Shown: positions 1 through 64,000 of the stretch, piece after piece | Numbering within the stretch: position 1 is the stretch's first letter | Layout: every line of letters begins with the position of its first letter | Source of the DNA: a virus | Taxonomy: Duplodnaviria; Caudoviricetes | Length of the DNA stretch: 64,000 nt | Strand: one strand, 5' to 3' | Virus record (IMG/VR): IMGVR_UViG_3300028591_000070 | Span: 128,001-192,000 of that record | The notes under the pieces: model-generated | Database searches by the model: none | What the model was told of the DNA's origin: nothing | What the model saw: the letters and a program-made list of their open reading frames with translations, nothing else | Program-made: the position numbers and the translations under genes

Positions 1-1
1 A

Positions 2-580
2 AGTGGAGAAATTAACTTTACTCGTTCTTTTGATATTACTTTCCGTGAAGATGCTGCTTTCGATTTGAGACGTCGTTTCACTGCATGGCTTTCAGCTGTA
101 GGTGATCCAGTTTCAGGTGGTATCTCAAACTCTACTGGATTCTATGGAAATGTTCAGGTAGCTACAGTAGCTAATGATTTTTATGCATTTACTTCAGTTT
201 ATCCTTCTGGAAATGAAGAAAATGGTAGACAGATTTTCGCTGAATCTGGAGAAATTTCTAATGAATTGGGTAATACCGCTGGTAAACTTTCACCAACAAA
301 ACACACAAACCCAATCATGCTTTGGAACTTCTATCATGTATGGGTATCTAAGGTATCTGGTCCTGCATTTGAAACAAATGGTAGTGGTGCTAATGAAATG
401 ACAGTAACATTCCAGTTCATGGACTGCGATATGCCATTTTTTGCTGGTAATACTCAATTTGACTCTTCTAAGTGGACTGGTATTTCTGGTAGTGATGCAC
501 TTCCTGATATGTATAAGACTATTGGCGACAAGAATGCTTTAATGATTGCTAATAACAATGGTACATTCAAAAATCAGTAA
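2..580 (+). CDS. Tail-tube-like (T4 gp19-like) structural protein, 5'-truncated by window edge
   Basis: Frame open from window start. 'FDITFRED..F.LR..F.AW' and C-terminal 'GP.F.....EMTVTFQF' resemble gp19-type tube proteins. Confidence 0.45.
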   Translation, partial: SGEINFTRSFDITFREDAAFDLRRRFTAWLSAVGDPVSGGISNSTGFYGNVQVATVANDFYAFTSVYPSGNEENGRQIFAESGEISNELGNTAGKLSPTKHTNPIMLWNFYHVWVSKVSGPAFETNGSGANEMTVTFQFMDCDMPFFAGNTQFDSSKWTGISGSDALPDMYKTIGDKNALMIANNNGTFKNQ

Positions 581-601
581 TTAAAAAATCTTAAACAAAA
601 T

Positions 602-629
602 AAAAGCTCCTCAAATGAGGAGCTTTTTA
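602..629. terminator. Bidirectional intrinsic terminator
   Basis: aaaagctcctc-aaat-gaggagctttt between convergent genes. Confidence 0.85.
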
Positions 630-630
630 T

Positions 631-1231
631 TTATGATAAAACTAATGTTGGAAAACCTTCCTTATCTAAGATAAGGTCTCCATTAGTGAAGCAATGTAGG
701 AGTGTTTCAAGTACTACATCATGAGGTACTCTTAGAATCATGGATATTCTAAGTGAGTCTAGCCCTCCTAAGCATAACTCAACAATCTTGGCAATAAGCT
801 GACGATAATTACTTTGTTTCATTTTTCTTTTTCAACATTTCATAGTAATATTCTGGACAGAACCATTTATCATCATCTTCCAAGAAATTGGCTATAGCAT
901 ATATGCCATTATCATCGCTAAATACTCTACAAGGTTTATTTAGTAGTGAGCTTAATCCAACTTCTTCATCAAAGCCAAATAAACGAATAAAGTTTGAAAT
1001 AAAATTACCTGCTCCTACATCACTCCAACCTTTATCAGAATTACCAGTTAAAACAGGACTCATATATCCTTGAGCCCCAACTCCATAAGAAACATTATAT
1101 TTTAAAACCAAAAATGATCTAAATAATGCAACATCTACATATTGAATTTGAGCATTCTTTATTTTAGCTTCTGGATGAGCATCTTGAAGATATTCTCTCA
1201 TAAAATTTTCAGAAATATAGCAAGTTTCCAT
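631..1231 (-). CDS. Two hypothetical proteins (809-1231, 631-822)
   Basis: Tightly packed/overlapping ORFs, no recognisable motif. Confidence 0.6.
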
Positions 1232-1816
1232 TTATTTCAACTCCTTTAAGACATCTTTCCAAGTATTACATTTTACTAGATTTTCATTTAGGTCTTTTAC
1301 TTTTGTGAAATCCATCTCAAGAATTTCATCCTGTTGATAGCCATAAGTTCCAAATAAAATTTTTTTATATCGGTCTTTATTACCTAATAAACATAAAGGT
1401 TTATCATCAATAATTACTGAGCCTCTTCTTCCAACCATTCCTTTATCAAAGGCTGATAAGAAACAAGTTTGATATTCACATGGCATATTTTGCTCAAGCC
1501 ATTCTAGAAGAGGTTCATAAGCTCCCCTTTCTCGACGAGAACAAACAATAATATTATAGGTTTTTGATAATTCAGCAATAGCTTCTTTTGCATATTCATC
1601 AGTCCATTCAAGAAACTCATACATTTTAGGGTCACTAAAATATGAAAGACATTCCACTAAATCTTCCTTATTAATATAAGGCGAAAAGTTCCATTTTAGG
1701 TCTTCTCTCTTAAATGGAATACCATTTAATCGATGGCGCTCGTTAAAAAGATTATAAATTCTTTCGCTTGAGGCCGCTATTGTTCCATCAAAATCTATAA
1801 TTAAATCTCTTTTCAT
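1232..1816 (-). CDS. HAD-family 5'(3')-deoxyribonucleotidase (NT5C-like)
   Basis: HAD motif I 'IDFDGTI' and motif IV 'IIDDKP'. Confidence 0.8.
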   Translation of the reverse strand: MKRDLIIDFDGTIAASSERIYNLFNERHRLNGIPFKREDLKWNFSPYINKEDLVECLSYFSDPKMYEFLEWTDEYAKEAIAELSKTYNIIVCSRRERGAYEPLLEWLEQNMPCEYQTCFLSAFDKGMVGRRGSVIIDDKPLCLLGNKDRYKKILFGTYGYQQDEILEMDFTKVKDLNENLVKCNTWKDVLKELK

Positions 1817-1973
1817 CTACCTTTTTGAACTATTCTCCAATAATGGTCCATTGCTTCTTTAGGATTTTCATAAAAATAAAATAAGCCTAAATACTTTTGA
1901 CAAACCAAATATTTTGTAGGTGTTTGCCAAAGTTCAACAATACATTCACTATTGCTTCTTAGTAATCTCCAAT

Positions 1974-4900
1974 TTAACATATTCCTAACCTCTTAATAAG
2001 AGCTAGCGGATTACACTGAGGATGGCATCTTATAACATAGGTTATACCTTTTGAAGAAACAAATTTATATCGTGGCATAGGAGCTATCCCATCTTTACCA
2101 CAAACATCACACATTTCGGTAATAACCGGTTCTTTTTTCTCCTCAACTACTTTCCCACCAAACCAGCTGCTCATAAGTAAATTAGTTTTATAAAGTCTCT
2201 ATTATCTCATTAAGCCAGTGTGTAAAATTTTCAGGATGGTCTTCATCGAACGCTGAAATCTTTAATAAAGTATCTTCACATCCAATCACAAAATCAATAA
2301 CATAGGTTTCATATGCTCCACCAGATACTTTGGAAATTTTAATCCAATCATCTTCTGTAGTATCAGATACATAAAAAATAGAGTCCAACTTATCAAAAGA
2401 TTCTGGGTCATAGTGATAACCATTGATTTTTAATTTTGTCAAAATTTCTGGCATATTTATTTATATTAACTCCTAATCTCCGTTTCTGAATAATAATTTA
2501 ACAGAACCTTTATCAGATTTTATAATTGATAAAATTGGGTTATCTAAAACAATATCGCTTGCGCAATGGTCGCATTCTGTTAAAACTTCAATAGCATGAA
2601 CTGCTAATCCTGCATTCGCAGCTAATTGGCATGCAGATTCTAAATCTGCTACTGTTTTTATTTTATAATCCATGTTTTTAAACTTCTCCTAAATATCCTT
2701 TGCAATAAGTCTCAATTGATTTTTCTACTTGTTTAGAGATCTGAGTACCTCTAGGCTCAGTCATATCAAAAAGGCCTATACATAAAGTATAATCGAAGTT
2801 TTGTTTTATCACCACAGCAAGATATTCCCAAAGATTTTTAGGTTCAGTGAAACTTGCTGGATGCAAAGCATATAAGAAAGCTCTACCATTCTCAAATTCA
2901 AGTGAGACAAGACCTGCCTCATTAAAGAAATCTTTAATTAAACTTACAACAAGCTCTGCAGCAGATTTTATATCCGCCATCTTGTATCTTGTATTAGAAT
3001 ACGTCTCAGTAAAATGATGCCCAACAGCGCATACTATCGCGTTAATAACATCTTCTTCTGGTGTAGATTGTTCTTTCGTAGGAGTTAAAAGTGCTACATA
3101 TTTTTCTAAATCTGCAACTCTTTTTTCAAGTGCATCTACTCTTTCTTCTAACAGTTTATTACCCATTATATTACTCCTTCATTTTCCATTTTATGGTAGT
3201 CGGCTATTTTTTTGCACATTTCCCAAATAATAGGATGATATTCGCCTATTACTGTTGAACTTACATCATCCCAAAAAAATGTAGCAAATCCATTTTCTTT
3301 TGCATATTTTACAAACTCTTCTCTTAGAAGAGTAAACTTTCTATCATGAATATTATAAAAATAACTTGGTACTATATAGTCCTTATATAGGCTAATATCA
3401 TGTATTTTTTTACTTATAGGGAACTTAATAATCTCTGGGTAGTTATTTATTCTATTTATAATAGAATTTAATAAACAATCATCAACAGATGAGTAAAATA
3501 TTTGATATTCTTTTTGAGTTTTAACAAAATTTAAATCAAAATCTTTCTTTTCTCGGCGAGCTTTTTTAGCCCATGTGATAGCATCTTTAACATAATAACT
3601 TATATGTTCTTTTTCATGAGAGTCTAAATAAGACTCTTTACTTAGGTTAATTACTTGTTTACCTTCAGATTTACAAAGAGTAGCAATAATATGAGTATAA
3701 TAAGGAATTAAATCTCTAGGCTCCTTAATAGCTACTCTTGCATCATTTAAATAAACTTCTGCATATTTAACTATTGAATCTGGATCGTTATGAGCATTAC
3801 ACCAATCAAAGAAATCACTTTTTCCTGTAAAATTATGTGTTCGTTCTGTCATAGATATTAATAATTTTTCCTTTCTTGAATGCTGTTAAAGCATTATCAT
3901 AATATATGAATTCATCTGTTGGTAAAACATCCGGAGGAGCTTTATAAACCTCAATACCACTATCAAAAGTGCCAATTTTATAAACACCTTTTGGATCGCT
4001 ATTAACTCTTTTAAAATTCTGCGAAAGTTTAATGTAAGCAGATACAGTGCAACCACAAACTATAAAATCTGTCTTTAAGTTTTGTATTATTTCACAAACA
4101 TATTGTGCTTGATTAAAATAAGGTTCTCTAGTATAAGACTCACTTGACCACTTAGCATCTAAGGTTAGAGGTGACCCATCATCTATAATAGAATTATAAA
4201 TCTTTCGTATTGCTAAATATTCAATTTGCAATTGCTCATAATCTTTAAGAAGAGTGGCCATATCAATATACATGCCTGCAGTACCAGCATCTTCAGTTAA
4301 TTTAGAGACCTTATTTCTAGCAATTTCAATAATTGTGGGATTATTGAATTCAAATCTCTCCTCAAATGTCATCTTCTTACAACTTCCTCTACATCCTTAA
4401 GGTCAGAAATAGCATGCATAATTTCTTCTAAGTTTTTATCAGAAGAAACTTTTACATCTAAGTGATATTCTTCTTTATGGAATTCCCATTCATTGATAAG
4501 TTTATTAAGCTTCTCTGAAAAGTTTATCCAAATATCACTGCCTCTTGGTCTACCTAAAATTCTTTTACCTTCTTTTACAAGTTTATATGCTTCTTCAAAA
4601 GAAGAAATAGCTCCACTATCTTCGTCTTCATTTTCAGCTGCTTCTGCTCTGTTGGCATTCCATTTTATTTCTTCAGATTCATTATTGATTCTATAATAGA
4701 AATTACAATCCTTAGTATATTTATCTGCCTCTTCTACTGTAAAGAATGGTCTAATAAGCTTCCATCTTGGATTAATAAAATGAAGATCATTTTGAGCCAT
4801 AGTTATATATTCATTCTTGTCATTGTCAAAATAAACAAACCATTTAGGCTCTTTCTGATGAGTTAAATATCTTCCATATAATGTGGCATTATGCTTACTT

Positions 4901-6298
4901 TGAAAACGAGCAATAAACTTCCAAGAGCTTATTATAGATTCTTTAGGACCTACTACATGATAAACATTTTTGTCATCCTGATAAAGTGCCATTGGATATT
5001 CTTTTACAAGTGCAGTACCACATTCAACAAAACAAGGCTGTGTCTCTTCTAAAATAGTTGTAAACATTATTGTTTCTTCTCCTTTTTTCTAATCCATATA
5101 TTGTATTCTACAGGTGCAGTTAAAATACCAAAACGAGTTGCAATATACTGTTCAAAGTCATAAGTATCTAAAACATTAAAAATATAATCTTTATACCGAC
5201 CTTCTGAAAACTCTTCATATTTAGAAATGTATGCCTTTTCAATTTCGTCCATGGCCTCATAAGTAGGCTCACCATTTTTAATAAATGACAAAAGCTCCGC
5301 ATCTGGAATTGACTCCAAAAATGCAAGAGCTTCAATTACTTCATCGATATGATCTTCTACTGAAAACCCAAGATTCTCGATTTCAGAATATTTATCTATG
5401 ACTTGACTTCTTAATTCTTCCTTTATCATAGATAAATATTAACCTATTAATCTTTAGCTTTTTTAGTAGAAGACTTTCCTTTATAGTTTTCAAGGCTAGC
5501 GCGGCTAACATAGTTGTAAGTCTGATAAAGGAACAAAAACCAATTTGACTCTTCTGAAGGAAGAAGTTTACCTTCTACATCAAACCAATAAGGGAAATCA
5601 GTGTTTTTAATCACCAAAGGTTTATATTCAGTTTTAAGTACATTTGTAACTTTTTCAATTGCTTCTTTTGGAGCATACATAACACCACCCATCACATAAT
5701 ATGGCATGTCAATAAGCTGGCGGAAGAAAACTCCACATAATTCTGGTGATACTTTTTCCCACTTATATTTTTCCAAATCAGTTTTGCGGATATGATAATA
5801 ATTACAATCAATAGGGATTGAATAATTGCCATCTACTTCAACAAGCTGATAGATGTTAAGTTCATCATTAGGACAGTTGAAATTATTAATCGCCTGATAT
5901 TCATCATGGAACTTATCTACAAAGGCTTTCTTTTCCTTTGAATTAGGACGAGCAACAATAGAGTCAACTACTTCCTTAGTTTTTTCATTCCAAATTTTGT
6001 AAATTAATTTTCCCATTTACTTCACCTTCTCGATTTCTTTAATAATATTGCTAAACTCTGTTGGAGTAACTTCAACAAGTTTTTTATCTTTAATTGCTAA
6101 AACCTTAGCAATCTTAGTTTTTGAAATAGGCTTTGCAATATCAATAACTGAGTTTTCAGTAACATCATTACCGATATTGAAAAACATTGACTGACGAAAA
6201 CCAATAAGCTGATTTTCTGCTGCAGGCTCATTGATATTTGCAACAGCAATATATTCAATCAAGTCTTGCTTTGCTGGATTTAAGTTTACCAATTTCAT
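1974..6298 (-). CDS. Run of about 10 small hypothetical phage ORFs (1974-2174, 2188-2454, 2473-2673, 2678-3166, 3166-3852, 3833-4372, 4369-5067, 5067-5429, 5447-6016, 6017-6298)
   Basis: Co-oriented, abutting ORFs typical of phage accessory regions; no function assignable. Confidence 0.65.
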
Positions 6299-6310
6299 AG
6301 TTTATCTCCT

Positions 6311-7672
6311 TTATTTGCTACTTTCAACAAAGCTCATCTGGTAGTAAGCCATATAAGTTTTCAAAACAACTCTCAAACGTTTTGCAACATCCTGAATTGA
6401 GCTTGAACCTTCATAAGAATCTTTCAAGAAGTTTTCAAGGCGAAACATTGCCTCATAATCTGAAGTAAACTCTCCCATCTTTTCAACAGAACCATCTAAG
6501 AAACTGAGTGATTTCTTAATATCTTTTGAATACTTCTTTTCAACTTCTGTCATTGCCAAAGAAATATCTTCATCAATATCTTCAGCATCACCAGATTCAT
6601 AAGCATTCATTGTTTCAAGGATTTTTCCCTGCAAATCTGAAGCATAAACTACAGACTCTTTGTTTCTAAGAGAATTAACTCCACCGGCACAACGCTGAAG
6701 AATTTCACAGCCTTTCTTGTGGATAAGTTCGCGGAACTGATTTATTTGTGTAACACGCTCTTCAGGATCTTCTGACCAAGAGTTTGTTCCACCACCCATC
6801 ATACCATCCATTACCAAAGATACAAAAGAAGGGTCATTACCATCAAGTCCCATAGAATAAAGAGCCTTGAATGCACGACAAATATAAGACATATTACGAC
6901 CTGAGATGAAGTTCAAAACCTGACCAACACCTGTATCATTGTCAGAATACATTCCATCAAATCTCTGATTGTTGAGATTTAATGCGCCAATAGTCTGACC
7001 AACTTTTGAAGAAAGGTCGCGTGGATATTTTTTCCAAAGTCCATGGAAAAATTTATTCATGAGATTTAATACTTTTGTATCGCTTGTTTTTGTTGGCTCA
7101 ATATTTGGAATTTCTGGCCATTCATCATCAACTTCTGCAAAGTCCTGAGTAAATTCATCAATAACATCCAAGTCATTAGATGACTGAAGATTGATGATAC
7201 AAAAACGATTTAATTCTGGAGCCATGATGTCACACCAACCAGGAAGGTTGAGTTTATAGTTTGCAGCTGCACAAATGATACAATCATCAGGAAGTTTACG
7301 ACCACCACGAATTTTGCGTTCAAAGCAAACCTGAAGAAGAGAAGATTGAACTTCAGTTGAAGCTGCAGAAATTTCATCAAAGAAAAGAATAGAAGGAATT
7401 TTTTCTTTTTCCTTAGATTTAATATTGGTGTACCATTCAGGAGCTTTTGCAGTGAGTGATTCACCACCTTCATTTACAAGATAACCAAGAATTTCATCTT
7501 TTGAATACTGTGATCCACATACAGTTTCAACATGATAGCCATTCTTCTTGGCGTATGTATTAATTGTAGTTGTTTTTCCGTAACCCGGATTTGAAATAAA
7601 AATAACTGGTACCTTAGAGCGACGGCTCATTTCCAGCGCATAGATAACAGTATTTCTGAAAGTGTTATTCAT
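6311..7672 (-). CDS. MoxR-like AAA+ ATPase
   Basis: Walker A 'SNPGYGKT', Walker B 'ILFFDEI', sensor 'AAAN', arginine finger 'LNRF'. Confidence 0.85.
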   Translation of the reverse strand: MNNTFRNTVIYALEMSRRSKVPVIFISNPGYGKTTTINTYAKKNGYHVETVCGSQYSKDEILGYLVNEGGESLTAKAPEWYTNIKSKEKEKIPSILFFDEISAASTEVQSSLLQVCFERKIRGGRKLPDDCIICAAANYKLNLPGWCDIMAPELNRFCIINLQSSNDLDVIDEFTQDFAEVDDEWPEIPNIEPTKTSDTKVLNLMNKFFHGLWKKYPRDLSSKVGQTIGALNLNNQRFDGMYSDNDTGVGQVLNFISGRNMSYICRAFKALYSMGLDGNDPSFVSLVMDGMMGGGTNSWSEDPEERVTQINQFRELIHKKGCEILQRCAGGVNSLRNKESVVYASDLQGKILETMNAYESGDAEDIDEDISLAMTEVEKKYSKDIKKSLSFLDGSVEKMGEFTSDYEAMFRLENFLKDSYEGSSSIQDVAKRLRVVLKTYMAYYQMSFVESSK

Positions 7673-8050
7673 ATACTTACCTCTAGTAGAATATACTAGA
7701 AGTAGTAACTAAAATTCAAAAATCTGGATGTCTCCTACAATTTTTATTGTAGTTTTAAATTTATGTTCTTTTAAAAACTTCTGAAAAATTTTACCTTTAT
7801 TTTTGTCAGAGCTATAATAATTTATTTCAGTAGGCAAAATACTGAAATTAAAAAAACTTTCATTATACTCTTCACAAAATTTTTGTATTAACTCTTCTAA
7901 AAAAATTACATCTTTCATATTATATTTAGGTGTTTTTAAATTTTAATTTAAATAGCTTTAATAATTCTACTATCTATTTTTATTTATATCCATCTGAGTA
8001 TGTGACTAGCACTGCTGCAGTCAGCCAATTTTCGGACTTGGAGCGCAGCA

Positions 8051-8111
8051 AAAAGTCTGGAAAGTGGTCATCTTTAAATATAATTTAACAGTGACCACTT
8101 TCCAGACTTTT
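8051..8111. repeat. Perfect 20-bp inverted repeat in divergent intergenic region
   Basis: aaaagtctggaaagtggtca (8051-8070) / tgaccactttccagactttt (8092-8111), with a 21-nt AT-rich spacer. Confidence 0.9.
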
Positions 8112-8180
8112 ATTTTGACAAATATTAAAATAATGTCATTTTCATAAATTAGATTGATTATTAAAGCAACTAATTATTCT

Positions 8181-8477
8181 ATGAAACCTGAATTTGTAGT
8201 ACCTGAAAAACCAGGATATATTTTTTCGCATTGGTCGGCAGTTTCTCCAGATAGTGGAGAAGAACAAACTCCTTTTGATTTTGATCATAATGTTATTTTA
8301 AAAGATACAGTTTTATATGCTGTATTTGTGCCAAAAGTAACTGTTACATTTGAGTCAGAAGGCACAACTTGTGGCTCTGAGGATTTGATGACAGGCGGTA
8401 GAGCTTATGATCCTCTAAGTAATAGCATTGTTCCAGGAGTATGTAAACCTTCTAAGGAATATTATAGAGAGAGTTAA
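8181..8477 (+). CDS. InlB B-repeat (Listeria-Bacteroides repeat/Flg_new)-containing small protein
   Basis: 'PEKPGYIFSHW...PFDF...I.KD..LYAVF' matches the repeat consensus; ATG at 8181 follows an ACTAATTA motif. Confidence 0.7.
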   Translation: MKPEFVVPEKPGYIFSHWSAVSPDSGEEQTPFDFDHNVILKDTVLYAVFVPKVTVTFESEGTTCGSEDLMTGGRAYDPLSNSIVPGVCKPSKEYYRES

Positions 8478-8955
8478 TATGAAATTTTTAGTTGCAGAAC
8501 TTATCTTTCATGATAATACATGGGAAGCTATTGGTCTTTATGACTCTCTTTTAGATGCAAAAGCAGCAGTTTTTGATTTATGTAAAAAAGAAGATAAAGA
8601 TGATATGTGTACTCATACTTTTGAAGTGAAAGATAGAGGATGTTATGATAGACTATCTTATGTGCATAATAAGCCTGAGTGGAGGGAAGGTGACCTTACA
8701 ACAAAAGTCTATGATAATGTTATTTGGTAAAAACAATGACTTATATTATACGAAAAAAGAATTCACCTTATTATGTAAAAGATATGACTCAAAAAGTTGA
8801 TGGAAACTTCGAGATTCTTCATTGGGAAACATCTTTTACAGATGTTAAAGATTTTATTATCTTAAAAATAAAAGGAAAAAAAGAAGCACTTGAAAAAATA
8901 GCTTTATTAAAAAGTATTTTTCCAAAAGAACAAATGGATTTTGAATTAGAACCTT

Positions 8956-9858
8956 ATGGAAAAAAGTAAAACAATTCATATCATAAACTTAGGTCATTAT
9001 TTAGAGAATACTCCATTTGCACAAGATTTATTAAAGCACAATATGGAGATGGAGCCAAATATGGAATGGAGAATATGGACTGAAAAAGATCCAGAAATTC
9101 AAGAAGGCATAGAGTCTTATGTTGGTCCTGTAAGTAAAGGTTATCTTCCATTTTTAGCAGGAGCTTATTTATCACACTATATTTTATACCGTTTTGGTGG
9201 TGTTTACTGCGAGATGGATTATGAATTTAAAATTAAAAACTTTTTCTATGATTTATATCAGAAAGGAGAGGTTATACATAATGCTCCATCTACTTGGTAT
9301 TTTTTAAATTGTAATTGTAATCAAGTTCATTATTTTCCTTATCCTAAGCATGATCTTCTAAAAAGACTATTATGGTTGTTAAATTATAATCAAGAACCAC
9401 TTCATTTAGAAAGTAGTATTGCTAATGATGCAGAAGCTCTTTCTATTAAAAGAGCTTTAGAATTAAAAGCTTTTACACAGAACGAGATTGATGAATTGGT
9501 AAAATCAGCATTATCTAAAAATATTGATAATTGTAAAGTTTTAAATCACTATCAAACACAAGTAGCTGGAAGCTGTAAGAAAATCGTCTTTTGCTCTGCT
9601 TCAACATACTTAAAACTTAAAAAAATAGAAAAATTTAATTTGGAATTTTTTGACAACGAGTATGTAAATTTAAGAATTTTTGAAGATGTTGATATATCTT
9701 ATAAAGAATTACCTAAACGCTATGATTGGGGATATTTAATATCTACAACAAAAGATGTTGAATTATTCAAAACAACATGCCAAAAATATCAAACTTATAA
9801 GAAAGATAAAGTTGTAATTCTAGGACAGGATATAAAGAAACTAATAAATGAAAAATAA
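8956..9858 (+). CDS. GT32/DXD-family glycosyltransferase-like protein
   Basis: 'WRIWTE' and 'ILYRFGGVYCEMDYE' (GT32 LY.YGG.Y.DxD with a D-to-E change). Confidence 0.7.
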   Translation: MEKSKTIHIINLGHYLENTPFAQDLLKHNMEMEPNMEWRIWTEKDPEIQEGIESYVGPVSKGYLPFLAGAYLSHYILYRFGGVYCEMDYEFKIKNFFYDLYQKGEVIHNAPSTWYFLNCNCNQVHYFPYPKHDLLKRLLWLLNYNQEPLHLESSIANDAEALSIKRALELKAFTQNEIDELVKSALSKNIDNCKVLNHYQTQVAGSCKKIVFCSASTYLKLKKIEKFNLEFFDNEYVNLRIFEDVDISYKELPKRYDWGYLISTTKDVELFKTTCQKYQTYKKDKVVILGQDIKKLINEK

Positions 9859-10678
9859 TGTTATTCATATTATAAATTTAAATAATTTTCTTGAACTCAA
9901 TAGATTAGCTCAATATCTATTAAGTCATAATAAAAGTATAGAACCTAATATGGAATTTAAGATTTGGACAGAAAAAGACCAAGATATTAAAGATGCTTTG
10001 GCCTTATGCAAAAATGAATGGCCTTTAGATTTTAAAGCAGGTGTTTTTCTTCCAACTTATATTTTATATAAGTATGGTGGTTTTTATTGTGAAATGGATT
10101 ATGAACTTTTACAGCCAAATTATTTATATAATTTAACCTTAAAAAATCAAAGAATATTAGAAAGTCCACTTTATGAAAATTTATGCATAAATAATGGCTT
10201 TGTTAGTTATTTTCCTACTGCTAATGATTCTTATTTAAGAAGATTATTAGATATATATTTGGAATATTATACCATCGGTAGTGATTGGTTTGTATCTTCT
10301 TTTTCATCAGCAGTTGAATTAGGTTTTTCTAAAAAAGAATTAAATGAATTAAGAGATATTGCGACAGAAAATTTTAAGTATAGCCATGATTATATTTTCC
10401 ATATTAGTAATTTACGTGGTACAAAAGATGTGGTTATTTGTACTTTAAGTCAATTTGAAAAATTATTTTCAAAAAAACAATCGCGAATAAATAGATATTT
10501 TATATATGTTGACGATGAGAAATTATCAGAACAAAAACCTTTAGAAATTAAAGGACTTACACTAGAATATTGGCAAACGCTCTTTTATGATAAAGAGACT
10601 TTAAAAAAATATTATAATTTAATCAAATCTTATACTGATAAGAATATTATCATTATGGATAAGTCTTTAATCAACTAA
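9848..10678 (+). CDS. GT32/DXD-family glycosyltransferase-like protein, paralogue
   Basis: 'FKIWTE' and 'ILYKYGGFYCEMDYE'; clear paralogue of the upstream ORF. Confidence 0.7.
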   Translation: MKNNVIHIINLNNFLELNRLAQYLLSHNKSIEPNMEFKIWTEKDQDIKDALALCKNEWPLDFKAGVFLPTYILYKYGGFYCEMDYELLQPNYLYNLTLKNQRILESPLYENLCINNGFVSYFPTANDSYLRRLLDIYLEYYTIGSDWFVSSFSSAVELGFSKKELNELRDIATENFKYSHDYIFHISNLRGTKDVVICTLSQFEKLFSKKQSRINRYFIYVDDEKLSEQKPLEIKGLTLEYWQTLFYDKETLKKYYNLIKSYTDKNIIIMDKSLIN

Positions 10679-10685
10679 TTAAATT

Positions 10686-11006
10686 ATGAAAAGTAGATAC
10701 GACTTTATGGATGAAAGCGAAGTTATTGATAAAGAAACTGGAGAAAGCTATCCAGACCCATTGTCAATAAACTATAATGAAGGTAAACTTACTATTCTTC
10801 CAATAAATGCAGATGTTTCAAAATATGACCTCGAAAAGTTTTGGCTTTTCATGTATAATCAATATAATACTTTTAACTATGATGATGTTCTCTTAAATGA
10901 GAATAATGTTCCTTATATAAATTGTCTAAATCCAGGTGATAAAATTTATTTACCCAGAGGTGGAGATGTTACCAATTTTATAAGAGAAGCCTCAAATCGA
11001 AAATAG
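10686..11006 (+). CDS. LysM/gp53-like baseplate protein
   Basis: C-terminal 'NNVPYINCLNPGDKIYLP' is LysM-like; directly upstream of the giant structural gene. Confidence 0.5.
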   Translation: MKSRYDFMDESEVIDKETGESYPDPLSINYNEGKLTILPINADVSKYDLEKFWLFMYNQYNTFNYDDVLLNENNVPYINCLNPGDKIYLPRGGDVTNFIREASNRK

Positions 11007-11037
11007 CCAACCCAGTTGAAATTTTACTAATTTATTT

Positions 11038-14000
11038 ATGAAAAAGTTTCAACCTAATAGTGATCTATACAACAATTTTTACGATGGCTACACTTCTTCA
11101 GATGAATTTATAGCCAAAAAAAGAATCCATACAACTAATGAAATTCCTCCTCTTTCAATTTATAAGAATCTCCATTCTATGCTTCAGAGAGATTTCTGGA
11201 AGAACTTAGTTGGCGACACAGAAATTATTTATGATGAGTATTATAATTTAGACACAGATGGAAAAGAAACTTTTGATAGAAATGGTGACATAAAGGAAAT
11301 GTCAGTTGCCAAATATACAAATGGCATTCGTTCCTTAAACTATGGCCCAATCCCTAGATTAGTTTGGAATAAAAACTGGAAAAAAGATTATGAGAATTAT
11401 TTACAACAAGTAGAAGATGGTGAAGCATTTGATGAAGGTAAAACAGCAAATGACTTTAAATATATTGTAGATAATTCTGAAACAAAATATAATCGTTTTG
11501 AAGTAACTGGTGTTTTTGAGCCTCAGAAAGATCTTATGATGCATGAGGCTTATCGCTATTTAAGTTGTATTTATCCAGACCATCCAGATTATTTGAACAT
11601 TCTTACAAAGAATGAATTTGATGATAAAATTGATGACTCAGCTTGTTTAATTGATTATAAGATTGATATTCCTTTTATGGATTGGCTTCCAAAATATTTT
11701 GAATATATTGAAGGAATAAATACACAAATTGCTCAAGAAGATGAAGCTGCAAAATTAAAGATTCGTAACCTTAAAAATTATGCAATGAATAGAAAATTCT
11801 TTGGTGCTAAAGAAGGTTATAAAATGTTTGCGGCATCTGCTTTCCAACATGCATCAATTTACTCAGCTTCTCAATATATTCCATTAGAGGGTGGAAATGT
11901 TTCAAGTTTTGGCACTCCAAAGAATGTTGATATTACTTGGTTTAAGGAGTTTTTTGACCAGCCTGAAGAATTTACAAATAGTGACATAGATAAAGGACAC
12001 TACTTATATAAGAAACTTTTCAGAAATATAGATTGGCAGAACTCTTCTTATGATTTCATAAACAGATATAAAGAGCCAACTCCTTTTTATGGAACAGCAT
12101 ATCCAACTCCAAATTCTCGTTTTGTTTTATATGAATATCCAAATGAAAGAATTATCGATACTTTGGATAAACAGGAAGGAAGATCAACTGATGATCTCTA
12201 TGGAACAATAAGAGCTGATTTCAAAGAAGGTCAGAAAATTAAGGTAAGTGGTCAAAAACAAAATTGGGAAGAAGGCTCGTATAAAGAAGGACATATCTCA
12301 TATATTACAAGCGAAACTTATTATAAAGTTAGAGCTATATTAGGATATAACAAGAGTGGTGATTACATGCCTTCTAAATCTGAATTAGAAGAGCATCATA
12401 TTGATAATGCTATTACAGTTGTAAATGTTGATACTCCATTGCAGCCACTTTACAAAAATTTTAGTGTATATCCTTCAAATGGAAAAATACTTCAGCTTAT
12501 TTCAGACCATGACAATAATCCTGAATTAATAGAACATGATAAGGATTTACCTATTGAAGAAAAATGGGCAATTCATAAGAGTGATGCAGATGTAATGCTT
12601 CCATATTTTCAATCACTTGAAATGGAACAGCCTTTCTATTGTTCAACTATTGTTCTTGAGAATATTTATGGTGATATTAAAGGTGAATTATCAAGATTTA
12701 ATGAGGCTCCTAAAGTAAAAACTGCAAAAATCACATTAGACCCACATCAAGATGGATGCATATTTATTGCCCCACAACAGCAGATTTCTGAATTTGAAGA
12801 GGCCTTAAATATCACATTAAATATAGATAGTTGGTTTGATGAGAATGTAGCAAAACCTGCCTCAAAAATAATTTATGGAACTACAAATCTTTCTGATAAA
12901 GCTTTCTTGAAAGAAGGTGATTATATTGTTTCAGAAGATAAAAAATATATCTCATCTGTTTTAGGATTGTCTAGCGCATTCTTACAATTCAGCTTAACTG
13001 GAAAAGGAACAGACTATGAACTTATAAATAAAAAAGTAGAAGCAATGAATAAAGAAACTACTGCTAGACATGGTGTTGTTTTTGCTTTAAGTGGAAACAA
13101 CCCAGAAGCAGCAGGAAAAAGAGTAATTGTTTTTGGTAAGCCTACTTTTGAAGATGTTACTTCTATGGACAATGATCCAAGAAAATTCTCTTCTAAGGGT
13201 GTTTATTTTGATGTTAAAGCAATTCCTACAACTAAAGACCATGCTCAATTAAGATTTATTTACGGTAGTAGATTTGCTTCTATTGCAGCTCAAAAATATC
13301 AAGATTTAAGACAGTTGTATAAAGATGATTATCTTTCTATTGCTGATGAATATGCTAAAAATCTTTTAGATAATCTTCTTTTGATTGATGAAAGTTTTAA
13401 GGCTTTAGATGAGAGAGTTGAAAAAACTAGAGAGTCTATTAAGAATGAGTCTATTTATTACAATGACTACTCAGCTAAAAAATATGATTATTATATGGAC
13501 ACAACTATTTCTGCTATGCTTCTTCGTAAAGTTTTACAAAAACAAGCAGAAAAAACTTATAAGCCTTATGATGATGAATTAAATGGTAAAATTGATGACC
13601 TTGTAAAAACTTATAGAAATACTTGTAACTATGAACTTACTATGGCTGGTGATACAACTTATGCAAATCTTGAAACAGCTAGAAATATTTATACAGATAG
13701 TTTAGTTGACGCTTGGAATGGTTTCAATAAAGTATTTAATGAGGAATACAATAAGTTTTATAAGGCTATTAGCAATTTAGTAGAAGATGGCACAGATTTA
13801 GAAGCTCCAAAAATTAAAAAGAATCTTGAAAAGAATTATAAGATTGTAAATGAAAAATTAAATATTCTTTATAATGCAATTTTAGATTATACACAAGTTT
13901 ATAATGACTCAAATTGGACAGATATTTCTCAGCCATTAGAAGATCTTCTCGGATGGTTTGATAGATTTAAGGACTCTAGAACTCTTATCAGAGAAGCTTA

Positions 14001-17000
14001 TACTAAACTCTTCAAGGATGGTAAAGATGCAGAACAAATCTATCTTAATAGCTGCATACAGTCTCTTAAAGAGTTTAATGATGTATATTATCCTCAATAT
14101 GTTGAATATACTAAGGCTCTTAATAATTCTGAAAATGATGTTCATGAGGAATTAGAGTCAGTTGAGCATCTTTTCTCAGCAATTTCATATTACTATGATG
14201 AAATTGAAAATACTCTTAATCAAAGAAAAACAGTTACTAAAGATGTAACAGACTCTTTCAAAGATGCATTCTATGACTATACAAACTTTATAATTTCTTC
14301 TTGCGGTAAAGGTTCTTATGACGAAAGAGGAATGGCCGCCTTCAAGAAAGATTATAATAAAAAATTACAAGAATTTATTACACTCGAAATTAAAGCTAAA
14401 GAGGTTGTTAAAAAATATGTAGATGAATACATGACTTGGTTTAGTGAAGAGATTGCAATTTATTTTGATGATGAGCAGTTTTATAGCGATGTTATAGACA
14501 TTAAGAGCTCAGACCCAGAAATTAGAAATCTTTCACTAGATATTCTTGGATGTGATACAGTTTTATTTACTGAAATGCTTCCAAATAAAGCATTCTTATT
14601 AGCTCCTCTTCCTAAAGACCTTTTAATGAGAAAGGAATTAGAAGGAGATTTTAGTTACTCATTACTTACAGACCAAGATTATTTCCAAGATATTGTTTCA
14701 TTCAAGAAAAATGAATTTGATGATTTATTGGAATTAGAAGCAGAAAGTATTTTTGGTAGAAGTGGATTGCTCACAAACTGTAAATCAGTTTCAATGGATG
14801 CTTGGAGTTTTGGTTCAATAAACACAGCAACATTAGCAGAGACTCACTATGATGAGGATATATTTGATTATGTTACTGAAGATGTTGCCTTAAAAACAGA
14901 AGCAGATAAAAACTTCTTAGGTGATTACTATCAGTCTAATAAACCTTGGATAAATGATTATTATATTGATGACCCACAGGCAGCAGAATTAGAAGTTAAA
15001 CAATATAAATATTTTGACTTAAATCAGGATATTTATACTTTAATGAATGATACTGATATGACTCATAAGTTTGCATATTGTGACCCTAATATGCTTGAAA
15101 TGTTCTTAACTGATGAGGATAAGAATAATATTCGTGGTGAGGTATTAAATTTTAATAAAGTAAAAATTAATTGTCATACTGTACAAGATTCAAATGTTGT
15201 TACCTTAGAGGAAAGAGCATCAATTAGAAAATTAGATTATATCACAACAGGATGCCAAGTTATTGGTAAAACTGTAGATGATGATACATATGTAGAAGCA
15301 ATTGACTTAGAAGATCATTCTATAACATTAAATAAGCCAATGCAGATTACAGGTGAATTTGTATTTACATTTTTATGTAAAATTCAATATGAGCCTGATG
15401 ACGTTTCAGAAGACTTCTATAATTATCGTATTGCAGCTTCTAAAAATAAAGAAGTTTCAAATAACTCAATTTTTGAACATGGTGTTATTGATACCTTAAA
15501 TTATGGCGAAATCTCAGATTATATGCTTAGCTCATATATTGATTTTGCTGTATTTAGAGAAGCTCTTACTGATAACTTACAAGAGCAGCCATACTATAAA
15601 GAAAACTTCAATTTGCTTGTAAGAAATTTCTATAATAGATATTTGGGAACAGCTCGTGAGAATGATGTATTTGTTAAGCCATCTATGATTGAGAATGAAG
15701 ATGATATTTTCTTTGAATTAAATGCTTATAACCTTTTAGGTGAAGATTATATCATGAGGCAAGAAATATTAGATTATTTCTATCAGTACTTAGATGAAAT
15801 GACAAAAGCTTCAGATGACATTCATCTAGGTGTTGCTGTAAATGGATATACTCTAAATGATGGAAAAGTTTTCCATGGTGATAGCGCATTCTCAGATAAA
15901 AACATTCATGCTAAGTTTATAACTACTGATGACTGGAAGGATTATGAGCCATTCTATATTAAGATTGGTTGTGGTTGTATTCCAGGTATTTTTGATGAAA
16001 AAGAAATTGTAGACCACGATGAGAATGATGAACTTGTAGGAAGATCACTTTATAATGAACATGATGACCCTTATGGTTCTGCTCTTTATAATGGTTCACA
16101 AGTAGAAGTACAAGATAATACTCAAAGAAAACATTATTATGATATTGGTGACCCTGTATTTAAGGCTCGTTTAGGTGAATATGAAATTCAGAAAAATATC
16201 ATGTTTAATGATTTCTCATCTGATAGAGTATTTAATACTATCCAATTCTCAGTTATGAAAAGAATCATCGACTCATTTGTTGATGATAACACAATTACTA
16301 TTGCGAACTCAACAGTTTCAAACTGGAATGGATTACAAACATGGCCTAAAAACTGTTATACAATAGATGATCTTTATATTATGGGTGAAAATGGGGAAGC
16401 AGCTGAACTTAAAGATATAAACTTCTTAGGTGAATGGTCTCCTAAAATTGAAAATGATGAGATTGTTTTCCCAGAAAAGCCATTATATGACAATGTATTA
16501 AATTATTATGTAATTACAAATAATTATAGCTTCATTGTAGATGAGAAAGAGGTTAATTATAAGCCTGGACAGATTATTATCTGGGAAAATGACAAATGGA
16601 TTGTTAAAACATTCTATGCTGCTGGATTTATTGGTGATTCATATTCTGCAGCAAAATATATCACAGGTAAATATGAAGATGAGGCTATCACAACAGGTTC
16701 AAATCTTATCATTACTGAAACAACAGATTTTAGAGCAGTTATTCTTTATAAGGTTTTAAATTCTATTGGATGCTATACTAATATTGCCACTGCAGCAAAT
16801 TATGGTTACTCTAAATTATTAGAGCTTTATCAAAATGCTTTAGCATTCTTCAAAGAAGAAAAAACAATAGATGAAGTAAATGAATCAGTATATCCTATTG
16901 AATTAGACCCAACCTGTAAAAATACTTTTGATGAGAATACTTGTTATTGGTTTGAATACATTGGATATGATGCCGATTTTGCGGATGCTTTGGCAAATAG

Positions 17001-20000
17001 AAACTTTAAGCCAGGACAGTTTATTGCAGCTATTTATAATATTGACCATTTCGAGATTGTATTATGCGATGTTTCTCAATTACTATTCCATTTTGATAAC
17101 TCAAGAAAATATCTCTCTGAAAGAGAGTATAGAACATTCTTTGGATTAAACTCTAAAGCAAATGGAGCTTCATTAGAAGGTGAAGATTATATTGATAGAT
17201 ATCCATTCTTAATCAATGAAAAAATTGAGTCTATTTCAAATACTATTAAGTTGAGAGATTATGAAGAGCTCGTTCCAGGTTCATATTCTTCTATGAATAG
17301 AGTTTGTATTCCATTCACAGCAGAAGGATTTAGATATTTAGAAGATGGTTCAATCTCAAAAGAAAAAGAAAAGATTTTCCTTACAGAAGACTATATTTTC
17401 TCAGATGATGAAAATAAAGTATTATTTACATATAACATGATTGATGGTAAACCTGTAAAGTTTGCTATTTATCAGGAACAGAACAAATACTTTAAAAATA
17501 TTGTAAATAATGTAGTTGGATATTCAAAAGAAGAGGTTCTTACAAAAGATGGCCTTATTCAGAATGGTATCTTTACACCTGTTTCTGGATTTGACTTCAG
17601 TGGCTCAAGTTTAAGTTTGAATGATAGAATTTTAAGTCTTAAGCCAATTGATATTCGTTCAGCTTATGGACTTTATTTAGAGCCTCGTTTATTCAGTAAA
17701 TATACAACTATTTCTGGTACACTTAAAGGTATTATTGCAGATTCAGATATCGAAGAAAGACTTTATGGAAAAGTTTTGAAATGGAATGTTTCTCATGAAT
17801 TTGGAACTGGTACAAAAGAATATCTTAATAGAGTTTCATTTGCATCAGTTTTGGATAATTTCCGTCCAAATAATAAACAAGATGAAACAGTTTATCAAGA
17901 AAATAGTTTGACATTTGATAAAGATTCATTTGAAGACAAAATTATATCTGCTCCTAAGATTACAAAAGTGAATATCTTGGATAAGATTTCTACAGAAAAT
18001 GGAGTAACTTATTATAAGAATAATCTTATCGTTGAAGGTACAATTGATGAAAAAGACCCAACAGTTATCAACTTTGGTAGTACAAAATCTATTGATGCCT
18101 TAAATAATGTACAGGTTGGTGATAAGATTCTTGAAATTGCTTCTCTTACAAATGGTTCAAATACATTTAATCAGATTGATGCCGACCTTACAGGTATTAG
18201 ATTTATTGATTATAGAAATAATAAACTCTTGATTTGTGCTGACTCAGGTATGAAAGTAAGAGAAATGAGTGAGTTTACACTCGAGAATGTTAAGAGAATT
18301 AATGGTTCTACAAGACAGGACTACATCTTAGATGATGAAGTATTAACTGGTTCTGTAAGTCCTTCAATGCTTATCTGGGATAATGACCAAGAAAATTGGA
18401 TTTTAGCCCTTAAAGAAGCAAATGCTGAAATAGGTCTTGGAATGTATAATATTTCTTTCCAAGATGATAATAGAATCGTTCTTATTAAGATTGATGAAGA
18501 TCTTGAAAAAGATAATGACTTCAATAAGTTCCAATTAGTTGACCCTTACATTACTGAAAATCTTGATAAACTTAATAATTCAAATGATAAATTAATTTCT
18601 CATAAATATAGCGAAGGTAGAATGCTTGCAAGAGATATGGCCATTCGTGAAATTGATACAACAATCAATAAAAAGCCATCTAGAGCAACTGTTACTGTTG
18701 AATATAAAGAAACAAATGGCAAGATTCAGCCTAAATCTCCTATTATAGAATATGATGCATCACCTAGAAATTACATTGAATTAGATTGTACTATAAGCAA
18801 TACAAAAGAAGAAACAACTCTTAAATTAAAGAAAGATAAAGCTTATTGGTTGTTTGACAATAGAATTGGTAAGTGGATTTTCTATCAGACAAATAAGGGT
18901 TCTGAGATTCATATTGGTGACCAAGGAAAAGATTCTCTTAATTTAAGACTTTATTATGTTGGTTACAATACAGCTAAAAATATTGGATTAGACCAGACAT
19001 TTGAAACAGATGCTTGGGGATTTGCTGATGCTACAGAGGTAAATGATAATACTTTAGCTCAAGGTGAGTTCTTATGGAAATTACCTCGCCCAATGTATGA
19101 CAATGAAATTATTGCCGTACAAGTTGAAACACAAGCTTCTTATGAAAAGAGCTCAAATGTTGATGATAAAGATAATAAGTATTCAGAAATTGATGTTTAC
19201 GCCGAGATAGCGGGCGCAACAATTTCAGACGTAGCTATTACAACTAAAGACATTCTCACAATTGGTACAGAAGCTTATGATAATCATGAAGCTTTAAGAA
19301 ATAAAACAGACTTCGATAGATTACCATATGTAACAGGACCTTATATTCCTTATGAGGATAAGTCTAAAGTTATTAGAGGTTGCTCAAACTCAGATGGTTA
19401 TGAAGCTGTTTTGGTAGGTACAAATATCTTTATTAAGTCTCCTACAAAACTTTGGACTTCTGACAATAATAAACATTATACTCCAACTATGGAAACAGAA
19501 GAGTTCTTCTGGAAACGTGCAAAACTTCCAAGATTTAGAGATATTTCTCATGGTGATATTTCTAAAATGACTATTGAAGATGCATTTACAAAAGTTGCAA
19601 TTATGCGTCTTATGGTTTTGGAAGACCTTAAAACAAACTTCCCAGAGTCTGCATTCTATGCTTGGCTTAAAAATAATGAAGTTGTTCATTATGAGAATAT
19701 TGATGATATTCCAACAAAAATCACAATGAATGATGTATCTTATACTATTACTGCTAATGGTACAAGACCTACATATTTCACAACACTTAAAGATGGCGAG
19801 CTTGTTCCAGAAAGTGTAGTATATGGAAAAGCATTGCATTTTGAAAATTATATCGCAGCAGAGGATGTTGACCTTTCATTAGGATATGCTTCAAACTCAT
19901 ACTTAAAAGAGCAGATGTATCTTTCTTATTTGAGAGATTTCTATGAAATTATTTTAGGTTGCAATAATATTACAAATATGTTTGAAGAAGGAATAAAAGA

Positions 20001-23000
20001 TATTAAGATGTCTAATACTTGTCTTATTATTACTTCTTATAACAATATCATCATGAGTTTGCCATTCTCTAAAATGACAAGTAGAGATGATATTGAAAAC
20101 ATGAATAACTGGAATATGCTTAGTCTTAATACTGACTACGAAATTCCATGTTGTGATAATCATTCATATCAGAATGGAAATTATATCTATAAAGATAGTC
20201 AGAATGGTATTGTAACTTATAACTTTGGACCAAAATTATCATCATTCTTTGCTTATGACCTTACTTGCTCATATGTTAAGGATGATATTCAGGTTTATGG
20301 TGGTACATTAAATCTTGATAATCAGGCTGTTTCAGATTATTTGAGCTTCCTTAAAAAGTTTGATGGTGTAGATTATGACTATTCTTGGATGGATAAATCT
20401 AATGTAAATGCATTTAAGAATAAACATTTATTCATTGCTTATTCAAGTGATAATGGTCGTACATTCACTACAGTTGACCTTACAGAAGCTGGTATTCAGA
20501 TTCCAACAATGGGTTCAAATGTAAATGCAATTTATAGAATAGATAATACTATTAGAATTCTTTATAACAAGAGTTCTGATAAGATTTATAATTATGATAT
20601 TATAATTAAGGATGACTCTCTTGAAGAAAGTTTGATTGAAAAAGAATATACTGAATCTGACATTAAGTATAAGCTAATGAATAAAAATTTCTATATTGGT
20701 GGTGGCTATGAATGTTTAATCAACTCACCAGTAGAAAAGAATAGCTTTAATTCAAGTGTAGATAGTTTTATTATCTCAATGCCAGGTGCTTTCTCAGGTG
20801 GTACTATTTCTATAAAATCTGCTACTTCTATCACTTATAATCCAACAAATGTATATGATACAGATGGTGGAAACTTAAATGTTAGAGTTCTTTTAGCTAT
20901 TCAGACTTCTAAACAGATTTATGATCAGTTCAAATACCTCGACTATAAAGAAGATTACTTCAATATGCAAGGTGATTTAAGAGTAAGCGAATCTGAAGAG
21001 GTATTGAATTCATCAACTGCTGATAGAGCATTCTCATTAAATGAAACTTTACCACTTGCTCAAGAGTCAATTTATAGTATTCCTTCATTAGCTGTTGATA
21101 CTGGAGATAAAGGTACTCATAACATTTATAAATATAATGTTTCTCTTAAGAATGGCTCAAATGAAAAGGTTTATAACCCAATTCCTATGACAAACTTTGA
21201 AGGTAATGACATTTATCTTTGTGGTATGGTTTCTCAAGAAGAAGGAAAGAAATTCTTAATTTATAGAAACAGAACTATTGGAAGTTGCATGACATTTAAG
21301 GATATTCTTAAATCATATAATAGTTCACCAGATATTATTGACAATATCCAGAGAATGTATGATATAAATGATGACTTTGAGTTTACTGTAAATGATGAGT
21401 TCTTAACAAATATTATCAATAAATATGCAATTGATAAAAATCTCATCTTAAAAGAAATTCATTTTGAGAATGAAAATCCTCATATGATAAATACTACAAG
21501 TGAAAATACAGATGAAGATATTATCCAGATTTTGAATAATAAATACTTCTTAAAGTGGCCTACAATCGATGGTGCTTTATGCGAAAAGCTCTGTGGTGAT
21601 TTAGGACTTGAATTTGATGAGTATGATGGTTCTAATACTGATGATGGCCTTAAAGAGTTTTTAGAGAAGTTGCAGCTTCTTGAGAAAGATTTAGGCAACC
21701 TAACAGATGAAATTATTAGATCATACTTTAAACCAATTAAGGTTTACTATAATGAAGATGACTACTTCTATGGCGTTTATGAGATTAGTTCATCTACAAT
21801 TTTAATGACAGAAAGATCAATCAAAGAAGTTATTTCAATGACTTATGAGTTTGGTTCTACTTTCAATTATTTGGATAATTCAATTCTTACAAGTACTACA
21901 GATTTGGATGAAAATAATTTGAGTATGTATACTGCTGTATTAAATACTCAATATGATGAAAACTCTTTAATAAACGCAATTGCTATTGATCCGGTTGGTT
22001 ATGGAGCTTCAATAAGCAATAAGAAATGGGATAATAAGCTTCCTCAAGATATTGACCCAGCTGCTTGGGTTGAAAATACAATGTTGTTCAACTCAAATGG
22101 AGAGCCAATCTTCTTATGCGACACAAATGGAAATAATGTCACAATGAGAAAAGGTTTATTCTATGGTGAAAAAGGAAATGTTTATACAGTTTCTCATGAT
22201 AATCTTTATGCTGAAGATTCAGTTATTGACATTTTTGATGGCAACTTGGTTGATAATAAATCAACATTCCATTTCTATAGTTTACCTGAGTCTGAAATAA
22301 AGATTTGGACACCTTTTGAAAAAGTTGACCTTAAAGATACAGTAATTACTCCATTTAGAGTTTATAGAGGTGGTATTGCAATTTCTAAAGAAGAATTTGA
22401 TGCTCACTACACTTTAACTTATAGTTCTCTTTATAAGAATGACCTTACACCTTATGTTGGTTTAGCTATCACTTATGATGGTGAAAAACTTGCATTTAAG
22501 GGAAGTTATAATGGTGATGCTCTTGTTGAAAATGATGTTCTTAATATAACTATAACAGATAATAGATCTGGAGCTTCAGCTTCTATAACTCTTGAAGTAG
22601 AAAATAACAGCTTCAAAGTTGTAAATGTTCCAAATACATATGAGGCTTATACAGAAGATGATTCACAACAAATAACTTATGTTATCAATAGAGAACTTTC
22701 TAAGATTTCTATTCCAGATAATAATATCAGTGGAGCAATTTCTAGAGAAAATGGAAAAACAAATTTAGCAATTACAATTGCTAGATGGCCTGAAAAACCT
22801 TCAATTATCATTTATGATAATGATGGTAATTCAGCAAATCTTAAATTGGATGTTGTTAAATTAAATCCAAAGCTTTATACAGATAGAGATTGGATTAGTG
22901 ACAATTTAGATGTAGATGGAATAAATTGTAAAGTATACTCAGAAGATGTAGATATTACAGATAGATATGTTATCACAAAAACTAATAAACAAATTAAAGC

Positions 23001-24333
23001 TGTTTGTAAGTATTCTGCACTCTCTATTCTTACAAAAGAAATTAAACAAGTTGAGTCTAATATTAAAGTAGGTGATATTGATTACAACAATAAGTTTGTT
23101 TATTCTTATGGTGAAGAAAATACATTTGTTGTAAATCGTCAGGAAGACTTCTTAATTAGAGGTTTATTTGGACAAGTAATTCTTCTTGCTCCAGCATTTA
23201 AAAACTTTAAAGACTTAATTACCTCTCTTGGAAGAATGATTGATACTGATGTTGAAGAAATTTATAATGTTGAGACAGCAGATGAAAAAATCTCAATTGT
23301 AAGTATAGATACAACAAAAGTAAGTATTGACCACTTATTAGATACTGAAGCACCTTATTTAAGGATAAAGCTTATGCCAGTTTCTTCTATTATATTGCCA
23401 TCAGACCTTATGAATAATAAGGATTACTATACTGAGATTAGTATTGATGATATAGACTTCTATGGTTATGATAGAGTTTGGATTAATGAGAATGTATTTA
23501 TGGCTCCTCCATTAAAAGTAGAAAATCAATACTTTAATACAGAGAGTGTTGCACAATATACAGTTGAGTCTTGGAAAAACAAAGATGGATATTCAGTATA
23601 TCTTTCTGATGAAAATGGTAAGTATGTTAAAGGATTTATCAATAATCATAAATTGAATTATAAGGTTATTGGTGATGAATTTGGAAATTGCTCACAAGAA
23701 GTTTATCAGAGTGTAAATCCTAGATTAAATCCAACTGAGCTTATTTATAAGACTGCTTATGATTATTACTATAACACATATTATAGTAGTGTTAGAAGAA
23801 GCAATCCATTCTTTAGATTCTTGAAGATTAACCAAAATATTATTGGTGAGAATATCATAGATGAGATTGGACTTTATCAGCAGCTTAAAGAGAATAATGT
23901 AATAGTTCTCAAGAAGGATAATGACTTTAATGTAATTAACAAGATCACATTAGACCTCGACCTAAATCAGACTTATAGTCTTGATGATATTATTGATGAA
24001 AAGAAAGGAGAACTAAATTATATTATAACATGCACTCCTTCTGATGAAGAATATAGCTATTTAGCTGGTATTAAATATAAGAATTACATGTATGATAGTG
24101 ACATTGTTTCTGATAAAAAATATTGTAAAGTAGACAGTAATTTAATGGCTAAGTTTGCAATACTTTCAAAAGAAGATGTAACTAATACTGAGTATAAGCC
24201 TATAGTCAATATCACAGAAATGGGTATCTTCAGTAAGGAAGGATATTTGTTAGCTTATATGCACCATCCTATCGTGCAATATAATACAAAAACAAATCAC
24301 ATCTCATATAACTTAATTATAGAGAATGCATAG
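11038..24333 (+). CDS. Giant (4431 aa) virion structural protein, probably baseplate wedge/tail-fibre attachment
   Basis: C-terminal 'ITEMGIFSKEGYLLAYMHHPIVQ' resembles tail-collar/baseplate ends; preceded by ACTAATT motif; acidic, Asn/Tyr-rich. Confidence 0.6.
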   Translation: MKKFQPNSDLYNNFYDGYTSSDEFIAKKRIHTTNEIPPLSIYKNLHSMLQRDFWKNLVGDTEIIYDEYYNLDTDGKETFDRNGDIKEMSVAKYTNGIRSLNYGPIPRLVWNKNWKKDYENYLQQVEDGEAFDEGKTANDFKYIVDNSETKYNRFEVTGVFEPQKDLMMHEAYRYLSCIYPDHPDYLNILTKNEFDDKIDDSACLIDYKIDIPFMDWLPKYFEYIEGINTQIAQEDEAAKLKIRNLKNYAMNRKFFGAKEGYKMFAASAFQHASIYSASQYIPLEGGNVSSFGTPKNVDITWFKEFFDQPEEFTNSDIDKGHYLYKKLFRNIDWQNSSYDFINRYKEPTPFYGTAYPTPNSRFVLYEYPNERIIDTLDKQEGRSTDDLYGTIRADFKEGQKIKVSGQKQNWEEGSYKEGHISYITSETYYKVRAILGYNKSGDYMPSKSELEEHHIDNAITVVNVDTPLQPLYKNFSVYPSNGKILQLISDHDNNPELIEHDKDLPIEEKWAIHKSDADVMLPYFQSLEMEQPFYCSTIVLENIYGDIKGELSRFNEAPKVKTAKITLDPHQDGCIFIAPQQQISEFEEALNITLNIDSWFDENVAKPASKIIYGTTNLSDKAFLKEGDYIVSEDKKYISSVLGLSSAFLQFSLTGKGTDYELINKKVEAMNKETTARHGVVFALSGNNPEAAGKRVIVFGKPTFEDVTSMDNDPRKFSSKGVYFDVKAIPTTKDHAQLRFIYGSRFASIAAQKYQDLRQLYKDDYLSIADEYAKNLLDNLLLIDESFKALDERVEKTRESIKNESIYYNDYSAKKYDYYMDTTISAMLLRKVLQKQAEKTYKPYDDELNGKIDDLVKTYRNTCNYELTMAGDTTYANLETARNIYTDSLVDAWNGFNKVFNEEYNKFYKAISNLVEDGTDLEAPKIKKNLEKNYKIVNEKLNILYNAILDYTQVYNDSNWTDISQPLEDLLGWFDRFKDSRTLIREAYTKLFKDGKDAEQIYLNSCIQSLKEFNDVYYPQYVEYTKALNNSENDVHEELESVEHLFSAISYYYDEIENTLNQRKTVTKDVTDSFKDAFYDYTNFIISSCGKGSYDERGMAAFKKDYNKKLQEFITLEIKAKEVVKKYVDEYMTWFSEEIAIYFDDEQFYSDVIDIKSSDPEIRNLSLDILGCDTVLFTEMLPNKAFLLAPLPKDLLMRKELEGDFSYSLLTDQDYFQDIVSFKKNEFDDLLELEAESIFGRSGLLTNCKSVSMDAWSFGSINTATLAETHYDEDIFDYVTEDVALKTEADKNFLGDYYQSNKPWINDYYIDDPQAAELEVKQYKYFDLNQDIYTLMNDTDMTHKFAYCDPNMLEMFLTDEDKNNIRGEVLNFNKVKINCHTVQDSNVVTLEERASIRKLDYITTGCQVIGKTVDDDTYVEAIDLEDHSITLNKPMQITGEFVFTFLCKIQYEPDDVSEDFYNYRIAASKNKEVSNNSIFEHGVIDTLNYGEISDYMLSSYIDFAVFREALTDNLQEQPYYKENFNLLVRNFYNRYLGTARENDVFVKPSMIENEDDIFFELNAYNLLGEDYIMRQEILDYFYQYLDEMTKASDDIHLGVAVNGYTLNDGKVFHGDSAFSDKNIHAKFITTDDWKDYEPFYIKIGCGCIPGIFDEKEIVDHDENDELVGRSLYNEHDDPYGSALYNGSQVEVQDNTQRKHYYDIGDPVFKARLGEYEIQKNIMFNDFSSDRVFNTIQFSVMKRIIDSFVDDNTITIANSTVSNWNGLQTWPKNCYTIDDLYIMGENGEAAELKDINFLGEWSPKIENDEIVFPEKPLYDNVLNYYVITNNYSFIVDEKEVNYKPGQIIIWENDKWIVKTFYAAGFIGDSYSAAKYITGKYEDEAITTGSNLIITETTDFRAVILYKVLNSIGCYTNIATAANYGYSKLLELYQNALAFFKEEKTIDEVNESVYPIELDPTCKNTFDENTCYWFEYIGYDADFADALANRNFKPGQFIAAIYNIDHFEIVLCDVSQLLFHFDNSRKYLSEREYRTFFGLNSKANGASLEGEDYIDRYPFLINEKIESISNTIKLRDYEELVPGSYSSMNRVCIPFTAEGFRYLEDGSISKEKEKIFLTEDYIFSDDENKVLFTYNMIDGKPVKFAIYQEQNKYFKNIVNNVVGYSKEEVLTKDGLIQNGIFTPVSGFDFSGSSLSLNDRILSLKPIDIRSAYGLYLEPRLFSKYTTISGTLKGIIADSDIEERLYGKVLKWNVSHEFGTGTKEYLNRVSFASVLDNFRPNNKQDETVYQENSLTFDKDSFEDKIISAPKITKVNILDKISTENGVTYYKNNLIVEGTIDEKDPTVINFGSTKSIDALNNVQVGDKILEIASLTNGSNTFNQIDADLTGIRFIDYRNNKLLICADSGMKVREMSEFTLENVKRINGSTRQDYILDDEVLTGSVSPSMLIWDNDQENWILALKEANAEIGLGMYNISFQDDNRIVLIKIDEDLEKDNDFNKFQLVDPYITENLDKLNNSNDKLISHKYSEGRMLARDMAIREIDTTINKKPSRATVTVEYKETNGKIQPKSPIIEYDASPRNYIELDCTISNTKEETTLKLKKDKAYWLFDNRIGKWIFYQTNKGSEIHIGDQGKDSLNLRLYYVGYNTAKNIGLDQTFETDAWGFADATEVNDNTLAQGEFLWKLPRPMYDNEIIAVQVETQASYEKSSNVDDKDNKYSEIDVYAEIAGATISDVAITTKDILTIGTEAYDNHEALRNKTDFDRLPYVTGPYIPYEDKSKVIRGCSNSDGYEAVLVGTNIFIKSPTKLWTSDNNKHYTPTMETEEFFWKRAKLPRFRDISHGDISKMTIEDAFTKVAIMRLMVLEDLKTNFPESAFYAWLKNNEVVHYENIDDIPTKITMNDVSYTITANGTRPTYFTTLKDGELVPESVVYGKALHFENYIAAEDVDLSLGYASNSYLKEQMYLSYLRDFYEIILGCNNITNMFEEGIKDIKMSNTCLIITSYNNIIMSLPFSKMTSRDDIENMNNWNMLSLNTDYEIPCCDNHSYQNGNYIYKDSQNGIVTYNFGPKLSSFFAYDLTCSYVKDDIQVYGGTLNLDNQAVSDYLSFLKKFDGVDYDYSWMDKSNVNAFKNKHLFIAYSSDNGRTFTTVDLTEAGIQIPTMGSNVNAIYRIDNTIRILYNKSSDKIYNYDIIIKDDSLEESLIEKEYTESDIKYKLMNKNFYIGGGYECLINSPVEKNSFNSSVDSFIISMPGAFSGGTISIKSATSITYNPTNVYDTDGGNLNVRVLLAIQTSKQIYDQFKYLDYKEDYFNMQGDLRVSESEEVLNSSTADRAFSLNETLPLAQESIYSIPSLAVDTGDKGTHNIYKYNVSLKNGSNEKVYNPIPMTNFEGNDIYLCGMVSQEEGKKFLIYRNRTIGSCMTFKDILKSYNSSPDIIDNIQRMYDINDDFEFTVNDEFLTNIINKYAIDKNLILKEIHFENENPHMINTTSENTDEDIIQILNNKYFLKWPTIDGALCEKLCGDLGLEFDEYDGSNTDDGLKEFLEKLQLLEKDLGNLTDEIIRSYFKPIKVYYNEDDYFYGVYEISSSTILMTERSIKEVISMTYEFGSTFNYLDNSILTSTTDLDENNLSMYTAVLNTQYDENSLINAIAIDPVGYGASISNKKWDNKLPQDIDPAAWVENTMLFNSNGEPIFLCDTNGNNVTMRKGLFYGEKGNVYTVSHDNLYAEDSVIDIFDGNLVDNKSTFHFYSLPESEIKIWTPFEKVDLKDTVITPFRVYRGGIAISKEEFDAHYTLTYSSLYKNDLTPYVGLAITYDGEKLAFKGSYNGDALVENDVLNITITDNRSGASASITLEVENNSFKVVNVPNTYEAYTEDDSQQITYVINRELSKISIPDNNISGAISRENGKTNLAITIARWPEKPSIIIYDNDGNSANLKLDVVKLNPKLYTDRDWISDNLDVDGINCKVYSEDVDITDRYVITKTNKQIKAVCKYSALSILTKEIKQVESNIKVGDIDYNNKFVYSYGEENTFVVNRQEDFLIRGLFGQVILLAPAFKNFKDLITSLGRMIDTDVEEIYNVETADEKISIVSIDTTKVSIDHLLDTEAPYLRIKLMPVSSIILPSDLMNNKDYYTEISIDDIDFYGYDRVWINENVFMAPPLKVENQYFNTESVAQYTVESWKNKDGYSVYLSDENGKYVKGFINNHKLNYKVIGDEFGNCSQEVYQSVNPRLNPTELIYKTAYDYYYNTYYSSVRRSNPFFRFLKINQNIIGENIIDEIGLYQQLKENNVIVLKKDNDFNVINKITLDLDLNQTYSLDDIIDEKKGELNYIITCTPSDEEYSYLAGIKYKNYMYDSDIVSDKKYCKVDSNLMAKFAILSKEDVTNTEYKPIVNITEMGIFSKEGYLLAYMHHPIVQYNTKTNHISYNLIIENA

Positions 24334-24344
24334 AGGGGAATAGA

Positions 24345-24587
24345 ATGAAAAAACTTATTACAGTACTTTTATTATTACTTGTCGGAACTATTGGATTTAC
24401 AGCTACCTATCATCATTATGGACATTCTGTAAAATGTGCCAAATGCGTTGAAGAGTCTAAGAAATGGCCTGGACAATATATCAACATTGCTTGGCGTACT
24501 ACTGAACCTTATAGAAAAGAAGGTGATAAAGTGTATGCTCAGTACCACTGTTTTGGTGGTCATTACTATTGGGCTGAAATTGATTAA
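24345..24587 (+). CDS. Small exported Cys/His-containing protein
   Basis: N-terminal signal-like hydrophobic stretch, CxxC and C..GH. Confidence 0.55.
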   Translation: MKKLITVLLLLLVGTIGFTATYHHYGHSVKCAKCVEESKKWPGQYINIAWRTTEPYRKEGDKVYAQYHCFGGHYYWAEID

Positions 24588-24769
24588 AACAAAAAATGGG
24601 AAGATGTCTAGCTAGCCCATCTTCCCAAAAAATCATGCCGTCTCACTACTTAGAACTTAAGAGGTAATAAATAGTCTTTTTGTGAGACGATCCATAAAAA
24701 TGGATTGGGAACCTTCAGATAACGGCCAACAGTTCCTCATCTCACGATTTTCAAAATGCCGTTTTAGAG

Positions 24770-24855
24770 TGCACCAGACGAGACTCGAACTCGTACGCCT
24801 GTTACCAGACACAGGATTTTAAGTCCTGGGCGTCTACCAGTTCCGCCACTGATGC
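24770..24855 (-). tRNA. tRNA-Leu(TAA)
   Basis: Full cloverleaf, loop CTTAAAA, long variable arm. Confidence 0.9.
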
Positions 24856-25038
24856 AAAAAGGGATGGCTTCATATTAACATACAAAACCATCCCTAAGTT
24901 TTCAGGTTTCACGCCTTACCTCAAGAAATAAAGCTCTCAGACCGAAGTCATCTCTTAACTTTACCCGAACCTGTACTTGAGATTTTATAACGGCAGCGGC
25001 AAATAATTATTCTAAAAAGGGAGGTTATGCTCCCCGAT

Positions 25039-25148
25039 TACTGAAAAAAGGACTCGAACCTCTTTCGCGCGCCTTATCGTCAGCTGGGATCTGCTTAATG
25101 CAGGCCATACTTATTGTCAGGCACTGTGCGCCAGTACACCATTCAGTA
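25039..25148 (-). ncRNA. tRNA-shell RNA with ~45-nt insertion in place of the anticodon loop
   Basis: Acceptor actgaa/ttcagt, D-like arm, stem gtgcct/aggcgc, T loop GGTTCGAGTCC. Confidence 0.6.
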
Positions 25149-25205
25149 ATGAGTGTTTCGAACCACTCCAGAAAGTTCACGTTCGAAATAGAACTTTCCT
25201 TTTAT

Positions 25206-25291
25206 TGAGGACTCCAGGAATTGAACCTGATCATCTTCTGCATTTAAGTTTTAACTTAAAATTTGGTAATGCAACCGTACATCAAATCCTC
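25206..25291 (-). ncRNA. Degenerate tRNA-like RNA
   Basis: Acceptor gaggatt/agtcctc and T arm present; no canonical anticodon arm. Confidence 0.5.
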
Positions 25292-25525
25292 AAAAATTCG
25301 TAATTCCGACTTTACGGTTAAAGTCTCCGCTTTAGTATTCTCTTAATCATCGAGAATTGATTGATTCGGGCTAATTTCGCGCAGTGAATTACTCTGCCTT
25401 ATTATGAACCAATCCGCCCAACCTAATTCATCTTAGGACATCTTTGTTACGAGTGTGAGCTTTTCAGCATTTCACCCTGATTATTATTCTCTATATTTAG
25501 ACTATACCAAAGCTAAAGAAAAAGT

Positions 25526-26229
25526 TCAAAAATATCCATACTTTTTCTCAATAATTGCGTCTTTAATAAGTAAAATTATTGCAATGACATCAATTATTAA
25601 AATAAATGGAAGTGTGAGAAATACCCACAATGCAGATAAGTCACTATCTACATAATTAGTCCAGAAATAAACATCTAAGATTAAAATTGCTCCTATAAGA
25701 CCAACACAACAAAGAGCACCAAGCACTTCAAAAAGAATACTCATATTTCCCAACCTTATTTTTTAATATAGTCTTTTGCACCTTCAATTAAACTTTTTAC
25801 ATTTTTGAAATCAGAAGTACTAATGAAGTTTAATAATTCTTCTGCGCCTGAAACAAAACTATCTTTACTACCAGATTTTTCTGCCTTACCTTGGAATGTG
25901 ATAAAATCATCTTTCGCACGTGCACTCCAAAGTTTAGAAATATCACTTATGCTTACATAATCAATTACTTCATGCAATAAGCTTAATTTATCCAAGTGTT
26001 CCTTAAAAAGGATAACATCAATATTACCATATTCTGTTGTAAACCAATGATTTTTATCGTTTATGTCCCAAGAATAATCTGAATAGCAACACCCATCTAT
26101 ATTTGATGCATCATGTGCGGCTTCATTCATATTCTCAGCTACAAGATAATATTTTTTATCATTTACTGTCGCAATATAAACATTATATAAAGATTCCATA
26201 TAGTATTCTCCATAAAATAAGGTATTCAA
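25526..26229 (-). CDS. Hypothetical protein (25756-26229) and small two-TM membrane protein (25526-25753)
   Basis: ORF track; two hydrophobic segments in the small ORF. Confidence 0.55.
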
Positions 26230-26255
26230 GTAGAGTCACCTGAATACCTCAAAAA

Positions 26256-27032
26256 TTAAATTGAAAAATATTTAAATCCGATTACAGCATCTTTGCCACA
26301 TTCGTCTTCAAGAACTTTCTTTACAGATCTTTTATCATCTTTTACGAAAGGCTGCTCTAAGAAACAAACTTCAGCTAGATGCTTATTAAGTTTACCAGTA
26401 AGAATACCTTCTTTTACCTTATCAGGTTTTCCGGCCATCTTAGGATCTTTATCCATCTGAGCCTTGAAAATTTCCATCTTTTCATCAAGGTAGTCCTGAG
26501 GTACACTTTCTTTGTTGATAAAAGGTGGCTCAAAAGCTACAAGATGCAAACAGCAGTCATGAGCAAATGTTTTTGCCTTCTCTCTGTCTTTAACATTAGA
26601 AAGAATTACTACAGCACCAGACTTATTATCAGAATGTACATATGTACCAACTACATCTTCAGGACCATAGTCAAATGATTTTTCTGTGTCGATAATAATA
26701 TTTTCGCGCATAGAAACTTTAAGTTTATCTACAGCTTCTGTGAGATTTTCAGCTTCACCTAATGCTGCAAAGTCTTTGTTATTTGCAACAAAGTCTGTCT
26801 CACATTTTATAACAGCAACATTTACAGCATCTTTACCATTATCTTTGATAAAGACTCGACCTTCAGCAGTAGCTCTACCACTTCTAGCATCAGAAGCAGC
26901 AAGTCCTTTCTTCTGAAGAACTTTTATTGCTTCATCAAAATCACCATTAGCTTCATCTAATGCCTTCTTACAATCTGCAAGACCTGCCATAGTAGCAGCT
27001 CTTAATTTTTTAACCAATTCAACATTTGCCAT
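26256..27032 (-). CDS. tsf: Translation elongation factor Ts
   Basis: 'LVKKLRAATMAGLADCKKAL', 'AEG', 'CETDFVA', 'EQPFVKDD'. Confidence 0.97.
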   Translation of the reverse strand: MANVELVKKLRAATMAGLADCKKALDEANGDFDEAIKVLQKKGLAASDARSGRATAEGRVFIKDNGKDAVNVAVIKCETDFVANNKDFAALGEAENLTEAVDKLKVSMRENIIIDTEKSFDYGPEDVVGTYVHSDNKSGAVVILSNVKDREKAKTFAHDCCLHLVAFEPPFINKESVPQDYLDEKMEIFKAQMDKDPKMAGKPDKVKEGILTGKLNKHLAEVCFLEQPFVKDDKRSVKKVLEDECGKDAVIGFKYFSI

Positions 27033-28265
27033 TTATTTTTCCTCATCTGATGCTTTAAAGTTATAAATAGGTTTTATAATAGATATAACATCAGCATTTT
27101 CTTTAATATTATCCAAAATCTCATCAGCAGATTTATAAGCCATTGGAGATTCATCAATTGTAGAAGTACTTACACAAGTAGTATAAATATCCTTCATTGC
27201 CGCCTTAAAATCTTCCATCTTCAAGCATTCTTTTGCTTTAGAACGAGACATTAAACGACCAGCTCCATGTGGGCCAGAGAAGTTCCAGTCTGGGTTTCCC
27301 TTACCTTTTACAATCAAAGAACCATATTCCATGTTGATTGGAATAATAGCTTCTTCACCTTCCTGAAGAGAAATTGCGCCTTTACGCAAAATGCCATTTT
27401 CAAGGTCGATATAATTGTGGATAGTACAAAACTTACCAAGAATATGTCTTTTTTTAATTCCCATTTCTTCAATGAGAACATCAAGCATTGCTTCACGATT
27501 TAAGCGAGCAAACTCCTGGCAGATTTTCATATCATGCAAATATCCATCCAAATCTTCGCCTTCAAGATATGACAACTCTCTAGAAATTATAACTGGTGGA
27601 AGCTTAGCAATTTCTTCCTGAATGTCTTTTTCACGACCTTCTTTTTTAAGTCTGTTAATAAGTTCATTCTTAGCAGAAGAATTATTTTTATGATAAGCGA
27701 TTGCTTTATTTTCCCAGTATTTAGCAACTACAATTCCAAGGTGACGAGAACCAGAGTGGATTACAATATAATAATCACCATTCTCATCTTTATCGATTTC
27801 AACAAAGTGGTTTCCACCACCTAATGAACCCATAGCATAAAGTTCTTTATCATAGTCGGCATCCGCAATAAGCTGTTTAATGTCAATATTTTTTGTAAAC
27901 TTATGGTAAGTTGAACGATGGCCCGCTCCTGATGGAACTTTAGTATGCATGATCTTATCAAACTTATCCAAACCTGGCTTATTAAATAACTGCTTTCCAG
28001 CTTCTGCAGAAATTTTCAAAACAAGCATTCCACAGCCAATATCAACTCCAACCATATTTGGATTGACGCGAGGATTCTCTTTATTGATCTTCTGGGTAAA
28101 TCCAATTGTGACACCTTTTCCACTGTGTACATCTGGCATAATAGCCACATGGCATCCCTCTGTAACAGGATTATTTGCAAAAGTATATAATTGAGATAAT
28201 GCCTCATCCTCAACTGTTGAGGCATATACATTCATTTCGCAAAACTTACCTTTAATAGTAAACAT
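27033..28265 (-). CDS. rtcB: RtcB 3'-phosphate/5'-OH RNA ligase
   Basis: 'MPDVH.GKG', 'VGVDIGCG', 'GSLGGGNHF', 'HSGSR', 'HNY', 'HGAGR', 'DESPMAYK'. Confidence 0.97.
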   Translation of the reverse strand: MFTIKGKFCEMNVYASTVEDEALSQLYTFANNPVTEGCHVAIMPDVHSGKGVTIGFTQKINKENPRVNPNMVGVDIGCGMLVLKISAEAGKQLFNKPGLDKFDKIMHTKVPSGAGHRSTYHKFTKNIDIKQLIADADYDKELYAMGSLGGGNHFVEIDKDENGDYYIVIHSGSRHLGIVVAKYWENKAIAYHKNNSSAKNELINRLKKEGREKDIQEEIAKLPPVIISRELSYLEGEDLDGYLHDMKICQEFARLNREAMLDVLIEEMGIKKRHILGKFCTIHNYIDLENGILRKGAISLQEGEEAIIPINMEYGSLIVKGKGNPDWNFSGPHGAGRLMSRSKAKECLKMEDFKAAMKDIYTTCVSTSTIDESPMAYKSADEILDNIKENADVISIIKPIYNFKASDEEK

Positions 28266-28268
28266 AAC

Positions 28269-29135
28269 CTACCTCTCTAACCATCGCTTACATAAAAAAC
28301 CTGGGACAAAACCTTCTGGGCATTCATAGCAAAACTTATTTTCTTTGCCATTATTAAACCAGTGTTTTCCTTTGCCTGCTTCAGAAATTTTCTTTTTTCG
28401 TTTTTCCTCAGTTTCTTTATTTATTTTTTTAGTAATTCCTTTCCAATAACCTTCTGGGCAACATTCAGATACTATATTATCTTTTCCATTTGTCCAGAAA
28501 GTTTTTCCAAACATTCCATTATCTTTTCCAAATTTTTGTGAAGATGGACAAGACTGACCTTTATTCCAAACTTTAATTTCACCAGACTCATATTTTGTTT
28601 TTAAAGTTGTTGAAATTTTTTCTTTCGTGGATTCATTTAATGAATGACCTTCATTATGAGTTTTAATCTCTTTTGAAGCATATTTTCTTTTAAGAGTATT
28701 AGAAATTTTATCCTTGTGATCTTTAGAAGGACTTTTATGTAAAGTTCCATTTTTTATTTTAGTTTCTTTAGCTTTGCTTCTTGACTCAGGAGTCCAATTA
28801 TTTATGCCTTTTCTAAGATTAGAATGCATAATTTTTAATTGCTCATATTCTCTACTAGAGATTTTATAATCTGAATTAGGTCGAACAGTAAAAGCTACTA
28901 AAGCATATGACATTTCTTTTGATGGATATATTTTACTTAAAAGTTGATGACAGAAAAAATGCTCTCTTGCTGTCAAAAGAACTATATTTGTTCTTCTCTT
29001 TTTCCATAAAGGAAATAATGACTTTGGTAAAATATGATGCCTTTCATAATATCCATTCTTTTTAGATCTTAAACCTTGTGTTTCCTCCAATCTCGCATTA
29101 GAAATAATTTTAATATAAACTTTTCTATAATTCAT
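28269..29135 (-). mobile_element. HNH homing endonuclease with NUMOD-type DNA-binding repeats
   Basis: 'YERHHILPKS...NIVLLTAREHFFCHQLL', repeated 'H..ETKEKIS' and 'W.NNG...CPEG' modules. Confidence 0.9.
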
Positions 29136-29138
29136 ATT

Positions 29139-29297
29139 TTAATTAGTTAAACTAGTATGTGTATCTGGCATAATTGCAATATTACAACCTTCTACAACAG
29201 GAGAGTTCATAAATCCGTAAATTTGAGACATACATTCATCTTCAACTGTAGTAGCATAAACTTTTGCAGTTCCATATTTTCTTGTTATTTCAAACAT
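29139..29297 (-). pseudogene. Truncated duplicate of the rtcB 5' end (52 aa)
   Basis: MFEITRKYGTAKVYATTVEDECMSQIYGFMNSPVVEGCNIAIMPDTH aligns with the RtcB N-terminus up to MPDxH; has SD aaggag. Confidence 0.85.
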
Positions 29298-29301
29298 AAT
29301 T

Positions 29302-30157
29302 TTACTCCTTCTTATGTATTTCGAAATACATAATTGTATGACCAGGGTCAAACTCATTGTCAACTTTAACAAGAGCCAAAGTCTTACCTTTTTCAGGTAT
29401 ATTTTCAGCTGCAAGTTTTGTTAATTTTTCTTCTGAAACTTCGACATATATTCTGTCATTTTCATCTCCGATAGGATTATCACAAACAAAATAATGCAAC
29501 ATATTATTCTCCTTTGTCCTCTATACCTATAGAGAAAAATGTTGTTAGGATAAATCCAATTATATAAAAAAGATATGCAATAATTACAGCCGGCCAAAGA
29601 AAAAAGCAAAAACATAAATGTTCATGCCAAGAAGATGCTTCTATTTTAGGATTTTTTGCTTTTGCTCTTTTATCAATCCATTTTTGGATGGGCCATGAGA
29701 TACGAGCAAAAACTCCACCAATAAAAGCATATCCAAACATTATAGCAAATATAATAACAATTGCTAACATTTTTTATAAATCCTCTCTGTTCCAATCAAA
29801 GTTTATTACCCAAGAGGTGGCCGGAAGTCCTTTAAATATTCCTTCTATATTCTTTTCCTCTTTTTTAAGAGTGTCATAACCATACATGAAATATTCATAT
29901 AGGGTCATAAAGTGTTTATACCAGATAAATGTCTGAACATCTGGTCGATATTTTTCGTCAATGGCATCTTTTTGAATTTGTTTATAAACTCTATGCAGTC
30001 GCTGCTTATCAAAATATCTAAAATAGGCAGGTCTAACTCGATACATAAAAGCTAAATCTTTACGTCTAACCTGTCCATAAATAAGAGATAAAGCACGGCC
30101 AATAAGACGTCTCTGTTGCTTTTTATAAATTCGCTTATTCATAAATAGAATATACAA
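29302..30157 (-). CDS. Three hypothetical ORFs (29774-30157, membrane protein 29504-29770, 29302-29502)
   Basis: Abutting co-oriented ORFs leading into the rtcB/tsf unit. Confidence 0.55.
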
Positions 30158-30293
30158 TTTTTAGAAAAAAGATTCATAAAAAAGTATAGTCTATATATGA
30201 TAGGAATGATTTTATATTTTATTGCAGTGGGCTATTTTGTAGCCAAACTTTCAGAAAGACTTTAAAGTTAATATTAACTCATAGGAGACACAA

Positions 30294-33200
30294 ATGAACG
30301 AAGCTTTATTGGCACGAAATTTATGGTTGGAGTATATATTTTTAGGACTTCCTGCAACTATACTCATTGTTAAAATGATTTTGGAACATGTATTTTCAAA
30401 AATAGTTAGAAAACAAAGTGATGCAAAGTTTAAACTTAAAAATGCTTTAGAACAAAAGTATAGTTGTTTTAATTTTTATCATTTCCATAACGCCGATGTT
30501 TTTCTCATGAGAGATGAGCATGGTAAACTTATTTTTGATGATGAGAAAAATGAAATTAAAAAATTATCTCCAGAAGAAGTAAATAAAAAATACCCAGAAC
30601 TTGAAAATGATTATCAAAAATTACAAAAACTTGAAAATGCAAACCCAAGACTTAAAAAAATATCCCACTTTTTAAGTGGATTATCTGTGTGTGATGTTGG
30701 CTGGTGGCTTGGATATTGTATTACAAGTTGGTTTTTATTATTTGCATGTTTAATAACTATGAGTTGTTCATCCACAGAATTTGACTCAGAAAAAGCATTT
30801 TATAACAATGGAAAATATACAGCTATTACTCAGTTTGAAGATTATGAGTCACTTCCTGACTGGGATAAAAATGCTAAAGTTTATATTCATAAAGCTGAAT
30901 TAGTAAATGAGTCTTATTTTAAGGAAGATGGTTCATTTAAGCCTGGAGTTTTAGGTTATATCATTCCAGATGAAAATGGAAATTACCCTATTTTAGATGA
31001 TAATGGCAAACCCACTGGAAAATATTTAGAGTCAATTAATACTAATCAGATGTATAAAAGTTTTTTAAAGCTTTGCCAAAGTGAAGAAGAGGTATTAAAA
31101 TGATTTTATTTAAGTGTGATATTTGTGGAGTAGACTGCAAAGAAAAAGTAATCTCCTGTCAACTTGTCTTTGGCGCAAAAAATATTTCTACAAATGAAGT
31201 TAAAGCAACTGCAACAATGCATGCAGTAGATTTGTGTGAGTCATGTTTTAACAAAGTATGGAAGGTCATGGGTTATACTGATGGTGATATGACCTCTATA
31301 AAGGATGTTTTATGAAATATTATGTATTAAATGGCGCTAAGAAATATGATAATGTTCAAAATGAAGATAAAGGTTGGTATAGAAACTGGGCTGTAGTTCT
31401 CGAGCTTACTGATGGTCAGAAATATGTAGGTTATCATTCTGAAACTTATTATTGGGAAGGTTCAGGCTGGGAAGATAATCACTATGGACCTAGATATTGG
31501 TCTAAATTGCCTGAAGATTTTTATGAAAAATATCATCAAGTTGGTGGTGAAGAGTGTTCAGAAGCTTGTGAAGCTTTATGGTATAAATTTAAGGAAGAGG
31601 ATAATAAGGAAAAAACAGAAATGGAAAAAGCAACAAACTCTAAAATGGAATTTCTAAAAAGTTTAGAAACAGAAAATGCACATTCATCTGTTACTAAAGA
31701 AATTATTAATGACATGAAAAAGAAATATGAAAATATGTCAACTACAAGTATTAAAGAAGTAATGAGTTGGCTTCTTGAAGATAAAGATGTAGTTTATCGT
31801 CCTGTTCATCCTGGCATTCCTGATAGTGAAGCAGGAGAGTGGCTAAAAGTTGATCCTAAAAATCCAATTTTAGCTGAAGATTATGAATATCAACTCGCAG
31901 AAAAAACAAAAAGTATGTGGACTTTTAGAGTTCCAGATTGGCATTTTGAAGCATCATCTAGAGAAGACGCTTTACAAATAGCATATAAATATATAATGGA
32001 AAATCCAGCAAGTATCGTAGTTTATCCAGGAGCGAAAGGTGACCCACTTTTTTAGAGTAATAAAAAACTATTTTAATATTCCATATCAAAGAACTCTTCT
32101 TGTTACATTGGATAGTGGAAAACAGATTTATTGTGAAAGAAGAGCTTTTGCTAGTTTTGAAGCAAACAAACAGTGGCTAAAAGAATGGCCAAACCTTAAA
32201 GGTAGAGGTGGCAAATACAAAATCTATGAAGGCATTTGGAACCTTTTTCCAGATGATGGAATTGGTTTTGTCCCTCTTAAGCAAATTAAAGATTGTAAGT
32301 ATCTAAAAAATGAAGAAGATTTTAATCAGTATAAAGCCTATCGTCTTAGATATTATGAAGAGCATCCAGTTGAAATGTATATGCCTGAAGAAAGAGATGG
32401 CGATACTAAAAAGTTTTTAAAATGGATAAATCAACCTAATGTTCAAGAAATGATTAGAAATTGGGTCGATGGATATGGTTATTCAGATGCTTATAATTGG
32501 GAAAGTCCAGATATTTTAATGGAGCATATTTATAAAGCAGGACTTAAGGAAGGTAGAGATGGCAGAGTTTAATTTTGAAAAATGGAAAGCAGATAAAAAG
32601 TTTGTAAGTCTTTTAAATAGGTATTATACCGAAAGGCAGTTTTATGAAGAAGCTGTACGAAAGTATAATAAAACAAAAGAAACTTATAGACACTTTTCTA
32701 AAGAAGAAAATCAGCTTAGAAAAAGTGTGGAACAATTGAGAAGAGCTCATGGTTTTGGAATGTCTTCTGATAAGGAATGGTCGGCCTTTTATAATAAACA
32801 TTTTATTCCACTTACAATGATGAAGAAAAGTGAATTGAATAAAATTCATGCTGAGGATTGTAAACGAGCTAAAGAATTGGTTAAATTACATCAGCATTTA
32901 TTTAATAAGGCCTTTTTGGAGCTAAAAGAATTTATTTCTCATTATGGTCCTTTTTAGTAGTTAATATTTTAATGAGGTATAAGAAATGAATATATTTCGT
33001 TTTATTTTATTTGTAATTGCCCTTTGTTTTAGTATTGCTTATTGGTGGTACTGTTATGAAAATGGAATTACAGATTTTGTTGGACATTTTTTAGATGAAG
33101 ATGGATTTATTGCAAAGTTTTTATCATTATTAATTGTTGCAGCTTCTATTGGTCTTGTTGTTTGGGCTTTTTTGTCTTGGCTTGGTCCGCTTTTACCGCC

Positions 33201-34548
33201 ATCAGATATACAAACTGTGATTCAAGAGGCAGAGCAAGCTGGAGTTGTTTTTGAATAAGGAGATATTATGACAGTTTATATTATTATAGAGCATGAATTA
33301 AGGAGTGGAACTTCTTATATTTATAATGTTTATCTTGATAAGAAAAAGGCTAAAATTGAAGTTGACAAATTAAATGACTCATGCGGTGAAGATGTTGATT
33401 ACACTCTTGAGTCTCATACAGTAGAGGAGTAAAAAATGGATTATACAAAAGAAGCGCATATTTTTAGAAAAAAGCCTGTAAATATTACAGCAATTCAGTG
33501 GACTGGAAATAATGTTGAAGAGGTAAAGGCCTTCTTTGGTGGAGATGCTAAAAAGTGTAGTAATCTTGTGGACCTTAATGACCAGCCTATAAAAGGAAAT
33601 TTGATTATCGAGACTCTTGAAGGTAATCATACTGCTTCACCAGGTGATTTTATTATTCGTGGTGTTAAAGGTGAATATTATCCCTGTAAGCCAGATATCT
33701 TCGAGCAGACTTATGAGGTTGTTGAATAATGCATGTTTTTCAATATAAAAAGAATAAAAAGATCGAACACTATAAGTATACATGCCTTTCTGGTCTTTTT
33801 ATTCAAGACATGGACTACTATAGAAATAAATTAAATATTGCCCACCAAAGAGCTTCTTCTGCAAATAGACAGATTATTGAAGCAAAGATTAAACTAACTC
33901 AAGCTTTTAAAAACGAACCTCATAGTGAACACCTTAAACAATTAAAAGAAGAATATCACAAGATTAAGCAAGAATGGAAAGAAGCTTCAGATGAAGTTAT
34001 CTCTACAAGATATTGGCTTAATTGTGCATATAGAGCTTATGCAAAATTTAGATTTTTATACCCAAATATAAATGTTGAAGAAAATCTTGTAGATAATCAT
34101 TATAGGAGAAAAAAGCATGAGAAAGTTGACACATCTAGATAAAAAGATTTTAATCTCAAATCAGAGAATATTTGAATTAGAAGACCCAAAAAGAAAAAGA
34201 GCACATTTCCTTTGGTTTAAGCTTACAAAGTTGAATAAACTTGCTAAGAAATATGATGTTGAATTATATACAATTCCAAAAGAATTTCATAAGAATTATG
34301 TCTTTAATTATAAAAATAAGAAAGGTGAAGATGCGGTGTATCAACCATTATGCCGAATTACAACAGGTATTTGGACCAAAGATAAAGACTTGTTTTTGTT
34401 TAAACACCTTAGAGAAAGCTGTCCAGATAAAAGACTAATAGTATTTATTGCTTTGCCTTATTTTGAAGGTGGTAAAATAGTACGAAGAAATTTTTATAAG
34501 GAAACTGGTCCTTGTGCCTATCTTGATTTTTTAGTTATGAGTAAATAA
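30294..34548 (+). CDS. Plus-strand block of hypothetical ORFs (30294-31103 membrane, 31100-31315 CxxC, 31312-32055, 32039-32572, 32559-32957, 32986-33258 membrane, 33729-34142, 34117-34548)
   Basis: Overlapping start/stop codons, ends at terminator 34553-34577. Confidence 0.65.
33436..33729 (+). CDS. Conserved phage protein of the PGDYG-like family
   Basis: 'FRKKPV.I.AIQW...TLEG...ASPGDFIIRGVKGEYYPCKPDIFEQTYE'. Confidence 0.75.
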   Translation: MDYTKEAHIFRKKPVNITAIQWTGNNVEEVKAFFGGDAKKCSNLVDLNDQPIKGNLIIETLEGNHTASPGDFIIRGVKGEYYPCKPDIFEQTYEVVE

Positions 34549-34552
34549 AAAG

Positions 34553-34577
34553 AAAGCCACTCAATTGAGTGGCTTTT
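34553..34577. terminator. Bidirectional terminator; ends tRNA operon A
   Basis: aaagccactc-aatt-gagtggctttt. Confidence 0.85.
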
Positions 34578-34595
34578 ATTATTTTGTTTTTTAAA

Positions 34596-34684
34596 TTCTG
34601 AGGGCGGGATTCGAACCTGCACGACTCGGGTATGAGTCACCAGAATCAAAATCTGGGGAGATACCAATTACTCTTTACCTCAGA
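34596..34684 (-). tRNA. tRNA-Gln(TTG) with atypical long variable arm (operon A)
   Basis: ccaga-TTTTGAT-tctgg, then hairpin gactc/gagtc. Confidence 0.75.
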
Positions 34685-34691
34685 GTGAAGA

Positions 34692-34776
34692 CGGATAAGG
34701 TGAGATTCGAACTCACGGAAAGTTTCCAATCACTTCCTTAGCAGGGAAGCCACATAAACCACTCGTGCACTTATCC
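34692..34776 (-). tRNA. tRNA-Ser(GCT) (operon A)
   Basis: cttcc-CTGCTAA-ggaag, long variable region, G73. Confidence 0.9.
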
Positions 34777-34786
34777 ATAATAAAAT

Positions 34787-34869
34787 TAGGAGCGGTTGGA
34801 TTTGAACCAACATCCACCAGTTAGACGCATTATACTGGACGGTTTATAAGACCGCGCTCATACGCTCCT
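34787..34869 (-). tRNA. D-armless tRNA-Ile(TAT)-like (operon A)
   Basis: Acceptor aggagcg/cgctcct, 7-nt linker instead of a D arm, gcggt-CTTATAA-accgt, long V hairpin, normal T arm. Confidence 0.65.
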
Positions 34870-34877
34870 ATGGTAGT

Positions 34878-34943
34878 TGGCTACAAGCGAGTCGGACGCT
34901 TCGAACTAGCCTTATGAGAGCCAGTTGGCAAACCTGCGTAACC
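34878..34943 (-). tRNA. Compact tRNA(CAT)-like, Met or Ile2 (operon A)
   Basis: 7-bp anticodon stem around CTCATAA, minimal D region, 3-nt variable loop, T loop TCCGACT. Confidence 0.55.
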
Positions 34944-35110
34944 AAAGAAAAATAGCTAGTTCAACATCATTCTGCAGGGTCACTAGCCTTGTTGTCACGT
35001 GGTTTTTTCCTTTATTGGAATGTGATACTTGCTTTCATATCATCTTTTCAGGTCGCAAACCTTCCATAAAGTAAGACAACGTTCTGCACTCCGGAACTTC
35101 CCCAGAATTT

Positions 35111-35183
35111 TTCTAGCGGTAGGAGTCGGACCCACACAAGCTTGATCCAGAGTCAAGAGCACTACCTATTATGCTACGCTAGA
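35111..35183 (-). tRNA. tRNA-Gln(CTG) (operon A)
   Basis: cttga-CTCTGGA-tcaag, U1-A72. Confidence 0.85.
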
Positions 35184-35184
35184 G

Positions 35185-35258
35185 TCGGCAAGATGGGACT
35201 CGAACCCATAAAATTCACATTTTGAGTGTGACACGTATTCCAATTCCGTCACTCACCG
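35185..35258 (-). tRNA. tRNA-Leu(CAA), short variable loop (operon A)
   Basis: tcaca-CTCAAAA-tgtga. Confidence 0.8.
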
Positions 35259-35264
35259 AAAACA

Positions 35265-35393
35265 AAAAGAAATAAGAATAAGCAAAAGAGTTCTGTGGGA
35301 CTTGAACCCACAAGCCATAAGGCGTTTGATTTGCGATCAAAATGAGTATACCAATTTCTCGAAGTAACTCTTTCAAACTGCATTATTTCTTTT
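35265..35393 (-). ncRNA. Y-RNA (YrlA-like) module carrying a non-permuted Leu-type tRNA body
   Basis: AATGCAG..GAGTTACTTCG motif and terminal stem; internal D arm, tttga-TCGCAAA-tcaaa, V arm, T arm. Confidence 0.7.
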
Positions 35394-35397
35394 ATAA

Positions 35398-35479
35398 TGG
35401 GCCTGGAGAGATTCGAACTCTCAATCCTTTCGGCGCCTGCCCCTTAAACAGGTGTGCATACCAATTCCACCACAGACCC
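35398..35479 (-). tRNA. tRNA-Leu(AAG) (operon A)
   Basis: cctgt-TTAAGGG-gcagg, long V arm. Confidence 0.85.
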
Positions 35480-35487
35480 AAATAAAG

Positions 35488-35569
35488 TCGACCAGGAGGG
35501 ATTTGAACCCTCAATCCTTACGGCGTCCGATCTTAAGTCGGATGTGCATTCCAGTTCCACCACTGGTCG
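35488..35569 (-). tRNA. tRNA-Leu(TAA) (operon A)
   Basis: tccga-CTTAAGA-tcgga, long V arm. Confidence 0.9.
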
Positions 35570-35576
35570 ATAAATA

Positions 35577-35647
35577 TGTGCTGGAGGGGAGTTGAACCCC
35601 CATGTGAAGAACCACAATCTTCCGTCCTACCGTTGAACGACCAGTAC
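35577..35647 (-). tRNA. tRNA-His(GTG) (operon A)
   Basis: gaaga-TTGTGGT-tcttc. Confidence 0.85.
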
Positions 35648-35649
35648 AG

Positions 35650-35722
35650 TCCCGCTGAGAAGATTTGAACTTCCACTTTATAGATTCTAAGTCTACTGCC
35701 TCTGCCGTTGGGCTACAGCGGG
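35650..35722 (-). tRNA. tRNA-Leu(TAG), short variable loop (operon A)
   Basis: gtaga-CTTAGAA-tctat. Confidence 0.85.
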
Positions 35723-35731
35723 AAAATAAAG

Positions 35732-35804
35732 TGTGAATGGTTGGAATCGAACCAACGACACGAAAATTTTCGGTCTTCTGCTCCACCTACTGAGCCACAT
35801 CCAC
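35732..35804 (-). tRNA. tRNA-Phe(GAA) (operon A)
   Basis: gaaga-CCGAAAA-ttttc (C33). Confidence 0.8.
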
Positions 35805-35811
35805 ATAAGAG

Positions 35812-35882
35812 CCCGGAGACAGGGAGTCGAACCCCAACTTTTGGATCTTCAGTCCAAAGCACTTCCGTTATGCAACCTCCGG
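35812..35882 (-). tRNA. tRNA-Phe(GAA), first gene of operon A
   Basis: ttgga-CTGAAGA-tccaa. Confidence 0.8.
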
Positions 35883-35931
35883 AAAATAAAAAACCCTCTC
35901 GATTTTTTCGAGAGGGCTCTATAAAAATTAA
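35883..35931 (-). terminator. Attenuator terminator A
   Basis: RNA cccucucga/ucgagaggg hairpin plus U-tract directly before the first tRNA; 5' arm complementary to the end of leader A. Confidence 0.85.
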
Positions 35932-35960
35932 ACTTATTATGAATCTATCACATATCAAAT

Positions 35961-36068
35961 CTAATTTCTATAAAGTCCTCCACCGAATAGGAGTATAAAC
36001 ATTTGCTGTAAAAACAAATGTAACTGGCTGAGAAAACTAAACTGATGTAAACTCATTGTATTGTTCAT
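35961..36068 (-). CDS. Leader peptide A: MNNTMSLHQFSFLSQLHLFLQQMFILLFGGGLYRN
   Basis: SD aggag; residues 5-28 use only M/S/L/H/Q/F/I, the tRNA set of operon A. Confidence 0.85.
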   Translation of the reverse strand: MNNTMSLHQFSFLSQLHLFLQQMFILLFGGGLYRN

Positions 36069-36154
36069 ACCTATACTCCTTTTATATTAAATTTTATAAT
36101 TTAATTAGTACAGTCACTAAAAGTAACTTACATATTTTATATTAACATAAACTT

Positions 36155-36878
36155 TTAACATGGGTCTCCCCAAGCATTATGTCTTATGTAGGTTGAAAAC
36201 CTGAAACCTTTATTTCTATCAGGTGGAAAAAGATGCACATAACCACTAAGCTCTTTTCTATCCATACCATCAAAAATGGAATATTCTACATACCAACCTG
36301 CATCAGTAAATTGTTTCCATGGAAGAAAGCGAATATCATCTGGAAAGTCTGGACTATCCCAAAAAAGACACGCTCTTGCATCTTCTATGGTATAAGGAAT
36401 TTCAAATACCTTAGTACTTGGATAATTGTTACCCTTATCTAGTTGCTGCTTTAAATCATCAGCAACAGCTTTCATTTTAGCATCAGAGTGCATGTTTATA
36501 TATTTTGCAATAGAATAATCATGTCTCTGTTTAATTTTAGCTTCTTCTTTCTCTACAACTTGTTCATATGTAGGGAAATTTTCCATAAAAACCTTCTTAC
36601 TTTTCAGAAATTAAATCTTCTTCAAAAGACATATGATACAACCAACAAGCTGCAGCTCTGATATTTGCTTCGGCTGCTCCTGGACCTTCAAGTTCAAACA
36701 TTTTAATTAAATCAGGTTCAGTATTGTAAATAGCAACTGCATCACCAGAAAGACCAACGATTAAATCTTCTTTCTTACCATTTTTATGGGTAAGAGTAAT
36801 ACCACCTTCTTTAGCATTCAAAACCTGCTTAAGGCGAGCAATCAGTCTTTTTTCTAAGTCTTCTGAAATTTTAATCAT
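36155..36878 (-). CDS. Two hypothetical proteins (36597-36878, 36155-36586)
   Basis: ORF track; GTATATTCTA motif just upstream. Confidence 0.6.
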
Positions 36879-36919
36879 CTTATTTAGAATATACCTCTTT
36901 GAGTTAAAAAATTCAAATC

Positions 36920-37909
36920 TTAATTATAATCTGGCTCGTCTATTTCAAAGTCATTTTCAAAATATTTATCTGGGTTGGCCAATAATTTTTCTTTAGCTAA
37001 ATTAAAAAGCTTATTTCTTAATTCTGGGTCTGTTACATCTTGCTCATCAGATAATTCTCTCATCATGTCTTTGAGCTGAATACTATTTTCATCAATATTT
37101 ACATCAGACCATGAATAATTTACACTATCGTCATATCCTTGGTCGAGGTCGGCGTTCATTATAAGATAAACTAGATAATAAGTACCATCTAATTCAACTT
37201 CAATTTCTTTTTCATATTCACCAGAAGTATCAGAGCTGGCCCATTTACCACCAACCATGCCATTTCCATCATGTGGAACATATCCAGAGTGGTGATTCCA
37301 TGCTTCATTTAAGATATTTTCAAAAAGTTTTTTACTGTCAACTATATTCATATTATAATTAGTACTTTCATTAAACATCTTTGTTATAGCTTCATCATTT
37401 AATTGTTTTGCTAATGGATCTTCTTTATAATGGCTAATTCTTTTTTGAATAAGCTTTTTGGCATAATCTACACTTTGGTCTATAGGTTCAGCATAAAGAT
37501 GAATTAAAGGAATATCACAACCTTTAATATAAATTTCATCAGATTTTTTAGAAACCTTAAACTTACCAAAAATGAGGTGCTCAGATTCATCTGTCCATTT
37601 TGAATCTGTTTTCTGCATTTCATATGAGAGTGTATCTTTTGAAAATTCTACAACTGCAACTGATTTTCTTCCAACACCATTTGAGATATACATAAGTTTA
37701 TCAATATCTGAGGTAGTGCATGTGATTCTTAAATTGACAATACCTTCATAAAAAAGGCGGTCATCTGAGTCTATAATTCTATAAAGTGTTTTACCAGTTT
37801 TACCTTTTGTGAGAATAGTACGTAAGATTTCTGTAGATACATGGGATTTTCTTAGATATTCATTTTTACCATCTTGCCAGAGTTTTTCCCATTTTTCAAA
37901 TTTTGCCAT
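36920..37909 (-). CDS. Putative ADP-ribosyltransferase-fold protein with acidic C-terminal domain
   Basis: R-S-E-like order: 'TLYR', 'TCTTS', 'DESEHLI.GKFKV'. Confidence 0.45.
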   Translation of the reverse strand: MAKFEKWEKLWQDGKNEYLRKSHVSTEILRTILTKGKTGKTLYRIIDSDDRLFYEGIVNLRITCTTSDIDKLMYISNGVGRKSVAVVEFSKDTLSYEMQKTDSKWTDESEHLIFGKFKVSKKSDEIYIKGCDIPLIHLYAEPIDQSVDYAKKLIQKRISHYKEDPLAKQLNDEAITKMFNESTNYNMNIVDSKKLFENILNEAWNHHSGYVPHDGNGMVGGKWASSDTSGEYEKEIEVELDGTYYLVYLIMNADLDQGYDDSVNYSWSDVNIDENSIQLKDMMRELSDEQDVTDPELRNKLFNLAKEKLLANPDKYFENDFEIDEPDYN

Positions 37910-37935
37910 ATGATAAATTAGTGAGTAATATAAAT

Positions 37936-37962
37936 AAAAAAGAGGCTTATGAAAAGCCTCTT
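37936..37962 (-). terminator. Terminator ending tRNA operon B
   Basis: aagaggctt-..-aagcctctt plus T-tract on the minus strand. Confidence 0.8.
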
Positions 37963-37967
37963 AAAAG

Positions 37968-38045
37968 CCGGAGTAGTAGGAGTCGAACCCACCTTAAAAA
38001 GCTGGTTCCGTAGACCAGTGCACCAATCCGATATGCCATACTCCG
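37968..38045 (-). tRNA. tRNA-Arg(ACG) (operon B)
   Basis: ctggt-CTACGGA-accag. Confidence 0.85.
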
Positions 38046-38056
38046 AAAAATAAAAA

Positions 38057-38128
38057 CAGGAGCGGAAGGACTTGAACCTCCACCTGCAGGTTTTGGAGAC
38101 CTGGATGCTACCATTACACCACGCACCT
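38057..38128 (-). tRNA. tRNA-Trp(CCA) (operon B)
   Basis: caggt-CTCCAAA-acctg, G73. Confidence 0.9.
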
Positions 38129-38137
38129 ATATTAAAT

Positions 38138-38211
38138 TGAGCCCGGACAGATTCGAACTGTCGACCCTAACATTAAAAGTGTTATGCTACTACCATCTGA
38201 GCTACGGGCCC
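38138..38211 (-). tRNA. tRNA-Lys(TTT) (operon B)
   Basis: taaca-CTTTTAA-tgtta. Confidence 0.9.
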
Positions 38212-38220
38212 GAATTGTAG

Positions 38221-38307
38221 TGAGCGTGAGAGGATTTGAACCTCCGATGGGATTTCTCCGGAAGATTAAGAGTCTTCTGTATTCGACCAAGCTATACTAA
38301 CACGCCC
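38221..38307 (-). tRNA. tRNA-Lys(CTT) with long variable arm (operon B)
   Basis: gaaga-CTCTTAA-tcttc plus 15-nt variable region. Confidence 0.8.
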
Positions 38308-38317
38308 ATTTAAGAAG

Positions 38318-38401
38318 TGAGCGTGAATGGAATCGAACCATCCTAGAGGAAAAATCCTCCCAGATTAAAAGTCTGGTGCACGACCAATGTGCCACACGCC
38401 C
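38318..38401 (-). tRNA. tRNA-Lys(TTT) with long variable arm (operon B)
   Basis: ccaga-CTTTTAA-tctgg plus gagga/tcctc hairpin. Confidence 0.8.
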
Positions 38402-38466
38402 ATTAAGATAAATTGTGTTTCCATTTAATTCTGGCCACTTTCTATCCCAATGGACCGAACAGAAAG

Positions 38467-38634
38467 TTATGGCCTCTGTTTCTTCTTCATTTCTTCTTCA
38501 AATTCCTCTAAACGTTTCTTCCGTTTTTCCTCTCTAGATTCTTTATTAGCTTTGGCTTCTTCAGATTCTTTCATTATGTATTCATAAAGCTTTTTAGCTC
38601 CAGGTCCTTTAAATCTTGGTGCGCCACAATCCAT
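38467..38634 (-). CDS. Small Glu/Lys-rich protein (55 aa, MDCGAPRFKGPGAKKLYE...) inside operon B
   Basis: SD aaggaga, open frame; below the ORF-track size cutoff. Confidence 0.55.
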   Translation of the reverse strand: MDCGAPRFKGPGAKKLYEYIMKESEEAKANKESREEKRKKRLEEFEEEMKKKQRP

Positions 38635-38653
38635 ATAAAAAATCTCCTTTAAG

Positions 38654-38726
38654 AGATGGAGGTGGGAGTCGAACCCACAACGATAAGTTTTGCAGACTTA
38701 CTTCCTAGCCTTTCGGATTCTCCACC
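38654..38726 (-). tRNA. tRNA-Cys(GCA) (operon B)
   Basis: taagt-CTGCAAA-actta, U73. Confidence 0.9.
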
Positions 38727-38805
38727 ATAAACTTATTCATTTGTACAAACTTTTAGTTAACATCAATTTCTACGCCACATTCGAGTAATTGACAAACCTT
38801 AGGCT

Positions 38806-38877
38806 TACTGGATGTAGGAGTCGGACCTACCTAAGTCGTCTTGTAAGGGCGATACCTAGCCGATAGGTTAATCCAGT
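38806..38877 (-). tRNA. tRNA-Val(TAC) (operon B)
   Basis: tcgcc-CTTACAA-gacga. Confidence 0.8.
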
Positions 38878-39087
38878 ATAAAAACATATCATGCAAAATA
38901 CTATATAGTCTAAATATAAATGCTGCAGTTTCGAGATTAATCCTAAACCAGTACTTTGCTTCCCAGTTTGTATAGTTCGTCACACTTAGAAACAAATTAA
39001 GCAGCTTTAAACTACTTCTCCCATATTTTGTTCGATATGTCTGTTATTAGGTAGATCTCACTCAACCAAAGCTGATTTCTACCATAG

Positions 39088-39161
39088 TAGTCCAAGATGG
39101 AATTGAACCATCAACCTTCAGTTTATCAGACTGACACTCTAACCATTTGCGCTATTGGACT
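39088..39161 (-). tRNA. tRNA-Ile(GAT) (operon B)
   Basis: tcagt-CTGATAA-actga. Confidence 0.9.
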
Positions 39162-39169
39162 ATAAAATA

Positions 39170-39241
39170 AGTCGTAGATGAATTTCGAAATCACGACCTC
39201 CGAATTGGCAATCCGGCGCTCTGCCTCTGAGCTACTACGAC
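39170..39241 (-). tRNA. tRNA-Gly(GCC) (operon B)
   Basis: ccgga-TTGCCAA-ttcgg, U73. Confidence 0.85.
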
Positions 39242-39247
39242 ATGCAT

Positions 39248-39354
39248 ACCATAGAATATTGCAAAAAGTTTATAATCGCGTTCCCCCATAAATATCCTAA
39301 AAATTAAGATACTTATGGCGGAGAACGAAGTAACTCTTTGACTCCGCTTATGGT
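39248..39354 (-). ncRNA. Y-RNA-like module with long-hairpin cargo
   Basis: AAGCGG..GAGTTACTTCG, terminal stem accata/tatggt. Confidence 0.65.
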
Positions 39355-39359
39355 TTTAG

Positions 39360-39520
39360 TCGGTCGGCAGAGAATCGAACTCCACTTTCCCTTTTACTCT
39401 CACAGAGATGAATTCTACTCCAAAAGGCTTCATTCGTAGTTATTCCTTTCTTCTGTAAAACCATATCTCTATTACCCTCAAGGTGTATTCCTTTCATCTA
39501 CGAAAATCCAGGACGACCGA
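39360..39520 (-). ncRNA. tRNA-shell RNA with large internal insertion
   Basis: Acceptor tcggtcg/cgaccga and T arm GGAGTTCGATTCTC flank >100 nt. Confidence 0.55.
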
Positions 39521-39527
39521 TAATATT

Positions 39528-40106
39528 TTATATCCTTCCAGGTCTAAAACCTTCAGGACATTCTTTTGCTTTTATATTAATTTCTCCATTTGTATACCAA
39601 TGAGTACCAAATTGAGAATTTTTAGATCCTTTTTGATGTTCACTGTTTGTTAAACCAATTTTTCTTTTGGTTTCTTCTGAATGATGTTTACCAGTGAAAG
39701 TATCGTGTTTTTTCCAACCACAATTCTTAAAAAGATCTGGATGTTTTTCTCTTGTAGACTTCCAAGTTTTAGACATCTTAGAATAGTCTATAAACTTTGA
39801 AGTATCTCCTCCATCACCACCTTTAGCAAGATTATATTCTGCTTTACCAATAAGCTTTTGGCAAGCTATCATACATCTTTCAAAGCGATTAATTTGTTCT
39901 TTTGAGAAGAAACCAGAAACAAGAATTCTTTTTTTAAAAGACTTTTTTCCATATTTCTGATATGCTTCTCTAAGAATAGAACCAGAACCCATATATGTAT
40001 CAGATGTAATTGTACGATCTTTACGCACAGTATGCTGACCTATATAAGTTTTTCCATTCGTTAAATTTGTAATTTCATAAATATATCTTATTCGTAATTC
40101 ACTCAT
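39528..40106 (-). mobile_element. GIY-YIG homing endonuclease (Seg-like, NUMOD3)
   Basis: 'YIYEITNLTNGKTYIGQH', 'YMGSG', 'YNLAKGG', 'GKHHSEETKRKI'. Confidence 0.9.
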
Positions 40107-40136
40107 AAGATAATTAGTTAGAAATGTACAAATGAG

Positions 40137-40207
40137 TGGACACAGCCGGCATCGAACCGGTTAAACCTCCGTGCAAAAGAGGTGAGATGCCAAACCTCCC
40201 CAGGCCC
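40137..40207 (-). tRNA. tRNA-Ala(TGC) (operon B)
   Basis: Loop TTTGCAC, G3-U70. Confidence 0.75.
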
Positions 40208-40358
40208 ATAAAATAAGAGTTCTTTATATCTATAACTAAGCGCTCTATTTGTAGCTATAGATTTCACAGTGAACTTCGTGAACTTCTAATATCTGTGGAA
40301 GGCTGCGATTTTAGCTTATTAGTTCTAAAACCTCTGACACCAGTACCTTCAACGAGTT

Positions 40359-40432
40359 TGGAACATGTCGGACTTGAACCGACGACCTTCAGCTTGCAAA
40401 GCTGACACTCTAGCCAACTGAGTTAATGCCCC
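40359..40432 (-). tRNA. tRNA-Ala(TGC) (operon B)
   Basis: tcagc-TTTGCAA-gctga, G3-U70. Confidence 0.9.
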
Positions 40433-40440
40433 ATATAAAA

Positions 40441-40514
40441 AACATATAGAATAAAACTTGCGAGCTATATTTCAAACCCAAATCGAAGTAACTCACAAAA
40501 GCTGCTTATATGTT
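40441..40514 (-). ncRNA. Minimal Y-RNA-like module
   Basis: AAGCAG..GAGTTACTTCG, terminal stem aacatata/tatatgtt. Confidence 0.65.
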
Positions 40515-40519
40515 CTTAG

Positions 40520-40593
40520 CGAAAGCCATAGGACTCGAACCTACAATCTCCACCAACCCCTAGGTGGTGATGAACCAATTCATCTCTGCTTTC
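40520..40593 (-). tRNA. Atypical tRNA-Pro-like (AGG/GGG; 8-nt loop) (operon B)
   Basis: ccacc-TAGGGGTT-ggtgg; D and T arms intact. Confidence 0.5.
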
Positions 40594-40597
40594 AAAG

Positions 40598-40688
40598 CGG
40601 AAGCGGCAGGAATTGAACCTGTAAGACGCCCTCATCAGGCAATCGGCTGTTTTCAAGACAGATGAGCTCACCAATGCTCAGCACTTCC
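40598..40688 (-). tRNA. tRNA-Ser(TGA) (operon B)
   Basis: Loop CTTGAAA, long V arm, G73. Confidence 0.85.
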
Positions 40689-40702
40689 ATAATAATTTTT
40701 AG

Positions 40703-40778
40703 TCGGGCAGAGAGGACTCGAACCTCCGTTGAATGCTTGGTCCCAAACCAAGTGGCATCGCCGCTAGCCGACTGCCCG
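40703..40778 (-). tRNA. tRNA-Pro(TGG) (operon B)
   Basis: cttgg-TTTGGGA-ccaag. Confidence 0.9.
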
Positions 40779-40952
40779 ATAAACATCTTCGTGGAACTGG
40801 ATCCCTTGTTATACCACATTAGCTATCGCAATCACTTTATTGACTAGATAAAGTGCTCTACGAAATCACTACCAGACCCATATTGGTAAGCTACTTCATT
40901 TGCTATAGTCATCACAAATTTTTTACTTATTCTTCCAATACAAGAAAGATTT

Positions 40953-41023
40953 TCTGGTATGATGGAGTTGAACCACCGCCCCAAGTCTCCAAAGCTCGCA
41001 TGCTACCGTAACACCTATACCAG
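40953..41023 (-). tRNA. tRNA-Pro(TGG), first gene of operon B
   Basis: Loop TTTGGAG, C1-G72. Confidence 0.8.
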
Positions 41024-41027
41024 ATAT

Positions 41028-41068
41028 AAAATAAAAAAGGTCTTTCATTTCTGAAAGACCTTAAGTAA
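41028..41068 (-). terminator. Attenuator terminator B
   Basis: RNA aaggucuuuca/ugaaagaccuu plus U-tract; 5' arm complementary to the end of leader B. Confidence 0.85.
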
Positions 41069-41090
41069 ATCTATAAAAAAACTTATAACC

Positions 41091-41228
41091 TTACTTAAAG
41101 TCTTTCTCCTTTTTACCGGCAATAACCCATTTAGAAGAACAAGGCACAATACGAGGGGCAACTGCTTTCGCAGACGCAATAGAAGAGGCACAAATAATTG
41201 AACGACCGATAATTCCATTCTCTACCAT
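41091..41228 (-). CDS. Leader peptide B: MVENGIIGRSIICASSIASAKAVAPRIVPCSSKWVIAGKKEKDFK
   Basis: SD aaggag; residues 5-40 use only G/I/R/S/C/A/K/V/P/W, the tRNA set of operon B. Confidence 0.9.
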   Translation of the reverse strand: MVENGIIGRSIICASSIASAKAVAPRIVPCSSKWVIAGKKEKDFK

Positions 41229-41342
41229 AATCTTATTCTCCTTTATATTAAGTTTATACTATAATTAGTACAGTTACCAAAAATAACTTAATAAAATATT
41301 AACATTGTTTTTAGTATTTTATTAAATTATCTTCAAAAAAGA

Positions 41343-42230
41343 AAGCTGAGATTTATTGACTTTCCTCTGCGTCCATCTTCATCACTTTCGCAACTTAACC
41401 ACACTTTCATTTCTGAAAGTAGAACGCATAGCGAATAACTTAAAGGTGTTATCTACCTACTACAATAAGACTAATAATTTCATTTTTCATCCCTAGCGGC
41501 TTGCGGCCTAAGAAGCTTGCGGGCTCCTACCAGTTGATTACTTCAATCCATTCTTGACTTTCCTTGCGGTACTCACCAAGTCAACATATTACAGTTGAAT
41601 AACGCTATTTTCATCTTATCGTGACCAACACTTTTGCTTATCATGGCACAAAATGCTGGACTTGAACCAGCCACATTTAGATTAATAGTCTAACGCTCTA
41701 TCCTACTGAGCTAATTCTGTAATTATCGGTGAACTTCCTTGGGAGACGAGGTTGACCTTAATACCATGGCACCTTTTGAGTGCTTTAGGTAAATCGCCTC
41801 TCTTTTTTCGTCTGCTAAACTACTCAATCTAATAAAGTCAACATCTCTCACTTTCGCTTAAGCGTCAACATAATTCGTTATCATCTCACTCAGAATTTTG
41901 CATGTTCTTATTAGATGATATACATATCCCATATGTAAGCTTTCGACCCACATTCTTTTCAATCTTGTCTTTTAGACTTGATCTAAGCTCGTTGTTCAAC
42001 CGAGCAATACCACTGCAAACCTCAGCATTTGCCATCAATCTGCGCCATAGTATCTTGAATATGTAGTTTTCGTATGAAGTGATAAATCACCGCTGCACCT
42101 TTACGAATGCAACTTTCGCCGCTTATGAATTCACGGTTTATTCTAACGACTAGAAACCAGCCGGTGAACCCGAAGGTTCGATTAAATTACTGAGGATTGA
42201 ACCTCTATAACCTTGTAGTTAAGTAATTTA
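41343..42230 (-). ncRNA. Large structured ncRNA, GOLLD-like candidate with embedded tRNA
   Basis: ~890 nt without ORF, many GNRA/UUCG-capped hairpins (cGCAAg x3, gGCGAAAg, cUUCGg), own upstream TGTTAATAT motif. Confidence 0.5.
41644..41720 (-). tRNA. tRNA-Asn(ATT) with encoded CCA, inside the large ncRNA
   Basis: ttaga-CTATTAA-tctaa, G73-CCA. Confidence 0.8.
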
Positions 42231-42270
42231 TAATAATATATTAACAAGTTTTTTGAAAGCTTGCAAAAAA

Positions 42271-42407
42271 GATTGAGAATTTTGTGAAAAAGTATTTTTA
42301 CGGCGTGCTAACCAACTACACTAAAGCTCCCATAAACGGAGCTTACAGGATTCGAACCTGTGATACCGGCGTGATAGGCGAAGTAACTTTTTCGATCTGC
42401 ATCAATC
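42271..42407 (-). ncRNA. YrlA-like Y RNA with circularly permuted tRNA-Asp-like domain
   Basis: ATGCAG..AGTTACTTCG, then tcacgccgg, T arm, closed acceptor hairpin aagctcc/ggagctt, D arm. Confidence 0.8.
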
Positions 42408-42413
42408 TATATT

Positions 42414-42536
42414 CGGAAGGTGGGATTCGAACCCACTCTCATTTTTGAGCGGCAACTCAACGTTTTTGTCCTACCAGCCATTTTTCGATACTTTTATCAA
42501 GATTGCCGTCTCTCAATTTTCTCTAGGTAGCTTCCG
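42414..42536 (-). ncRNA. tRNA-shell RNA with insertion
   Basis: cggaag/cttccg ends, T arm GTGGGTTCGAATCCCAC, inner stem cggcaa/ttgccg. Confidence 0.55.
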
Positions 42537-42622
42537 CATAATTTGTTGCTGCTTATTAGCAGCTTATTTAGAATATACCAACAATCAAAATTAAATTCAA
42601 AAATAAATTTAATTTTTTATAA

Positions 42623-42698
42623 AACTTTTATGTAGGATTTGAACCTACGCTTCCGACACAGCGGGCCGGCGCTCTGACCAACTAAGCTAACAAAAGTC
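42623..42698 (-). tRNA. Atypical tRNA-like gene (GCT loop, short V, extended acceptor)
   Basis: D and T arms canonical; loop CCGCTGT. Confidence 0.5.
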
Positions 42699-42961
42699 TT
42701 CAATGCTACCCTCAAATCCGTCGATAGAGGACATCTACTCTTATATTCCGTCGAACATAATTCTAATTAAAAGATCCTCTCTACCAGCATAACCTGTTGT
42801 AGAGAGGCAAAAAGCAGAGTCGGTACTAGTCTAGAACTAGATTTCGTCTTAGTCACGTTTAGGAGATTGGACTCACTCCTTAACCTACTCAGATACCCTT
42901 TAATTGATTGTGTCTTTATTCTCACCTTCGTGGCCACCATCGTGGAAGACACAATATTATA

Positions 42962-44096
42962 TTAACAATCCTGATTAATCAATAAAGGAATGTAACTTTT
43001 AAGTTCTTCATCATCTAAATCATATTGTTTTTGATAATCCATAAATTCTCTTTTTGACATTGTAGAACCATCACTAAGTTCAATAGGACTATGTAAATCT
43101 TCTTCAATTTCTTTTTGTCTCTTAATTATAAGTTCATGTCTGGCACCATCTAAAAAAGTCATTTCAAGCCAATATTTAGACTTTTCTTTTCCAGTTCTAG
43201 AACTTTTCCATTTAGCTTCTGCGGCTTTAAAATCTTTTTCTATTTTAGTTATTAGACCTACAGTTTCTGTTATAGCAATATCCATACTTAGAATATACTT
43301 TTAAAAATAGAAAAGTGCCCAAAAAATGGACACTTTAATAGAGTTATTTGCTGTATAAAACCTTGTACCAGCTTTTTATGATTTTTTCTTCATTTTTGTG
43401 AAGCCATCTCATAAATTGCTCTTCAGTTTTAAGATTATTTGGAATGATATTTCTTTTAACAAGAAAAGGAATCAAGCCTCTATCACAAGATGCTTGTGTA
43501 TAATCATGCCAATTAACTTTTCTAACTGAAACCCAAGTAGCTCCTGGCTCTAAATCTGACATTAAAGGCTGATGATATAAAGTTTTTGAAACTTTTTTAT
43601 ATGTTGGTTCCCAAGTTGTCCAATGCTTGTGAAAATGTCTTCCATATTCGCCTACATTTGGATTGAAAACCCAATCATCATGTGCTTCTTTATGCCAGCC
43701 AATTACGACCTTATAAGATAATTCATATTCAATTGTTATGAATTTAGCATCTCTGTATCTCTGATATTCTACCCAAGGATTGTACCAGACATCCCAATAA
43801 TAACACTGTTCTTTTAAGGCTTCATTAAACTCTCTTCTAAGAGTGCAAAGGTCATCCTCGAATTTGCTTCTCCCATCTGAAGGCCAAGACCAAGGATCTG
43901 CACTTTTGCAACCAAAGTCTCTACCTTTTGCGGTAATTTTTTCAGAAGGGCGAGCATTGTCGCCATCATCAATGAATTTTAATTCTTCTTTTAATAATGT
44001 ACGGATTTTTCTTCTTACTGAACGGTGATATTCTGTTCTACAAACTTTATCACCTCTGTATGAAGGAGTATAACCTCTTCTGTAACTTCTGCTCAT
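42962..44096 (-). CDS. Two hypothetical proteins (43344-44096 'MSRSYRR' basic N-terminus; 42962-43285)
   Basis: ORF track, SD or promoter-proximal starts. Confidence 0.6.
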
Positions 44097-44430
44097 GTTT
44101 TGAATCTCCTATAGCTCAAAACACTGCATATTTTCTCATTAAATTTTCCTCCATAAAAAGTCCGAAGTTTTTCTTTCAGTTGCCACAACCAAGTATTTTT
44201 CAACCCACGTCCCATTAAGACAACCTACAACTAGAGCTTTTGGTAAAACTTTCTACCCATATTCATCATATGGTAACCATTGTAAAGGCCTTTATGCTTG
44301 TTCCGCCATGCTCCCCACATCACAAGCTGATGTCTCGGTAATTTTTCATACCAGCCTTACCTTGGGCTCATACTTCCTTTCCCCAAGTACTCTTAGGAAT
44401 TCACGTGTCCTAAACTATCCCACGATAAAA

Positions 44431-44521
44431 AGCTAAGTGCAGGGACAGGTTCGGTATTTGCAACCTGCACTTTCCATTGGAACCACACAAATATGAAGTA
44501 ACCTGTCGTGGTAGCACATGC
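44431..44521 (-). ncRNA. Divergent Y-RNA-like module downstream of Ro60
   Basis: GACAGGTTACTTC paired with AACCTGTC. Confidence 0.5.
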
Positions 44522-44608
44522 TCGAGTTTGATAATTTATATAGCGGTCAACTCTGATTAACATGCTTGCTTTACAATCGCTGGCAGTCTAAACGTTTTCA
44601 ACTGCTTT

Positions 44609-44681
44609 TAGAGTAGATGGGAATTGAACCCACGCACGTTCCCGTTTTAGGCGGGCCGCTCTACCACTGAGCTACTACTCA
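44609..44681 (-). tRNA. Atypical tRNA-like gene (TAA loop with C33, non-Leu body)
   Basis: Canonical D/T arms, loop CCTAAAA, U1.U72 mismatch. Confidence 0.55.
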
Positions 44682-44813
44682 TATCACTGTATCATTCTAT
44701 AGTTTTTATTGCGCAATTATTATACTATACTTCAACAGCTTAACCATTTATAGATTATACCAATCTAATTCATTTAGTTGAAAAATGGCAGGCAAAAAGC
44801 CCACCATTTATGA

Positions 44814-46499
44814 TTATTGCTGATTTACAGCATGTCTACCAGCTTTCTTGGCCTGTTTTTCCTGGTCTTTCTGAGCTTCGATAGCATCCCACTGCTTGAT
44901 ATAAGCGTCAGCGAATAATGCTTCTTTTCCTGTCCAACCATACAAGAATGCTGTACGGTAGCTCATTTCTGGAATAAGAACATTATCATATCCAGCTGTT
45001 TGACAGCTAAATACATTTACCTTTGGATTTACCTTTTTGCGATATTCCTGAATAAGTGCATAAACATTGATCATATGACCCTTACATCTGAAGCTTCTGT
45101 AGTCATCATCATTAAGACCATATAATCCACCTGTTCCTGCCTGCTGGTCTGAGAAAATGAAAATATTATCATAAACTTCTTTCTTTGCAATTGCATCTTT
45201 GAAGAATAACCAAATACCATTCTCAGTACCACCACCTACATCGTTATCTCCTCTGCTTGATAAAAGCTTTGTCTGAGCAAGAGCACCATTTCTCTTAGAA
45301 ACTGGAGATGTAATAAGTCTGTCACCAAATTTACCAACATAACCTTCATCTGAAGCTTTTGCAATTAAAATTGAAGACAAGTTGTCAATATCAGCAATAG
45401 TAGTCCTTCCATATTCAGAAGTAAATCCATGCCATGCAGAACCTGAGTTGTCAGAAAGAACCATTGTCTTTCCCTTCAACTTTGGTAAGTTTTCAATTGC
45501 AATGTCCATACACTCTTCAAGAGCATCAAGAATTAAAGTCTGGTGATTGATACCTGAAGCCTCTTCAATCATCTGATATGCATTCCAATATCTGAATGGG
45601 AACTGCTTACCTTTAAGGACTCCACCTTTCAAATCTTCCAAAACTTTCTTACAGAATTCTGTGTCTTTTACATCTGTGAAGATGTTTCTCAAGTTGCGTA
45701 AAAGAGCCATGTGCTGCATACAGCCTGACTCATAGATTTCACGCCAACCCATTCCAGCAGAGCGTTTCTGTTCCCAAGTTTCCCTGTCTTCAGTAACCTT
45801 TACTGTACCTGTCTGCATCAACTCATTCAAAACTGGTGAGTTTGCATGAGAAATACGAACACCATTGATCATACCAATTTCGTGGTTCTTGTATTTGTTA
45901 ACAGCATAAGCATCCAATGAGCTAAGTTTCTTAGCAATAGACTTTTTCAAGATTGTTGGAATCTTGTTTTTCTTACCACCATTAATATACATGTAATATG
46001 TAAGCTGAGTAAGTGGCTCATCTGCACGAGACATAACCAACTTTTCTACAGCTGCAAACTTTCCAGGATTTGCATTACAGAAATCAGCACGCTTTGGATG
46101 GATTGCTGCACGTACCATAATAACCTGTGGATTAAGGCGCATATTGTATGTTTTACGCAAATCAACTGCAAAGTCCAAAGTTCCGCCAAAGTCATAATCC
46201 AATGCCTTATCAATAGCTTCAGTAAATACCTCTGTTGTTGATTTTCCTGCACTAGCAGAGAAGATTGCATACATAGCTGGATCGGTAAATTCCTTTTGCC
46301 AAGAGAATTTTCCATCCTTTACATCTTTTCTGTAATAAGAAGCCTCACCAAAAATTGATGATGCTGAAATCAACTTGAGAGTATCAAGTGGATTTACTTT
46401 GTAAGAATCGCCACCCATAAAGTTTGTAACGATTTCATCTGGTCTAAGTTTATTCATCTCATTCATCTGAGATACTGCTTTAGCCATTTTCTTGCTCAT
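44814..46499 (-). CDS. rsr: Ro60/Rsr TROVE-vWA RNA-binding protein
   Basis: 'NFMGG.SY', 'MALLRNLRNI', 'FPFRY', vWA MIDAS-like 'SDNSGS', 'IFSD.Q'. Confidence 0.93.
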   Translation of the reverse strand: MSKKMAKAVSQMNEMNKLRPDEIVTNFMGGDSYKVNPLDTLKLISASSIFGEASYYRKDVKDGKFSWQKEFTDPAMYAIFSASAGKSTTEVFTEAIDKALDYDFGGTLDFAVDLRKTYNMRLNPQVIMVRAAIHPKRADFCNANPGKFAAVEKLVMSRADEPLTQLTYYMYINGGKKNKIPTILKKSIAKKLSSLDAYAVNKYKNHEIGMINGVRISHANSPVLNELMQTGTVKVTEDRETWEQKRSAGMGWREIYESGCMQHMALLRNLRNIFTDVKDTEFCKKVLEDLKGGVLKGKQFPFRYWNAYQMIEEASGINHQTLILDALEECMDIAIENLPKLKGKTMVLSDNSGSAWHGFTSEYGRTTIADIDNLSSILIAKASDEGYVGKFGDRLITSPVSKRNGALAQTKLLSSRGDNDVGGGTENGIWLFFKDAIAKKEVYDNIFIFSDQQAGTGGLYGLNDDDYRSFRCKGHMINVYALIQEYRKKVNPKVNVFSCQTAGYDNVLIPEMSYRTAFLYGWTGKEALFADAYIKQWDAIEAQKDQEKQAKKAGRHAVNQQ

Positions 46500-46582
46500 A
46501 TTCTATAAGCCTCCTTATAAGTTATATAAAATAAAAAAGCACTTACCAAAATGATAAGTGCTTTTCCAATATTCAAAATAAA

Positions 46583-46696
46583 ATGCTTAAGAATAAAAAT
46601 AACAGTTTTGCAGCCAACCTGCTAAATAGGACTCGAACCTAAACACTTTTTCTCATGCATTGAAACGAAGTAACTGTTATATGCTGCTTTAAGCAT
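46583..46696 (-). ncRNA. Y-RNA-like module with T-arm cargo, upstream of Ro60
   Basis: AAGCAG..CAGTTACTTCG; TAGGTTCGAGTCCTA. Confidence 0.75.
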
Positions 46697-46719
46697 GTAA
46701 TTTTTATATGTAAAAAAAC

Positions 46720-46799
46720 ACTTAAGAAATAATGAATGAGTTTAAATTTTACAATTATAAAGGCCAAATTGTGAAGTAACTCATTCGGCTGCATTAAGT
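46720..46799 (-). ncRNA. Minimal Y-RNA-like module
   Basis: AATGCAG..GAGTTACTTC, pairing ACTCATTC, terminal stem. Confidence 0.7.
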
Positions 46800-46866
46800 A
46801 TATTTTTATATTAACAATAACGGTGAAAATTACTAAAATTTTTTCAATTTTTCCTTAATGACCCTT

Positions 46867-46974
46867 GGACAAGTCGTACTCAACCAATAATCATTTGTTC
46901 ATTTCCACCGAAGTCTTTAAGACTTAAACCTTAGCATGTTGTTGAAGTAACCAGAATTACCGCATCCCTTGTCC
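46867..46974 (-). ncRNA. Divergent Y-RNA-like module
   Basis: ATGCGG..GGTTACTTC, terminal ggacaag/cttgtcc. Confidence 0.45.
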
Positions 46975-47088
46975 TTAGATGGTCACAGAGAATAACAACC
47001 CAGGTTTTTTCATAAACTATAAAAATTCATGAAAGTCTCAAAAAGAGTTCTCGCTCTCACTTAAGTGAGGACCAATCACTTAAGCTAT

Positions 47089-47162
47089 TGGCGCTGACAG
47101 GGCTCGAACCTGCATAGAACTGTTTAGAAGACAGTTTGCACATCCAATTGGCACACAGCGTC
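47089..47162 (-). tRNA. tRNA-Arg(TCT)
   Basis: actgt-CTTCTAA-acagt. Confidence 0.85.
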
Positions 47163-47203
47163 ATATATGTTAATTAGTTTATATTAAAATATTAACATTC
47201 AAT

Positions 47204-47614
47204 TTATTCAGTTTCTTTAACACGACCTGAATTAAAAATAAGTAAAGCATCATCTAAGTTGCAATATACTTTACCATCAACTTTATGATGATCTGCATCT
47301 GTATAAATAACACCTATAATAGCATAATGCTCTTCAGTTTCATCTTTCCAAAAGTCATATTTAGAATTTGGATTATTTGGAAGTTGTACTAATATAAGCA
47401 TTCGAGAACTCATACATTTTGTCTGTAAAACAACTGCATCTTTAATATTAGGAATAATAGATTTTGCTTTTGTTGTTGATTCTACTTTTTCTTCAGGAGT
47501 TGGCTCATCAATTTCCATTTGTCCAATAGACCATGAATAAGGATCTTCTTTCTCCATACAAGAAGAAAATAGCACACCAATTAAACAAATAAATAAAACA
47601 AAATACTTTTTCAT
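47204..47614 (-). CDS. Putative lipoprotein
   Basis: MKKYFVLFICLIGVLFSSC: signal peptide ending in a spirochaete-like lipobox. Confidence 0.6.
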   Translation of the reverse strand: MKKYFVLFICLIGVLFSSCMEKEDPYSWSIGQMEIDEPTPEEKVESTTKAKSIIPNIKDAVVLQTKCMSSRMLILVQLPNNPNSKYDFWKDETEEHYAIIGVIYTDADHHKVDGKVYCNLDDALLIFNSGRVKETE

Positions 47615-47722
47615 CCTAATCCTCAAGAGAAGCAAGTCCTAGCATTACAGATACAGCAACAACACCTACAATTAAAACTACTGCAATTACGCCTAACAAT
47701 ACTTTCATAATTACTCCACAAA

Positions 47723-47794
47723 AGGACCTATCCGGAATTGAACCGGACTCCACTCTTTAGGAGAGAGTTATTCTATCCGTTAAACTATAGGTCC
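47723..47794 (-). tRNA. tRNA-Arg(CCT)
   Basis: actct-CTCCTAA-agagt. Confidence 0.88.
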
Positions 47795-47806
47795 AATTAA
47801 GTGAGA

Positions 47807-48022
47807 TTAAACTCTTTCCCACTTATAGCCGTAAGCGCTATTACAAGTCCAATCTTTACCATAGTAATGCTGCTTACCATTTACTGCATGAGTAATTGCT
47901 ACTTTTGCTGCGTTTACAGATGCTGCTTTACCTTCTTCTACAAGCCACTCACCAGCAGCTGTCATAGAAGCAAACTTTTTTGTTTTCTTTCCCATAATGC
48001 ACTTTACTGCGCTTTTATACAT
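47807..48022 (-). CDS. Small NUMOD1/HTH-like DNA-binding protein
   Basis: 'KKFASMTAAGEWL...I..AVNG...SAYGYKWE'. Confidence 0.55.
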   Translation of the reverse strand: MYKSAVKCIMGKKTKKFASMTAAGEWLVEEGKAASVNAAKVAITHAVNGKQHYYGKDWTCNSAYGYKWERV

Positions 48023-48147
48023 GTGTTACCACCTTTAAAAATAGAATTAAAAATAAGTGTTGCTTTTAAGTCTTGGGAGCATTTATAGAGGTCCATATCT
48101 CAGAACTTGTAAATCTGTACCATCGGAAGCTAGCAACAAGCTATGCC

Positions 48148-48224
48148 TCAGCAATCCCGACTCGAACGGTGCTCTCCAACCTCGGGGTAAAAGGCTGGTG
48201 TGTTACCGCCTACACCAATTGCTA
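48148..48224 (-). ncRNA. tRNA-like RNA with 7-bp anticodon stem and 9-nt loop
   Basis: ccagcct-TTTACCCCG-aggttgg; D and T arms present. Confidence 0.55.
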
Positions 48225-48680
48225 CCATCTGTGGCGAGCAGCTCTTTTTTGTCCCAGTGAAAAAGAGTAAAAGTCCCCGACTACCTACCCAGTACGTCGA
48301 TTTCAGGCGCCCATTAACGTTTCTGCACTAGTCGCTATGCAACGGGAGCATTGTCTCCACGGAAGCTAGTTAGCCCTGTGCTTTTAGCAAACCATTGAAA
48401 AGAATTTAGTTTACCAAAAACCTAATCATGTTCCGTATTCATCAGACTATGTCTATCTCCAGGTCTATATCATTTTACATATTAGCTCGTGCGCTGGAGC
48501 CTGCACTGGATGAGTTACCATAGTCACTACTCATTTCCATTAGCACTAATAAGGCATGTTCGTATGTATCAAATTAAATTGATGCTTGCCACTACTGGAT
48601 TCTCACTAGGGAAGTGGTCCTCCTTAATAGCTTTCTGAAACATGCAAGTCAACATCAACCTATTTATAGAATATACTTTT

Positions 48681-50220
48681 TTATTCAAATAAGTTCAACA
48701 TGTTATTAAGTATTCTTTCAAGTTCTGGAGCATCTCTTTCATTAAAAGATGTTGATGTTTTAATTCCAGATTTTAATTTAAGAGCATAATTATCAAAAAT
48801 ATCTACATAGAAAAAATTATCCTCATAAACAACTCGCAATATTTCTGAAGTACAATTACACTCAAAATAGCCAATTTCATTATAAGGTGGATGACTAATA
48901 TAATCTCTTAATCTTAAGACTGTTTCCTTTCTAAGAAGAATATGCTCCCATCCTTCTCTCTTTTTTAAGGCTTTAGAATTTAAAATTGTAATTCCAAGCC
49001 AAGGTTCATCATTATGAAAAACAAAATAAAGAACATCACCATCTTGACAATAAAACTTATCTTCTATATAATCTTTCATAAGCTTAATCCCACCAGCTAT
49101 CACCATTCTCTGCCATATATTCAGCAATCTCATGGTAAAGATTTTTGCGATCTTGTCTATAAAGCTCTTCAGCTTCACAAAGCCTTTTACTCTTTTCGTC
49201 TGGATCTTTAACAGAGTCCCACATCTGATAATATTTATCATCTGTATCACTCATATAAATGAGTTTCTTAAGCATATGTCTAAAATGCAAAAGTTCTACC
49301 AAGTTTCTTCTCAAACCTCTTGCCTTAGATTTGATATAAGGTGATAATTTAGCATAAACTTTCATATCATCTATAGTCATTGTTTGAGCGCCACTAAGGA
49401 AACTTTTTAATACATCTATTTTAATGCCTTTGTCATCAACAATTTTTTGAATATCAGTCCAAGTATAGCAAGAAGGGAAATATGTTACACCTTCTTCTTT
49501 TTTAACTCTATACTGTGGAGCTTCTTCATGTCCTAAATCTGGCTCATCTAAATTTAAGTAATACTGTTTTTTCTTTTCAGGAATTTCAGAAGGTGGAATC
49601 TGCTCATCATAAGTCCTTTTAATTCCCCAAGTAGTTGTCCATCCCCATCCATCAAACGCATCATTATGATATAAATAATAATGAAGTAAGCCACTATCCG
49701 AAATAGACTTATCAACCTCTTCGTTTCCAATCCACCAAGAGTTTTCAAAACCTACATATTTTTTGTGTTTGCGATCTTTTTTTGTAACAGTTTCACGTAA
49801 TTCTTTATCTGAGTAAAGTTCTATTCTATGAAAGTTCCAACAATATTTATATTTTTTTGGGTTTTTTTCACAATTATCTAAAACTTGTCTGGCAAAAATA
49901 CCTCTATCACTATCTGTAGCGCCTTCTTCAAAAAATCTAAAAGAGTCAACATAAAAATATTGATGATAAGAATATTTTTTAAGGTTATGAAACATGTGCT
50001 CTGTTTTTAAAAGAGCCATCTGTAAAATGTCTGAGTCTCCATTCCAAGTACAAGTTAGGGTATCACGAGCTCTTTTGTCATATTTTGAAGGCTCATATTT
50101 CTGAGTATCATCATTGAGATAATAGTGTGGTGTCTTTCTGAAACGATACCAATATTCTGTTTCGACAAACTGAGAAATAACCCTTTTTAATTCGCGGAAT
50201 GGTTTTAATATTTTTATCAT
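48681..50220 (-). CDS. Two hypothetical proteins (49084-~50220; 48681-~49079)
   Basis: ORF track; likely starts at the internal Met after the GTTAATAT motif and after the upstream stop. Confidence 0.6.
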
Positions 50221-50236
50221 AATAATTAATATTAAC

Positions 50237-50731
50237 TTAGAGATAATATACTTCAATGTCGATAAGACTGTCTTTGAAAGTATCTTTGATAATAGAAGAA
50301 ACTATATCCCAATCTAATCCATCTAAACCACAACCAATTTTAGGTATTCTAAGTATGGAAATATCATATTGTATACAGTTACATTTTAATTGTTTTATGG
50401 CCTCAGTTATAGTTTCATAAGTGGGCTTTCCATATGTAAATTCTTTTGTTATAAGCTCAATTTCTAAAAGATAATGGTCTCCATTTATTCTGTTAAAACA
50501 TAAACTCCACCCATGTCCTTGCCATGGATTTTCTTTTAAGAAGCGTTTTACAAATGTATCAGACTGAAAAATTTGACCTATAAAAATAGGAGCTATTCCA
50601 GCACCATATTTTCCGTCATTTGCTATACAATGAGCATAAGCTATATTTCTATCAGCTGGTAAAATAAAAGTATTATCACCTATTTTTTGGAAATGCTGAA
50701 ATAAATCACCTCTGATTTCTGTAAATGTCAT
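50237..50731 (-). CDS. Macro domain ADP-ribose hydrolase (TARG1/Poa1p/DarG-like)
   Basis: 'GDLF', 'AHCIANDGKYGAGIA', 'LITK', 'IPKIGCGLDGLDW'. Confidence 0.88.
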   Translation of the reverse strand: MTFTEIRGDLFQHFQKIGDNTFILPADRNIAYAHCIANDGKYGAGIAPIFIGQIFQSDTFVKRFLKENPWQGHGWSLCFNRINGDHYLLEIELITKEFTYGKPTYETITEAIKQLKCNCIQYDISILRIPKIGCGLDGLDWDIVSSIIKDTFKDSLIDIEVYYL

Positions 50732-50735
50732 ATGT

Positions 50736-50909
50736 TGATGTAGGAGGGATTTGAACCGCTCGAGTAAATCTGCCTTTCACCATTGGTACCATTGACTACT
50801 TAGCATGATGCCTTTCGACTTATAAACTACTAATCTGAACAGGTTCGCGAATGATCAGCTTTTCATCTATATTACTCACCAAATCCTTACTCATCGTAAG
50901 GCTACACCA
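50736..50909 (-). ncRNA. tRNA-shell RNA with large insertion
   Basis: ggtgtag/ctacatc ends, T loop GGTTCAAATCC, inner stem gagtaa/ttactc. Confidence 0.5.
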
Positions 50910-50916
50910 TATAAAA

Positions 50917-51062
50917 AGACTAAAGTATCTATCAAATAAGTATTATTTTCTAAGATGCTACCATTACACCAAACCGCCACGAAATGGCGGCCCGTGGACT
51001 CGAACCACGACTCTTCCTTTATGAGTGGAATCGAAGTAACTCATTCGAACTGCATTTAGTCT
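50917..51062 (-). ncRNA. YrlA-like Y RNA with permuted tRNA domain retaining a CAT anticodon hairpin
   Basis: AATGCAG..GAGTTACTTCG; ttcca-CTCATAA-aggaa; T arm; closed acceptor gccgcca/tggcggt; D arm. Confidence 0.8.
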
Positions 51063-51066
51063 ATAT

Positions 51067-51163
51067 TCACGGGAACTGGATTCGAACCAATACCTATAGC
51101 CGTACGTCTATCGCTCATCCATGACCTCAGGGCCCTGCGACCACTTTTTAAGCTATCCCGTGA
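51067..51163 (-). ncRNA. Degenerate tRNA-shell RNA
   Basis: cacggga/tcccgtg acceptor plus T arm; non-canonical middle. Confidence 0.5.
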
Positions 51164-51168
51164 TAAAA

Positions 51169-51239
51169 TTCTCCCGCTAGGACTCGAACCCAGCCTGTAA
51201 GGATCAAAACCTCATGTGCGACCGCTACACCACAGGAGA
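51169..51239 (-). tRNA. tRNA-Gln(TTG)
   Basis: tgagg-TTTTGAT-cctta, U1-A72. Confidence 0.88.
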
Positions 51240-51246
51240 ATATAAG

Positions 51247-51321
51247 TAGTTCCACAGGGATTCGAACCCTGGATCTCCACCTTGAGAGGGTGGCGTGTTT
51301 AGCCAAGTACACTATGGAACC
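51247..51321 (-). tRNA. tRNA-Glu(CTC)
   Basis: ccacc-CTCTCAA-ggtgg. Confidence 0.9.
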
Positions 51322-52165
51322 ATGTTTTTTGGAATAAGTGTGCCATCTTTTAACCAAGCTTTTGGAGTAAAATTTGGCATAGGTTGTAGTGTCTCAAAAG
51401 ACCACCAAGCATTATCCTTTTCATCCCAAAGACCATAGCCAATACCTTTAGAACCATCGCTGTTGAAACCAACTAAAAGAACAACTCCTTGCTCTTTACC
51501 AACTTCTAAGTTATAGTTCCAAACAGCTTCAACTGTTTCTATCATATAAAGAATATTAACAAAAAAGGATAAAACTTTTTTAATTTAGTTCGTTTTGCTG
51601 ACTTCACAGCGTGCTTACTCTTCATTAGCAAGACTTACCGTTTATAACTATCTAAACTCAACGCTTTATTCCGCTCCTTAGCTTGACAAACAAATTAAAG
51701 ATAGCTGCTAGAGTACCAATTTAATGGTATGGGTTATTTTCGCGAAGGTGAACTACACCTTCTTTATTACTCTCTAGCCTTCCCAACCTGACTTATACAG
51801 GACCTATCCGCTGAACGGATTCAGTGCACCTTTTTGGTAAGCGGTGTGGTATACTGCATATGTATCACCGGTAGTTTTAATCTCTATATATAGATTATAC
51901 CAAAACTAAGACTTTTGTTCAATTTTTCTTTTGTAAGAAATAATATCTCCAGTCTTTTTTAATAGTTCAATAACTTCTTCATTAGTTGTTACTTTTTCTC
52001 TGAGAATAGTTGCACCACAAGGAATCCACATTCCAAAAGTAGCAAGATTCTCAGTTGGATTTATAGAACATCCATACCCATTTCTACCAGTATTTTTAAA
52101 CATTCTACTGTTTAAGTCTTTTCTTTCATAAGAACCAATTCTTAAAGGTAAAGTTTCTAAATCTA

Positions 52166-53209
52166 TCATAATAGTCCTAATAATTTTAATAATGCAATGT
52201 CAGTATTTGAATAACTTTTTGGAGCAATATCATAAGGTGTATATTCCAACTCATCCATTTTTTCAGTATCTAATATTCTATAAGTGTTGTGGTCTCTTGT
52301 ATCTGTTAAAATTAAATGCTTATTTTTATAAACATAATTTTTATTTCCACATTCAGTGTGGCCTACAACCTGATATTTAATTCCTCTTGGCCAGTTATCT
52401 TGCAATAAAGAGTCTGGTCTTATCCATACACAACTTTCTCCTGAACTATCGCCTGTATTACTCCAACCGCAATGTTCAAAAACTTCTGCATTATATGGGT
52501 CACCTTTATTAGGTGAATGAAATACCTCATTTAAAAACTTATATGATGCATACTTATAATAATCTTTTTTATAAGATTGCATTTCTTCAAAAGTTTTATT
52601 TATCTGATCTTGAAGGTTGGCCTGAATTTTTCTATATTCAGCAATTCGCGATTTTTCTTCTTCTGTTTCTGCATTTACAAGAGAAAAAATCATTCCATCA
52701 AAATAAACTTCATTTATATTATGAGATTTATAATCTAAATCAGTATATCTATCCATGAGTTCTTGTGGAACATCATCAAATTCATGCTTTAAGTTTATAA
52801 AATACTTTACATGCTGAAGCCACTGTTGCGATACTCCTGCATGAGAGAATAAAATATTATCTACTTTATAGATGATATTAAGCTTGTCAATATTATCTAC
52901 AAACATCTTTTTATACTTATCAGCATATTCATAGTGATGGCCACTAACACATTCGCCATTTCTAGTTTGAGCTAAATAACTTAAACAATGATTTCCAAAT
53001 AATAGTTCAAACTTCTCAGGCTCTTTATCCTTAAATTCAATAAGTTGACTAAAACCATCTATCATTGGCTGACCATTAAGATCTTCATCAAAGTCGTCAA
53101 CATAGTCACCTAAAACAACAACTTTATCGACTTCATCTTTATGGTCTTTAATATTTTGGAGAGCTGCAGCATAATTACCATGAATATCTGGTATAACTAA
53201 AATCTTCAT
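52166..53209 (-). CDS. Calcineurin-like metallophosphoesterase with coiled-coil insertion
   Basis: 'PDIHG', 'LGDYVD', 'GNH', 'SHAG', 'WIRP', 'VGHT'. Confidence 0.9.
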   Translation of the reverse strand: MKILVIPDIHGNYAAALQNIKDHKDEVDKVVVLGDYVDDFDEDLNGQPMIDGFSQLIEFKDKEPEKFELLFGNHCLSYLAQTRNGECVSGHHYEYADKYKKMFVDNIDKLNIIYKVDNILFSHAGVSQQWLQHVKYFINLKHEFDDVPQELMDRYTDLDYKSHNINEVYFDGMIFSLVNAETEEEKSRIAEYRKIQANLQDQINKTFEEMQSYKKDYYKYASYKFLNEVFHSPNKGDPYNAEVFEHCGWSNTGDSSGESCVWIRPDSLLQDNWPRGIKYQVVGHTECGNKNYVYKNKHLILTDTRDHNTYRILDTEKMDELEYTPYDIAPKSYSNTDIALLKLLGLL

Positions 53210-53450
53210 ATATGAAAAATATTAACTCTGTTTAAAATAAAAAATGTCGGGGATTTCTATTGAGTACCCCGACAGTCATCTCTCATACCAAGTTTACGAT
53301 AGCCTTGGCACATTGGGTTGTTATCCCAGCAGAATTGCAATCAACTCTGCAAAAAAGCTTTAAGGTTTGCTATATCGCAAGCTTATGAACCATAGATTGT
53401 TTCACCACCAAGTTTATCTGGTAGAAACGAAATTCTATCGCAAAACAGTA

Positions 53451-53527
53451 TCTCGGGTGATGGAATCGAACCATCCCGATATCGAGCTTATGAGGCTCGT
53501 AAGCCACAACCAGTGCTTCAACCCGAA
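53451..53527 (-). tRNA. tRNA-Met/Ile2(CAT) (operon C)
   Basis: cgagc-CTCATAA-gctcg. Confidence 0.75.
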
Positions 53528-53528
53528 T

Positions 53529-53655
53529 TGCCAAATGCTGGACTTGAACCAACCTACCATATCACTTCCGTAACTAATCAAACCTTAATTAAGGTTTTAA
53601 GGTTGTGCTCCACAACCAATCTTAGGTGATATCCTCTGCCTTTCGAGACTTGGCA
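53529..53655 (-). ncRNA. tRNA-shell RNA with two hairpins replacing the anticodon loop
   Basis: gccaag/tttggc acceptor, D-like arm, atatcac/gtgatat stem, T arm. Confidence 0.6.
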
Positions 53656-53663
53656 TAAAAAAC

Positions 53664-53789
53664 AGTTTAAGAATACTTCAAACGGTTTGCTGCTGAGCAG
53701 CGAGATTGGGACCTTTCCCATCATCCAATGAATGGCGGATAATATAAGAATCGAACTTATGAAGTAACCGTCCAAAACTGCATTAAACT
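53664..53789 (-). ncRNA. YrlA-like Y RNA, permuted (T arm, closed acceptor, D-like hairpin)
   Basis: AATGCAG..CGGTTACTTC; ATAAGTTCGATTCTTAT. Confidence 0.75.
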
Positions 53790-53793
53790 ATAG

Positions 53794-53866
53794 AGTACCA
53801 GAAGGGACTCGAACCCTCTACATCCGACTTGGAAGGACGGCGCTCTACCAGATGAGCTACTGATAC
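53794..53866 (-). tRNA. tRNA-Gly(TCC) (operon C)
   Basis: Loop CTTCCAA, U73. Confidence 0.88.
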
Positions 53867-53873
53867 ATAAAAA

Positions 53874-54011
53874 ACATTTTAAGTAAAACGAAAAGAGTGT
53901 TGAATCAGCTTTCAGTGGGGATCGAACCCACAAATATTCATTAACAGTGAATTGTTTAACCATTAAACTACAAAAGTATTGAAGTAACTCTTTTCAACTG
54001 CATTAAAATGT
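53874..54011 (-). ncRNA. Y-RNA module enclosing a complete non-permuted tRNA-Asn(GTT)-like cloverleaf
   Basis: AATGCAG..GAGTTACTTC; attca-CTGTTAA-tgaat; D and T arms. Confidence 0.75.
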
Positions 54012-54014
54012 CTC

Positions 54015-54087
54015 TAGTCCATGAGGGAGTCGAACCCACGTCTTTTGGATGAAAACCAAATGGCGACTGCCGTTAGCCGAATGGACC
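54015..54087 (-). tRNA. tRNA-Glu(TTC) (operon C)
   Basis: tttgg-TTTTCAT-ccaaa. Confidence 0.85.
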
Positions 54088-54094
54088 ATAAAAA

Positions 54095-54235
54095 ACAACT
54101 AAGAAAAAATTGAACAGTACGTTTTTACCTGCTCTACCAACTGAGCTACATCTCCACGAATTGGAGACGACTGGATTCGAACCAATGACACGGGGTTTTC
54201 AAGACCGAAGTAACTGTTACGTCTGCATTAGTTGT
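54095..54235 (-). ncRNA. YrlA-like Y RNA with permuted tRNA-Phe-derived domain
   Basis: AATGCAG..CAGTTACTTCG; TTGAAAA-ccccgtgtc; T arm; closed acceptor gtctcca/tggagat; TAGCTCAGTTGGTAGAGC. Confidence 0.82.
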
Positions 54236-54314
54236 ATTATTATGTGGGGCATTACTTTTTAAGAACACCGTCGCATTCTTAATTGTCACCGTCGCAACAT
54301 AAAGTTTTGCCTCT

Positions 54315-54387
54315 TAGTTCTTGCGAGATTCGAACTCACTCCTCGTCCTTGAAAGGGACGCGACTCAACCAATTTGTCCTAAGAACC
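54315..54387 (-). tRNA. tRNA-Glu(TTC) (operon C)
   Basis: cgtcc-CTTTCAA-ggacg. Confidence 0.9.
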
Positions 54388-54478
54388 ATGGCGGCCAACG
54401 GTTTAATTTTAGGTGGAACCTCAGGTCTGTAAAAACCACCTTATTTTTAGGATTTAATCTTATAATCCGCAAAGAATA

Positions 54479-54549
54479 AGCTACGTGTAGGAGTCGAACC
54501 CACCTCTCTTGATTACAGGTCAAGACCTCAACCGATAAGACAACGTAGC
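54479..54549 (-). tRNA. tRNA-Thr(TGT) (operon C)
   Basis: cttga-CCTGTAA-tcaag. Confidence 0.8.
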
Positions 54550-54701
54550 ATATAAAAATTATAAAAGAAACCGCGAAAAACTTTTACTGAATGTTACACT
54601 TTGCCTACTTGCACAAGGCCACTCTCACACTCTTTCAGCTTACTGTCATAGACAGCTTACCTTTCAACCCATTACAAGTTCCTGGGCTCGATTTTTTATA
54701 G

Positions 54702-54776
54702 TTTCGGAAATAGGAGTCGAACCTACTATTTCTAGCTTATGAGGCTAGCGTGATAAATCCGTTTCACTCTTCCGGA
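54702..54776 (-). tRNA. tRNA-Met(CAT) (operon C)
   Basis: ctagc-CTCATAA-gctag. Confidence 0.82.
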
Positions 54777-54850
54777 CGGGATAGGCGGGACTCGAACCCG
54801 CGACCTTCGCGCTGACAACGCGTCGAGCTAACCAACTGCTCCACAACCCC
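54777..54850 (-). tRNA. tRNA-Asp(GTC) (operon C)
   Basis: Loop TTGTCAG, G73. Confidence 0.85.
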
Positions 54851-54991
54851 AAAAAATGTTTGATGTTTTAAGTGTTATCGTCTCACTAGGGATTAATCGT
54901 TTGTCCACTATCGTTATCATAGTGAGCACGAGGAATCCTCCACCATCAGCTCTTTAGAGAAGCTGAAAACTCCTGTTTACTTAAAAACATA

Positions 54992-55064
54992 CGGTTTGTG
55001 CGAGAATCGAACTCGCCATCCCCTGCGTGACAGGCAGGTGTGATAACCGATACACTAACAAACC
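54992..55064 (-). tRNA. tRNA-Asp(GTC) (operon C)
   Basis: cctgc-CTGTCAC-gcagg, G73. Confidence 0.9.
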
Positions 55065-55070
55065 ATAAAG

Positions 55071-55156
55071 TGCTCAGGGGGAGATTCGAACTCCCTGCGT
55101 ATCTTACGTGTCGGTTTTACAGACCGATGCTACTCCACCATCGTAGCCGCCTAAGC
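55071..55156 (-). tRNA. tRNA-Tyr(GTA) (operon C)
   Basis: tcggt-CTGTAAA-accga, long V arm. Confidence 0.9.
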
Positions 55157-55167
55157 ATAATTTTTAG

Positions 55168-55239
55168 CTGGCCGTGCGAGAGTTGAACTCGCCTAGGCGG
55201 ATTAACAGTCCGCTGCCTAAACCGATTGGCTAACGACCA
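55168..55239 (-). tRNA. tRNA-Asn(GTT), first gene of operon C
   Basis: gcgga-CTGTTAA-tccgc, G73. Confidence 0.9.
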
Positions 55240-55241
55240 AT

Positions 55242-55280
55242 AAAATAAAAAAGCTCTCCGAAAGGAGAGCTCATAAAACT
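55242..55280 (-). terminator. Attenuator terminator C
   Basis: RNA agcucucc-uuuc-ggagagcu plus U-tract; 5' arm complementary to the end of leader C. Confidence 0.85.
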
Positions 55281-55300
55281 TTTTTAATTATATAGTTTTA

Positions 55301-55402
55301 TTAACTCTCTCTTTTATACAAAGTAGTTTCTTCTGTCCCATAATCATATGTTACATTTTCATAAGAGAAATTATTATTGTAATCATAATTCATAGTAAAC
55401 AT
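55301..55402 (-). CDS. Leader peptide C: MFTMNYDYNNNFSYENVTYDYGTEETTLYKRES
   Basis: SD ggagg; 23 of the first 27 residues are M/N/Y/D/T/E/G, the tRNA set of operon C. Confidence 0.85.
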   Translation of the reverse strand: MFTMNYDYNNNFSYENVTYDYGTEETTLYKRES

Positions 55403-55789
55403 TGAAAATCTACTCCTCCAAATTAAGTTTTATATTTTAATTAGTACAATCATTAAAAATGATTGATGTATTTATATTAACATACTTTTGAAAAGTATGC
55501 TAAATATTTTCAAAGAAAAGCTCCAAAACTTTCAACTGATTAGAAAGAAAAAAGCTTATGCTAAAGCTCGATCCAACTTGCTACAATAGGGTAAGCTAAG
55601 CTGATTGTCCATACTTTAGTTTCATTAATCGGGGATGCCCGATTAAAGGCAACCTTCCACCACCAAGTTTCATTAATGTTTCTGAGAAGGAAGCTTCAAA
55701 AAACCTGGAAACAAATACCTTATTTAGAATATACTCAAATCTTATAAAAAGTTCAAGTAATTTCTAATGTTTTTCCATTTACAAATAAA

Positions 55790-56155
55790 TGGACTATGTG
55801 GGAATCGAACCCACGTCCGAACTACTCAGCACTAATAGAACTTCTACTAGATGGTGTCTTAGGTTAGTTTTTCTTGGACCTAGCAATATCAACTATAGAA
55901 CTGTTCACTAAAATTGAAGTTGACACAAAATTAGCTACTCGACTCGGTTTAGTAACAACATTTAAGATACTGAGTCTTCCTACTCAAATGCCGTCGGAAA
56001 AGATTATACTCTTCCGATTAAGCTACAAGGCGAGCTGCCTTGCGAGCTGTTCTGCTTGTTCTGTTAGCATTTATTTGGTCTTTGACTAGTTTTTTCTCTA
56101 GGTTCTGCCATCATTCTACCAGCCATTTTATAGCCGTCGAAACCGGGAATAGCCC
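55790..56155 (-). ncRNA. ssrA: tmRNA; tag reading frame 56068-56018 = ANRTSRTARKAARLVA*
   Basis: 5' GGGCTAT..GGTTTCGAC, 3' GACGTGGGTTCGATTCCCACATAGTCCA with G3-U70; resume context ataaatGCT. Confidence 0.9.
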
Positions 56156-56201
56156 GAATAATTTTATATTAACACCCTCTTTTCAGAGGGTATTATTTTA
56201 T

Positions 56202-56588
56202 TTAGTTACGAATACCAAGGAAACCAAGTGGACAAGAATATTCTTTACCAGAACCATTTGCAATGCGGAGAATATTCTTAGGACGAGTAGTATTGAAACC
56301 AATAACCTTGTAAGAATGGCCATCATTTCCAAGATACCACTTATCATATTCTACCTTTTTAACCAAGGTGTTCTTCCAATAAGCTTTGCTCTGTTCAGCA
56401 AGCCAAAGTTCTTTTGATGAAGTTTCATCAGTACCAACATTCTTTACTTCCAAACGAGTGTGAAAATCATTTGTATTGTAAGTAATATTACCCAGTCTGA
56501 TAGATACTCCATACTGAGCTTCCAAAGCAGCCACAGCCTTAGCAAAATCTTCTCTAAACTGTGGCAATGTAGTTTTGTTCATTTTCAT
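56202..56588 (-). CDS. Hypothetical phage protein
   Basis: SD gagg, clean ORF. Confidence 0.6.
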   Translation of the reverse strand: MKMNKTTLPQFREDFAKAVAALEAQYGVSIRLGNITYNTNDFHTRLEVKNVGTDETSSKELWLAEQSKAYWKNTLVKKVEYDKWYLGNDGHSYKVIGFNTTRPKNILRIANGSGKEYSCPLGFLGIRN

Positions 56589-56644
56589 AGTATTTACCTC
56601 TTATATAGAGTATACCACCATGAAAAGATTTATTCAGAAATATT

Positions 56645-56953
56645 TTATTCTTTTTTAAGTTTATCTTTAATAGATTTAATAAAACTGAGAATATAGCTAT
56701 AACAGAACTGAGCAACACCTACAGTACCAACAGCAATAATAATTGCTCTCAATACACCTGTAGCAACTGAAGTCTTATCAAAAAGAGCTCCTACTAAAGA
56801 AACACCCACACCTACCAAAGCTTCAAAAACAATACCTATAATTGTTTTTACCTTTGGATTCATAGTTGCTATTGGGAACAAATTCTTAACAACATCAACA
56901 TAACCTACAGCAATTACAGATGCAATTAAAACACTCAAAATTAAATTTACCAT
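56645..56953 (-). CDS. Small multi-TM membrane protein (holin-like)
   Basis: Three hydrophobic segments and a basic C-terminus; SD aaggag before MVNLILS. Confidence 0.5.
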   Translation of the reverse strand: MVNLILSVLIASVIAVGYVDVVKNLFPIATMNPKVKTIIGIVFEALVGVGVSLVGALFDKTSVATGVLRAIIIAVGTVGVAQFCYSYILSFIKSIKDKLKKE

Positions 56954-56975
56954 TATAATTTCTCCTTTATTAAAT

Positions 56976-58040
56976 TTAGTTCTGCAAACAATCAGCAAGT
57001 TCTTTTCCCATATCTGATGAAGCAACCTTTTCAAGGAATTCATGCTGCCAATTTAAGATTTTATTTTTCAACTCGGCATCACCAAAAATCTTAGCATAAT
57101 TTGTTTCAAGATCTTTTCTATTTTTGATATAAACTTCTGGGAATGGGCTAATCACATGCTTAGAGTCAAATGCATCTTCAAAGAAAACAATACAGTCTGC
57201 CATCATAGACTCATATACTCTTCGAGTAACAAATCCATCATTATAATGCTTTTCCTGCATAATACAAGTTGATTTACCTTCAGCATTCTTGGCTATAACT
57301 TCTGTACACTTAACCTTTGCAAACTTTTCACCTTTATAGTTATTAAGTTTTTCAATCTTAAGATTTCCATAAAGAGCCGTCTTCAAATTTGAACAGAAAA
57401 ACTCATTGAATGATTTAATACGAACATCTCTACGAGCACTACCACCATAAATAAAGTCGAATAGTCCTTTATTTGGAACCATCTTTGATTTGTAGTCTCC
57501 ATATAAAACCATTTTTCCAGAGTCAAAATAAACTACATTATCAACTGTCCATTCTTTTGAGTTTTCTTTTCTTGCAAAATCCAAATCCTTAAAAGATGAG
57601 ATAACCATAATAGGCTTATCAATATGAACATCTTCTGGTTTAACATCTTCAAATGTTTTTGATTTCAAAACTTTGCTAAGCTGTGTCGCCTTTAATAAAG
57701 AGTCATTGAAGAAATAATAAAGTTTTGCATTTGTTTTCTTTAAAAACTTAAACAAATAAACTGTATCAGCTGGAACAACACCACCAAAACAGTTGATGGA
57801 CCCATTCATAATGATAATCTGGTCAAACTTATTTGGGTCTGAATAATAAAAACTTTCTACAGGTTTAGAGCGTCCTCCAAAAAGTCCTTGAGGTTTTGCA
57901 GGAGGTTCTTTTTCATTCTGAAGAATTCTGCAGTCCAACCCTTGGCTCTTAAGAAGATTCATAACTCCAATAATTTCATCAGAGTTCGAATTTTTTCCTT
58001 CATAAACTGAACTACCTGCAAGATTACAAATTCCAATCAT
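56976..58040 (-). CDS. bgt: T4 beta-glucosyltransferase-like DNA glycosyltransferase
   Basis: 'NGSINCFGG', 'DFIYGGSARR', 'HYNDGFVTRRVYESM', 'DSKH' parallel T4 BGT motifs. Confidence 0.85.
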   Translation of the reverse strand: MIGICNLAGSSVYEGKNSNSDEIIGVMNLLKSQGLDCRILQNEKEPPAKPQGLFGGRSKPVESFYYSDPNKFDQIIIMNGSINCFGGVVPADTVYLFKFLKKTNAKLYYFFNDSLLKATQLSKVLKSKTFEDVKPEDVHIDKPIMVISSFKDLDFARKENSKEWTVDNVVYFDSGKMVLYGDYKSKMVPNKGLFDFIYGGSARRDVRIKSFNEFFCSNLKTALYGNLKIEKLNNYKGEKFAKVKCTEVIAKNAEGKSTCIMQEKHYNDGFVTRRVYESMMADCIVFFEDAFDSKHVISPFPEVYIKNRKDLETNYAKIFGDAELKNKILNWQHEFLEKVASSDMGKELADCLQN

Positions 58041-58789
58041 TGTATAATCTCCTTAAATACTTGGATTTCTTTATTTATAAGTTCTCTTGAAAGTCCATTT
58101 TTGATATTAACTTCTAGAGATATCGTCTTTTTATCATCGGCTTTTCTAAGTTGAGAAACAATTTCTTTATAATATTTTATCTCATTATCGGATAATTCTG
58201 AAATAGGCTGTAGTCCAAATCTACTTACATGAATATGATTAATTTGATGAATGCTTTTAGCTAGAGCTTCAATATCTTTATCACCTGATTTAATAAAGCC
58301 ACCAATATCAAAATTAATTTTAAAATTCTTTCGATCAACCATTAGTAATATGGCTAAGCATTCCTTAAAAGAAGTTCCAAAGTTTGTGCCATATTCTTCT
58401 GGATTATTTTCCAAAGCTAAAATAGCATCTTTAGGAATATTATCACAAACATTTCTGAAAAATGTTAATGCTAACATATTTTCTTTAGGAGAAGATACAT
58501 TTCTAAATTTAGGACTTCCAAAAACAAAGTTTTTACAACCAAAATCATTATAATAACTTCTTATTCTAGAAATTAAGATATCTGAATATTTTTCTACATT
58601 TTCGGAAGAAGCAAAAAAGTTATCACAGTCAATACCATTAAATAAAGACTGAGCACTAACCACATTAAGATTTTCTGGACAATATTTATCACAAACAATT
58701 TCAAAGTGGTCTATTCCATTGTCTTTAGCACAGTCAATGATTCCTTCATAATTCTCAGGACTCATCAGGAGACTAATTGCTGGTACCAT
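58037..58789 (-). CDS. TIM-barrel sugar phosphate isomerase/epimerase (xylose isomerase-like)
   Basis: 'VFGSPKFR', 'LENNPEEYG', 'NFDIG', 'HIHVS', 'ISLEV'. Confidence 0.8.
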   Translation of the reverse strand: MVPAISLLMSPENYEGIIDCAKDNGIDHFEIVCDKYCPENLNVVSAQSLFNGIDCDNFFASSENVEKYSDILISRIRSYYNDFGCKNFVFGSPKFRNVSSPKENMLALTFFRNVCDNIPKDAILALENNPEEYGTNFGTSFKECLAILLMVDRKNFKINFDIGGFIKSGDKDIEALAKSIHQINHIHVSRFGLQPISELSDNEIKYYKEIVSQLRKADDKKTISLEVNIKNGLSRELINKEIQVFKEIIQ

Positions 58790-59645
58790 TAATAAACTCC
58801 TTTATTTCTTTTAATAAGTCTTCTTTTAAATAAGAATTTATTCTACCTTCAACCAAAACATTTTTGTAATGTACTGCATTAGGAGACTTAAACAAAGACA
58901 AATTAATGCCACAATTTACAGCAATTTCCTTATTAGTAACTACATCAGAAATAATAGTTACTTCTGGAATATTATTCTCAACAAGGTCAAGAATCTCTTC
59001 TGAAATATATTTTAAGTTGAACCAATAAAAATCGCTATTCATATTTGAAAAGTTGAGACTTGTAAAACCTAAATCCTTAAAGTGTTTTTCAACTTCTTCA
59101 TTCTTTGTTTTTACCTCATAGATTTTCTTTTCAGCATTATATGAATACCAATCTTTAATAGCTGGATCTTTTTCAACTAAGCCATCAAAAACATAATCCT
59201 TAATAAATGTTGGAATTAAGTTTTTCATATCGAAGATCACATTCTTTTTAAGACCTGGACCAAAAATGCCTGGCAATCTTAAAATATGAACATTACCTAA
59301 ATTAAGGCTTTTCTTCACTGAGTTTTCAAAATCAAGGCGATTTTTACCATAAGCATCTTTTGTGAATACATCAATAGTAGAAATCAAAACTGTTTCTTTA
59401 GATGTGATTTTTGAAAGATTGTTATCCAACTTAATGATATTATTTCGATCTTCAAGAGGATTCATATTTGCAAACTGCTTATTTGCAGAAACACCTGAAA
59501 TAATCAATAGGTCAAATTTCTCCCCACTAATCTCACCTATATTTTTGGAATTATATAGCTTCATCTTTTTATATTTATCTTTAAGCTGAGCTAAAATATT
59601 AGAACCAACAAATCCAGTATAACCAATAAGTCCAACATTTTCCAT
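58773..59645 (-). CDS. NAD-dependent epimerase/dehydratase (SDR)
   Basis: 'LIGYTGFVGS', 'ISTIDV', 'YGKNR', 'RLPGIFG'. Confidence 0.85.
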   Translation of the reverse strand: MENVGLIGYTGFVGSNILAQLKDKYKKMKLYNSKNIGEISGEKFDLLIISGVSANKQFANMNPLEDRNNIIKLDNNLSKITSKETVLISTIDVFTKDAYGKNRLDFENSVKKSLNLGNVHILRLPGIFGPGLKKNVIFDMKNLIPTFIKDYVFDGLVEKDPAIKDWYSYNAEKKIYEVKTKNEEVEKHFKDLGFTSLNFSNMNSDFYWFNLKYISEEILDLVENNIPEVTIISDVVTNKEIAVNCGINLSLFKSPNAVHYKNVLVEGRINSYLKEDLLKEIKEFINGTSN

Positions 59646-60751
59646 TATTTCAAAATCCTATCTAAATCATAAATTGTATTTAATTTACCAGAGAAAACTG
59701 TGTAAAATCCAGGATGAGATGGGTAATCTAACACTAAAGTAGGTCGACCATCATCATTTTCATTTGCCTTTAATATAGGCTTTATAGTAATTAGGGACTT
59801 AACAAATTTCATCTCAATATCATCATTAAGATATTTCTTTGCTAATCCATACATTTTATCCCATGCCGTTTCAGGTTTATAAGGGCATTCACCACAAGTA
59901 TTAAAATAATTTTCTTTACATTCTTTATCGTGCTTTTGACAAGAAAGATCTGGAATCTCATTCCAAGATGTCTCATGTGGGGTGAATGTTACAGCAGTTA
60001 ATGAATGTAAACCAGATTTTCCAAATGGCATAACACTAAAGAATGGACCATCCATAACTGTAAGACCAACGTTTTTAATATTATCCGAAACTTCGCAGAG
60101 TAATACCTCACATAATTCATATTTCATTGGAACGAGTGGGAGACCCATTTTTGAAAGAATATTATTTGTGCCAGCATAAGTAGCATTTAATACCCAATAG
60201 CTTGTAAAAATCTCTCCACCTGCAGTAAGTACATAAATTCCATTAATACGAGAAATATCTGTAACTTTGTGATTATAAAGAATATCTACATTTTTACATC
60301 TTAATAAAAGTTCTTCTGCCAATTTATCTCTATCAATAGCATATTCTAAAGTATCATAAAGACCATCAACCATTCCTGGCTTAAAATATTCTGACTCATC
60401 TACTTTGTCACATTTAATGCTAAGTTTATTACAAAACTTAACAAAGTTTTCATTAGTAGTTAATGAATCTTTTGAAGATATAGCATACAACTGCTTAAAG
60501 TCTGAATAAATTGCCGACTTAAAATCATTCATAAATCTAAAAAAATAATCTCTAGATTTTGCGGCTGTTTCTTCACTTCTAGGATAGTGATATCCTGAAT
60601 GTAAGCGAGCTTGATTTATATATGAGCCTCTATTTAATGCTTGGCTCTCAGCTTCCAAAACTAAGACTTTTTTACCTTGTTCTGAAAGTTTAGATGCTGC
60701 ATAAAGACCATAGATGCCCGCACCAATAATAATATTATCATAATTTTTCAT
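59645..60751 (-). CDS. FAD-dependent oxidoreductase (DAO-like)
   Basis: 'IIGAGIYG', 'NQARLHSGYHYPRS', 'VMDGPF', 'SGK'. Confidence 0.85.
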   Translation of the reverse strand: MKNYDNIIIGAGIYGLYAASKLSEQGKKVLVLEAESQALNRGSYINQARLHSGYHYPRSEETAAKSRDYFFRFMNDFKSAIYSDFKQLYAISSKDSLTTNENFVKFCNKLSIKCDKVDESEYFKPGMVDGLYDTLEYAIDRDKLAEELLLRCKNVDILYNHKVTDISRINGIYVLTAGGEIFTSYWVLNATYAGTNNILSKMGLPLVPMKYELCEVLLCEVSDNIKNVGLTVMDGPFFSVMPFGKSGLHSLTAVTFTPHETSWNEIPDLSCQKHDKECKENYFNTCGECPYKPETAWDKMYGLAKKYLNDDIEMKFVKSLITIKPILKANENDDGRPTLVLDYPSHPGFYTVFSGKLNTIYDLDRILK

Positions 60752-60778
60752 ATAAAAATAATATTAACCTCAAACAAA

Positions 60779-60802
60779 AAAGCTCGGTGAAAACCGAGCT
60801 TA
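60779..60802 (-). terminator. Intrinsic terminator
   Basis: aagctcggt/accgagctt plus T-tract on the minus strand. Confidence 0.75.
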
Positions 60803-60805
60803 AAA

Positions 60806-61255
60806 TTATTTTAATTTTTCTAAAACTTGTGTGACCATTTCTTTTGGAGATAAAACAGATGAATCTAAATAAATTCTTTTATCCTCGTCGTAAAAAACGT
60901 CAAAAACAAATCTATAAGTTTTCAATCGACTTTCAATGTCTTCCACTGAAAGGTCTTTACCTTTTGGAGCTTCAGGATGAGTACCATCATCAATCTCATT
61001 CTGTCGTCGCTCATATAAGGTTTTTGGGTCGCCATAGCAATAAACAAATAGACATTCACTCTTGTTTAGAACTTCAGCAGACCTTAAAAAACTGGCCCAT
61101 CTGCTTGAATCATATCGATTATAAATTGAATCATAAGCAGCATAACCAGCAGGACCTCGCGGAATTATAATATACTCCCACTTAGTTGCTTTACAGATAC
61201 CACTTATAAGTGTATCTTTACCAGTTCTATCATCACCTTCAATAACTATAAACAT
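60806..61255 (-). CDS. dNMP/thymidylate-kinase-like P-loop protein
   Basis: 'IVIEGDDRTGKDT'. Confidence 0.75.
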   Translation of the reverse strand: MFIVIEGDDRTGKDTLISGICKATKWEYIIIPRGPAGYAAYDSIYNRYDSSRWASFLRSAEVLNKSECLFVYCYGDPKTLYERRQNEIDDGTHPEAPKGKDLSVEDIESRLKTYRFVFDVFYDEDKRIYLDSSVLSPKEMVTQVLEKLK

Positions 61256-62064
61256 TATATTCTTGACGCCATATTAAAGTTTTGTTTGTCTTCAACAAAC
61301 TTTTTCAAATCTTCAAAATGTCTTGAATAAAGATGCATAGAATCTGATGTCCATCTAATAACACCAACTTCCAAATCTGGATATGTTTCTTTTAAGTCTT
61401 CATACATATTCTGATAAACAAAACAATTCCAAGCCAAATCGGAACAAATAAAGCCATAACGAATATCATTGGATCTCATCTGATGAACCATATAAAGCTT
61501 ATTTTTGCGAATAAAGAAATGAGAATACATTGTGCAAATCATGTCATGCATTCCATCTTTCTTATAATCTTTATAGATTCCAGGACGATTATACACTATA
61601 ATTGCATTTCTTGTTGTCTTATCTTTTTTCAAAACTTCAAGACAATTATCATACTGTGAACCATTTTCTTCACTGAATACGCACCAACCATAATTTGAAT
61701 TAACAAGTTTCTTTTCATCTTGAGTACAACAAGACTGCCAAGTTGGATTACTCTCAATTCCTTCATGGCCAATAATTGAAAGGTCCATTGACTTATACCA
61801 ATCTAATTCAGACTTAACATACTTTTTAGGTGTTTGGAAATTTTTATCCAAATAAATATAAGGTGAATAAGGGTCTAAATCAACTCTCTTTGCAAGAAGT
61901 TCAACATATCCTTCTTGGCCGGCGGTTTGACTCGCATTCGCACCTGTAGTTACAATATCATTGTTTATAACTTTACTGTAAAGTGGGAATAAAAACTCAG
62001 ATAAAACAATTTGATCATTGTTGCGCGATTTTTCAATCGGTTCTTCTACTTTAAACTTTCTCAT
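61255..62064 (-). CDS. dCMP hydroxymethylase-like thymidylate-synthase homologue (T4 gp42-like)
   Basis: 'VNSNYGW', 'DGMHDMICT', 'MRSND', and cytosine-specifying Asp in 'SDLAW'; start likely MRKF after GTTAATAT. Confidence 0.85.
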   Translation of the reverse strand: MRKFKVEEPIEKSRNNDQIVLSEFLFPLYSKVINNDIVTTGANASQTAGQEGYVELLAKRVDLDPYSPYIYLDKNFQTPKKYVKSELDWYKSMDLSIIGHEGIESNPTWQSCCTQDEKKLVNSNYGWCVFSEENGSQYDNCLEVLKKDKTTRNAIIVYNRPGIYKDYKKDGMHDMICTMYSHFFIRKNKLYMVHQMRSNDIRYGFICSDLAWNCFVYQNMYEDLKETYPDLEVGVIRWTSDSMHLYSRHFEDLKKFVEDKQNFNMASRI

Positions 62065-62074
62065 AATTTCAATA

Positions 62075-62617
62075 TTAACTGAACAAAATGTCAACAAAAG
62101 GTTTTACTTCTTGTTCAAAAATCTCCTCTTTTCCACGGCCTTTTAATTCAATAAGTTTCTTAGTTAATGAAGACTTATTATAAGCGGCTTTAAATCTAGC
62201 AATCTCATCATTCTTTTTGTCAATATCAATAGAGAATGAAAGACCATCATCTCTTTTAATAAGATTTTCAGCTGTCTCTGTAAATACTAAAAGACCAACA
62301 TTTGTTTCTAGATTAGCAGCTTTTTCAAGCTCAAAAACATAGTCGCCATCATAGCCACGATAAATTGGAGAATAAACAGCTTCTCCTAAATGTGAGCGAT
62401 CACAAATAATTAAACAATTTCCATAATCTTTACCAACAATTTCAAACATTTGTTTATAAAGTTCTTCAGAAACTGCTCTTACATCTTTTGCGCCTTTAAT
62501 GTTAGAATAATGCATATAATGCACAGGACAATTATATTTTTCTTCTACATATTTTTTAATAAACTCAATTTGAGTTCCTTTTCCAACGTTATCACAACCT
62601 TCAATCAATAGAGTCAT
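62075..62617 (-). CDS. Thymidylate/dNMP kinase
   Basis: 'IEGCDNVGKGTQI', 'ICDRSHLGEAVY'. Confidence 0.85.
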   Translation of the reverse strand: MTLLIEGCDNVGKGTQIEFIKKYVEEKYNCPVHYMHYSNIKGAKDVRAVSEELYKQMFEIVGKDYGNCLIICDRSHLGEAVYSPIYRGYDGDYVFELEKAANLETNVGLLVFTETAENLIKRDDGLSFSIDIDKKNDEIARFKAAYNKSSLTKKLIELKGRGKEEIFEQEVKPFVDILFS

Positions 62618-63950
62618 CTTTTTCTTTCTCCTGCTTTTTCACACCAAGGGATTCTAATACCCACTTTAGAATTTTCTTATTACCTAAATCTTTTTCAATC
62701 TGTTTAATATTTACAGTACTAACACCATTTGTAAGGTCCTGTAATATATATGAGTGCTTTCCTTTAACAACTCGCCAATGAGCTTTTTCTTTATACTCTA
62801 CTATAATAGTATCTGTACCATAATCAATTAAACGATAGTCTGCATAATCTAGGTCTCTTATAGTTTTTTCAATCATATTAAAAATATTAACTTTAAAAAT
62901 AAAAAAGAGGACTAGCCAACGACCAGTCCTCTTTGGGAGGTAAACTATACACGTTTTTTAAATATATTTTTTACATATTGGCACAGTTAATGCCGAATAA
63001 ATTTCTAATATGCATAATCGCCATAGGATTTACACGAGCTGTAATAACATACTTTTGATTGCATTTATCACAGCATCTCATCTGTTCTCCATTTGGCTTG
63101 CCTTCTTCGCAGTGAATGGCATCAGGATAAATAGGCCAAGTTGAATTACCATAACCTTTAAATTCTTCACCGCAAAAGCAGCATTTCATATTACCAAACC
63201 TCGCTATTTGTTACTTCATGATCTGAATATCTTGCGTAAGGATTATTCATATATTCTTCAAGCCAGTCCCATATCATGGAATATGCACCTGCTGGAATAA
63301 ACCAGTCCTGGCCATAATCAATATAAAGACCAACTTCTTTCTGATCTCCAAGATTCTTTACTGTAGGCTTATCTTTAAGAAGATTCTCAACGTACCAGCC
63401 TGGAGTCATCTGATACCAAGGAGCACTTCCATCTTCTTTTGTCTGCTTAATTAAAAAATGAACAGTTGGCTTACAAGGTGTTCCATCACAATCTGTTTCA
63501 AAAACAGCAAAACCATATTTTGGTGTAACCATCTGAACTGATGTTGCCTTCTTAATATCCATAATATTTACCTCTTATAAAGATAATACCAAAATTACTG
63601 ATAAAGTTCAATTAAACTTTGAACTTAAGATATTCAAGGCTAAGAGTACCTGCCCATTTACCATCACTACCAAAGTAAAGAGCGCAGCTATCACCACCCC
63701 AAACAAAATACTCAGATTTCTGTTTACCTTTTTTGATTTGAGTAAAGAAATATTTCTTTGCAGATTCTTCTGTGGTAAAAACCTTAATTCCTGCAGCTTT
63801 AGTAAGCTCAATATCCTCTGGAGAAAGAGTTGCATATTGAATTCCCCAACGTGGAGAATTATAATAACAAGAGTCAAATGTTCCAGCATACCAAATCTTT
63901 TTTCTAGCGGCAGAAGATGCTTCTTCAAAAGCAGAGTCAATAATATCCAT
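62601..63950 (-). CDS. Hypothetical ORFs (62601-62876, 62971-63189 Zn-finger-like, 63191-63562, 63612-window edge)
   Basis: ORF track; CCxC...CCxxC in 62971-63189. Confidence 0.55.
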
Positions 63951-64000
63951 GTTGAGGATATTGCTGCGAACAAGACCTTCTTTCTTATAAATGAAAGAAA

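Follow-up and report, generated by a model that had tools for sequence, protein, structure and literature searches.

We conclude, with a probability of about 0.85, that three tRNA operons in a 386 kb jumbo phage genome are each preceded by a ribosome-mediated transcription attenuator, forming a feedback which matches phage tRNA output to decoding speed. All three leader-tRNA units lie on the minus strand of the 64,000 nt stretch of DNA analysed (the window). The mechanism had been proposed in an original prediction from the sequence, and it is supported by the observed anatomy and helix complementarity of the units, by a match between leader codons and downstream tRNAs, by conservation of the leader reading frame and by co-variation of leaders and tRNA arrays across phages.

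The order expected for each operon, i.e., promoter motifs, Shine-Dalgarno (SD) sequence, small ORF, terminator and tRNAs, was confirmed for all three by coordinates and motif counts (Table 1). An SD of the AGGAG/GGAGG type precedes each leader by 7–10 nt, and approx. 8–13 nt separate the terminator from the first tRNA. Exactly three copies of a 25–26 nt upstream motif are present in the window, one ahead of each leader (none in 100 shuffles), and the motifs GTTAATA and ACTAAT are enriched 7–12 fold upstream of ORFs genome-wide. Within operon A, the Ile-TAT tRNA (34787–34869) is atypical, yet reaches 34.8 bits against RF00005; the CAT tRNA (approx. 34877–34944) folds as a cloverleaf and may have Met or Ile2 identity. 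Operon B encloses a GIY-YIG ORF. A leader is lacking for about nine further tRNAs of this region.

Table 1. Features of the three leader-tRNA units, in window coordinates.
Unit	Feature	Position	Strand	Basis
A	Putative promoter region: GTTAATA motif, short inverted repeat, ACTAAT motif	36086..36147	-	motif search
A	Shine-Dalgarno	36076..36081	-	sequence
A	Leader ORF, 35 codons	35961..36068	-	ORF + SD
A	Predicted antiterminator, 35981-35957 (final codons + stop) x 35935-35911 (contains terminator 5′ arm)	35911..35981	-	predicted pairing
A	Intrinsic terminator (putative attenuator)	35890..35920	-	terminator prediction
A	tRNA operon: Phe x2, Leu TAG/TAA/AAG/CAA, His, Gln CTG/TTG, CAT, Ile TAT, Ser GCT	34596..35882	-	
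A	End terminator	34552-34577	-	
B	Putative promoter region, motifs as in A	41247..41304	-	motif search
B	Shine-Dalgarno	41243-41238	-	sequence
B	Leader ORF, 45 codons	41091..41228	-	ORF + SD
B	Predicted antiterminator, 41106-41083 x 41076-41053	41053..41106	-	predicted pairing
B	Intrinsic terminator (putative attenuator)	41037..41062	-	terminator prediction
B	tRNA operon: Pro x2, Ser TGA, Ala x2, Gly GCC, Ile GAT, Val, Cys, Lys x3, Trp, Arg ACG	37967..41024	-	
B	End terminator	37940-37962	-	
C	Putative promoter region, motifs as in A	55422..55482	-	motif search
C	Shine-Dalgarno	55419-55413	-	sequence
C	Leader ORF, 33 codons, chiefly {N,Y,D,M,T,E,G}	55301..55402	-	ORF + SD
C	Predicted antiterminator, 55314-55294 x 55280-55261	55261..55314	-	predicted pairing
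C	Intrinsic terminator (putative attenuator)	55251..55272	-	terminator prediction
C	tRNA operon: Asn x2, Tyr, Asp x2, CAT x2, Thr, Glu TTC x2, Gly TCC	53451..55239	-	

The sensor part of each leader had been described as built from amino acids whose tRNAs lie in its own operon. This was borne out when the probability of each leader's composition was computed, a check proposed at the time: operon A reads 25 of the 34 codons of leader A (expected 0.23, P = 4e-10), operon B 38 of the 44 of leader B (expected 0.41, P = 6e-10) and operon C 24 of the 32 of leader C (expected 0.40, P = 5e-5), whereas the codon match is absent when each leader is set against the two foreign operons. Every one of codons 5–28 in leader A comes from {F,L,H,Q,M,I(ATA),S(AGY)} and every one of codons 6–40 in leader B from {P,S(TCN),A,G,I(ATY),V,C,K,W,R(CGT)}. 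Leader C matches most loosely, with F, F, S and V within its sensor unread by operon C. As claimed, the codons of the three leaders together cover all 20 amino acids. The match extends to isoacceptors: Ser is encoded by AGY (three codons) in leader A but by TCN (six) in leader B, Ile by ATA in A but by ATT/ATC (seven) in B, and Arg in B by CGT (two). Given the amino acids, this agreement has a probability of about 1e-2.4 (A) and 1e-2.8 (B). The Ser, Ile and Arg parts of the predicted isoacceptor match thus stand, while the point made of Glu GAA is uninformative. Could AT-rich DNA, being rich in short ORFs and terminators, produce such leaders by chance? Against a background of 2077 small ORFs arising by chance in the genome, leaders B and C are each the highest scorer; 11 of these ORFs equal or exceed the match fraction of leader A, whose matches form 24 consecutive codons.

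In all three units the segment containing the stop codon is complementary to the 5′ arm of the terminator, as the original prediction held. The resulting antiterminators amount to −20.1 (A), −21.3 (B) and −17.0 kcal/mol (C), with equally strong pairing in 1, 0 and 2 of 2000 shuffles, respectively, and in upstream antiterminator strength the three leader terminators take ranks 1–3 among 65 terminators of the genome (approx. 1 in 43,680). Across 11 variants of helix B, 99.2% of cells are paired; covariation is slight, with one pair changed on both sides and a score reached by 32 of 500 shuffles. When a ribosome footprint is added to the model, the terminator arm remains paired at approx. 0.9 while the ribosome is within the sensor, and this pairing drops at codons 25–28 (A), 38–40 (B) and 28–29 (C), so that each modelled switch position falls where the run of matched codons stops. 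The units show an SD-led leader ORF, function-linked codons, an interposed intrinsic terminator and, in silico, a terminator-excluding antiterminator which can be blocked by a ribosome at the leader end. In the model lacking a ribosome, the antiterminator holds the terminator arm (0.88–0.93), so that no protector helix is apparent, polymerase pausing being beyond this prediction. An untranslated leader should accordingly be read through in the model, unlike trpL, because no region-1 anti-antiterminator (1:2 helix) is needed; no pause hairpin was identified. Of the proposed trp/his-type geometry, the competition between stop region and terminator is retained, while the models do not call for a trpL-like region-1 protector.

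In the equilibrium fold of the full transcript, the terminator coexists with a shortened antiterminator, and the switch must therefore be kinetic. This partial retention of both helices would also suit control by Rho or by processing, with a mostly leaky terminator or hairpins serving as RNase III/processing sites, and leader translation setting how stable the tRNA precursor is or how it matures; the long (20–25 bp), AU-rich antiterminator helices do resemble RNase III substrates. We consider this quite improbable, as the terminators are canonical hairpins with U-tracts placed directly ahead of the first tRNA, in all phages examined the antiterminator helix takes in most of the 5′ arm of the terminator, and the distance from stop codon to terminator stays within 25–49 nt in eight leaders.

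Close relatives indicate that the leaders are maintained as reading frames. All indels in leader B, for which 17 homologous clusters were found, are multiples of three, in contrast to indels in the spacer. Synonymous changes make up 13 of the 27 codon changes (expected 0.27, P = 0.015), and each of them remains within the leader's own decoded set; five variants of leader A show five synonymous versus one non-synonymous change. Amino acid changes in the core of leader B stay within the array set in 6 of 10 cases and leave it in 4. Such good retention, together with the hydrophobic peptide of leader A, might point to peptides acting as proteins (toxin, membrane peptide or decoy) with an incidental composition. 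This is scarcely credible, since synonymous codon choice goes with the anticodons, Pfam and NCBIfam searches of the leaders gave no match, and the leaders of distant relatives have no common sequence, sharing solely the codon-array match. Indeed, co-variation largely refutes a peptide function.

The co-variation of leaders and arrays, suggested earlier as a check in related phages, is seen in G004, a relative with 67% capsid identity, in which the 20 amino acids are divided otherwise, across two arrays. Its two non-homologous leaders track this re-division, matching their own arrays in 45 of 47 and 34 of 40 codons, and their union again covers all 20. In G016, the leader matches its array in 20 of 30 codons; in G022 it does so in 13 of 27, with an unbroken run of 13 sensor codons for W, S, F, Y and C. 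The true pairing of seven leader/array pairs ranks first of 5040 permutations. The cultured Caulobacter phage phiCbK, judged from its sequence, carries the same design as the 386 kb phage: 41 of the 44 residues of gp335 come from its array, and a second, unannotated leaderless ORF matches its array in 21 of 31. The two phiCbK units occupy 49540–49769 and 51341–51502 of NC_019405. Together with the terminator ranking, the permutation rank refutes chance, which retains a negligible probability given that three independent properties coincide at all three operons and recur in unrelated sequences of four other phage genomes. No leader-plus-terminator was detected at arrays of G015, G018, G021 and G022a, in T5 or at six Treponema bryantii tRNA clusters by a detector which requires a hairpin with U-tract and mostly an SD, and which may therefore miss cases.

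A more serious competitor accepts real attenuators, but as a general switch of translation rate or infection timing (ribosome availability, polymerase outrunning ribosomes, host shut-off), in which the codon match fine-tunes feedback and no single tRNA loss is selective. It would agree with the read-through favoured in the untranslated state, with the mere 1–7 codons per specificity and with G006, where a single broad array follows a candidate leader of 24 codons and 16 amino acids (23 of 23 array-read; alone P = 0.08 and 0.03, not significant, and left out of the permutation). We regard it as unlikely, since it has no need for strict operon and isoacceptor matching that re-sorts with re-partitioned arrays.

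The host of the phage is probably a rumen Treponema. A sigma70-family gene is present in the phage genome, and RNA polymerase beta gave no match there; a search for cultured relatives found none. Scanning metagenomes for the promoter pattern yielded mainly unrelated matches and a handful of close relatives. The neighbours of TROVE homologues (67–74% identity; loci retrieved) are protein-coding genes. RNA runs from gut metatranscriptomes consisted of assembled contigs. A low-depth one from a relative covers 55112–55302; such contigs give neither ends nor levels, are uninformative on termination and read-through, and were left out of the evidence.

For attenuation, we infer that leaders are translated in vivo, coupled to transcription, and that read-through is regulated by an inducing stress. 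Assuming transcription-translation coupling in Treponema, a host-type RNA polymerase would initiate transcription from the phage promoter, followed by ribosome loading on the leader. With sensor tRNAs plentiful and charged, the ribosome would get to the last 5–10 codons and the stop and mask the antiterminator 5′ strand; the terminator would then fold and transcription end just ahead of the first tRNA. Shortage of any sensor tRNA, whether through cleavage, degradation, lack of charging or a demand from late phage translation that exceeds supply, would hold the ribosome back in the sensor; the antiterminator would then capture the terminator 5′ arm and the tRNA operon would be transcribed. The newly made tRNAs would decode the codons of the leader itself and so complete a loop of negative feedback, and the three loops between them would encompass all 20 amino acids. 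Single sensor codons, such as Trp in leader B, may give a weak signal. Candidate inducers are anticodon nucleases, host tRNA decay, heavy late demand and starvation; for amino-acid starvation, extra tRNA is no remedy. The earlier idea that just the matching tRNA set is switched on holds at the level of three bins, not per tRNA, as each operon answers to any of 7–10 specificities.

The leaders trpL, hisL and leuL are transcription attenuators of amino-acid operons. The pheL/pheA attenuator likewise works by a leader peptide (PMC3082878). The phage units resemble these four in having a short ORF, a stop region inside the antiterminator, a competing terminator and cognate sensor codons. They differ in regulating tRNA genes instead of biosynthetic enzymes, in sensing 7–11 specificities per leader instead of one and, compared with trpL, in models without need for the 1:2 pause/protector helix. 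Leaders A, B and C matched none of the Rfam, Pfam or NCBIfam leader families (Trp, His, Leu, Thr, Phe). Weak Leu_leader and Phe_leader matches at 34547–34668 coincide with the end terminator of operon A. Multivalent attenuators of E. coli (ilvGMEDA, thrL) sense at most two to three amino acids, and pheM-pheST is an aminoacyl-tRNA synthetase attenuator. The former share with the phage leaders the sensing of several amino acids by one leader, the latter a feedback on charged-tRNA supply; unlike all of them, the phage product is the tRNA itself, matched by isoacceptor, and the leaders form a set tiling 20 amino acids. T-box riboswitches bind uncharged tRNA directly via one specifier codon, without translation. 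Their terminator/antiterminator choice also responds to tRNA, but the phage units would use a translated leader instead of direct binding. A T-box identity (RF00230) was rejected, with no match at the gathering threshold or at E values of up to 1. The original prediction knew of no attenuation of phage tRNA operons, and our literature search, with subscription journals mostly outside its reach, found no description of attenuation control of tRNA genes.

Why phages carry tRNAs has been an open question for more than 50 years (PMC10264068). Arrays have been viewed as substitutes for host tRNAs lost to depletion or cleavage (PMC10264068; opinion PMC11025619), which the large tRNA set of the 386 kb phage fits. 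Neither paper describes a sensor or regulation of the arrays, and the phage units go beyond them in offering a candidate on-demand control. A sensor firing on shortage of the very specificities the phage carries argues that arrays serve as a reserve, drawn on when tRNAs run short or are cleaved. Leader-peptide attenuation would thereby extend to tRNA genes, with product and signal being one molecule. We see about even odds for a wider reading, in which large phages of unrelated hosts (a Treponema-associated clade, Caulobacter) use isoacceptor-resolved tRNA feedback as counter-defence, their leaders tiling the code, sensing tRNA loss, including cleavage by host anticodon nucleases, and inducing the replacement operon. 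Since phiCbK is a cultured phage with a tractable host, the design is testable now and the tRNA question reduces to reporter tests. Leader codons could also reveal what odd tRNAs are and where an operon begins and ends and, if the counter-defence reading is true, would be a list of the tRNAs that become scarce during infection.

Units A, B and C, each comprising a leader ORF, a terminator and a tRNA operon, are built alike on the minus strand: promoter motifs are followed by an SD, a leader ORF of 35 (A), 45 (B) or 33 (C) codons, a spacer of 29-43 nt, an intrinsic terminator and, approx. 8-13 nt further on, the first tRNA. A motif of 25-26 nt is common to all three upstream regions (exactly three occurrences in the window, none in 100 shuffles). 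Since both of its parts, GTTAATA and ACTAAT, show 7-12 fold enrichment 5′ of ORFs genome-wide, they are probably phage promoter elements. Short inverted repeats separate these two motifs; their arm sequences vary from unit to unit and allow G-T pairing, pointing more to a 5′ hairpin in the RNA than to a protein operator. The phage tmRNA, with an Arg/Ala-rich tag, has its own GTTAATA motif in front and no leader.

Codon matches between each leader and its own operon, i.e., the one directly behind it, were scored by wobble rules against the genome's own codon usage. Leader A has 25/34 matched codons (P 4e-10), leader B 38/44 (P 6e-10) and leader C 24/32 (P 5e-5), while matches to the other two operons do not exceed expectation (e.g., 1/34 and 1/44 between A and B). 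Mismatched codons are concentrated in the first 2-5 codons and the helix-forming tail; leader C has four more within its sensor stretch. The matched residues of the three leaders jointly cover all 20 amino acids, and the match extends to isoacceptors, as Ser, Ile and Arg codons agree with the isoacceptor of the own operon; both had been claimed from the sequence. About nine tRNAs are not part of any gated operon: Leu-TAA x2, Asn-ATT, Ser-GCT, Arg-TCT, Arg-CCT, Gly-ACC, Gln-TTG and Glu-CTC. A tRNA-Ile(TAT) overlooked by ARAGORN defaults combines a long variable arm with a very short D-arm (RF00005, 34.8 bits); the equivalent position in one relative also carries Ile-TAT.

The stop-codon segment had been proposed to pair with the 5′ arm of the terminator. 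Indeed, in all three units a segment made up of the final codons plus the stop base-pairs with the spacer and with the greater part of this arm, forming an antiterminator. These duplexes (-21.3, -20.1 and -17.0 kcal/mol) are the strongest among 65 genome terminators (mean -8.2, sd 3.6), and 0-2 of 2000 shuffled sequences equal them. When an unpaired ribosome footprint was shifted along the leader in a model, pairing of the terminator arm stayed at approx. 0.9 and then fell at codons 25-28 (A), 38-40 (B) and 28-29 (C), coinciding with the end of the matched codon stretch. Without a ribosome the modelled arm remains paired, so an untranslated leader is predicted to read through. In the folded complete transcript, the terminator can form next to a shortened antiterminator; thus, the choice between them presumably must fall during transcription.

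Close relatives point to selection on the leaders. Leader B has 17 homologous clusters. In 12 DNA variants of B, every ORF indel is a multiple of three, a rule that spacer indels in A and B do not follow. Counting A, B and C together, synonymous changes make up 13 of the 27 distinct codon changes (expected fraction 0.27, P 0.015), and none of these 13 leaves the set of codons decoded by the own operon. The B helix stays paired in 99.2% of cells across three upper-stem versions; formal covariation is slight.

Co-variation in distant phages is the decisive computational test. Next to the complete three-way tiling of the code in the window, the complete genome G004 (IMGVR 3300021387_000529; capsid 67% identical) is a relative with another tiling: it splits its tRNAs over two arrays whose leaders again jointly cover all 20 amino acids, and its Arg sensor codon tracks the local anticodon (AGA in G004, CGT in the window). 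Leaders of small arrays in G016 and G022 have a terminator and antiterminator; the G022 sensor has an unbroken run of 13 codons drawn from the set W,S,F,Y,C. Permuting seven leaders against seven arrays, with the window genome's codon usage as a simplified background, ranked the true assignment first of 5040. The expected co-variation of leader codons with array content is borne out by this rank and the G004 split. In G006, a probably leaderless 24-codon ORF with 16 different amino acids and its stop inside an antiterminator heads a single array covering most amino acids; its match alone is not significant. In the cultured Caulobacter phage phiCbK, the terminator after gp335 (45 aa) is followed by a Pro-Thr-Lys-Leu-His-Ala-Ser block, which accounts for 41/44 of the gp335 residues (P 3e-10). 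An unannotated, leaderless ORF of 32 codons with a clear antiterminator shows a 21/31 match to the block after that (P 6e-4). A third short phiCbK ORF (20 codons, terminator) precedes Glu/Asp tRNAs with a weaker composition match. The design was not found in T5, four related arrays (G015, G018, G021, G022a) or six tRNA clusters of Treponema bryantii, a species of the likely host genus, and is therefore widespread, not universal. T. bryantii XBD1002 has an array of approx. 20 tRNA genes that looks like a mobile tRNA island: each of its two blocks comes straight after a small HTH-like ORF, without leader-terminator.

Locations of features in the window and in compared genomes
Feature	Location	Strand	Content
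tRNA operon A	34596-35882	minus	
tRNA operon B	37967-41024	minus	
tRNA operon C	53451-55239	minus	
Promoter inverted repeats	~36131-36114, 41290-41273, 55468-55451	minus	
tRNA-Ile(TAT)	34787-34869	minus	
tmRNA	55790-56155	minus	
GOLLD-like RNA	41343-41802	minus	
GCAG...GTTACTTC stem elements (12)	35368, 39334, 40492, 42387, 44502, 46674, 46780, 46951, 51040, 53768, 53988, 54214	minus	
Weak YrlA matches	54125-54194, 42283-42393		
TROVE/Ro60 gene	44814-46499		
RtcB	27033-28265		
G004 array 1			Leu-GAG/TAA, His, Gly, Ala, Phe, Ser, Cys, Val, Met, Lys, atypical Ile-GAT
G004 leader 1	G004 5614-5468	minus	48 codons, 45/47 matched to array 1
G004 array 2			Leu-CAA/TAG, Thr, Asp, Asn, Gln, Glu, Pro, Tyr, Arg-TCT, Trp, Phe, Met
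G004 leader 2	L143:3845-3970		41 codons, 34/40 matched to array 2
G016 leader	L188:9664-9759		20/30 matched
G022 leader	~241536-241450	minus	13/27 matched
G006 ORF	L144 ~2650-2790		
phiCbK leaderless ORF	51341-51439		
phiCbK third ORF	L288:1580-1667		
T. bryantii tRNA genes	L276:4671-6750		
Phage flagellin	G000 331069-331783 region (L184:1069-1791)	minus	

The virus record spans 385,934 bp (31.7% GC) and encodes a Gp23-type capsid protein, a sigma70-family gene and a CCA-adding/poly(A) polymerase family gene; all 46 tRNAs and the one tmRNA found by ARAGORN lie inside the window. RNA polymerase beta had no match in the phage genome, suggesting transcription by a host-type polymerase. Sequencing runs with this region come mostly from sheep and cattle gut, and no cultured relative was present in the phage collection searched. 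One phage flagellin shares 73-77% identity with flagellins of rumen Treponema, which makes Treponema the likely host; its Flagellin_N match is broken into two pieces, perhaps through a frameshift or an assembly error in the 5′ part.

Other RNAs surround the units. A GOLLD-like large RNA (RF02032, 96 bits, E 2e-24, under the gathering score of 150) encloses a tRNA-Asn(ATT)-like element and adjoins promoter B on its upstream side; RNA contigs there (~41400-42160) far exceed all others in depth in three studies, contig depth being a poor expression measure. Several GCAG...GTTACTTC elements surround permuted or partial tRNA-like domains, and such elements also contain two of the tRNAs called by ARAGORN, Cys (35286) and Asn (53907). 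Weak YrlA matches together with the TROVE/Ro60 gene and RtcB suggest an unusually large phage Y RNA family. Long RNA contigs in three studies also cover 47666-48605 (minus), containing tRNA-Arg(CCT), tRNA-Gly(ACC) and approx. 450 nt without ORF (48230-48680), possibly a further non-coding RNA.

T-box identity was rejected, and no leader family in Rfam, Pfam or NCBIfam fits the three leaders. The units would work like pheL/trpL attenuators (PMC3082878), whose structural features checkable in silico are predicted in all three. The trp/his-type geometry of the original prediction is supported in silico. A 1:2 protector helix is not evident; unlike trpL, an untranslated leader is here predicted to read through. 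As the prediction had supposed, neither the literature searched, largely outside subscription papers, nor the recent phage-tRNA papers PMC10264068, PMC11025619 and PMC13015707 were found to describe tRNA genes under attenuation control.

The best-supported reading, to which we assign a probability of roughly 85%, is ribosome-mediated transcription attenuation serving negative feedback on tRNA supply. With fast decoding, the ribosome would reach the antiterminator strand and transcription would stop ahead of the tRNAs; if any sensor codon is decoded slowly, the antiterminator would form and the tRNA operon would be transcribed. Sensing of tRNA depletion, cleavage or starvation, as first proposed, is retained as feedback on tRNA supply, but these causes are not separable: because the sensor would respond to how fast codons are read, it would give the same answer to cleavage, degradation, over-demand and lack of charging. 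Since extra tRNA cures the first three, not lack of charging, a role in tRNA supply appears favoured over one in amino-acid starvation.

Follow-up and report, generated by a model that had tools for sequence, protein, structure and literature searches.

The question raised by this locus is whether a short open reading frame just ahead of a block of phage tRNA genes reads the supply of the tRNAs encoded behind it. The DNA analysed (the window) is a stretch of 64,000 nucleotides, positions 128,001 to 192,000 of virus record IMGVR_UViG_3300028591_000070, which comprises 385,934 bp at 31.7% GC. ARAGORN places 46 tRNAs and a tmRNA here, all on the minus strand of the window, and the tRNA genes adjoin genes for Ro60/TROVE, RtcB and EF-Ts. 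The unit described below (unit A) is very probably a ribosome-mediated transcription attenuator of the trp style that gates phage tRNA operon A. This reading, first put forward in the earlier note, is supported by the anatomy of the unit, by codon matching, by a computed dependence on ribosome position and by recurrence in unrelated phages with other codon sets.

Operon A contains 12 tRNA genes in total and is laid out as follows.

35397 to 35882, minus strand: tRNAs Phe(GAA) (two copies), Leu(TAG), His(GTG), Leu(TAA) and Leu(AAG), from ARAGORN and Rfam
35270 to 35392, minus strand: Y-RNA-like wrapper with a tRNA-like body (Cys(GCA) in ARAGORN; 26 bits in Rfam, below the cut-off)
35111 to 35258, minus strand: tRNAs Leu(CAA) and Gln(CTG)
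about 34876 to 34945, minus strand: compact tRNA with a CAU loop, Met or Ile2
34787 to 34869, minus strand: atypical tRNA with a UAU loop (Rfam tRNA, 34.8 bits)
34596 to 34777, minus strand: tRNAs Ser(GCT) and Gln(TTG)
34552 to 34577, no strand assigned: bidirectional terminator at the end of operon A

Several members depart from the usual form. The tRNA-Leu at 35397-35480 (minus strand) has an AAG anticodon and would require A34 or inosine, and the tRNA-Phe at 35731-35804 (minus strand) carries C at position 33; both are possibly nuclease-evading variants. The tRNA with the UAU loop, which adjoins the compact tRNA, lacks a clear D arm, and its variable hairpin is long. The Cys(GCA) call was rejected as a canonical tRNA, given its wrapper and its 26 bits. 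A structured RNA also lies inside the operon (34955-35108, minus strand), and sequence about 90% similar to it occurs in RNA contigs from several runs.

Upstream of the first tRNA, the features of the leader can be listed in the direction of transcription.

36139 to 36147, minus strand: promoter-like motif TGTTAATAT, found phage-wide upstream of many genes and conserved in relatives; a putative promoter
36102 to 36112, minus strand: second promoter-like motif TGTACTAATTA, after a short palindrome; the same cassette precedes leaders B and C
36067 to 36080, minus strand: Shine-Dalgarno (SD) and start region (AGGAG at 36080-36076), also the 5' strand of the anti-SD helix
35961 to 36068, minus strand: leader ORF A (35 codons, then TAG), which gene calling also picks up in two Logan contigs
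35985 to 36056, minus strand: codon-matched tract, codons 5-28 (effective sensor approximately codons 5-25)

Each of codons 5-28 specifies Phe, Leu, His, Gln, Met, Ser (as AGY) or Ile (as ATA), a group referred to here as set A; codons 2-4 (Asn, Asn, Thr) lie outside it, and Cys codons are absent from the leader. Set A accounts for 22.6% of codons in the ORFs of the phage, and leader A matches it at 25 of 34 codons (binomial P 4e-10). Nowhere in the six frames of the 386-kb genome is there a longer run than these 24 codons, the runner-up reaching 19, and mononucleotide shuffles gave runs of at most 12 in 200,000 trials. Codons of set B, which belongs to a sister unit described below, occur once in 34. 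The 24 consecutive matching codons reported in the earlier note were thus found again, and so was its correspondence between individual codons and tRNAs: TTA, CTC, TTG, CTA, CAG and CAA are all present, as are the Leu tRNAs with anticodons TAA, AAG, CAA and TAG and the Gln tRNAs with CTG and TTG.

The antiterminator and the terminator comprise three further elements.

35956 to 35987, minus strand: antiterminator 5' strand, formed by the 3' end of the leader and its stop codon
35907 to 35936, minus strand: antiterminator 3' strand, overlapping the entire terminator 5' arm
35883 to 35920, minus strand: intrinsic terminator abutting the first tRNA (core 35916-35894, -15 kcal/mol; U tract 35893-35883)

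Pairing of 35980-35961 with 35912-35931 at 19 of 20 positions had been proposed from inspection, together with overlap of the terminator 5' arm. The count is correct (the single mismatch is A-C, 35976/35916), and the helix grows on both flanks to about 29 bp, covering the whole of that arm. The GGGLYRN tail of the leader peptide coincides with the antiterminator strand, as previously noticed. The duplex has an energy of -26.2 kcal/mol. Among 22,052 windows taken from the genome, a single one does better (-43.8; it is presumably the complementary strand of the terminator arm itself), the next best being -19.8.

It had also been suggested that masking of the stop region by a ribosome would decide whether the terminator forms. 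In the finished RNA at equilibrium it does not: the 9-bp terminator core has a probability of 0.98 whatever the ribosome position. The terminator also wins at equilibrium in the E. coli controls (trp 0.88-0.97, his 1.0), and since these known attenuators fail the test too, it is invalid as a refutation; equilibrium folding with a masked stop region was set aside as non-discriminating. The informative state is cotranscriptional, namely the transcript just before the terminator 3' arm emerges. In this state, unit A does switch. With the A site of the ribosome anywhere in codons 2-25, the antiterminator sequesters the 5' arm at a probability of 0.85-0.87; this hold falls to 0.58, 0.44 and 0.07 at codons 26, 27 and 28, respectively. 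The end of the matched tract therefore coincides with the structural switch boundary, whose place varies by roughly one codon for every 3 nt in the assumed ribosome footprint. In this folding test, the E. coli trp and his leaders resemble A. Because the terminator dominates at equilibrium at every ribosome position, control by unit A must be kinetic; the computed barrier for refolding from antiterminator to terminator is modest (5.7 kcal/mol, compared with 6.0 for E. coli trp).

From this arrangement we infer promoter use, translation of the leader in vivo, coupling, actual termination or read-through, feedback and a physiological trigger, in the following sequence. Host RNA polymerase would initiate at the upstream cassette, and a ribosome would load on leader A. 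With normal decoding of Phe, Leu, His, Gln, Ser-AGY and Met codons, the ribosome would pass codon ~27 and cover the antiterminator strand before the terminator 3' arm exists, in which case the terminator would fold and transcription would end just before tRNA-Phe. With slow decoding of set A, the ribosome would lag, the ~29-bp antiterminator would form first and hold the terminator 5' arm, and the 12 tRNA genes would be transcribed. The new tRNAs would then restore decoding and close the switch, a negative feedback. Host polymerase and host terminators are likely, given that the phage genome encodes a sigma-70 region-2 protein and gave no match to RNA polymerase beta. TilS and sheath likewise had no match in the phage genome, and a 143-aa protein encoded upstream had none in the viral contig collection.

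A second helix probably limits what the leader can sense.

35989 to 36002, minus strand: anti-SD strand, codons 23-27, pairing at 14 of 14 positions with 36080-36067

Against codon shuffles, this helix is significant in unit A (P 0.016), in sister unit B (P 0.038) and in one phage leader from elsewhere (G004, P 0.006), and not in most others, so that it was rejected as a universal feature and taken as specific to particular units. It probably curbs re-initiation, so that a transcript would be translated in a pioneer round only. Codons ATA(25), CTC(26) and CTA(27) lie both in the 14-bp helix and at the switch boundary. Their identity can be explained by anti-SD pairing independently of tRNA matching, and a ribosome stalled there would itself begin to melt the antiterminator; these last matched codons are thus doubtful as sensors. 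The earlier description of a Leu/Phe/Gln/His/Ser-AGY/Met/Ile-ATA sensor accordingly stands as to codon match and ribosome dependence, while its Ile-ATA and Leu-CTA parts are doubtful. Within the effective zone are Phe, Leu (TTA, TTG, and CTC at codon 13), His, Gln, Ser-AGY and Met.

Conservation among relatives follows both the codons and the helices. Across codons 2-28 in 8 full-length copies of unit A, all changes are synonymous. Counted over the copies, the antiterminator core is paired in 192 of 192 cases, with one change from G-U to A-U, the terminator in 101 of 101 and the anti-SD helix in 124 of 126; indels are confined to loops, and one change in L020 breaks a pair in the outer extension of the antiterminator. 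In two of these phages, the protein neighbouring unit A drops to 62-66% identity, and within operon A of the relatives the tRNA order is reshuffled while the set is kept. The helices of unit A are nearly invariant, with no two-sided covariation. In the antiterminator of unit B, 8 of 24 pairs vary and 98.8% are still paired, with one two-sided change, a covariation signal that is weak relative to shuffles (27/500).

The same design appears twice more in the window.

41028 to 41228, minus strand: attenuator B (leader 41228-41091), before Pro, Ser-TGA, Ala, Gly, Ile, Val, Cys, Lys, Trp and Arg tRNAs
55242 to 55402, minus strand: attenuator C (leader 55402-55301), before Asn, Tyr, Asp, Met, Thr, Glu and Gly tRNAs

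Leaders B and C could be defined without reference to composition because the same promoter-like cassette lies upstream. Leader B matches its own block at 38 of 44 codons (P 6e-10) and set A at 1 of 44; leader C matches its own block at 24 of 32 (P 9e-6). Even split codon boxes track the operons: Ser-AGY is found in A (3/3), and Ser-TCN (6/6), Ile-ATY (7/7) and Arg-CGT (2/2) in B. As the sets are defined in this analysis, the only codons outside A, B and C together are CGG, AGA and AGG. In the same folding, the antiterminator hold drops at codons 39-41 in unit B, where the matched run ends at 40, and at codons 28-31 in unit C, again in agreement with the end of the tract.

Other elements lie among the tRNA blocks. 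Genes for tRNA-Arg(TCT) and tRNA-Arg(CCT), readers of AGR, are at 47088-47794 (minus strand), outside all three attenuated blocks. A GIY-YIG (SegE-like) endonuclease gene (39528-40106, minus strand) is inserted in operon B, and operon C of relatives contains other nuclease genes. A GOLLD-like RNA at 41343-41802 (minus strand; RF02032, E 9e-25, with 96 bits against a gathering score of 150) encloses a tRNA-like Asn(ATT) gene, and in four gut metatranscriptomes the depth of RNA contigs over 41550-42150 far exceeds that of the flanks. Nine Y-RNA-like wrappers (GCAG..GTTACTTC) surround tRNA-like bodies, some of them permuted, and one (42283-42393) has a weak YrlA match of 23.9 bits.

35381, 40505, 42400, 46687, 46792, 51053, 53781, 54001 and 54226, minus strand: Y-RNA-like wrappers
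44814 to 46499, minus strand: Ro60/TROVE gene

Other loci were collected by Ro60 homology, together with one distant metagenome match (L005). Unrelated leaders share the order of ORF, antiterminator, terminator and tRNAs, with different partitions of the code, and show a ribosome-dependent collapse of the antiterminator near the end of the matched stretch. G002 has four units, G001 and G003 have two each, and in G007 four were detected. For 17 leaders, the match is 0.68 to their own arrays versus 0.31 to other arrays (permutation P 5e-6, a value inflated by the choice of some leaders partly by eye). Among cultured phages of Caulobacter and Brevundimonas, one CcrColossus leader (L205:12670) precedes Tyr, Phe, Val, Ile, Gln, Asn and Arg tRNAs and another (L205:5786) precedes Pro, Lys, Leu, His, Ala, Ser and Thr tRNAs; CcrKarma (L209:6493) and Brevundimonas phage Kikimora (L210:6503) also carry the design, whereas a second CcrKarma leader (L209:4092) matches in composition but has no computed switch. 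Several leaders in this group (L205, L209, L210) directly follow a promoter-like TTGACA and have no SD. In the 211-kb virus record G007 (L197, L198, L199, L201), tRNA matches number 74, and at least four small blocks have matched leaders of their own upstream, for example Tyr/Leu only. No leader was detected at the arrays in L193, L195, L200, L202, L203, DAC19, BRock and cr272_1; either the design is not universal or the detector missed some.

Folding with no ribosome on the transcript bears on what such a switch responds to. The antiterminator then forms with a probability of 0.87 in A, 0.89 in B and 0.99 in C, unlike trp (0.06) and his (0.21), so that failed translation should turn the operon on. 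A stall anywhere in codons 2-25, including the off-set codons 2-4, also leaves the antiterminator intact, and the specificity of switch A is accordingly predicted to be graded rather than absolute. These results, along with an anti-SD helix that favours the untranslated state, are what would be expected of a general sensor of translation coupling or a developmental timer, opening whenever ribosomes do not keep up with RNA polymerase (through ribosome shortage, an initiation block or host shut-off), with the codon match as fine-tuning. We consider this improbable as the main function: such a device needs no codon matching, yet the leaders match their own blocks down to the split boxes, in partitions that vary from phage to phage. 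Less probable still is a terminator that serves as a constant stop or processing site and is relieved by an antitermination protein of the phage, with the ORF encoding a functional small hydrophobic peptide and the codon match incidental. Peptide A is indeed hydrophobic and conserved at the amino-acid level, and the terminator is thermodynamically dominant; but the peptide matched no Pfam family, leaders B and C and the leaders in other phages have no trait in common as peptides, just the match to downstream tRNAs, and the long antiterminator, with its edge at the end of the tract, is left unexplained. Chance in AT/T-rich intergenic sequence, which would favour the T-rich codons of Phe and Leu and ready pairing of T-rich with A-rich strands, is negligible considering the shuffled maximum of 12, a duplex far outside the genome distribution, and three units in one genome with many more in unrelated phages, GC-rich ones included.

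If unit A is an attenuator, the most likely physiological trigger is loss or shortage of tRNAs rather than amino-acid starvation, which extra tRNA would not cure. Taken together, the three attenuators may even constitute a surveillance of the tRNA pool, dividing the code into three blocks and supplying replacements upon depletion by anticodon nucleases or infection, as an inducible feedback counter-defence common to many large phages; we advance this tentatively, as a little short of an even prospect. The nearby RtcB, Ro60, Y-RNA-like and tmRNA genes would fit a translation-rescue island. EF-Ts, RtcB and tmRNA, a putative translation-rescue set, are encoded beside the tRNA operons (26256-28265 and 55790-56155, minus strand). 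The EF-Ts is nearest to those of Treponema and other spirochaetes (44-47% identity), which may be a weak hint of the host. Close relatives come from metagenomes that, from their accessions, we take to be largely rumen. Bovine and sheep gut RNA runs contain small shares of such sequence, as contigs that report neither transcript ends nor levels and that do not span the leader, leaving 36036-36669 uncovered.

A long-standing question is whether phage tRNAs serve codon compensation or replace destroyed host tRNAs. Host defences cleave tRNAs and phage tRNAs can rescue infection (PMC12409363; PMC10264068): T5 tRNAs counter the PARIS defence (PMC12409363), and phage tRNAs resistant to anticodon nucleases have been described (PMC10264068). 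Like operon A, these are arrays able to replace depleted host tRNAs; for them no leader with a sensing or regulatory role is described, and the text of PMC10264068 contains neither 'attenuat' nor 'leader'. In the phiCbK-like Caulobacter phages, which have the same leader/antiterminator/terminator design with no claim of sequence kinship to unit A, Gill et al. 2012 (PMC3556154) and the GenBank records annotate tRNAs and terminators only, and 'attenuat' and 'leader' do not occur in the paper. No published description of attenuation control of tRNA genes was found, in a search largely covering literature other than subscription journals. A switch that reads the supply of the tRNAs it controls would imply production on demand, and would amount to an internal readout of the tRNAs that become scarce in infection. 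Because cultured phiCbK-like phages share the design, it is testable now. Leader composition may in addition help to assign atypical tRNA genes missed by annotation.

Among known systems, T-box riboswitches resemble unit A in that tRNA status sets the choice between terminator and antiterminator, but they bind uncharged tRNA directly and need no ribosome; the T-box consensus (Stem I specifier loop) had no Rfam match in the window. The E. coli pheST attenuator, with its pheM leader, likewise uses leader-peptide attenuation to tie part of the translation machinery to charged tRNA; it regulates a synthetase according to one amino acid, whereas unit A regulates tRNAs themselves. The closest counterparts are the enterobacterial amino-acid leaders, among them ilvGMEDA (Ile/Leu/Val) and thr (Thr/Ile), with trpL and hisL of the same class and pheL. 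As in A, a short leader with control codons and alternative antiterminator and terminator leave the decision to ribosome position, a mechanism described for pheL in PMC3082878. Unit A has a short translatable ORF (35 codons, AGGAG, and a tract that varies only synonymously), control codons that correspond to what the genes behind it do, an intrinsic terminator between leader and first gene (35920-35883) and, in silico, a mutually exclusive antiterminator dependent on ribosome position (0.86 at codons 2-25, 0.07 at codon 28). In contrast to trp and his, it has no 1:2 pause/protector hairpin of the classical trp/his/phe type, and thus no superattenuation (the sole candidate, a 4-bp CUCC/GGAG hairpin, is outcompeted by the anti-SD helix), and its SD is tied up in a 14-bp helix. 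None of the Rfam families of amino-acid leaders (Leu, Phe, His, Trp, Thr) matched leader A at the gathering score; the only hit was a trpB motif (29.5 bits, E 0.64). In contrast to ilv/thr-type leaders, unit A is phage-borne and would control tRNA genes rather than biosynthetic enzymes and sense about seven specificities in one 24-codon tract, with three units dividing the code. Unit A, a member of no Rfam leader family, very probably works like the multivalent ilv/thr leader attenuators and regulates tRNA genes, a reading under which classical attenuation reaches phages and their tRNA genes as well.

Follow-up and report, generated by a model that had tools for sequence, protein, structure and literature searches.

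The element at positions 41028–41228 of the 64,000-nucleotide viral DNA stretch analysed here (the window) is very probably a ribosome-coupled leader-peptide transcription attenuator, and we interpret it as a sensor for the supply of the tRNAs encoded by its own operon. An attenuator had been proposed for this site in a preliminary description, and the proposal is supported by the composition of the leader, the geometry of the predicted fold, 17 close homologs and the leaders of related phages, which track regrouped operons. The element would govern tRNA genes, and its match extends to codon families, so the signal is likelier to be the availability of functional isoacceptors than starvation for amino acids in itself. 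The features of the element and its operon, of which the leader ORF and its Shine-Dalgarno are read directly from the sequence, are as follows.

41296..41303, minus strand: GTTAATAT motif, possible promoter element, also upstream of leaders A and C
41262..41269, minus strand: ACTAATTA motif (within TGTACTAATTA), probable phage promoter of the T4 late type, common to the three leaders
41238..41243, minus strand: Shine-Dalgarno AAGGAG, 9 nt upstream of the ATG, retained in homologs
41091..41228, minus strand: leader ORF B, 45 codons plus TAA
41109..41213, minus strand: putative sensing region, codons 6–40, every codon readable by operon tRNAs
41091..41106, minus strand: antiterminator 5' strand (final codons and stop)
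41069..41090, minus strand: AU-rich hairpin in the spacer, lengthening the antiterminator helix and holding a U7 run; its sequence varies in homologs and its pairing stays
41053..41068, minus strand: antiterminator 3' strand, of which 41062–41053 doubles as the terminator 5' arm
41028..41062, minus strand: intrinsic terminator with an 11-bp stem, a GAAA loop and a U-tract ending 4 nt short of the first tRNA gene
37967..41024, minus strand: tRNA operon B, 15 tRNA genes (Pro, Ser, Ala, Gly, Ile, Val, Cys, Lys, Trp, Arg)
39528..40106, minus strand: GIY-YIG endonuclease ORF within operon B, missing from some homologs
37940..37962, minus strand: terminator closing operon B

The leader and its codon match

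Operon B encodes, in order, Pro-TGG (two copies), Ser-TGA, Pro-AGG (called by relaxed ARAGORN only), Ala-TGC (two), Gly-GCC, Ile-GAT, Val-TAC, Cys-GCA, Lys-TTT (two), Lys-CTT, Trp-CCA and Arg-ACG. Wobble-A tRNAs, which are rare in bacteria, are seen at three places in the window, namely Pro-AGG (40519–40593), Leu-AAG (35397–35480) and Asn-ATT (41644–41720), and the Pro-AGG gene reads GGG in two homologs (L142 and L143).

The 36 codons from 5 to 40 of leader B specify only A, I, S, K, V, G, P, R, C and W, and all ten occur. The earlier claim that these are precisely the specificities of the downstream operon, with W and C included, agrees with the tRNA calls between 41024 and 37967, which give exactly the same ten amino acids. 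At the level of codons the match holds for the 35 codons from 6 to 40, a run that assumes four-way U34 wobble for Ala, Val and Ser, and stops short of codon 5 (GGA), which is not read by Gly-GCC, the only Gly tRNA of operon B; its reader, Gly-TCC, belongs to operon A. Given the codon usage of the genome, the chance of such a match is 0.48^36 = 4e-12 by amino acid and 0.41^35 = 2e-14 by codon. Leader B holds the longest run of operon-readable codons in the six frames of the genome (35, followed by 23, 18 and 14), and the longest run drawn from the same ten amino acids in 287 long ORFs is 20. Codon families are matched as well: the six Ser codons are all TCN and none is AGY, with Ser-TGA in the operon, and both Arg codons are CGT, with Arg-ACG in the operon, in a genome where AGA makes up 62% of Arg codons. 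ATA is absent among the Ile codons. Three of codons 41–45 (Glu, Asp, Phe) fall outside the set of ten, as expected because a ribosome stalled there would itself cover the helix.

The predicted switch

A 16/16 complement with one G-U had been noted between 41106–41091 and 41068–41053, and it is confirmed here. The 3' segment had also been equated with the terminator 5' arm, which is true for 10 of its 16 nt (41062–41053), the other six being spacer. The U7 run in the spacer is a possible pause site. Folding was modelled for the RNA from 9 nt beyond the A site to the end of the terminator 5' arm, a modelling choice made because equilibrium folds of the whole leader gave no clean switch. The predicted probability of the antiterminator is then 0.89–0.91 with codons 1–37 in the A site, 0.77 at codon 38, 0.54 at codon 39, 0.23 at codon 40 and about zero after that; the predicted loss, at codons 40–41, coincides with the end of the matched codons. 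The other five leaders that were folded show this step too, close to their ends. At several stall positions, equilibrium folds of the full-length leader put the terminator ahead (0.7–0.9 at B codons 9–25, and about 0.9 throughout for leader C and for the leader of the related phage G005), so the switch would depend on the antiterminator forming first.

Neither a 1:2 pause/protector hairpin of the trp type nor a pause site was identified in leader B. When no ribosome is present, folding gives a probability of 0.89 for the antiterminator and 0.12 for the terminator, and the untranslated leader is probably the on state in this model. As a 1:2 hairpin is lacking, read-through would be expected whenever translation of the leader is blocked.

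Sister leaders and regrouped operons

Two further units of the same layout lie on the same strand of the window.

55253..55402, minus strand: sister attenuator A, 33-codon leader (55402–55301) and terminator, before Asn, Tyr, Asp, Met, Thr, Glu and Gly-TCC tRNAs
35894..36068, minus strand: sister attenuator C, 35-codon leader (36068–35961) and terminator, before Phe, Leu, His, Gln and Ser-GCT tRNAs

The leader-by-operon matrix is diagonal, with leaders A and C fitting their own operons and not the others. Codon-level matches to the own operon are 34/35 for B, 20/23 for A and 21/25 for C; set against the two sister operons, leader B matches 3/35 and 0/35. The Ser codons of leader C comprise three AGY and no TCN. 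A tRNA-Cys was called in operon C (35286–35371, minus strand), following a Y-like motif of the kind described below; it has no Rfam tRNA match, and as Cys codons are absent from leader C, it is possibly not a working tRNA-Cys. Directly upstream of operon A lies a tmRNA gene with an Arg/Ala-rich tag peptide (55787–56155, minus strand).

The strongest test comes from a related phage (G003; 301 kb, capsid 67% identical) in which the tRNAs are grouped differently, in two operons: Pro, Arg and Trp lie with Thr, Asp, Asn, Gln, Glu and Tyr, and Leu, His, Phe and Met lie with Ala, Ser, Lys and Gly. Each operon has its own unrelated leader, antiterminator and terminator, and the leaders follow the new grouping, with 29/31 and 35/38 of their codons, respectively, matching the own operon vs 6/31 and 4/38 the sister operon. 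In G005 (capsid 59% identical) there is one large array and one leader, which contains Met and 16 other amino acids; neither Gln nor Val occurs in the leader or in the array.

The single leader of G005, with most amino acids before one large array, would also suit a general sensor of translation stress, in which the same switch is turned on by any slowing or failed initiation (ribosome damage, antibiotics, host shut-off) and the codon match merely biases the response. The high antiterminator probability of a leader free of ribosomes, with the untranslated state on, points the same way, and general translational stress induces a cyanobacterial tRNA operon (PMC10272220). Such a sensor leaves unexplained, however, why the code is split three ways in a pattern that mirrors the operons and why leaders follow operons that have been regrouped. 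We consider it improbable as the main function, although it can coexist with the sensing of tRNA supply as a side effect.

Close homologs of leader B

Leader B has 17 related small proteins of 39–46 aa, with two distinct N-termini and with in-frame deletions near the end that keep the frame. Their peptide core is 73–93% conserved. At positions 6–40, 558 of 571 homolog residues are within the ten amino acids, although only 16 of 27 distinct substitutions stay within the set, vs about 50% expected at random. The closest viral contig differs by four changes in codons 12–34, all synonymous, and has the same ten tRNA specificities downstream. The terminator stem has no change in five aligned homologs. 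Antiterminator pairing in five homologs is preserved in 119 of 120 cells (24 pairs each), with 8 of the 24 pairs varying; co-variation of pairs among these five close homologs was not above a shuffle control (91/500). A pattern search for the promoter and Shine-Dalgarno together found one homolog only among 102 loci. Operon C of some homologous strains contains a 75-aa ORF with a TACO1/YebC N-terminal domain (L139, 15556–15783; L142, 16669–16896), which is not in the window.

Spread across viruses and bacteria

A locus pattern that required a U-tract directly before a tRNA D-arm, and nothing else, gave 68 viral loci. An ORF of 18–60 codons ends 10–60 nt upstream in 30 of the 40 terminators that precede tRNAs. 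In sets of leaders that were chosen after viewing and include related phages (perhaps ten to twelve lineages), and for which permutation values are optimistic, the residue match of 23 leaders to their own operon was 0.78 vs 0.42 when permuted (permuted maximum 0.58; 0/100,000 reached the observed value), and the duplex between the leader end and its own terminator arm in 25 leaders had a mean of -13.3 kcal/mol vs -7.9 when permuted (lowest -10.4). Candidates at seven loci, with low antiterminator scores or with one or two tRNAs, were outside the permutation set (L155, L159, L164, L171, L191, L192 and L221). Wherever a genome has a sister operon as well, each leader fits its own operon better.

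The duplex bears on a further possibility, that the long helix is a processing signal of the RNase III type or a control of precursor stability and has nothing to do with termination. A helix of 24–26 bp, nearly perfect in homologs, could be expected of such a signal. In many leaders, however, it is only 6–9 bp, and in most of the 25 it shares sequence with a canonical U-tract terminator, so that the two are mutually exclusive, and we give this explanation very little credence.

Where an operon has a single Arg codon family, the leader uses that family in 9 of 9 cases; the match of Ser codon families over all leaders is weaker (19/27). These families help to separate the sensing of tRNA supply from that of amino-acid starvation, as performed by the trpL, hisL and ilv leaders. 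The textbook trigger is stalling on uncharged tRNA, and omission of an amino acid would probably trigger leader B too. The tRNA products are nevertheless unable to relieve starvation, and the choice of TCN in leader B, AGY in leader C and the served Arg family elsewhere argues against it, if less firmly for Ser overall, which makes starvation sensing quite unlikely.

Judged from sequence, the design appears to recur in about ten other viral lineages, in a 635-kb phage (LR745206.1), which has three such leaders, and in one Bacteroidota genome bin. Among 120 loci of bacterial genomes there were 28 terminators and 10 ORFs, of which two fit, both in an Ohtaekwangia bin (L309). These are two leader-terminator units on the minus strand of an apparent bacterial chromosome, before Asn, Pro and Tyr tRNA genes and between nuo-like genes and a gene pair for an RNA ligase and an HD/AAA protein. 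In Caulobacter phage CcrBL9, the 39-aa gp149 lies in front of tRNAs for Pro, Thr, Lys, Leu, His, Ala, Ser and Trp and consists mostly of those residues, a match by composition alone, as the terminator screen found no canonical terminator there. No leader was found before the tRNA arrays of Aeromonas phage TSW001, Rhodobacter phage RcXuper and four further genomes (G009, G025, G027 and G028), and Erwinia phage FBB1 has a single weak ORF, unmatched to its tRNAs.

Genome context and expression

The window lies inside a virus record of 385,934 bp (31.7% GC) and carries all 46 tRNA genes and the tmRNA on its minus strand. This T4-like genome has genes for a Gp23 capsid protein of the T4 type and for a member of the sigma70 family. 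It has no match to the RNA polymerase beta family, and none to single-subunit RNA polymerase in a search that also gave no match in control genomes and so does not demonstrate absence. Use of the host RNA polymerase fits these gene contents. Parts of the region turn up in RNA runs that are for the most part gut metatranscriptomes of sheep and cattle, and the virus is thus probably a rumen jumbo phage. As clues to the host, the phage sigma factor gave only 25–32% matches, in unrelated taxa, an oxidoreductase gene gave no match, and an Atlas search returned viruses only; no cultured relative was found in INPHARED. The window also holds a 4,431-aa ORF (11038–24333, plus strand).

An ATG lies 3–10 nt downstream of 34 of the 48 genome copies of ACTAATTA, a motif that is not over-represented overall, and of 41 of the 88 copies of GTTAATAT, which suggests many nearly leaderless phage transcripts. 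The longer TGTACTAATTA occurs five times in the genome, including upstream of leaders A and C. No sigma70 promoter was found directly upstream of leader B.

A metatranscriptome contig from one rumen run covers 40950–41235 at a depth of 7.9, spanning the leader, the terminator and the first tRNA; as an assembled contig, from which strand, ends and level cannot be read, it lends weak support. The stretch 41240–41306 is uncovered by RNA contigs, which cannot define ends. A GOLLD-like RNA (41343–41802, minus strand; 96 bits, E 1.6e-24, under the gathering score) ends about 75 nt upstream of the promoter motif of the leader and embeds a tRNA with anticodon ATT (41644–41720). Its contigs reach depths of 1,400–3,200 in two rumen RNA runs, more than 100 times those of the leader; in the run with the contig over leader and first tRNA, the depth is about 1,400.

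The abundance of this upstream RNA is one reason to ask whether the terminator merely insulates the tRNAs from it, the ORF being either incidental or a functional small protein; the conserved peptide core of the close homologs would agree with the latter. Set against this, the peptide of leader B matches no Pfam family, its N-termini are exchanged and in-frame deletions are tolerated in homologs, and leaders from other phages are unrelated in sequence and alike solely in how each matches its own operon, a co-variation that already contradicts such a role. The insulator or small-protein explanation is accordingly as hard to credit as that of RNA processing.

Genes for an RtcB RNA ligase (27033–28265, minus strand), near the tRNA region, and a TROVE/Ro60 protein (44814–46499) lie in the neighbourhood and fit a theme of tRNA repair. 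A repeated minus-strand motif (GCAG, then GAGTTACTTC or near variants) occurs at about 54225, 54000, 53780, 51055, 42400, 40505, 39345 and 35380. Its copies precede tRNA-like modules, some apparently permuted, and two are weak YrlA matches; the modules may be a phage Y-like RNA family.

Relation to known systems

In the attenuators of amino-acid operons (trpL, hisL and pheL; the multivalent thrL and ilvGMEDA; and pheM before pheST), stalling of the ribosome leads to read-through. Like leader B, they have a short ORF rich in the sensed codons, a 3' part that overlaps an antiterminator, and an intrinsic terminator, as described for pheL (PMC3082878). Leader B differs from them in targeting a tRNA operon and not enzymes, with a match of codon families, and in sampling ten amino acids over 35 codons where they sample one to three in a short run. 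It also has no 1:2 hairpin, is phage-borne, and is one of three copies that divide the code.

T-box riboswitches, a few of which precede tRNA genes in clostridia, were searched for with Rfam RF00230 (Stem I specifier loop, antiterminator bulge), with no match at the gathering threshold nor at E up to 5. The T-box is likewise a terminator/antiterminator switch that reads tRNA status (PMC2965389), but it binds one tRNA directly, whereas the signal of leader B would be read by a translating ribosome over many codons. In Anabaena PCC 7120, a long tRNA array, the cryptic trn operon, is repressed by TrcR and silent until translation stress (PMC8421152, PMC10272220). Its control consists of a ribbon-helix-helix repressor and an operator at the array promoter (PMC10272220), and attenuation, a leader and a terminator are all unmentioned in an account of the operon (PMC8421152). 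Both systems govern a long tRNA array, but a protein repressor on DNA is not codon-specific, unlike leader B. Phage tRNAs are also known to counter tRNA-cleaving defences, as with T5 tRNA-Tyr against retron-Eco7 and the evasion of anticodon nucleases (PMC11555353, PMC10264068). These share a plausible purpose with the arrays described here, the replacement of depleted tRNAs in infection, but there the tRNA was over-expressed from a strong promoter and no feedback sensor is described. No paper on leader-peptide attenuation of tRNA genes was found in a literature search with most subscription journals outside its scope, and a 2026 review of jumbo phages does not mention attenuation.

Proposed mechanism and significance

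We propose that host RNA polymerase would start about 30 nt upstream of the ATG and that a ribosome would load at the AAGGAG, assuming that transcription and translation are coupled in the host and that the leader is translated and the terminator active. With an ample supply of tRNAs for the 35 sampled codons, the ribosome would reach codon 40 or beyond in time and cover the antiterminator 5' strand; the terminator would then fold and transcription would end 4 nt before tRNA-Pro. If any sampled tRNA is scarce, cleaved or uncharged, the ribosome would lag within codons 1–37, the helix of about 24 bp would take up 10 of the 11 nt of the terminator 5' arm, and the 15 tRNA genes would be transcribed. 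Fresh tRNAs would speed decoding of the leader and close a negative feedback loop, and the three units, each with its operon, would split the code between them. The switch probably responds when certain tRNAs are lost or overloaded in infection, for example through cleavage by host nucleases (PMC10264068, PMC11555353), and this would be its purpose.

We lean, with some reserve, towards a broader reading, in which these leaders form a widespread, unpublished class of attenuator: a mini-gene would sample every codon family that its tRNA operon serves, and large phages and some bacteria would use it to detect the loss of particular tRNAs, including cleavage by anticodon nucleases, and to switch on the matching set only. 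What phages gain from tRNA arrays has been an open question for more than 50 years (PMC10264068). Sampling of the operon's codons by its leader would mean that arrays respond to a specific tRNA shortfall, and it makes the depletion hypothesis testable with a 200-nt element; gp149 of the cultured phage CcrBL9 (host Caulobacter CB15) is a candidate for a test in vivo. Such leaders could predict the limits of operons and the identity of their tRNAs, and may offer compact sensors for tRNA supply or anticodon-nuclease activity. Ribosome-mediated attenuation would thereby be extended from the enzymes of amino-acid metabolism to the tRNA pool.

What the first reader, a model, noticed from the sequence alone, without database searches (positions are those of the whole stretch)
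42271..54235. Circularly permuted tRNA cargoes that keep traces of different parent tRNAs
Modules at 42271, 50917, 53664 and 54095 have the order T arm, closed acceptor hairpin, D arm. Three retain parent-specific anticodon-side sequence: Asp-like (tcacgccgg), CAT (ttcca-CTCATAA-aggaa) and Phe (TTGAAAA-ccccgtgtc). This implies repeated independent recruitment of tRNAs into Y RNAs. They cannot be charged because the acceptor is closed, so they could be decoys for anticodon nucleases or tRNA-sensing defences, or substrates/guides for RtcB repair.
Basis: partly seen in the sequence, partly recalled or inferred. Interest (0 to 1): 0.7.

Follow-up and report, generated by a model that had tools for sequence, protein, structure and literature searches.

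The report
Phage Y RNAs displaying whole anticodon arms
Four small RNA genes of a giant rumen phage are back-to-front tRNA look-alikes on a shared stem next to a Ro60 gene, and three keep a complete codon-reading arm (serine-, methionine- and aspartate-type), which known bacterial Y RNAs lack, but they look like old mosaic decoy-type RNAs, not four freshly captured tRNAs.

Summary
All four modules (minus strand: 54234-54096, 51061-50918, 42408-42270, 53789-53664) have the order T arm, closed 7-bp acceptor hairpin, D arm, on a conserved two-helix handle.

The handle recurs about 10 times in the window. It also occurs 138 times, always on the Ro60 strand, in related jumbo-phage contigs. This scan has already noted the handle family beside Ro60-like genes on other phage DNA.

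New here: three modules carry a complete anticodon arm, not mere traces. In two of them the handle interrupts the 5' strand of the anticodon stem, and covariation supports this.

The loops are:
- CUCAUAA, an exact tRNA-Met loop.
- CUAUCAC, one change from the tRNA-Asp loop.

Only the Asp-like module has a matching body. Relatives carry other loops on the same scaffold. The nearest kin of module A are other phages' cargoes, and tree tests cannot separate one origin from several.

"Repeated recruitment of whole tRNAs" is therefore only partly supported; mosaic, long-lived cargo classes fit better. RtcB is present here but in only 2 of 32 related phages. This is a new variant of YrlA-type Y RNAs, and its function is inferred, not shown.

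The parts
54096..54234 (-). Module A. 5' handle 54234-54207; mini anticodon hairpin GGU-CUUGAAA-ACC 54206-54194; C42C43 54193-54192, pairing with G27G28 54129-54128; variable loop GUGUC 54191-54187; T arm 54186-54170; closed acceptor hairpin 54169-54149; D arm 54146-54131; 3' handle 54127-54096.
   Evidence: Model R1 125 bits. Rfam YrlA 33.9 bits over the tRNA-like part. Split 5-bp anticodon stem. Loop equals tRNA-Ser(UGA) loop. Coordinates checked.
50918..51061 (-). Module B. 5' handle 51061-51033; contiguous anticodon arm UUCCA-CUCAUAA-AGGAA 51030-51014; variable GAGU 51013-51010; T arm 51009-50993; closed acceptor hairpin 50992-50972; D arm 50969-50955; 3' handle 50953-50918.
   Evidence: Cloverleaf-like MFE fold, z -3.4. 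R1 57 bits, E 5e-12. Loop equals that of 41 of 51 reference tRNA-Met. D arm 18/18 identical to the phage's tRNA-Trp. Block absent at the syntenic site of L002.
42270..42408 (-). Module C. 5' handle 42408-42380; GC-CUAUCAC-GCCGG 42379-42366; variable UAUC 42365-42362; T arm 42361-42345; closed acceptor hairpin 42344-42324; D arm 42321-42305; C27C28G29 42303-42301; 3' handle 42300-42270.
   Evidence: R1 110 bits. Rfam YrlA full-length 23.9 bits. Split stem 5/5 pairs. Asp profile top, 43.2 against 35.1 bits. Ortholog in L002 has handle 93% and cargo 70% identical.
53664..53789 (-). Module D, a reduced version. 5' handle 53789-53761; T arm directly after it 53760-53744; closed acceptor-like hairpin 53743-53720; mini D arm GGGAAAGGUCCC 53719-53708; hairpin GCUGC-UCA-GCAGC 53701-53689; 3' handle 53688-53664.
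   Evidence: MFE fold z -3.4. R1 34.9 bits with filters off. ARAGORN accepts the un-permuted form only once. Similar T-first cargoes at L006:11904 and L029:7973.
44814..46499 (-). Ro60-like (TROVE) protein gene, the presumed partner of the handle.
   Evidence: Pfam TROVE E 4e-9. PHROG 850 'RNA-binding protein' E 2e-43 over the full length. PDB TROVE proteins 9l5y/9kop E 5e-14. More than 3600 homologues.
35269..54009 (-). Other handle-bearing modules of the same family: 53876-54009 (encloses an unpermuted tRNA-Asn, 53907-53977), 46719-46800, 46584-46695, 40442-40513, 39247-39355, 35269-35389.
   Evidence: Motif scan of the whole 386-kb genome finds properly formed modules only here, all on the minus strand. 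R1 with filters off scores them 20-38 bits.
27033..28265 (-). RtcB RNA ligase gene. It is context for the repair idea and not a constant partner of the system.
   Evidence: Pfam RtcB E 2e-59. Found in only 2 of 32 related phage records.

Best explanation
These are Y-RNA-type genes of a 386-kb rumen jumbo phage. Each has a conserved two-helix handle (5' N5-YRAUGCRG-N8-12-GUUACUUC, 3' ...UUCUY-N5') that most likely docks on the phage's Ro60-like protein. That docking is inferred from linkage.

In A, B and C the handle carries a YrlA-type tRNA mimic: T arm, 7-bp acceptor stem closed by a loop, and D arm, with a G15:C48 or A15:U48 Levitt pair. Unlike canonical YrlA, it also carries a complete 5-bp, 7-nt-loop anticodon arm. 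The handle enters inside the 5' strand of the anticodon stem in A (28/29) and C (29/30), and at 26/27 in B. D is a reduced elbow-only form.

The displayed loops are those of tRNA-Ser(UGA) in A and tRNA-Met in B, and one change from tRNA-Asp in C.

The cargoes belong to old classes shared with phages whose Ro60 is only 50-62% identical. Within a class the scaffold stays and the anticodon loop changes. Stems turn over fast with compensation while loops and handle stay. Some segments equal other tRNA-like genes of the same genome. They are therefore mosaic, long-lived tRNA mimics and not four fresh permutations of whole parent tRNAs.

Likely mode of action (inferred, about 30%): the Ro60-bound RNA presents an authentic-looking anticodon arm and elbow to tRNA-directed factors. 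It would act as bait or decoy for host anticodon nucleases, or as a tether for a tRNA-binding enzyme. RNase P may open the acceptor loop.
For: Structure:
- 92.5% of cells are paired, against 35-46% when partners are slid.
- 25 of 35 pairs have double changes.
- This includes the 2-bp junction (AU, CG, GC, UA) and the mini anticodon stem.
- Split 5/5 anticodon stems occur in A, C and at least 12 relatives.

Family and linkage:
- Modules occur in 51 of the 80 related loci fetched.
- All 138 lie on the Ro60 strand, and 74 are in the bins flanking Ro60.
- The Ro60 identity of the protein rests.

Loops:
- CUUGAAA is in 29 of 30 tRNA-Ser(UGA).
- CUCAUAA is in 41 of 51 tRNA-Met.
- CUGUCAC is in 14 of 17 tRNA-Asp.
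- 5 of 17 distinct cargo loops are exact real loops, against 10.6% expected.
- Anticodon-type hairpins directly after the handle number 31, against 3.5 in shuffles.

Not whole-tRNA relics:
- The isotype profile agrees with the loop in 4 of 17 cargoes, against 112 of 139 real tRNAs.
- The nearest-neighbour test gives 1 of 17, against 51-67% for real tRNAs.
- 17 of 26 cores are closer to another phage's cargo than to any of 435 tRNAs. A's nearest cargoes carry AUUGGGU.
- One T arm is shared by 5 of 35 cargoes but only 4 of 603 tRNAs.

Turnover and mosaicism:
- Between the window and L002, C's handle is 93% and its cargo 70% identical.
- Exact 17- and 18-nt repeats link cargoes to other tRNA-like genes of this genome.

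Precedent: YrlA is described as a circularly permuted tRNA mimic that lacks the anticodon loop (10.1101/312249; PMC4201824).
Against: - There are no expression, binding or processing data, so the Ro60-handle contact and any decoy role are inference only.
- Rfam YrlA scores are far below threshold.
- The handle lacks YrlA's GNCGAA motif.
- C does look like one coherent tRNA-Asp derivative, so whole-tRNA capture is not excluded for it.
- Break points differ between modules, which fits several origins.
- The reference tRNAs are phage tRNAs labelled by ARAGORN, not curated isotype models.
- Trees on 52 columns have no resolving power.
- B's Trp-type D arm also occurs in a related cargo (L005:12156), so its identity to the phage's tRNA-Trp need not mean recent exchange.
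Confidence: 0.6

Rival explanations
1. Each permuted cargo is an independently captured whole tRNA (Asp, Met, Phe and so on), permuted for example from a tandem tRNA dimer, and the anticodon-side sequence is a relic of that parent.
For: - Break points differ between A, B, C and D.
- C is Asp-like in loop, D arm, G73 and profile score.
- B's block is missing at the syntenic site of an 88%-identical relative.
- The published dimeric-tRNA model allows YrlA to have arisen several times (10.1101/312249).
Against: - A has a Ser(UGA) loop but a short variable loop, and its profile is Arg/Ile/Lys-like. No Phe signal appears.
- B has a Met loop with a Trp-type D arm.
- Loop and body agree in 4 of 17 cargoes, against 81% in real tRNAs.
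- The same scaffolds, with other loops, exist in phages whose Ro60 is 50-62% identical.
Confidence: 0.15
2. One ancestral YrlA-like permuted tRNA was duplicated. The different loops are neutral drift and carry no information or function.
For: - A single clade of all 24 cargo cores is not rejected (p-AU 0.66; classes 1+2 0.83).
- A T arm and D arm are shared across classes.
- 17 of 26 cores are nearest to another cargo.
Against: - The loops stay 7 nt long, with invariant U33 and a purine at 37, on covarying stems.
- Exact canonical loops are over-represented.
- Between the window and L002 the loop and handle are kept while stems change.
- Break points at 26/27, 28-30 and in the loop are hard to derive from one another.
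- The AU test rejects nothing, including C+Asp and A+Phe.
Confidence: 0.15
3. They are permuted pre-tRNAs that mature into working tRNAs. The handle would be excised, the ends joined (by RtcB), and the acceptor loop opened by RNase P and RNase Z with CCA addition, as in red-algal and archaeal permuted tRNA genes.
For: - A, B and C have a 7-bp acceptor stem plus discriminator and a full anticodon arm.
- M. smegmatis YrlA is cut by RNase P and receives CCA (PMC4201824).
- RtcB is encoded in the genome.
- The idea was raised for YrlA in 10.1101/312249.
Against: - RtcB is in only 2 of 32 related records.
- A would be a tRNA-Ser without the long variable arm, and C has A34.
- The phage already encodes tRNAs with these anticodons.
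- The handle is the most conserved part, which is unexpected for a discarded leader.
- No bacterial splicing endonuclease is known.
Confidence: 0.05
4. The handle has nothing to do with Ro60. It would be a processing or termination signal that punctuates the phage tRNA operons, and the tRNA-like inserts would be decaying tRNA genes.
For: - The modules sit between tRNA genes.
- Most of them are followed by a U-run and then the next tRNA.
- There are no binding data.
Against: - In relatives all 138 modules are on the Ro60 strand and pile up next to the gene.
- The arm order and part of the sequence match YrlA.
- Stems covary, so the inserts are not decaying.
Confidence: 0.05

Closest known systems
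YrlA-type bacterial and phage Y RNAs with Rsr/Ro60 (Rfam RF02553; Chen et al. 2014, PMC4201824; Wang et al. 2018, 10.1101/312249)
   Same: It is encoded beside a Ro60/TROVE gene, often among tRNAs. The tRNA-like domain has the order T arm, closed acceptor-like stem, D arm, and is already described as resembling a circularly permuted tRNA. An origin from tRNA has been proposed.
   Different: - Scores reach only 24-34 bits against a gathering score of 69.
- The handle has a different conserved sequence (AUGCRG...GUUACUUC, no GNCGAA motif).
- A complete anticodon arm is present, whereas YrlA is stated to lack the anticodon loop.
- There are about ten paralogous modules with different cargoes in one genome.
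Deinococcus radiodurans Yrn1
   Same: It is a Ro60-bound Y RNA that can be drawn with an anticodon-arm-like 5-bp stem (PMC4201824).
   Different: The Yrn1 loop has 6 nt, it has no clear D arm or variable region, and the arm order differs. Here the loops are canonical 7-nt loops of named isoacceptors.
Circularly permuted tRNA genes of Cyanidioschyzon merolae and Thermofilum pendens (as cited in 10.1101/312249)
   Same: The 3' half is encoded before the 5' half. The acceptor stem is first closed by a linker, and the termini pair.
   Different: Those mature into working tRNAs through a splicing endonuclease and a ligase. Here loop and body are discordant in A and B, the terminal helix is the conserved part, and the system is linked to Ro60.
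Handle-tagged tRNA-mimic RNA arrays beside Ro60-like genes noted earlier by this scan in other phages (e1-272486, e1-5935525, e1-5679549)
   Same: The general design is the same: one conserved handle, varied tRNA-like or hairpin inserts, next to a Ro60-like gene inside tRNA clusters.
   Different: Those are unchecked AI notes on other genomes. Whether their handles are homologous to this one was not tested here.

Membership tests
YrlA (Rfam RF02553) | Encoded next to a Ro60/TROVE gene | tested here: met
   The TROVE ORF is at 44814-46499. Modules lie 0.1-9 kb from it. In relatives, 138 of 138 modules are on the Ro60 strand.
YrlA (Rfam RF02553) | tRNA-like domain in the order T arm, closed acceptor-like stem, D arm, with tRNA tertiary nucleotides | tested here: met
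   Folds (A's T arm is not in the MFE fold), ARAGORN on un-permuted forms and covariation. U8, A14, G18G19, the T-loop GTTCRA and a 15:48 pair are read directly. D meets this only loosely.
YrlA (Rfam RF02553) | Score at or above the curated gathering score (69 bits) | tested here: not met
   A scores 33.9 bits (partial match) and C 23.9 bits. B and D have no match.
YrlA (Rfam RF02553) | No anticodon loop: the anticodon-stem equivalent runs straight into the Ro-binding stem (10.1101/312249) | tested here: not met
   A, B and C have a 5-bp stem with a 7-nt loop.
YrlA (Rfam RF02553) | Conserved GNCGAAN0-1G motif in the Ro60-binding strand (PMC4201824) | tested here: not met
   The invariant handle letters in 14 aligned modules are A-GC-G and GTTACTTC. 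The stretch between them varies.
Ro60-Y RNA ribonucleoprotein | The RNA is bound by Ro60 | not testable with these tools
   Only genomic linkage is available.
Circularly permuted tRNA genes that mature into tRNAs | The rejoined product is a coherent tRNA of one isotype | tested here: not met
   A has a Ser(UGA) loop on a class-I body, with Arg/Ile/Lys as its top profiles. B has a Met loop with a Trp-type body. Only C is coherent, as Asp.
Circularly permuted tRNA genes that mature into tRNAs | Termini form a motif cut by a splicing endonuclease and are rejoined by a ligase | not tested
   No search for a bulge-helix-bulge motif was made. RtcB is present here but in only 2 of 32 relatives.
Canonical tRNA (Rfam RF00005) | Contiguous cloverleaf scoring at least 29 bits | tested here: not met
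   The best tRNA match inside A is 25.5 bits and covers only part of it. C matches only with its T arm, at 14 bits.

The most novel reading that the evidence does not exclude
Jumbo phages carry a small library of Ro60-tethered RNAs. Each displays an authentic anticodon arm of a chosen tRNA (Ser-UGA, Met, Asp-like, Asn, Lys, Ile, Thr, Pro-like across the family) on a common tRNA-shaped scaffold. These would act as baits or decoys that absorb or report host anticodon nucleases or other anticodon-directed enzymes, and the displayed arm would be swapped during the arms race.
Probability: 0.2. Interest if true: 0.85.

Novelty: new variant of a known kind. Interest (0 to 1): 0.58.

Why it matters
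Bacterial Y RNAs of the YrlA type are known tRNA mimics. Their tRNA-like domain has no known partner, and it is described as lacking the anticodon loop.

Here a phage Ro60 system keeps a full, covarying anticodon arm with the loop of a specific isoacceptor. Related phages show other loops on the same scaffold.

This points the search for the missing partner at anticodon-directed factors, such as nucleases used in anti-phage defence or modification enzymes. It also gives defined RNAs with which to test that idea. In addition, it shows how the published idea that Y RNAs came from tRNA can be examined with a large natural series of intermediates.

Tried and rejected
Relatives were therefore taken from IMG/VR with a Ro60 alignment instead.
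- Megablast of the region against GenBank phages found nothing.
- ARAGORN on un-permuted constructs depends on where the halves are joined. A was called Ser(tga) 26 times, Phe(aaa) 11 times and Phe(gaa) 3 times. It therefore shows a cloverleaf but not an isotype.
- Local alignment to the phage's own 46 tRNAs gave only weak, tied hits.
- Maximum-likelihood trees of the 52-column cores were unresolved. AU tests rejected nothing: all cargoes 0.66, classes 1+2 0.83, Asp+C 0.93, Phe+A 0.56. Phylogeny was set aside as uninformative.
- The enrichment of anticodons ending in U (18 of 31, against 216 of 595 in real tRNAs) is modest and was not pursued.
- The RtcB-guide idea was checked by looking for RtcB in 32 related records and was weakened, with 2 of 32 positive.
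- The review by Sim et al. 2020 could not be read. One search aimed at the 2016 RNA-repair survey by Burroughs and Aravind did not return it.
- No comparison with curated bacterial tRNA sets or tRNAscan-SE isotype models was possible.
Full report
**Where this is.** The window is bases 128001-192000 of a 385,934-bp IMG/VR jumbo-phage record. Earlier notes of this scan call it a rumen phage.
- Its minus strand carries 46 ARAGORN tRNAs and a tmRNA.
- It also carries a TROVE/Ro60-like gene at 44814-46499, RtcB at 27033-28265 and EF-Ts at 26256-27032.

**The observation.** The four coordinates in the finding are the low-coordinate ends of four minus-strand modules: A 54234-54096, B 51061-50918, C 42408-42270 and D 53789-53664.
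- Each starts with ...AUGCAG-N-GUUACUUC and ends with ...UUCUYA plus the complement of its first bases.
- A scan of the whole genome finds properly formed copies of this handle only in the tRNA region, all on the minus strand.
- With the later covariance model there are ten modules in all.
- Minimum-free-energy folds put a T arm, a closed acceptor hairpin and a D arm inside the closing stem for B, C and D. For A the fold shows the acceptor hairpin and D arm but not the T arm.
- After joining the halves the other way round, ARAGORN calls a tRNA for A, B and C at many junction choices, and almost never for D.
- Rfam's YrlA model aligns to exactly these arms in A and C, but at 33.9 and 23.9 bits against a gathering score of 69.

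The stated order of arms is therefore real and far beyond chance.

**The family.** The Ro60-like protein has thousands of relatives. An alignment of 16 of them retrieved 80 IMG/VR loci at 49-90% identity.
- The same handle occurs in 51 of these loci: 138 modules, every one on the Ro60 strand, piled up just before and just after the gene.
- The cargo varies. It includes permuted tRNA-like domains, bare anticodon-type hairpins, T-arm-only inserts and whole unpermuted tRNAs.

This scan has already noted such handle-tagged arrays beside Ro60-like genes in other phages. I treated those notes as leads only.

**What the anticodon-side 'traces' are.** I parsed the permuted cargoes. The sequence between the handle and the T arm is a complete anticodon arm.
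- In most members the 5' strand of the 5-bp anticodon stem is in two pieces.
- Two or three bases follow the D arm, and the remaining three or two follow the 5' handle strand.
- The handle helix therefore branches out of the anticodon stem.

| Module | Anticodon arm (bar = handle entry) | Pairs |
|---|---|---|
| A | GG\|GGU-CUUGAAA-ACCCC | 5/5 |
| C | CCG\|GC-CUAUCAC-GCCGG | 5/5 |
| B | UUCCA-CUCAUAA-AGGAA, contiguous, handle at 26/27 | 4/5 |

Some relatives have the break in the loop itself, as in canonical YrlA. D has the T arm directly after the handle and a 5-bp hairpin with a 3-nt loop after a mini D arm.

On an alignment of 14 modules I counted the full structure.
- 92.5% of cells are paired, against 35-46% when partners are slid.
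- 25 of 35 pairs have changes on both sides.
- The two junction pairs (AU 7, CG 2, GC 2, UA 2; and GC 11, UA 2, CG 1) and the mini stem covary.

A covariance model from this alignment scores A 125, C 110, B 57 and D 35 bits. Wang et al. state that YrlA 'lacks the anticodon loop' (10.1101/312249), so this is the real departure from the known kind.

**Which tRNAs do the loops resemble?** As a reference I took 603 unique ARAGORN tRNAs from the same loci.
- B's CUCAUAA is the loop of 41 of 51 tRNA-Met.
- C's CUAUCAC is one change (G34 to A) from CUGUCAC, the loop of 14 of 17 tRNA-Asp.
- A's loop, in the register fixed by the invariant U33 column and the 5/5 stem, is CUUGAAA, the loop of 29 of 30 tRNA-Ser(UGA).
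- No reference tRNA-Phe has UUGAAAA.

In the Phe register the bases flanking the loop (C31 and C39) cannot pair, and neither can the next pair inward.

**Are they permuted copies of those tRNAs?** Mostly not.

With the anticodon loop masked, the nearest reference tRNA has the isotype of the cargo's own loop in 1 of 17 cargoes. Real tRNAs treated the same way agree in 51-67% of cases.

Per-isotype profile HMMs classify 112 of 139 held-out real tRNAs correctly, but agree with the cargo's loop in only 4 of 17.
- C is one of the four: Asp 43.2 bits, next best 35.1.
- A scores Arg, Ile and Lys at the top. It has a short variable loop, which a tRNA-Ser does not.
- B scores Trp at the top. Its D arm is identical over 18 bases to the phage's tRNA-Trp.

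Seventeen of 26 cargo cores are closer to a cargo of another phage than to any of 435 tRNAs. A's nearest cores (L020:12150, L005:12314) carry the Pro-like loops AUUGGGU and AUUGGGA.

Two recognisable classes emerge.
- One has ...GAG-AGGUC and G-CU-AAAA around the junction.
- The other has GUGUC or GGGUC and N26 = A.
- Both recur in phages whose Ro60 is 50-62% identical.
- Within a class the anticodon differs: GUU, GAU, GGU, AUC and UAU in the first; UGG, GGG, GAG, UGA and UUU in the second.
- One T arm is shared by five cargoes of both classes but by only 4 of 603 tRNAs.

**Turnover.** L002 is a syntenic relative, about 88% identical in DNA.
- Its copy of C has the same handle (93%) and the same loops but only 70% identical cargo. 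The changes lie in stems and are compensated.
- B, together with the tRNA-Gln and an odd tRNA-like gene before it, is replaced by small ORFs in L002.
- A's T arm is identical over 17 bases to that odd tRNA-like gene.

The cargoes are mosaic and change faster than their handles.

**What could not be decided.** Trees of the 52 alignable core columns are unresolved. AU tests reject neither one clade of all cargoes (0.66) nor C with tRNA-Asp (0.93) nor A with tRNA-Phe (0.56). One origin against several cannot be settled by phylogeny. Different break points argue for more than one fusion event, and C may be a genuine tRNA-Asp derivative.

**Function.**
- Shown: a conserved, covarying RNA family tightly linked to a Ro60-like gene, with a tRNA-shaped domain that includes an anticodon arm kept in canonical form.
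- Inferred: the handle binds Ro60, as Y RNA stems do.
- Inferred: the tRNA-shaped part presents elbow and anticodon arm to a tRNA-directed factor.

Anticodon-type hairpins directly after the handle are nine times more frequent than in shuffles (31 against 3.5). Exact canonical loops are over-represented (5 of 17 against 10.6%). Both fit a displayed, selected loop. A decoy or bait for anticodon nucleases is my preferred reading, at about 30%.

The RtcB-substrate idea is weakened, because RtcB occurs in only 2 of 32 related records and 2 of 18 near-complete ones. The claim that the RNAs cannot be charged is unsafe. A, B and C have 7-bp acceptor stems with a discriminator, and M. smegmatis YrlA with such a stem is cut by RNase P and receives CCA (PMC4201824).

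**Novelty.** The permuted arm order and a tRNA origin of Y RNAs are published (PMC4201824; 10.1101/312249). The presence of TROVE proteins in some jumbo phages is noted in PMC7824862.

In the papers I could search I found no description of three things:
- Y RNAs with a complete, handle-interrupted anticodon arm.
- Arrays of such RNAs with different loops.
- This handle.

I file it as a new variant of a known kind.

Noticed in passing
window 41343-41802 (-): There is a sub-threshold but strong match to GOLLD RNA (96 bits, E 2e-24, gathering score 150). It spans tRNA-Asn(att), 41644-41720.
   Followed up: no
window 51067-51162 (-) and about 42412-42536 (-): Two long, odd tRNA-like genes (acceptor stem and T arm with a large interior) sit directly before modules B and C. 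The same linker AAUAUAGA joins each to its module. The first shares its 17-nt T arm with module A. The second is missing from the relative L002.
   Followed up: partly
window 53876-54009 (-) and 35269-35389 (-): Handle modules that enclose unpermuted tRNA-like bodies: a good tRNA-Asn(GUU) at 53907-53977 (Rfam 57.6 bits) and a weak 'tRNA-Cys' at 35286-35371.
   Followed up: partly
related loci, e.g. L005:11850-11956, L006:11784-11886, L014:11977-12060, L029:11842-11923, L021:20218-20314: Short handle modules whose only cargo is a 5-bp hairpin with a canonical anticodon loop: Lys CUUUUAA, Arg CUUCUAA, Ser CUGCUAA, Met CUCAUAA, Asp CUGUCAC.
   Followed up: partly
window 40442-40513 (-): A short handle module with a mini hairpin CGA-UUUGGGU-UUG. 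The same Pro-like loop is carried by full permuted cargoes in L004 and L006. The cargo is 100% conserved in L002.
   Followed up: no
window 46584-46695 (-) against L002:9802-9910: This positional counterpart is only 51% identical in the cargo and 63-79% in the handle. Its neighbours are 81-100% identical, so this module seems to have been replaced.
   Followed up: no
window 26256-28265 (-): EF-Ts (26256-27032) lies directly downstream of RtcB (27033-28265). RtcB is rare (2 of 32) among related Ro60-bearing phage records.
   Followed up: partly
window 11038-24333 (+): A single 4431-codon open reading frame. It was not examined.
   Followed up: no

Follow-up and report, generated by a model that had tools for sequence, protein, structure and literature searches.

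Leader-peptide transcription attenuators control amino-acid operons, among them the multivalent ilvGMEDA and thr systems as well as trp, his, leu and pheA (for pheL, PMC3082878). In these systems, a short translated ORF rich in control codons is followed by a mutually exclusive antiterminator and intrinsic terminator, and stalling of the ribosome results in read-through. The pheM-pheST attenuator of E. coli extends leader-peptide attenuation to a translation-machinery operon, that of phenylalanyl-tRNA synthetase, which responds to charged tRNA. In the whiB7 uORF attenuator of mycobacteria, efficient uORF translation gives the terminator and stalled translation the antiterminator, and the composition of the uORF sets which shortages are sensed (bioRxiv 10.1101/2023.06.02.543512). 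The expression of the Salmonella RNA-repair operon rsr-yrlBA-rtcBA is tied to tRNA damage (PMC7790460). Phage tRNAs replace tRNAs lost to host defence, as for the T5 tRNAs against retron and PARIS (PMC11555353, PMC11464382), and they have been proposed to counter tRNA-cleaving nucleases (PMC10264068).

Here, we analysed a tRNA operon of a rumen jumbo phage that is preceded by a 33-codon leader ORF written almost only in the amino acids carried by the tRNAs behind it. The leader is wired to a predicted switchable transcription stop, so that the phage probably makes these tRNAs only when ribosomes run short of them. The window, i.e., the whole stretch of 64,000 nucleotides that was analysed, covers positions 128,001 to 192,000 of the virus record IMGVR_UViG_3300028591_000070, which has 385,934 bases and 31.7% GC and was found in sheep and cattle gut samples. 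The record has a T4-like capsid gene, and all 46 tRNA calls and the tmRNA of the genome lie on the minus strand of the window. Because no RNA polymerase beta subunit was found but a sigma70-like gene was, transcription by the host polymerase and coupled translation are plausible, although this remains an inference. The features are collected in Table 1.

Table 1. Positions of the leader, its predicted regulatory elements, the sister units and neighbouring features; positions refer to the window unless another record is named.
Feature	Record	Position	Strand	Remarks
Promoter-like motif 1, ATGTTAATAT	window	55474..55483	minus	extended -10-like
Promoter-like motif 2, TGTACTAATTA	window	55438..55448	minus	
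Shine-Dalgarno sequence GGAGGAG	window	55413..55419	minus	10 nt before the ATG
Leader ORF C	window	55301..55402	minus	33 codons plus TAA; codons 2-27 sensing stretch, codons 28-33 and the stop on or next to the antiterminator
Antiterminator 5' strand	window	55294..55309	minus	contains the stop codon
Antiterminator 3' strand	window	55265..55280	minus	its last 8 nt are the 5' arm of the terminator
Intrinsic terminator	window	55241..55272	minus	hairpin 55272-55251 plus U tract; 9-bp stem, -14.4 kcal/mol
tRNA operon C	window	53451..55239	minus	Asn(GUU), Tyr(GUA), Asp(GUC) x2, Met(CAU), Thr(UGU), Glu(UUC) x2, Asn(GUU, inside a Y-like module), Gly(UCC), Met(CAU)
YrlA-like Y RNA with a permuted tRNA-Phe-like domain	window	54095..54235	minus	YrlA match 54194-54125
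tRNA-like element with a long insertion in the anticodon arm	window	53655-53525	minus	undetermined call nearby with relaxed ARAGORN
Sister unit B	window	41025..41228	minus	45-codon leader, antiterminator, terminator; heads Pro, Ser, Ala, Gly, Ile, Val, Cys, Lys, Trp, Arg tRNAs
Sister unit A	window	35883..36068	minus	35-codon leader, antiterminator, terminator; heads Phe, Leu, His, Cys, Gln, Ser tRNAs
RtcB ligase	window	28265-27033	minus	
Ro60/TROVE	window	46499-44814	minus	
tmRNA	window	56155-55787	minus	unusual basic, Arg-rich tag
CCA-adding/poly(A) polymerase family gene	genome	73130-73492		outside the window
Y-RNA-like modules (at least nine)	window	54226, 54001, 53781, 51053, 46792, 46687, 42400, 40505, 35381	minus	start GCAG..GTTACTTC
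Asn call inside a Y-RNA-like module	window	53977-53907	minus	
Cys call inside a Y-RNA-like module	window	35371-35286	minus	
tRNA-Leu(AAG) call	window	35480-35397	minus	A at the wobble position
tRNA-Asn(AUU) call	window	41720-41644	minus	A at the wobble position
tRNA-Gly(ACC) call	window	48224-48148	minus	A at the wobble position
Hairpin plus short U tract	window	24895-24860	minus	directly before the lone tRNA-Leu(UAA)
Long ORF-free stretches among the tRNA genes	window	42240-41340, 44600-44150	minus	
ORF of 4431 codons	window	11038-24333	plus	
37-codon ORF, then hairpin with T tract, before tRNA-Arg(UCU)	L005	9140-9330		four Arg codons in the first 15
37-codon ORF, then hairpin with T tract, before tRNA-Arg(UCU)	L018	1025-1215		four Arg codons in the first 15
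IS605/TnpB-type element	L037	10340-11551		directly behind the clade-2 terminator
tRNA-Trp(CCA) with long variable arm	L038	10295-10384		

The preliminary description had read the leader as an attenuator sensing Asn, Tyr, Asp, Thr, Glu, Met and Gly, based on the match of 23 of its first 27 codons to the tRNAs of operon C and on a 15/16 pairing between the stop-codon region (55309-55294) and 55280-55265. We confirmed the codon match and the pairing. The leader encodes MFTMNYDYNNNFSYENVTYDYGTEETTLYKRES, and a run of 11 tRNAs begins sixty-two bases after its stop, with both CAU tRNAs counted as Met without distinguishing Ile2 or initiator. The four exceptions among the first 27 codons are Phe, Phe, Ser and Val. 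At the anticodon level, 20 of 27 codons are read by standard pairing or wobble, and three further ACU codons need four-way wobble by tRNA-Thr(UGU). After the start codon, 22 of 26 codons match against a proteome background of 0.396 (P=3e-6); none of 13,519 stop-free dinucleotide shuffles reached 22 (maximum 20), and 26 of 77,520 possible sets of seven amino acids scored as well. In the whole genome, only one glycine/aspartate-rich stretch scored as high. The antiterminator helix contains one G.U pair and one A.G mismatch and hides 8 of the 9 bases of the terminator's 5' arm; its duplex (-17.0 kcal/mol) was matched by 2 of 5000 shuffles. The U tract ends just before tRNA-Asn, leaving no room for another promoter.

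Unit C is one of three parallel units. Both promoter-like motifs, a Shine-Dalgarno sequence, a short ORF and a terminator stand before two further tRNA runs, B (41228-41091) and A (36068-35961), and the tRNAs of the three units together cover all 20 amino acids. Genome-wide counts of the promoter-like motifs were at or below chance, and their promoter role is therefore inferred. Each leader matched its own operon and neither of the others, giving a diagonal 3x3 table of leaders by operons (P 3e-6, 8e-10 and 7e-8 without the last six codons; off-diagonal P>=0.8). Leaders A and B begin with C-type amino acids (Asn, Thr, Met, Glu) and leader C begins with Phe, which may reflect either A/U-rich starts for initiation or cross-talk between units. 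When we ranked 57 strong terminators of the genome by the best upstream duplex with their 5' arm, units A, B and C took the first three places (-20.6, -18.5 and -17.0 kcal/mol; median -7.2). The strong hairpin before the lone tRNA-Leu(UAA) ranked fifth (-13.4).

These results bear on the possibility that the leader is simply a small protein gene with a leaky constitutive terminator, its composition and pairing being by-products of AT richness or of a local duplication. In favour of this view, the genome is AT-rich, as are Asn and Tyr codons, the peptide is conserved and called as a gene in many assemblies, and an antiterminator strand must resemble the 3' arm of the terminator, which a duplication could give. 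However, the shuffles never reached the observed match, the helix runs 8 bp beyond the terminator arm, the other 54 terminators scored lower, and three unrelated peptides each match their own operon. We consider this explanation very unlikely.

To examine how the unit would switch, we modelled a co-transcriptional snapshot in which the 3' arm of the terminator is still inside the polymerase. A folding measure averaged over all terminator pairs had been uninformative. In the snapshot, the 5' arm is held in the antiterminator (P 0.81) with no ribosome or with the A site at codons 1-27, and is free from codon 29 on. This boundary depends on an assumed 12-nt footprint, but it falls where the matching codons end and explains why the last six codons do not match. 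Because the terminator wins at full equilibrium even with no ribosome (antiterminator share 0.12 for C), the control must be kinetic. Neither a protective 1:2 helix nor a pause hairpin was found, with only weak pairing in the coding part, so an untranslated leader would be expected to read through.

Our best explanation, held with high confidence, is a ribosome-mediated transcription attenuator that gates the tRNA operon by negative feedback. In this view, host RNA polymerase starts upstream of the leader and a ribosome translates it. If Asn, Tyr, Asp, Thr, Glu, Met and Gly codons are decoded fast, the ribosome passes codon 28 and covers the stop-codon strand, the terminator folds, and transcription ends just before tRNA-Asn. 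If any of these tRNAs is scarce, cut or uncharged, the ribosome lags in codons 2-27, the stop-codon strand pairs first with the 5' arm of the terminator, and the polymerase reads into the tRNA genes, whose products would speed up the leader and shut the operon again. Units A, B and C together would watch all 20 amino acids, and the natural trigger is most likely loss of functional tRNA during infection from any cause (host nucleases, bulk degradation or demand) rather than one nuclease. Our analysis establishes the sequence anatomy, the statistics and the conservation, whereas translation of the leader, its timing, the switching itself, its dependence on decoding speed and the trigger are inferred from sequence alone. 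If the polymerase of the host outruns ribosomes, the default would be read-through; a 60%-identical Ro60 in a Clostridia MAG was too weak a link to name that host. In four rumen metatranscriptomes, the region was present only as assembled contigs, one spanning the terminator and another covering 55238-55413 only, neither of which shows ends, strand or level.

Because any lag before codon 28, or the absence of a ribosome, gives the antiterminator in the snapshot, the switch could instead sense only general translation slowdown or uncoupling, for example after host take-over, and act as a timing device for tRNA genes in which codon identity matters little. The response of whiB7-type uORFs to general translation stress (bioRxiv 10.1101/2023.06.02.543512) is in line with this idea. 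It does not explain the diagonal codon match of the three leaders, nor the Trp covariation and the different matched sets in Caulobacter phage CcrColossus described below, and we regard it as improbable, although it can coexist with the main model.

We next compared loci of relatives, designated by L numbers. Clade 1 (Ro60 about 90% identical) keeps the leader, helix and terminator. The changes seen were in-frame AAT expansions, synonymous changes, TAA to TAG exchange that keeps pairing as G.U, altered tails after the sensing stretch, and variable terminator loops with a conserved G/C stem in close relatives. The frame and promoter-like motif 1 are kept in relatives, the Shine-Dalgarno sequence is kept in the clade-1 relatives shown, and motif 2 is similar in clade 2. 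A more distant variant shortens both antiterminator strands together and keeps a weaker helix (-12.8). Pair counting on the clade-1 alignment, in which three rows were misaligned, gave no two-sided compensatory substitutions. L005 and L018 carry a possible fourth leader in a relative (Table 1). No cultured relative carries the leader, and no hit was obtained in GTDB genomes.

The divergent clade 2 (Ro60 68-70% identical) has a 42-44-codon homologue, 36-39% identical, with a different terminator sequence, which was not found in IMG/VR, and the same wiring. Its operon holds Gly, Tyr, Glu, Thr, Met, Asp, Asn and, in several loci, Ala, and its leader has Ala codons, which leader C lacks. The Ala match is incomplete, as Ala codons are kept in several loci where no tRNA-Ala was found, and clade-2 leaders match less well overall (whole-leader P 3e-4 to 0.1 with incomplete tRNA calls). 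Twelve loci with a Trp codon in the leader (L038-L049) have tRNA-Trp(CCA) as second gene, whereas seven loci without the codon (L020, L026, L050, L051, L055-L057, some of them short) show none in the DNA available. This covariation represents one event on the tree and not twelve, and the tRNA in question has an unusual long variable arm, like a Leu/Ser/Tyr-type body. L037 has the codon, but an IS605-type element sits right behind its terminator; the Gly and Trp tRNA genes are not seen there, and the element would come under the control of the attenuator.

As an unrelated test, we examined the cultured phage CcrColossus. A 39-codon ORF before its Pro/Thr/Lys/Leu/His/Ala/Ser block and an ORF before its Tyr/Phe/Val/Ile/Gln/Asn/Arg block are each made largely of those amino acids, with terminator-like hairpins and competing helices (P=7e-7 and 0.01 over whole ORFs with incomplete tRNA sets). 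No matched leader was detected before the tRNA runs of T5 or of the more distant Ro60-bearing phage loci L012, L021 and L028, though the loci may be partial.

The interpretation given in the preliminary description is thus only partly supported: the attenuator reading is borne out by codon statistics, RNA anatomy, two sister units, relatives and an unrelated cultured phage, but two additions are not. The first linked the GUN-anticodon tRNAs (Asn, Tyr, Asp) to colicin E5-type nucleases. Asn, Tyr and Asp do make up 12 of codons 2-27 and are the first tRNAs behind the terminator, and E5 cuts tRNA-Tyr, His, Asn and Asp (PMC1635277). However, His lies in operon A, three of four substrates in a set of seven amino acids has P=0.10, and Glu, Thr, Met and Gly are not E5 substrates. 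Furthermore, the three units tile the whole code, CcrColossus puts Tyr+Asn, Asp and His in three separate blocks, and the phage's own Asn, Tyr and Asp anticodon loops keep U-G-U. E5-type nucleases are therefore one possible trigger, and a switch that evolved as a specific alarm for them appears unlikely.

The second addition was that operon C contains a Phe-derived Y RNA rather than a tRNA-Phe, which would account for the two Phe codons. The match to the Rfam YrlA model (33.9 bits, E=5.5e-5) was below the gathering score of 69, with the TROVE gene in the same window. Re-permuted, the Y-like RNA was closest to the phage's own tRNA-Phe, although ARAGORN reads its loop as Ser(UGA); it is one of at least nine modules with the same 5' motif and appears to be a passenger in the operon. 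As had been suggested beforehand, we looked for tRNA-Phe, -Val and -Ser behind this leader in relatives and found no tRNA-Phe or -Val and one weak Ser call in L008. Clade-2 leaders mostly keep two Phe, a Val and usually a Ser with no match to this Y RNA in their loci. The Y-like RNA does not explain the Phe codons, and the Phe, Ser and Val exceptions, which recur in both clades, stay unexplained.

The phage also carries RtcB, Ro60, Y-like RNAs, a CCA-adding-type enzyme and tmRNA, which fit a life under tRNA damage (compare PMC7790460) but do not name the agent. No PF09414-type RNA ligase or TGT was found in the genome. Some of the Y-RNA-like modules enclose tRNA-like domains, and the window holds tRNA calls with A at the wobble position, which is rare in bacteria. 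The long ORF-free stretches among the tRNA genes had no Rfam match apart from a tRNA call and are possible unknown non-coding RNAs.

A further reading, which we put forward only tentatively, is that the three leaders form a full-code surveillance system for host tRNA destruction. Each would read out the functional level of one part of the tRNA set, switch on only the replacement block when a host anticodon nuclease fires, and be rewritten by selection when a tRNA gene moves between blocks, as with the Trp codon in clade 2. That would be an inducible, self-limiting counter-defence built from RNA alone. Why phages carry tRNA genes is a long-open question, with codon compensation and replacement of tRNAs lost during infection as alternatives (PMC10264068). 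A switch that transcribes tRNA genes only when their codons are decoded slowly would say that these tRNAs are an on-demand repair of tRNA shortage. It would also make the question testable, as each leader fused to a reporter would be a sensor for loss of a defined tRNA set that can be used to find which host defences a phage meets. We found no paper on attenuation of phage tRNA genes or tRNA operons, in a literature collection lacking most subscription journals, and the phiCbK genome paper does not mention attenuation; such a switch would extend attenuation to a class of gene for which we found no published case. The analogous units in a cultured Caulobacter phage give a bench system.

Compared with described systems, phage tRNAs acting in counter-defence share the replacement of lost tRNAs, but PMC10264068 does not mention attenuation. 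In the Salmonella rsr-yrlBA-rtcBA operon, which has parts similar to those of the phage, the sensor is the RtcR protein binding tRNA fragments and not a leader ORF (PMC7790460). No Rfam leader family (Trp, His, Leu, Thr, Phe) was matched above its threshold; the best hits were PyrG_leader with 27 bits (cut-off 65) and Phe_leader with 19.9 bits (cut-off 55), and a T-box was ruled out by the absence of any hit. The whiB7 uORF shares the expected read-through upon loss of translation, but it controls a transcription factor and its composition is not matched to a set of downstream tRNA genes, while pheM-pheST senses a single amino acid and controls a synthetase. The leader has the sequence hallmarks of a leader-peptide attenuator, namely a short ORF with a ribosome-binding site, control codons related to the downstream genes, an intrinsic terminator before the first gene, and an overlapping antiterminator whose 5' strand a ribosome can cover. 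Compared with the multivalent attenuators of amino-acid operons, it lacks a detectable 1:2 protector or pause helix, which in trp/his-type attenuators gives super-attenuation without translation, and it samples seven amino acids, is phage-borne with three units tiling the code, and precedes tRNA genes, so that the product is the sensed molecule itself.
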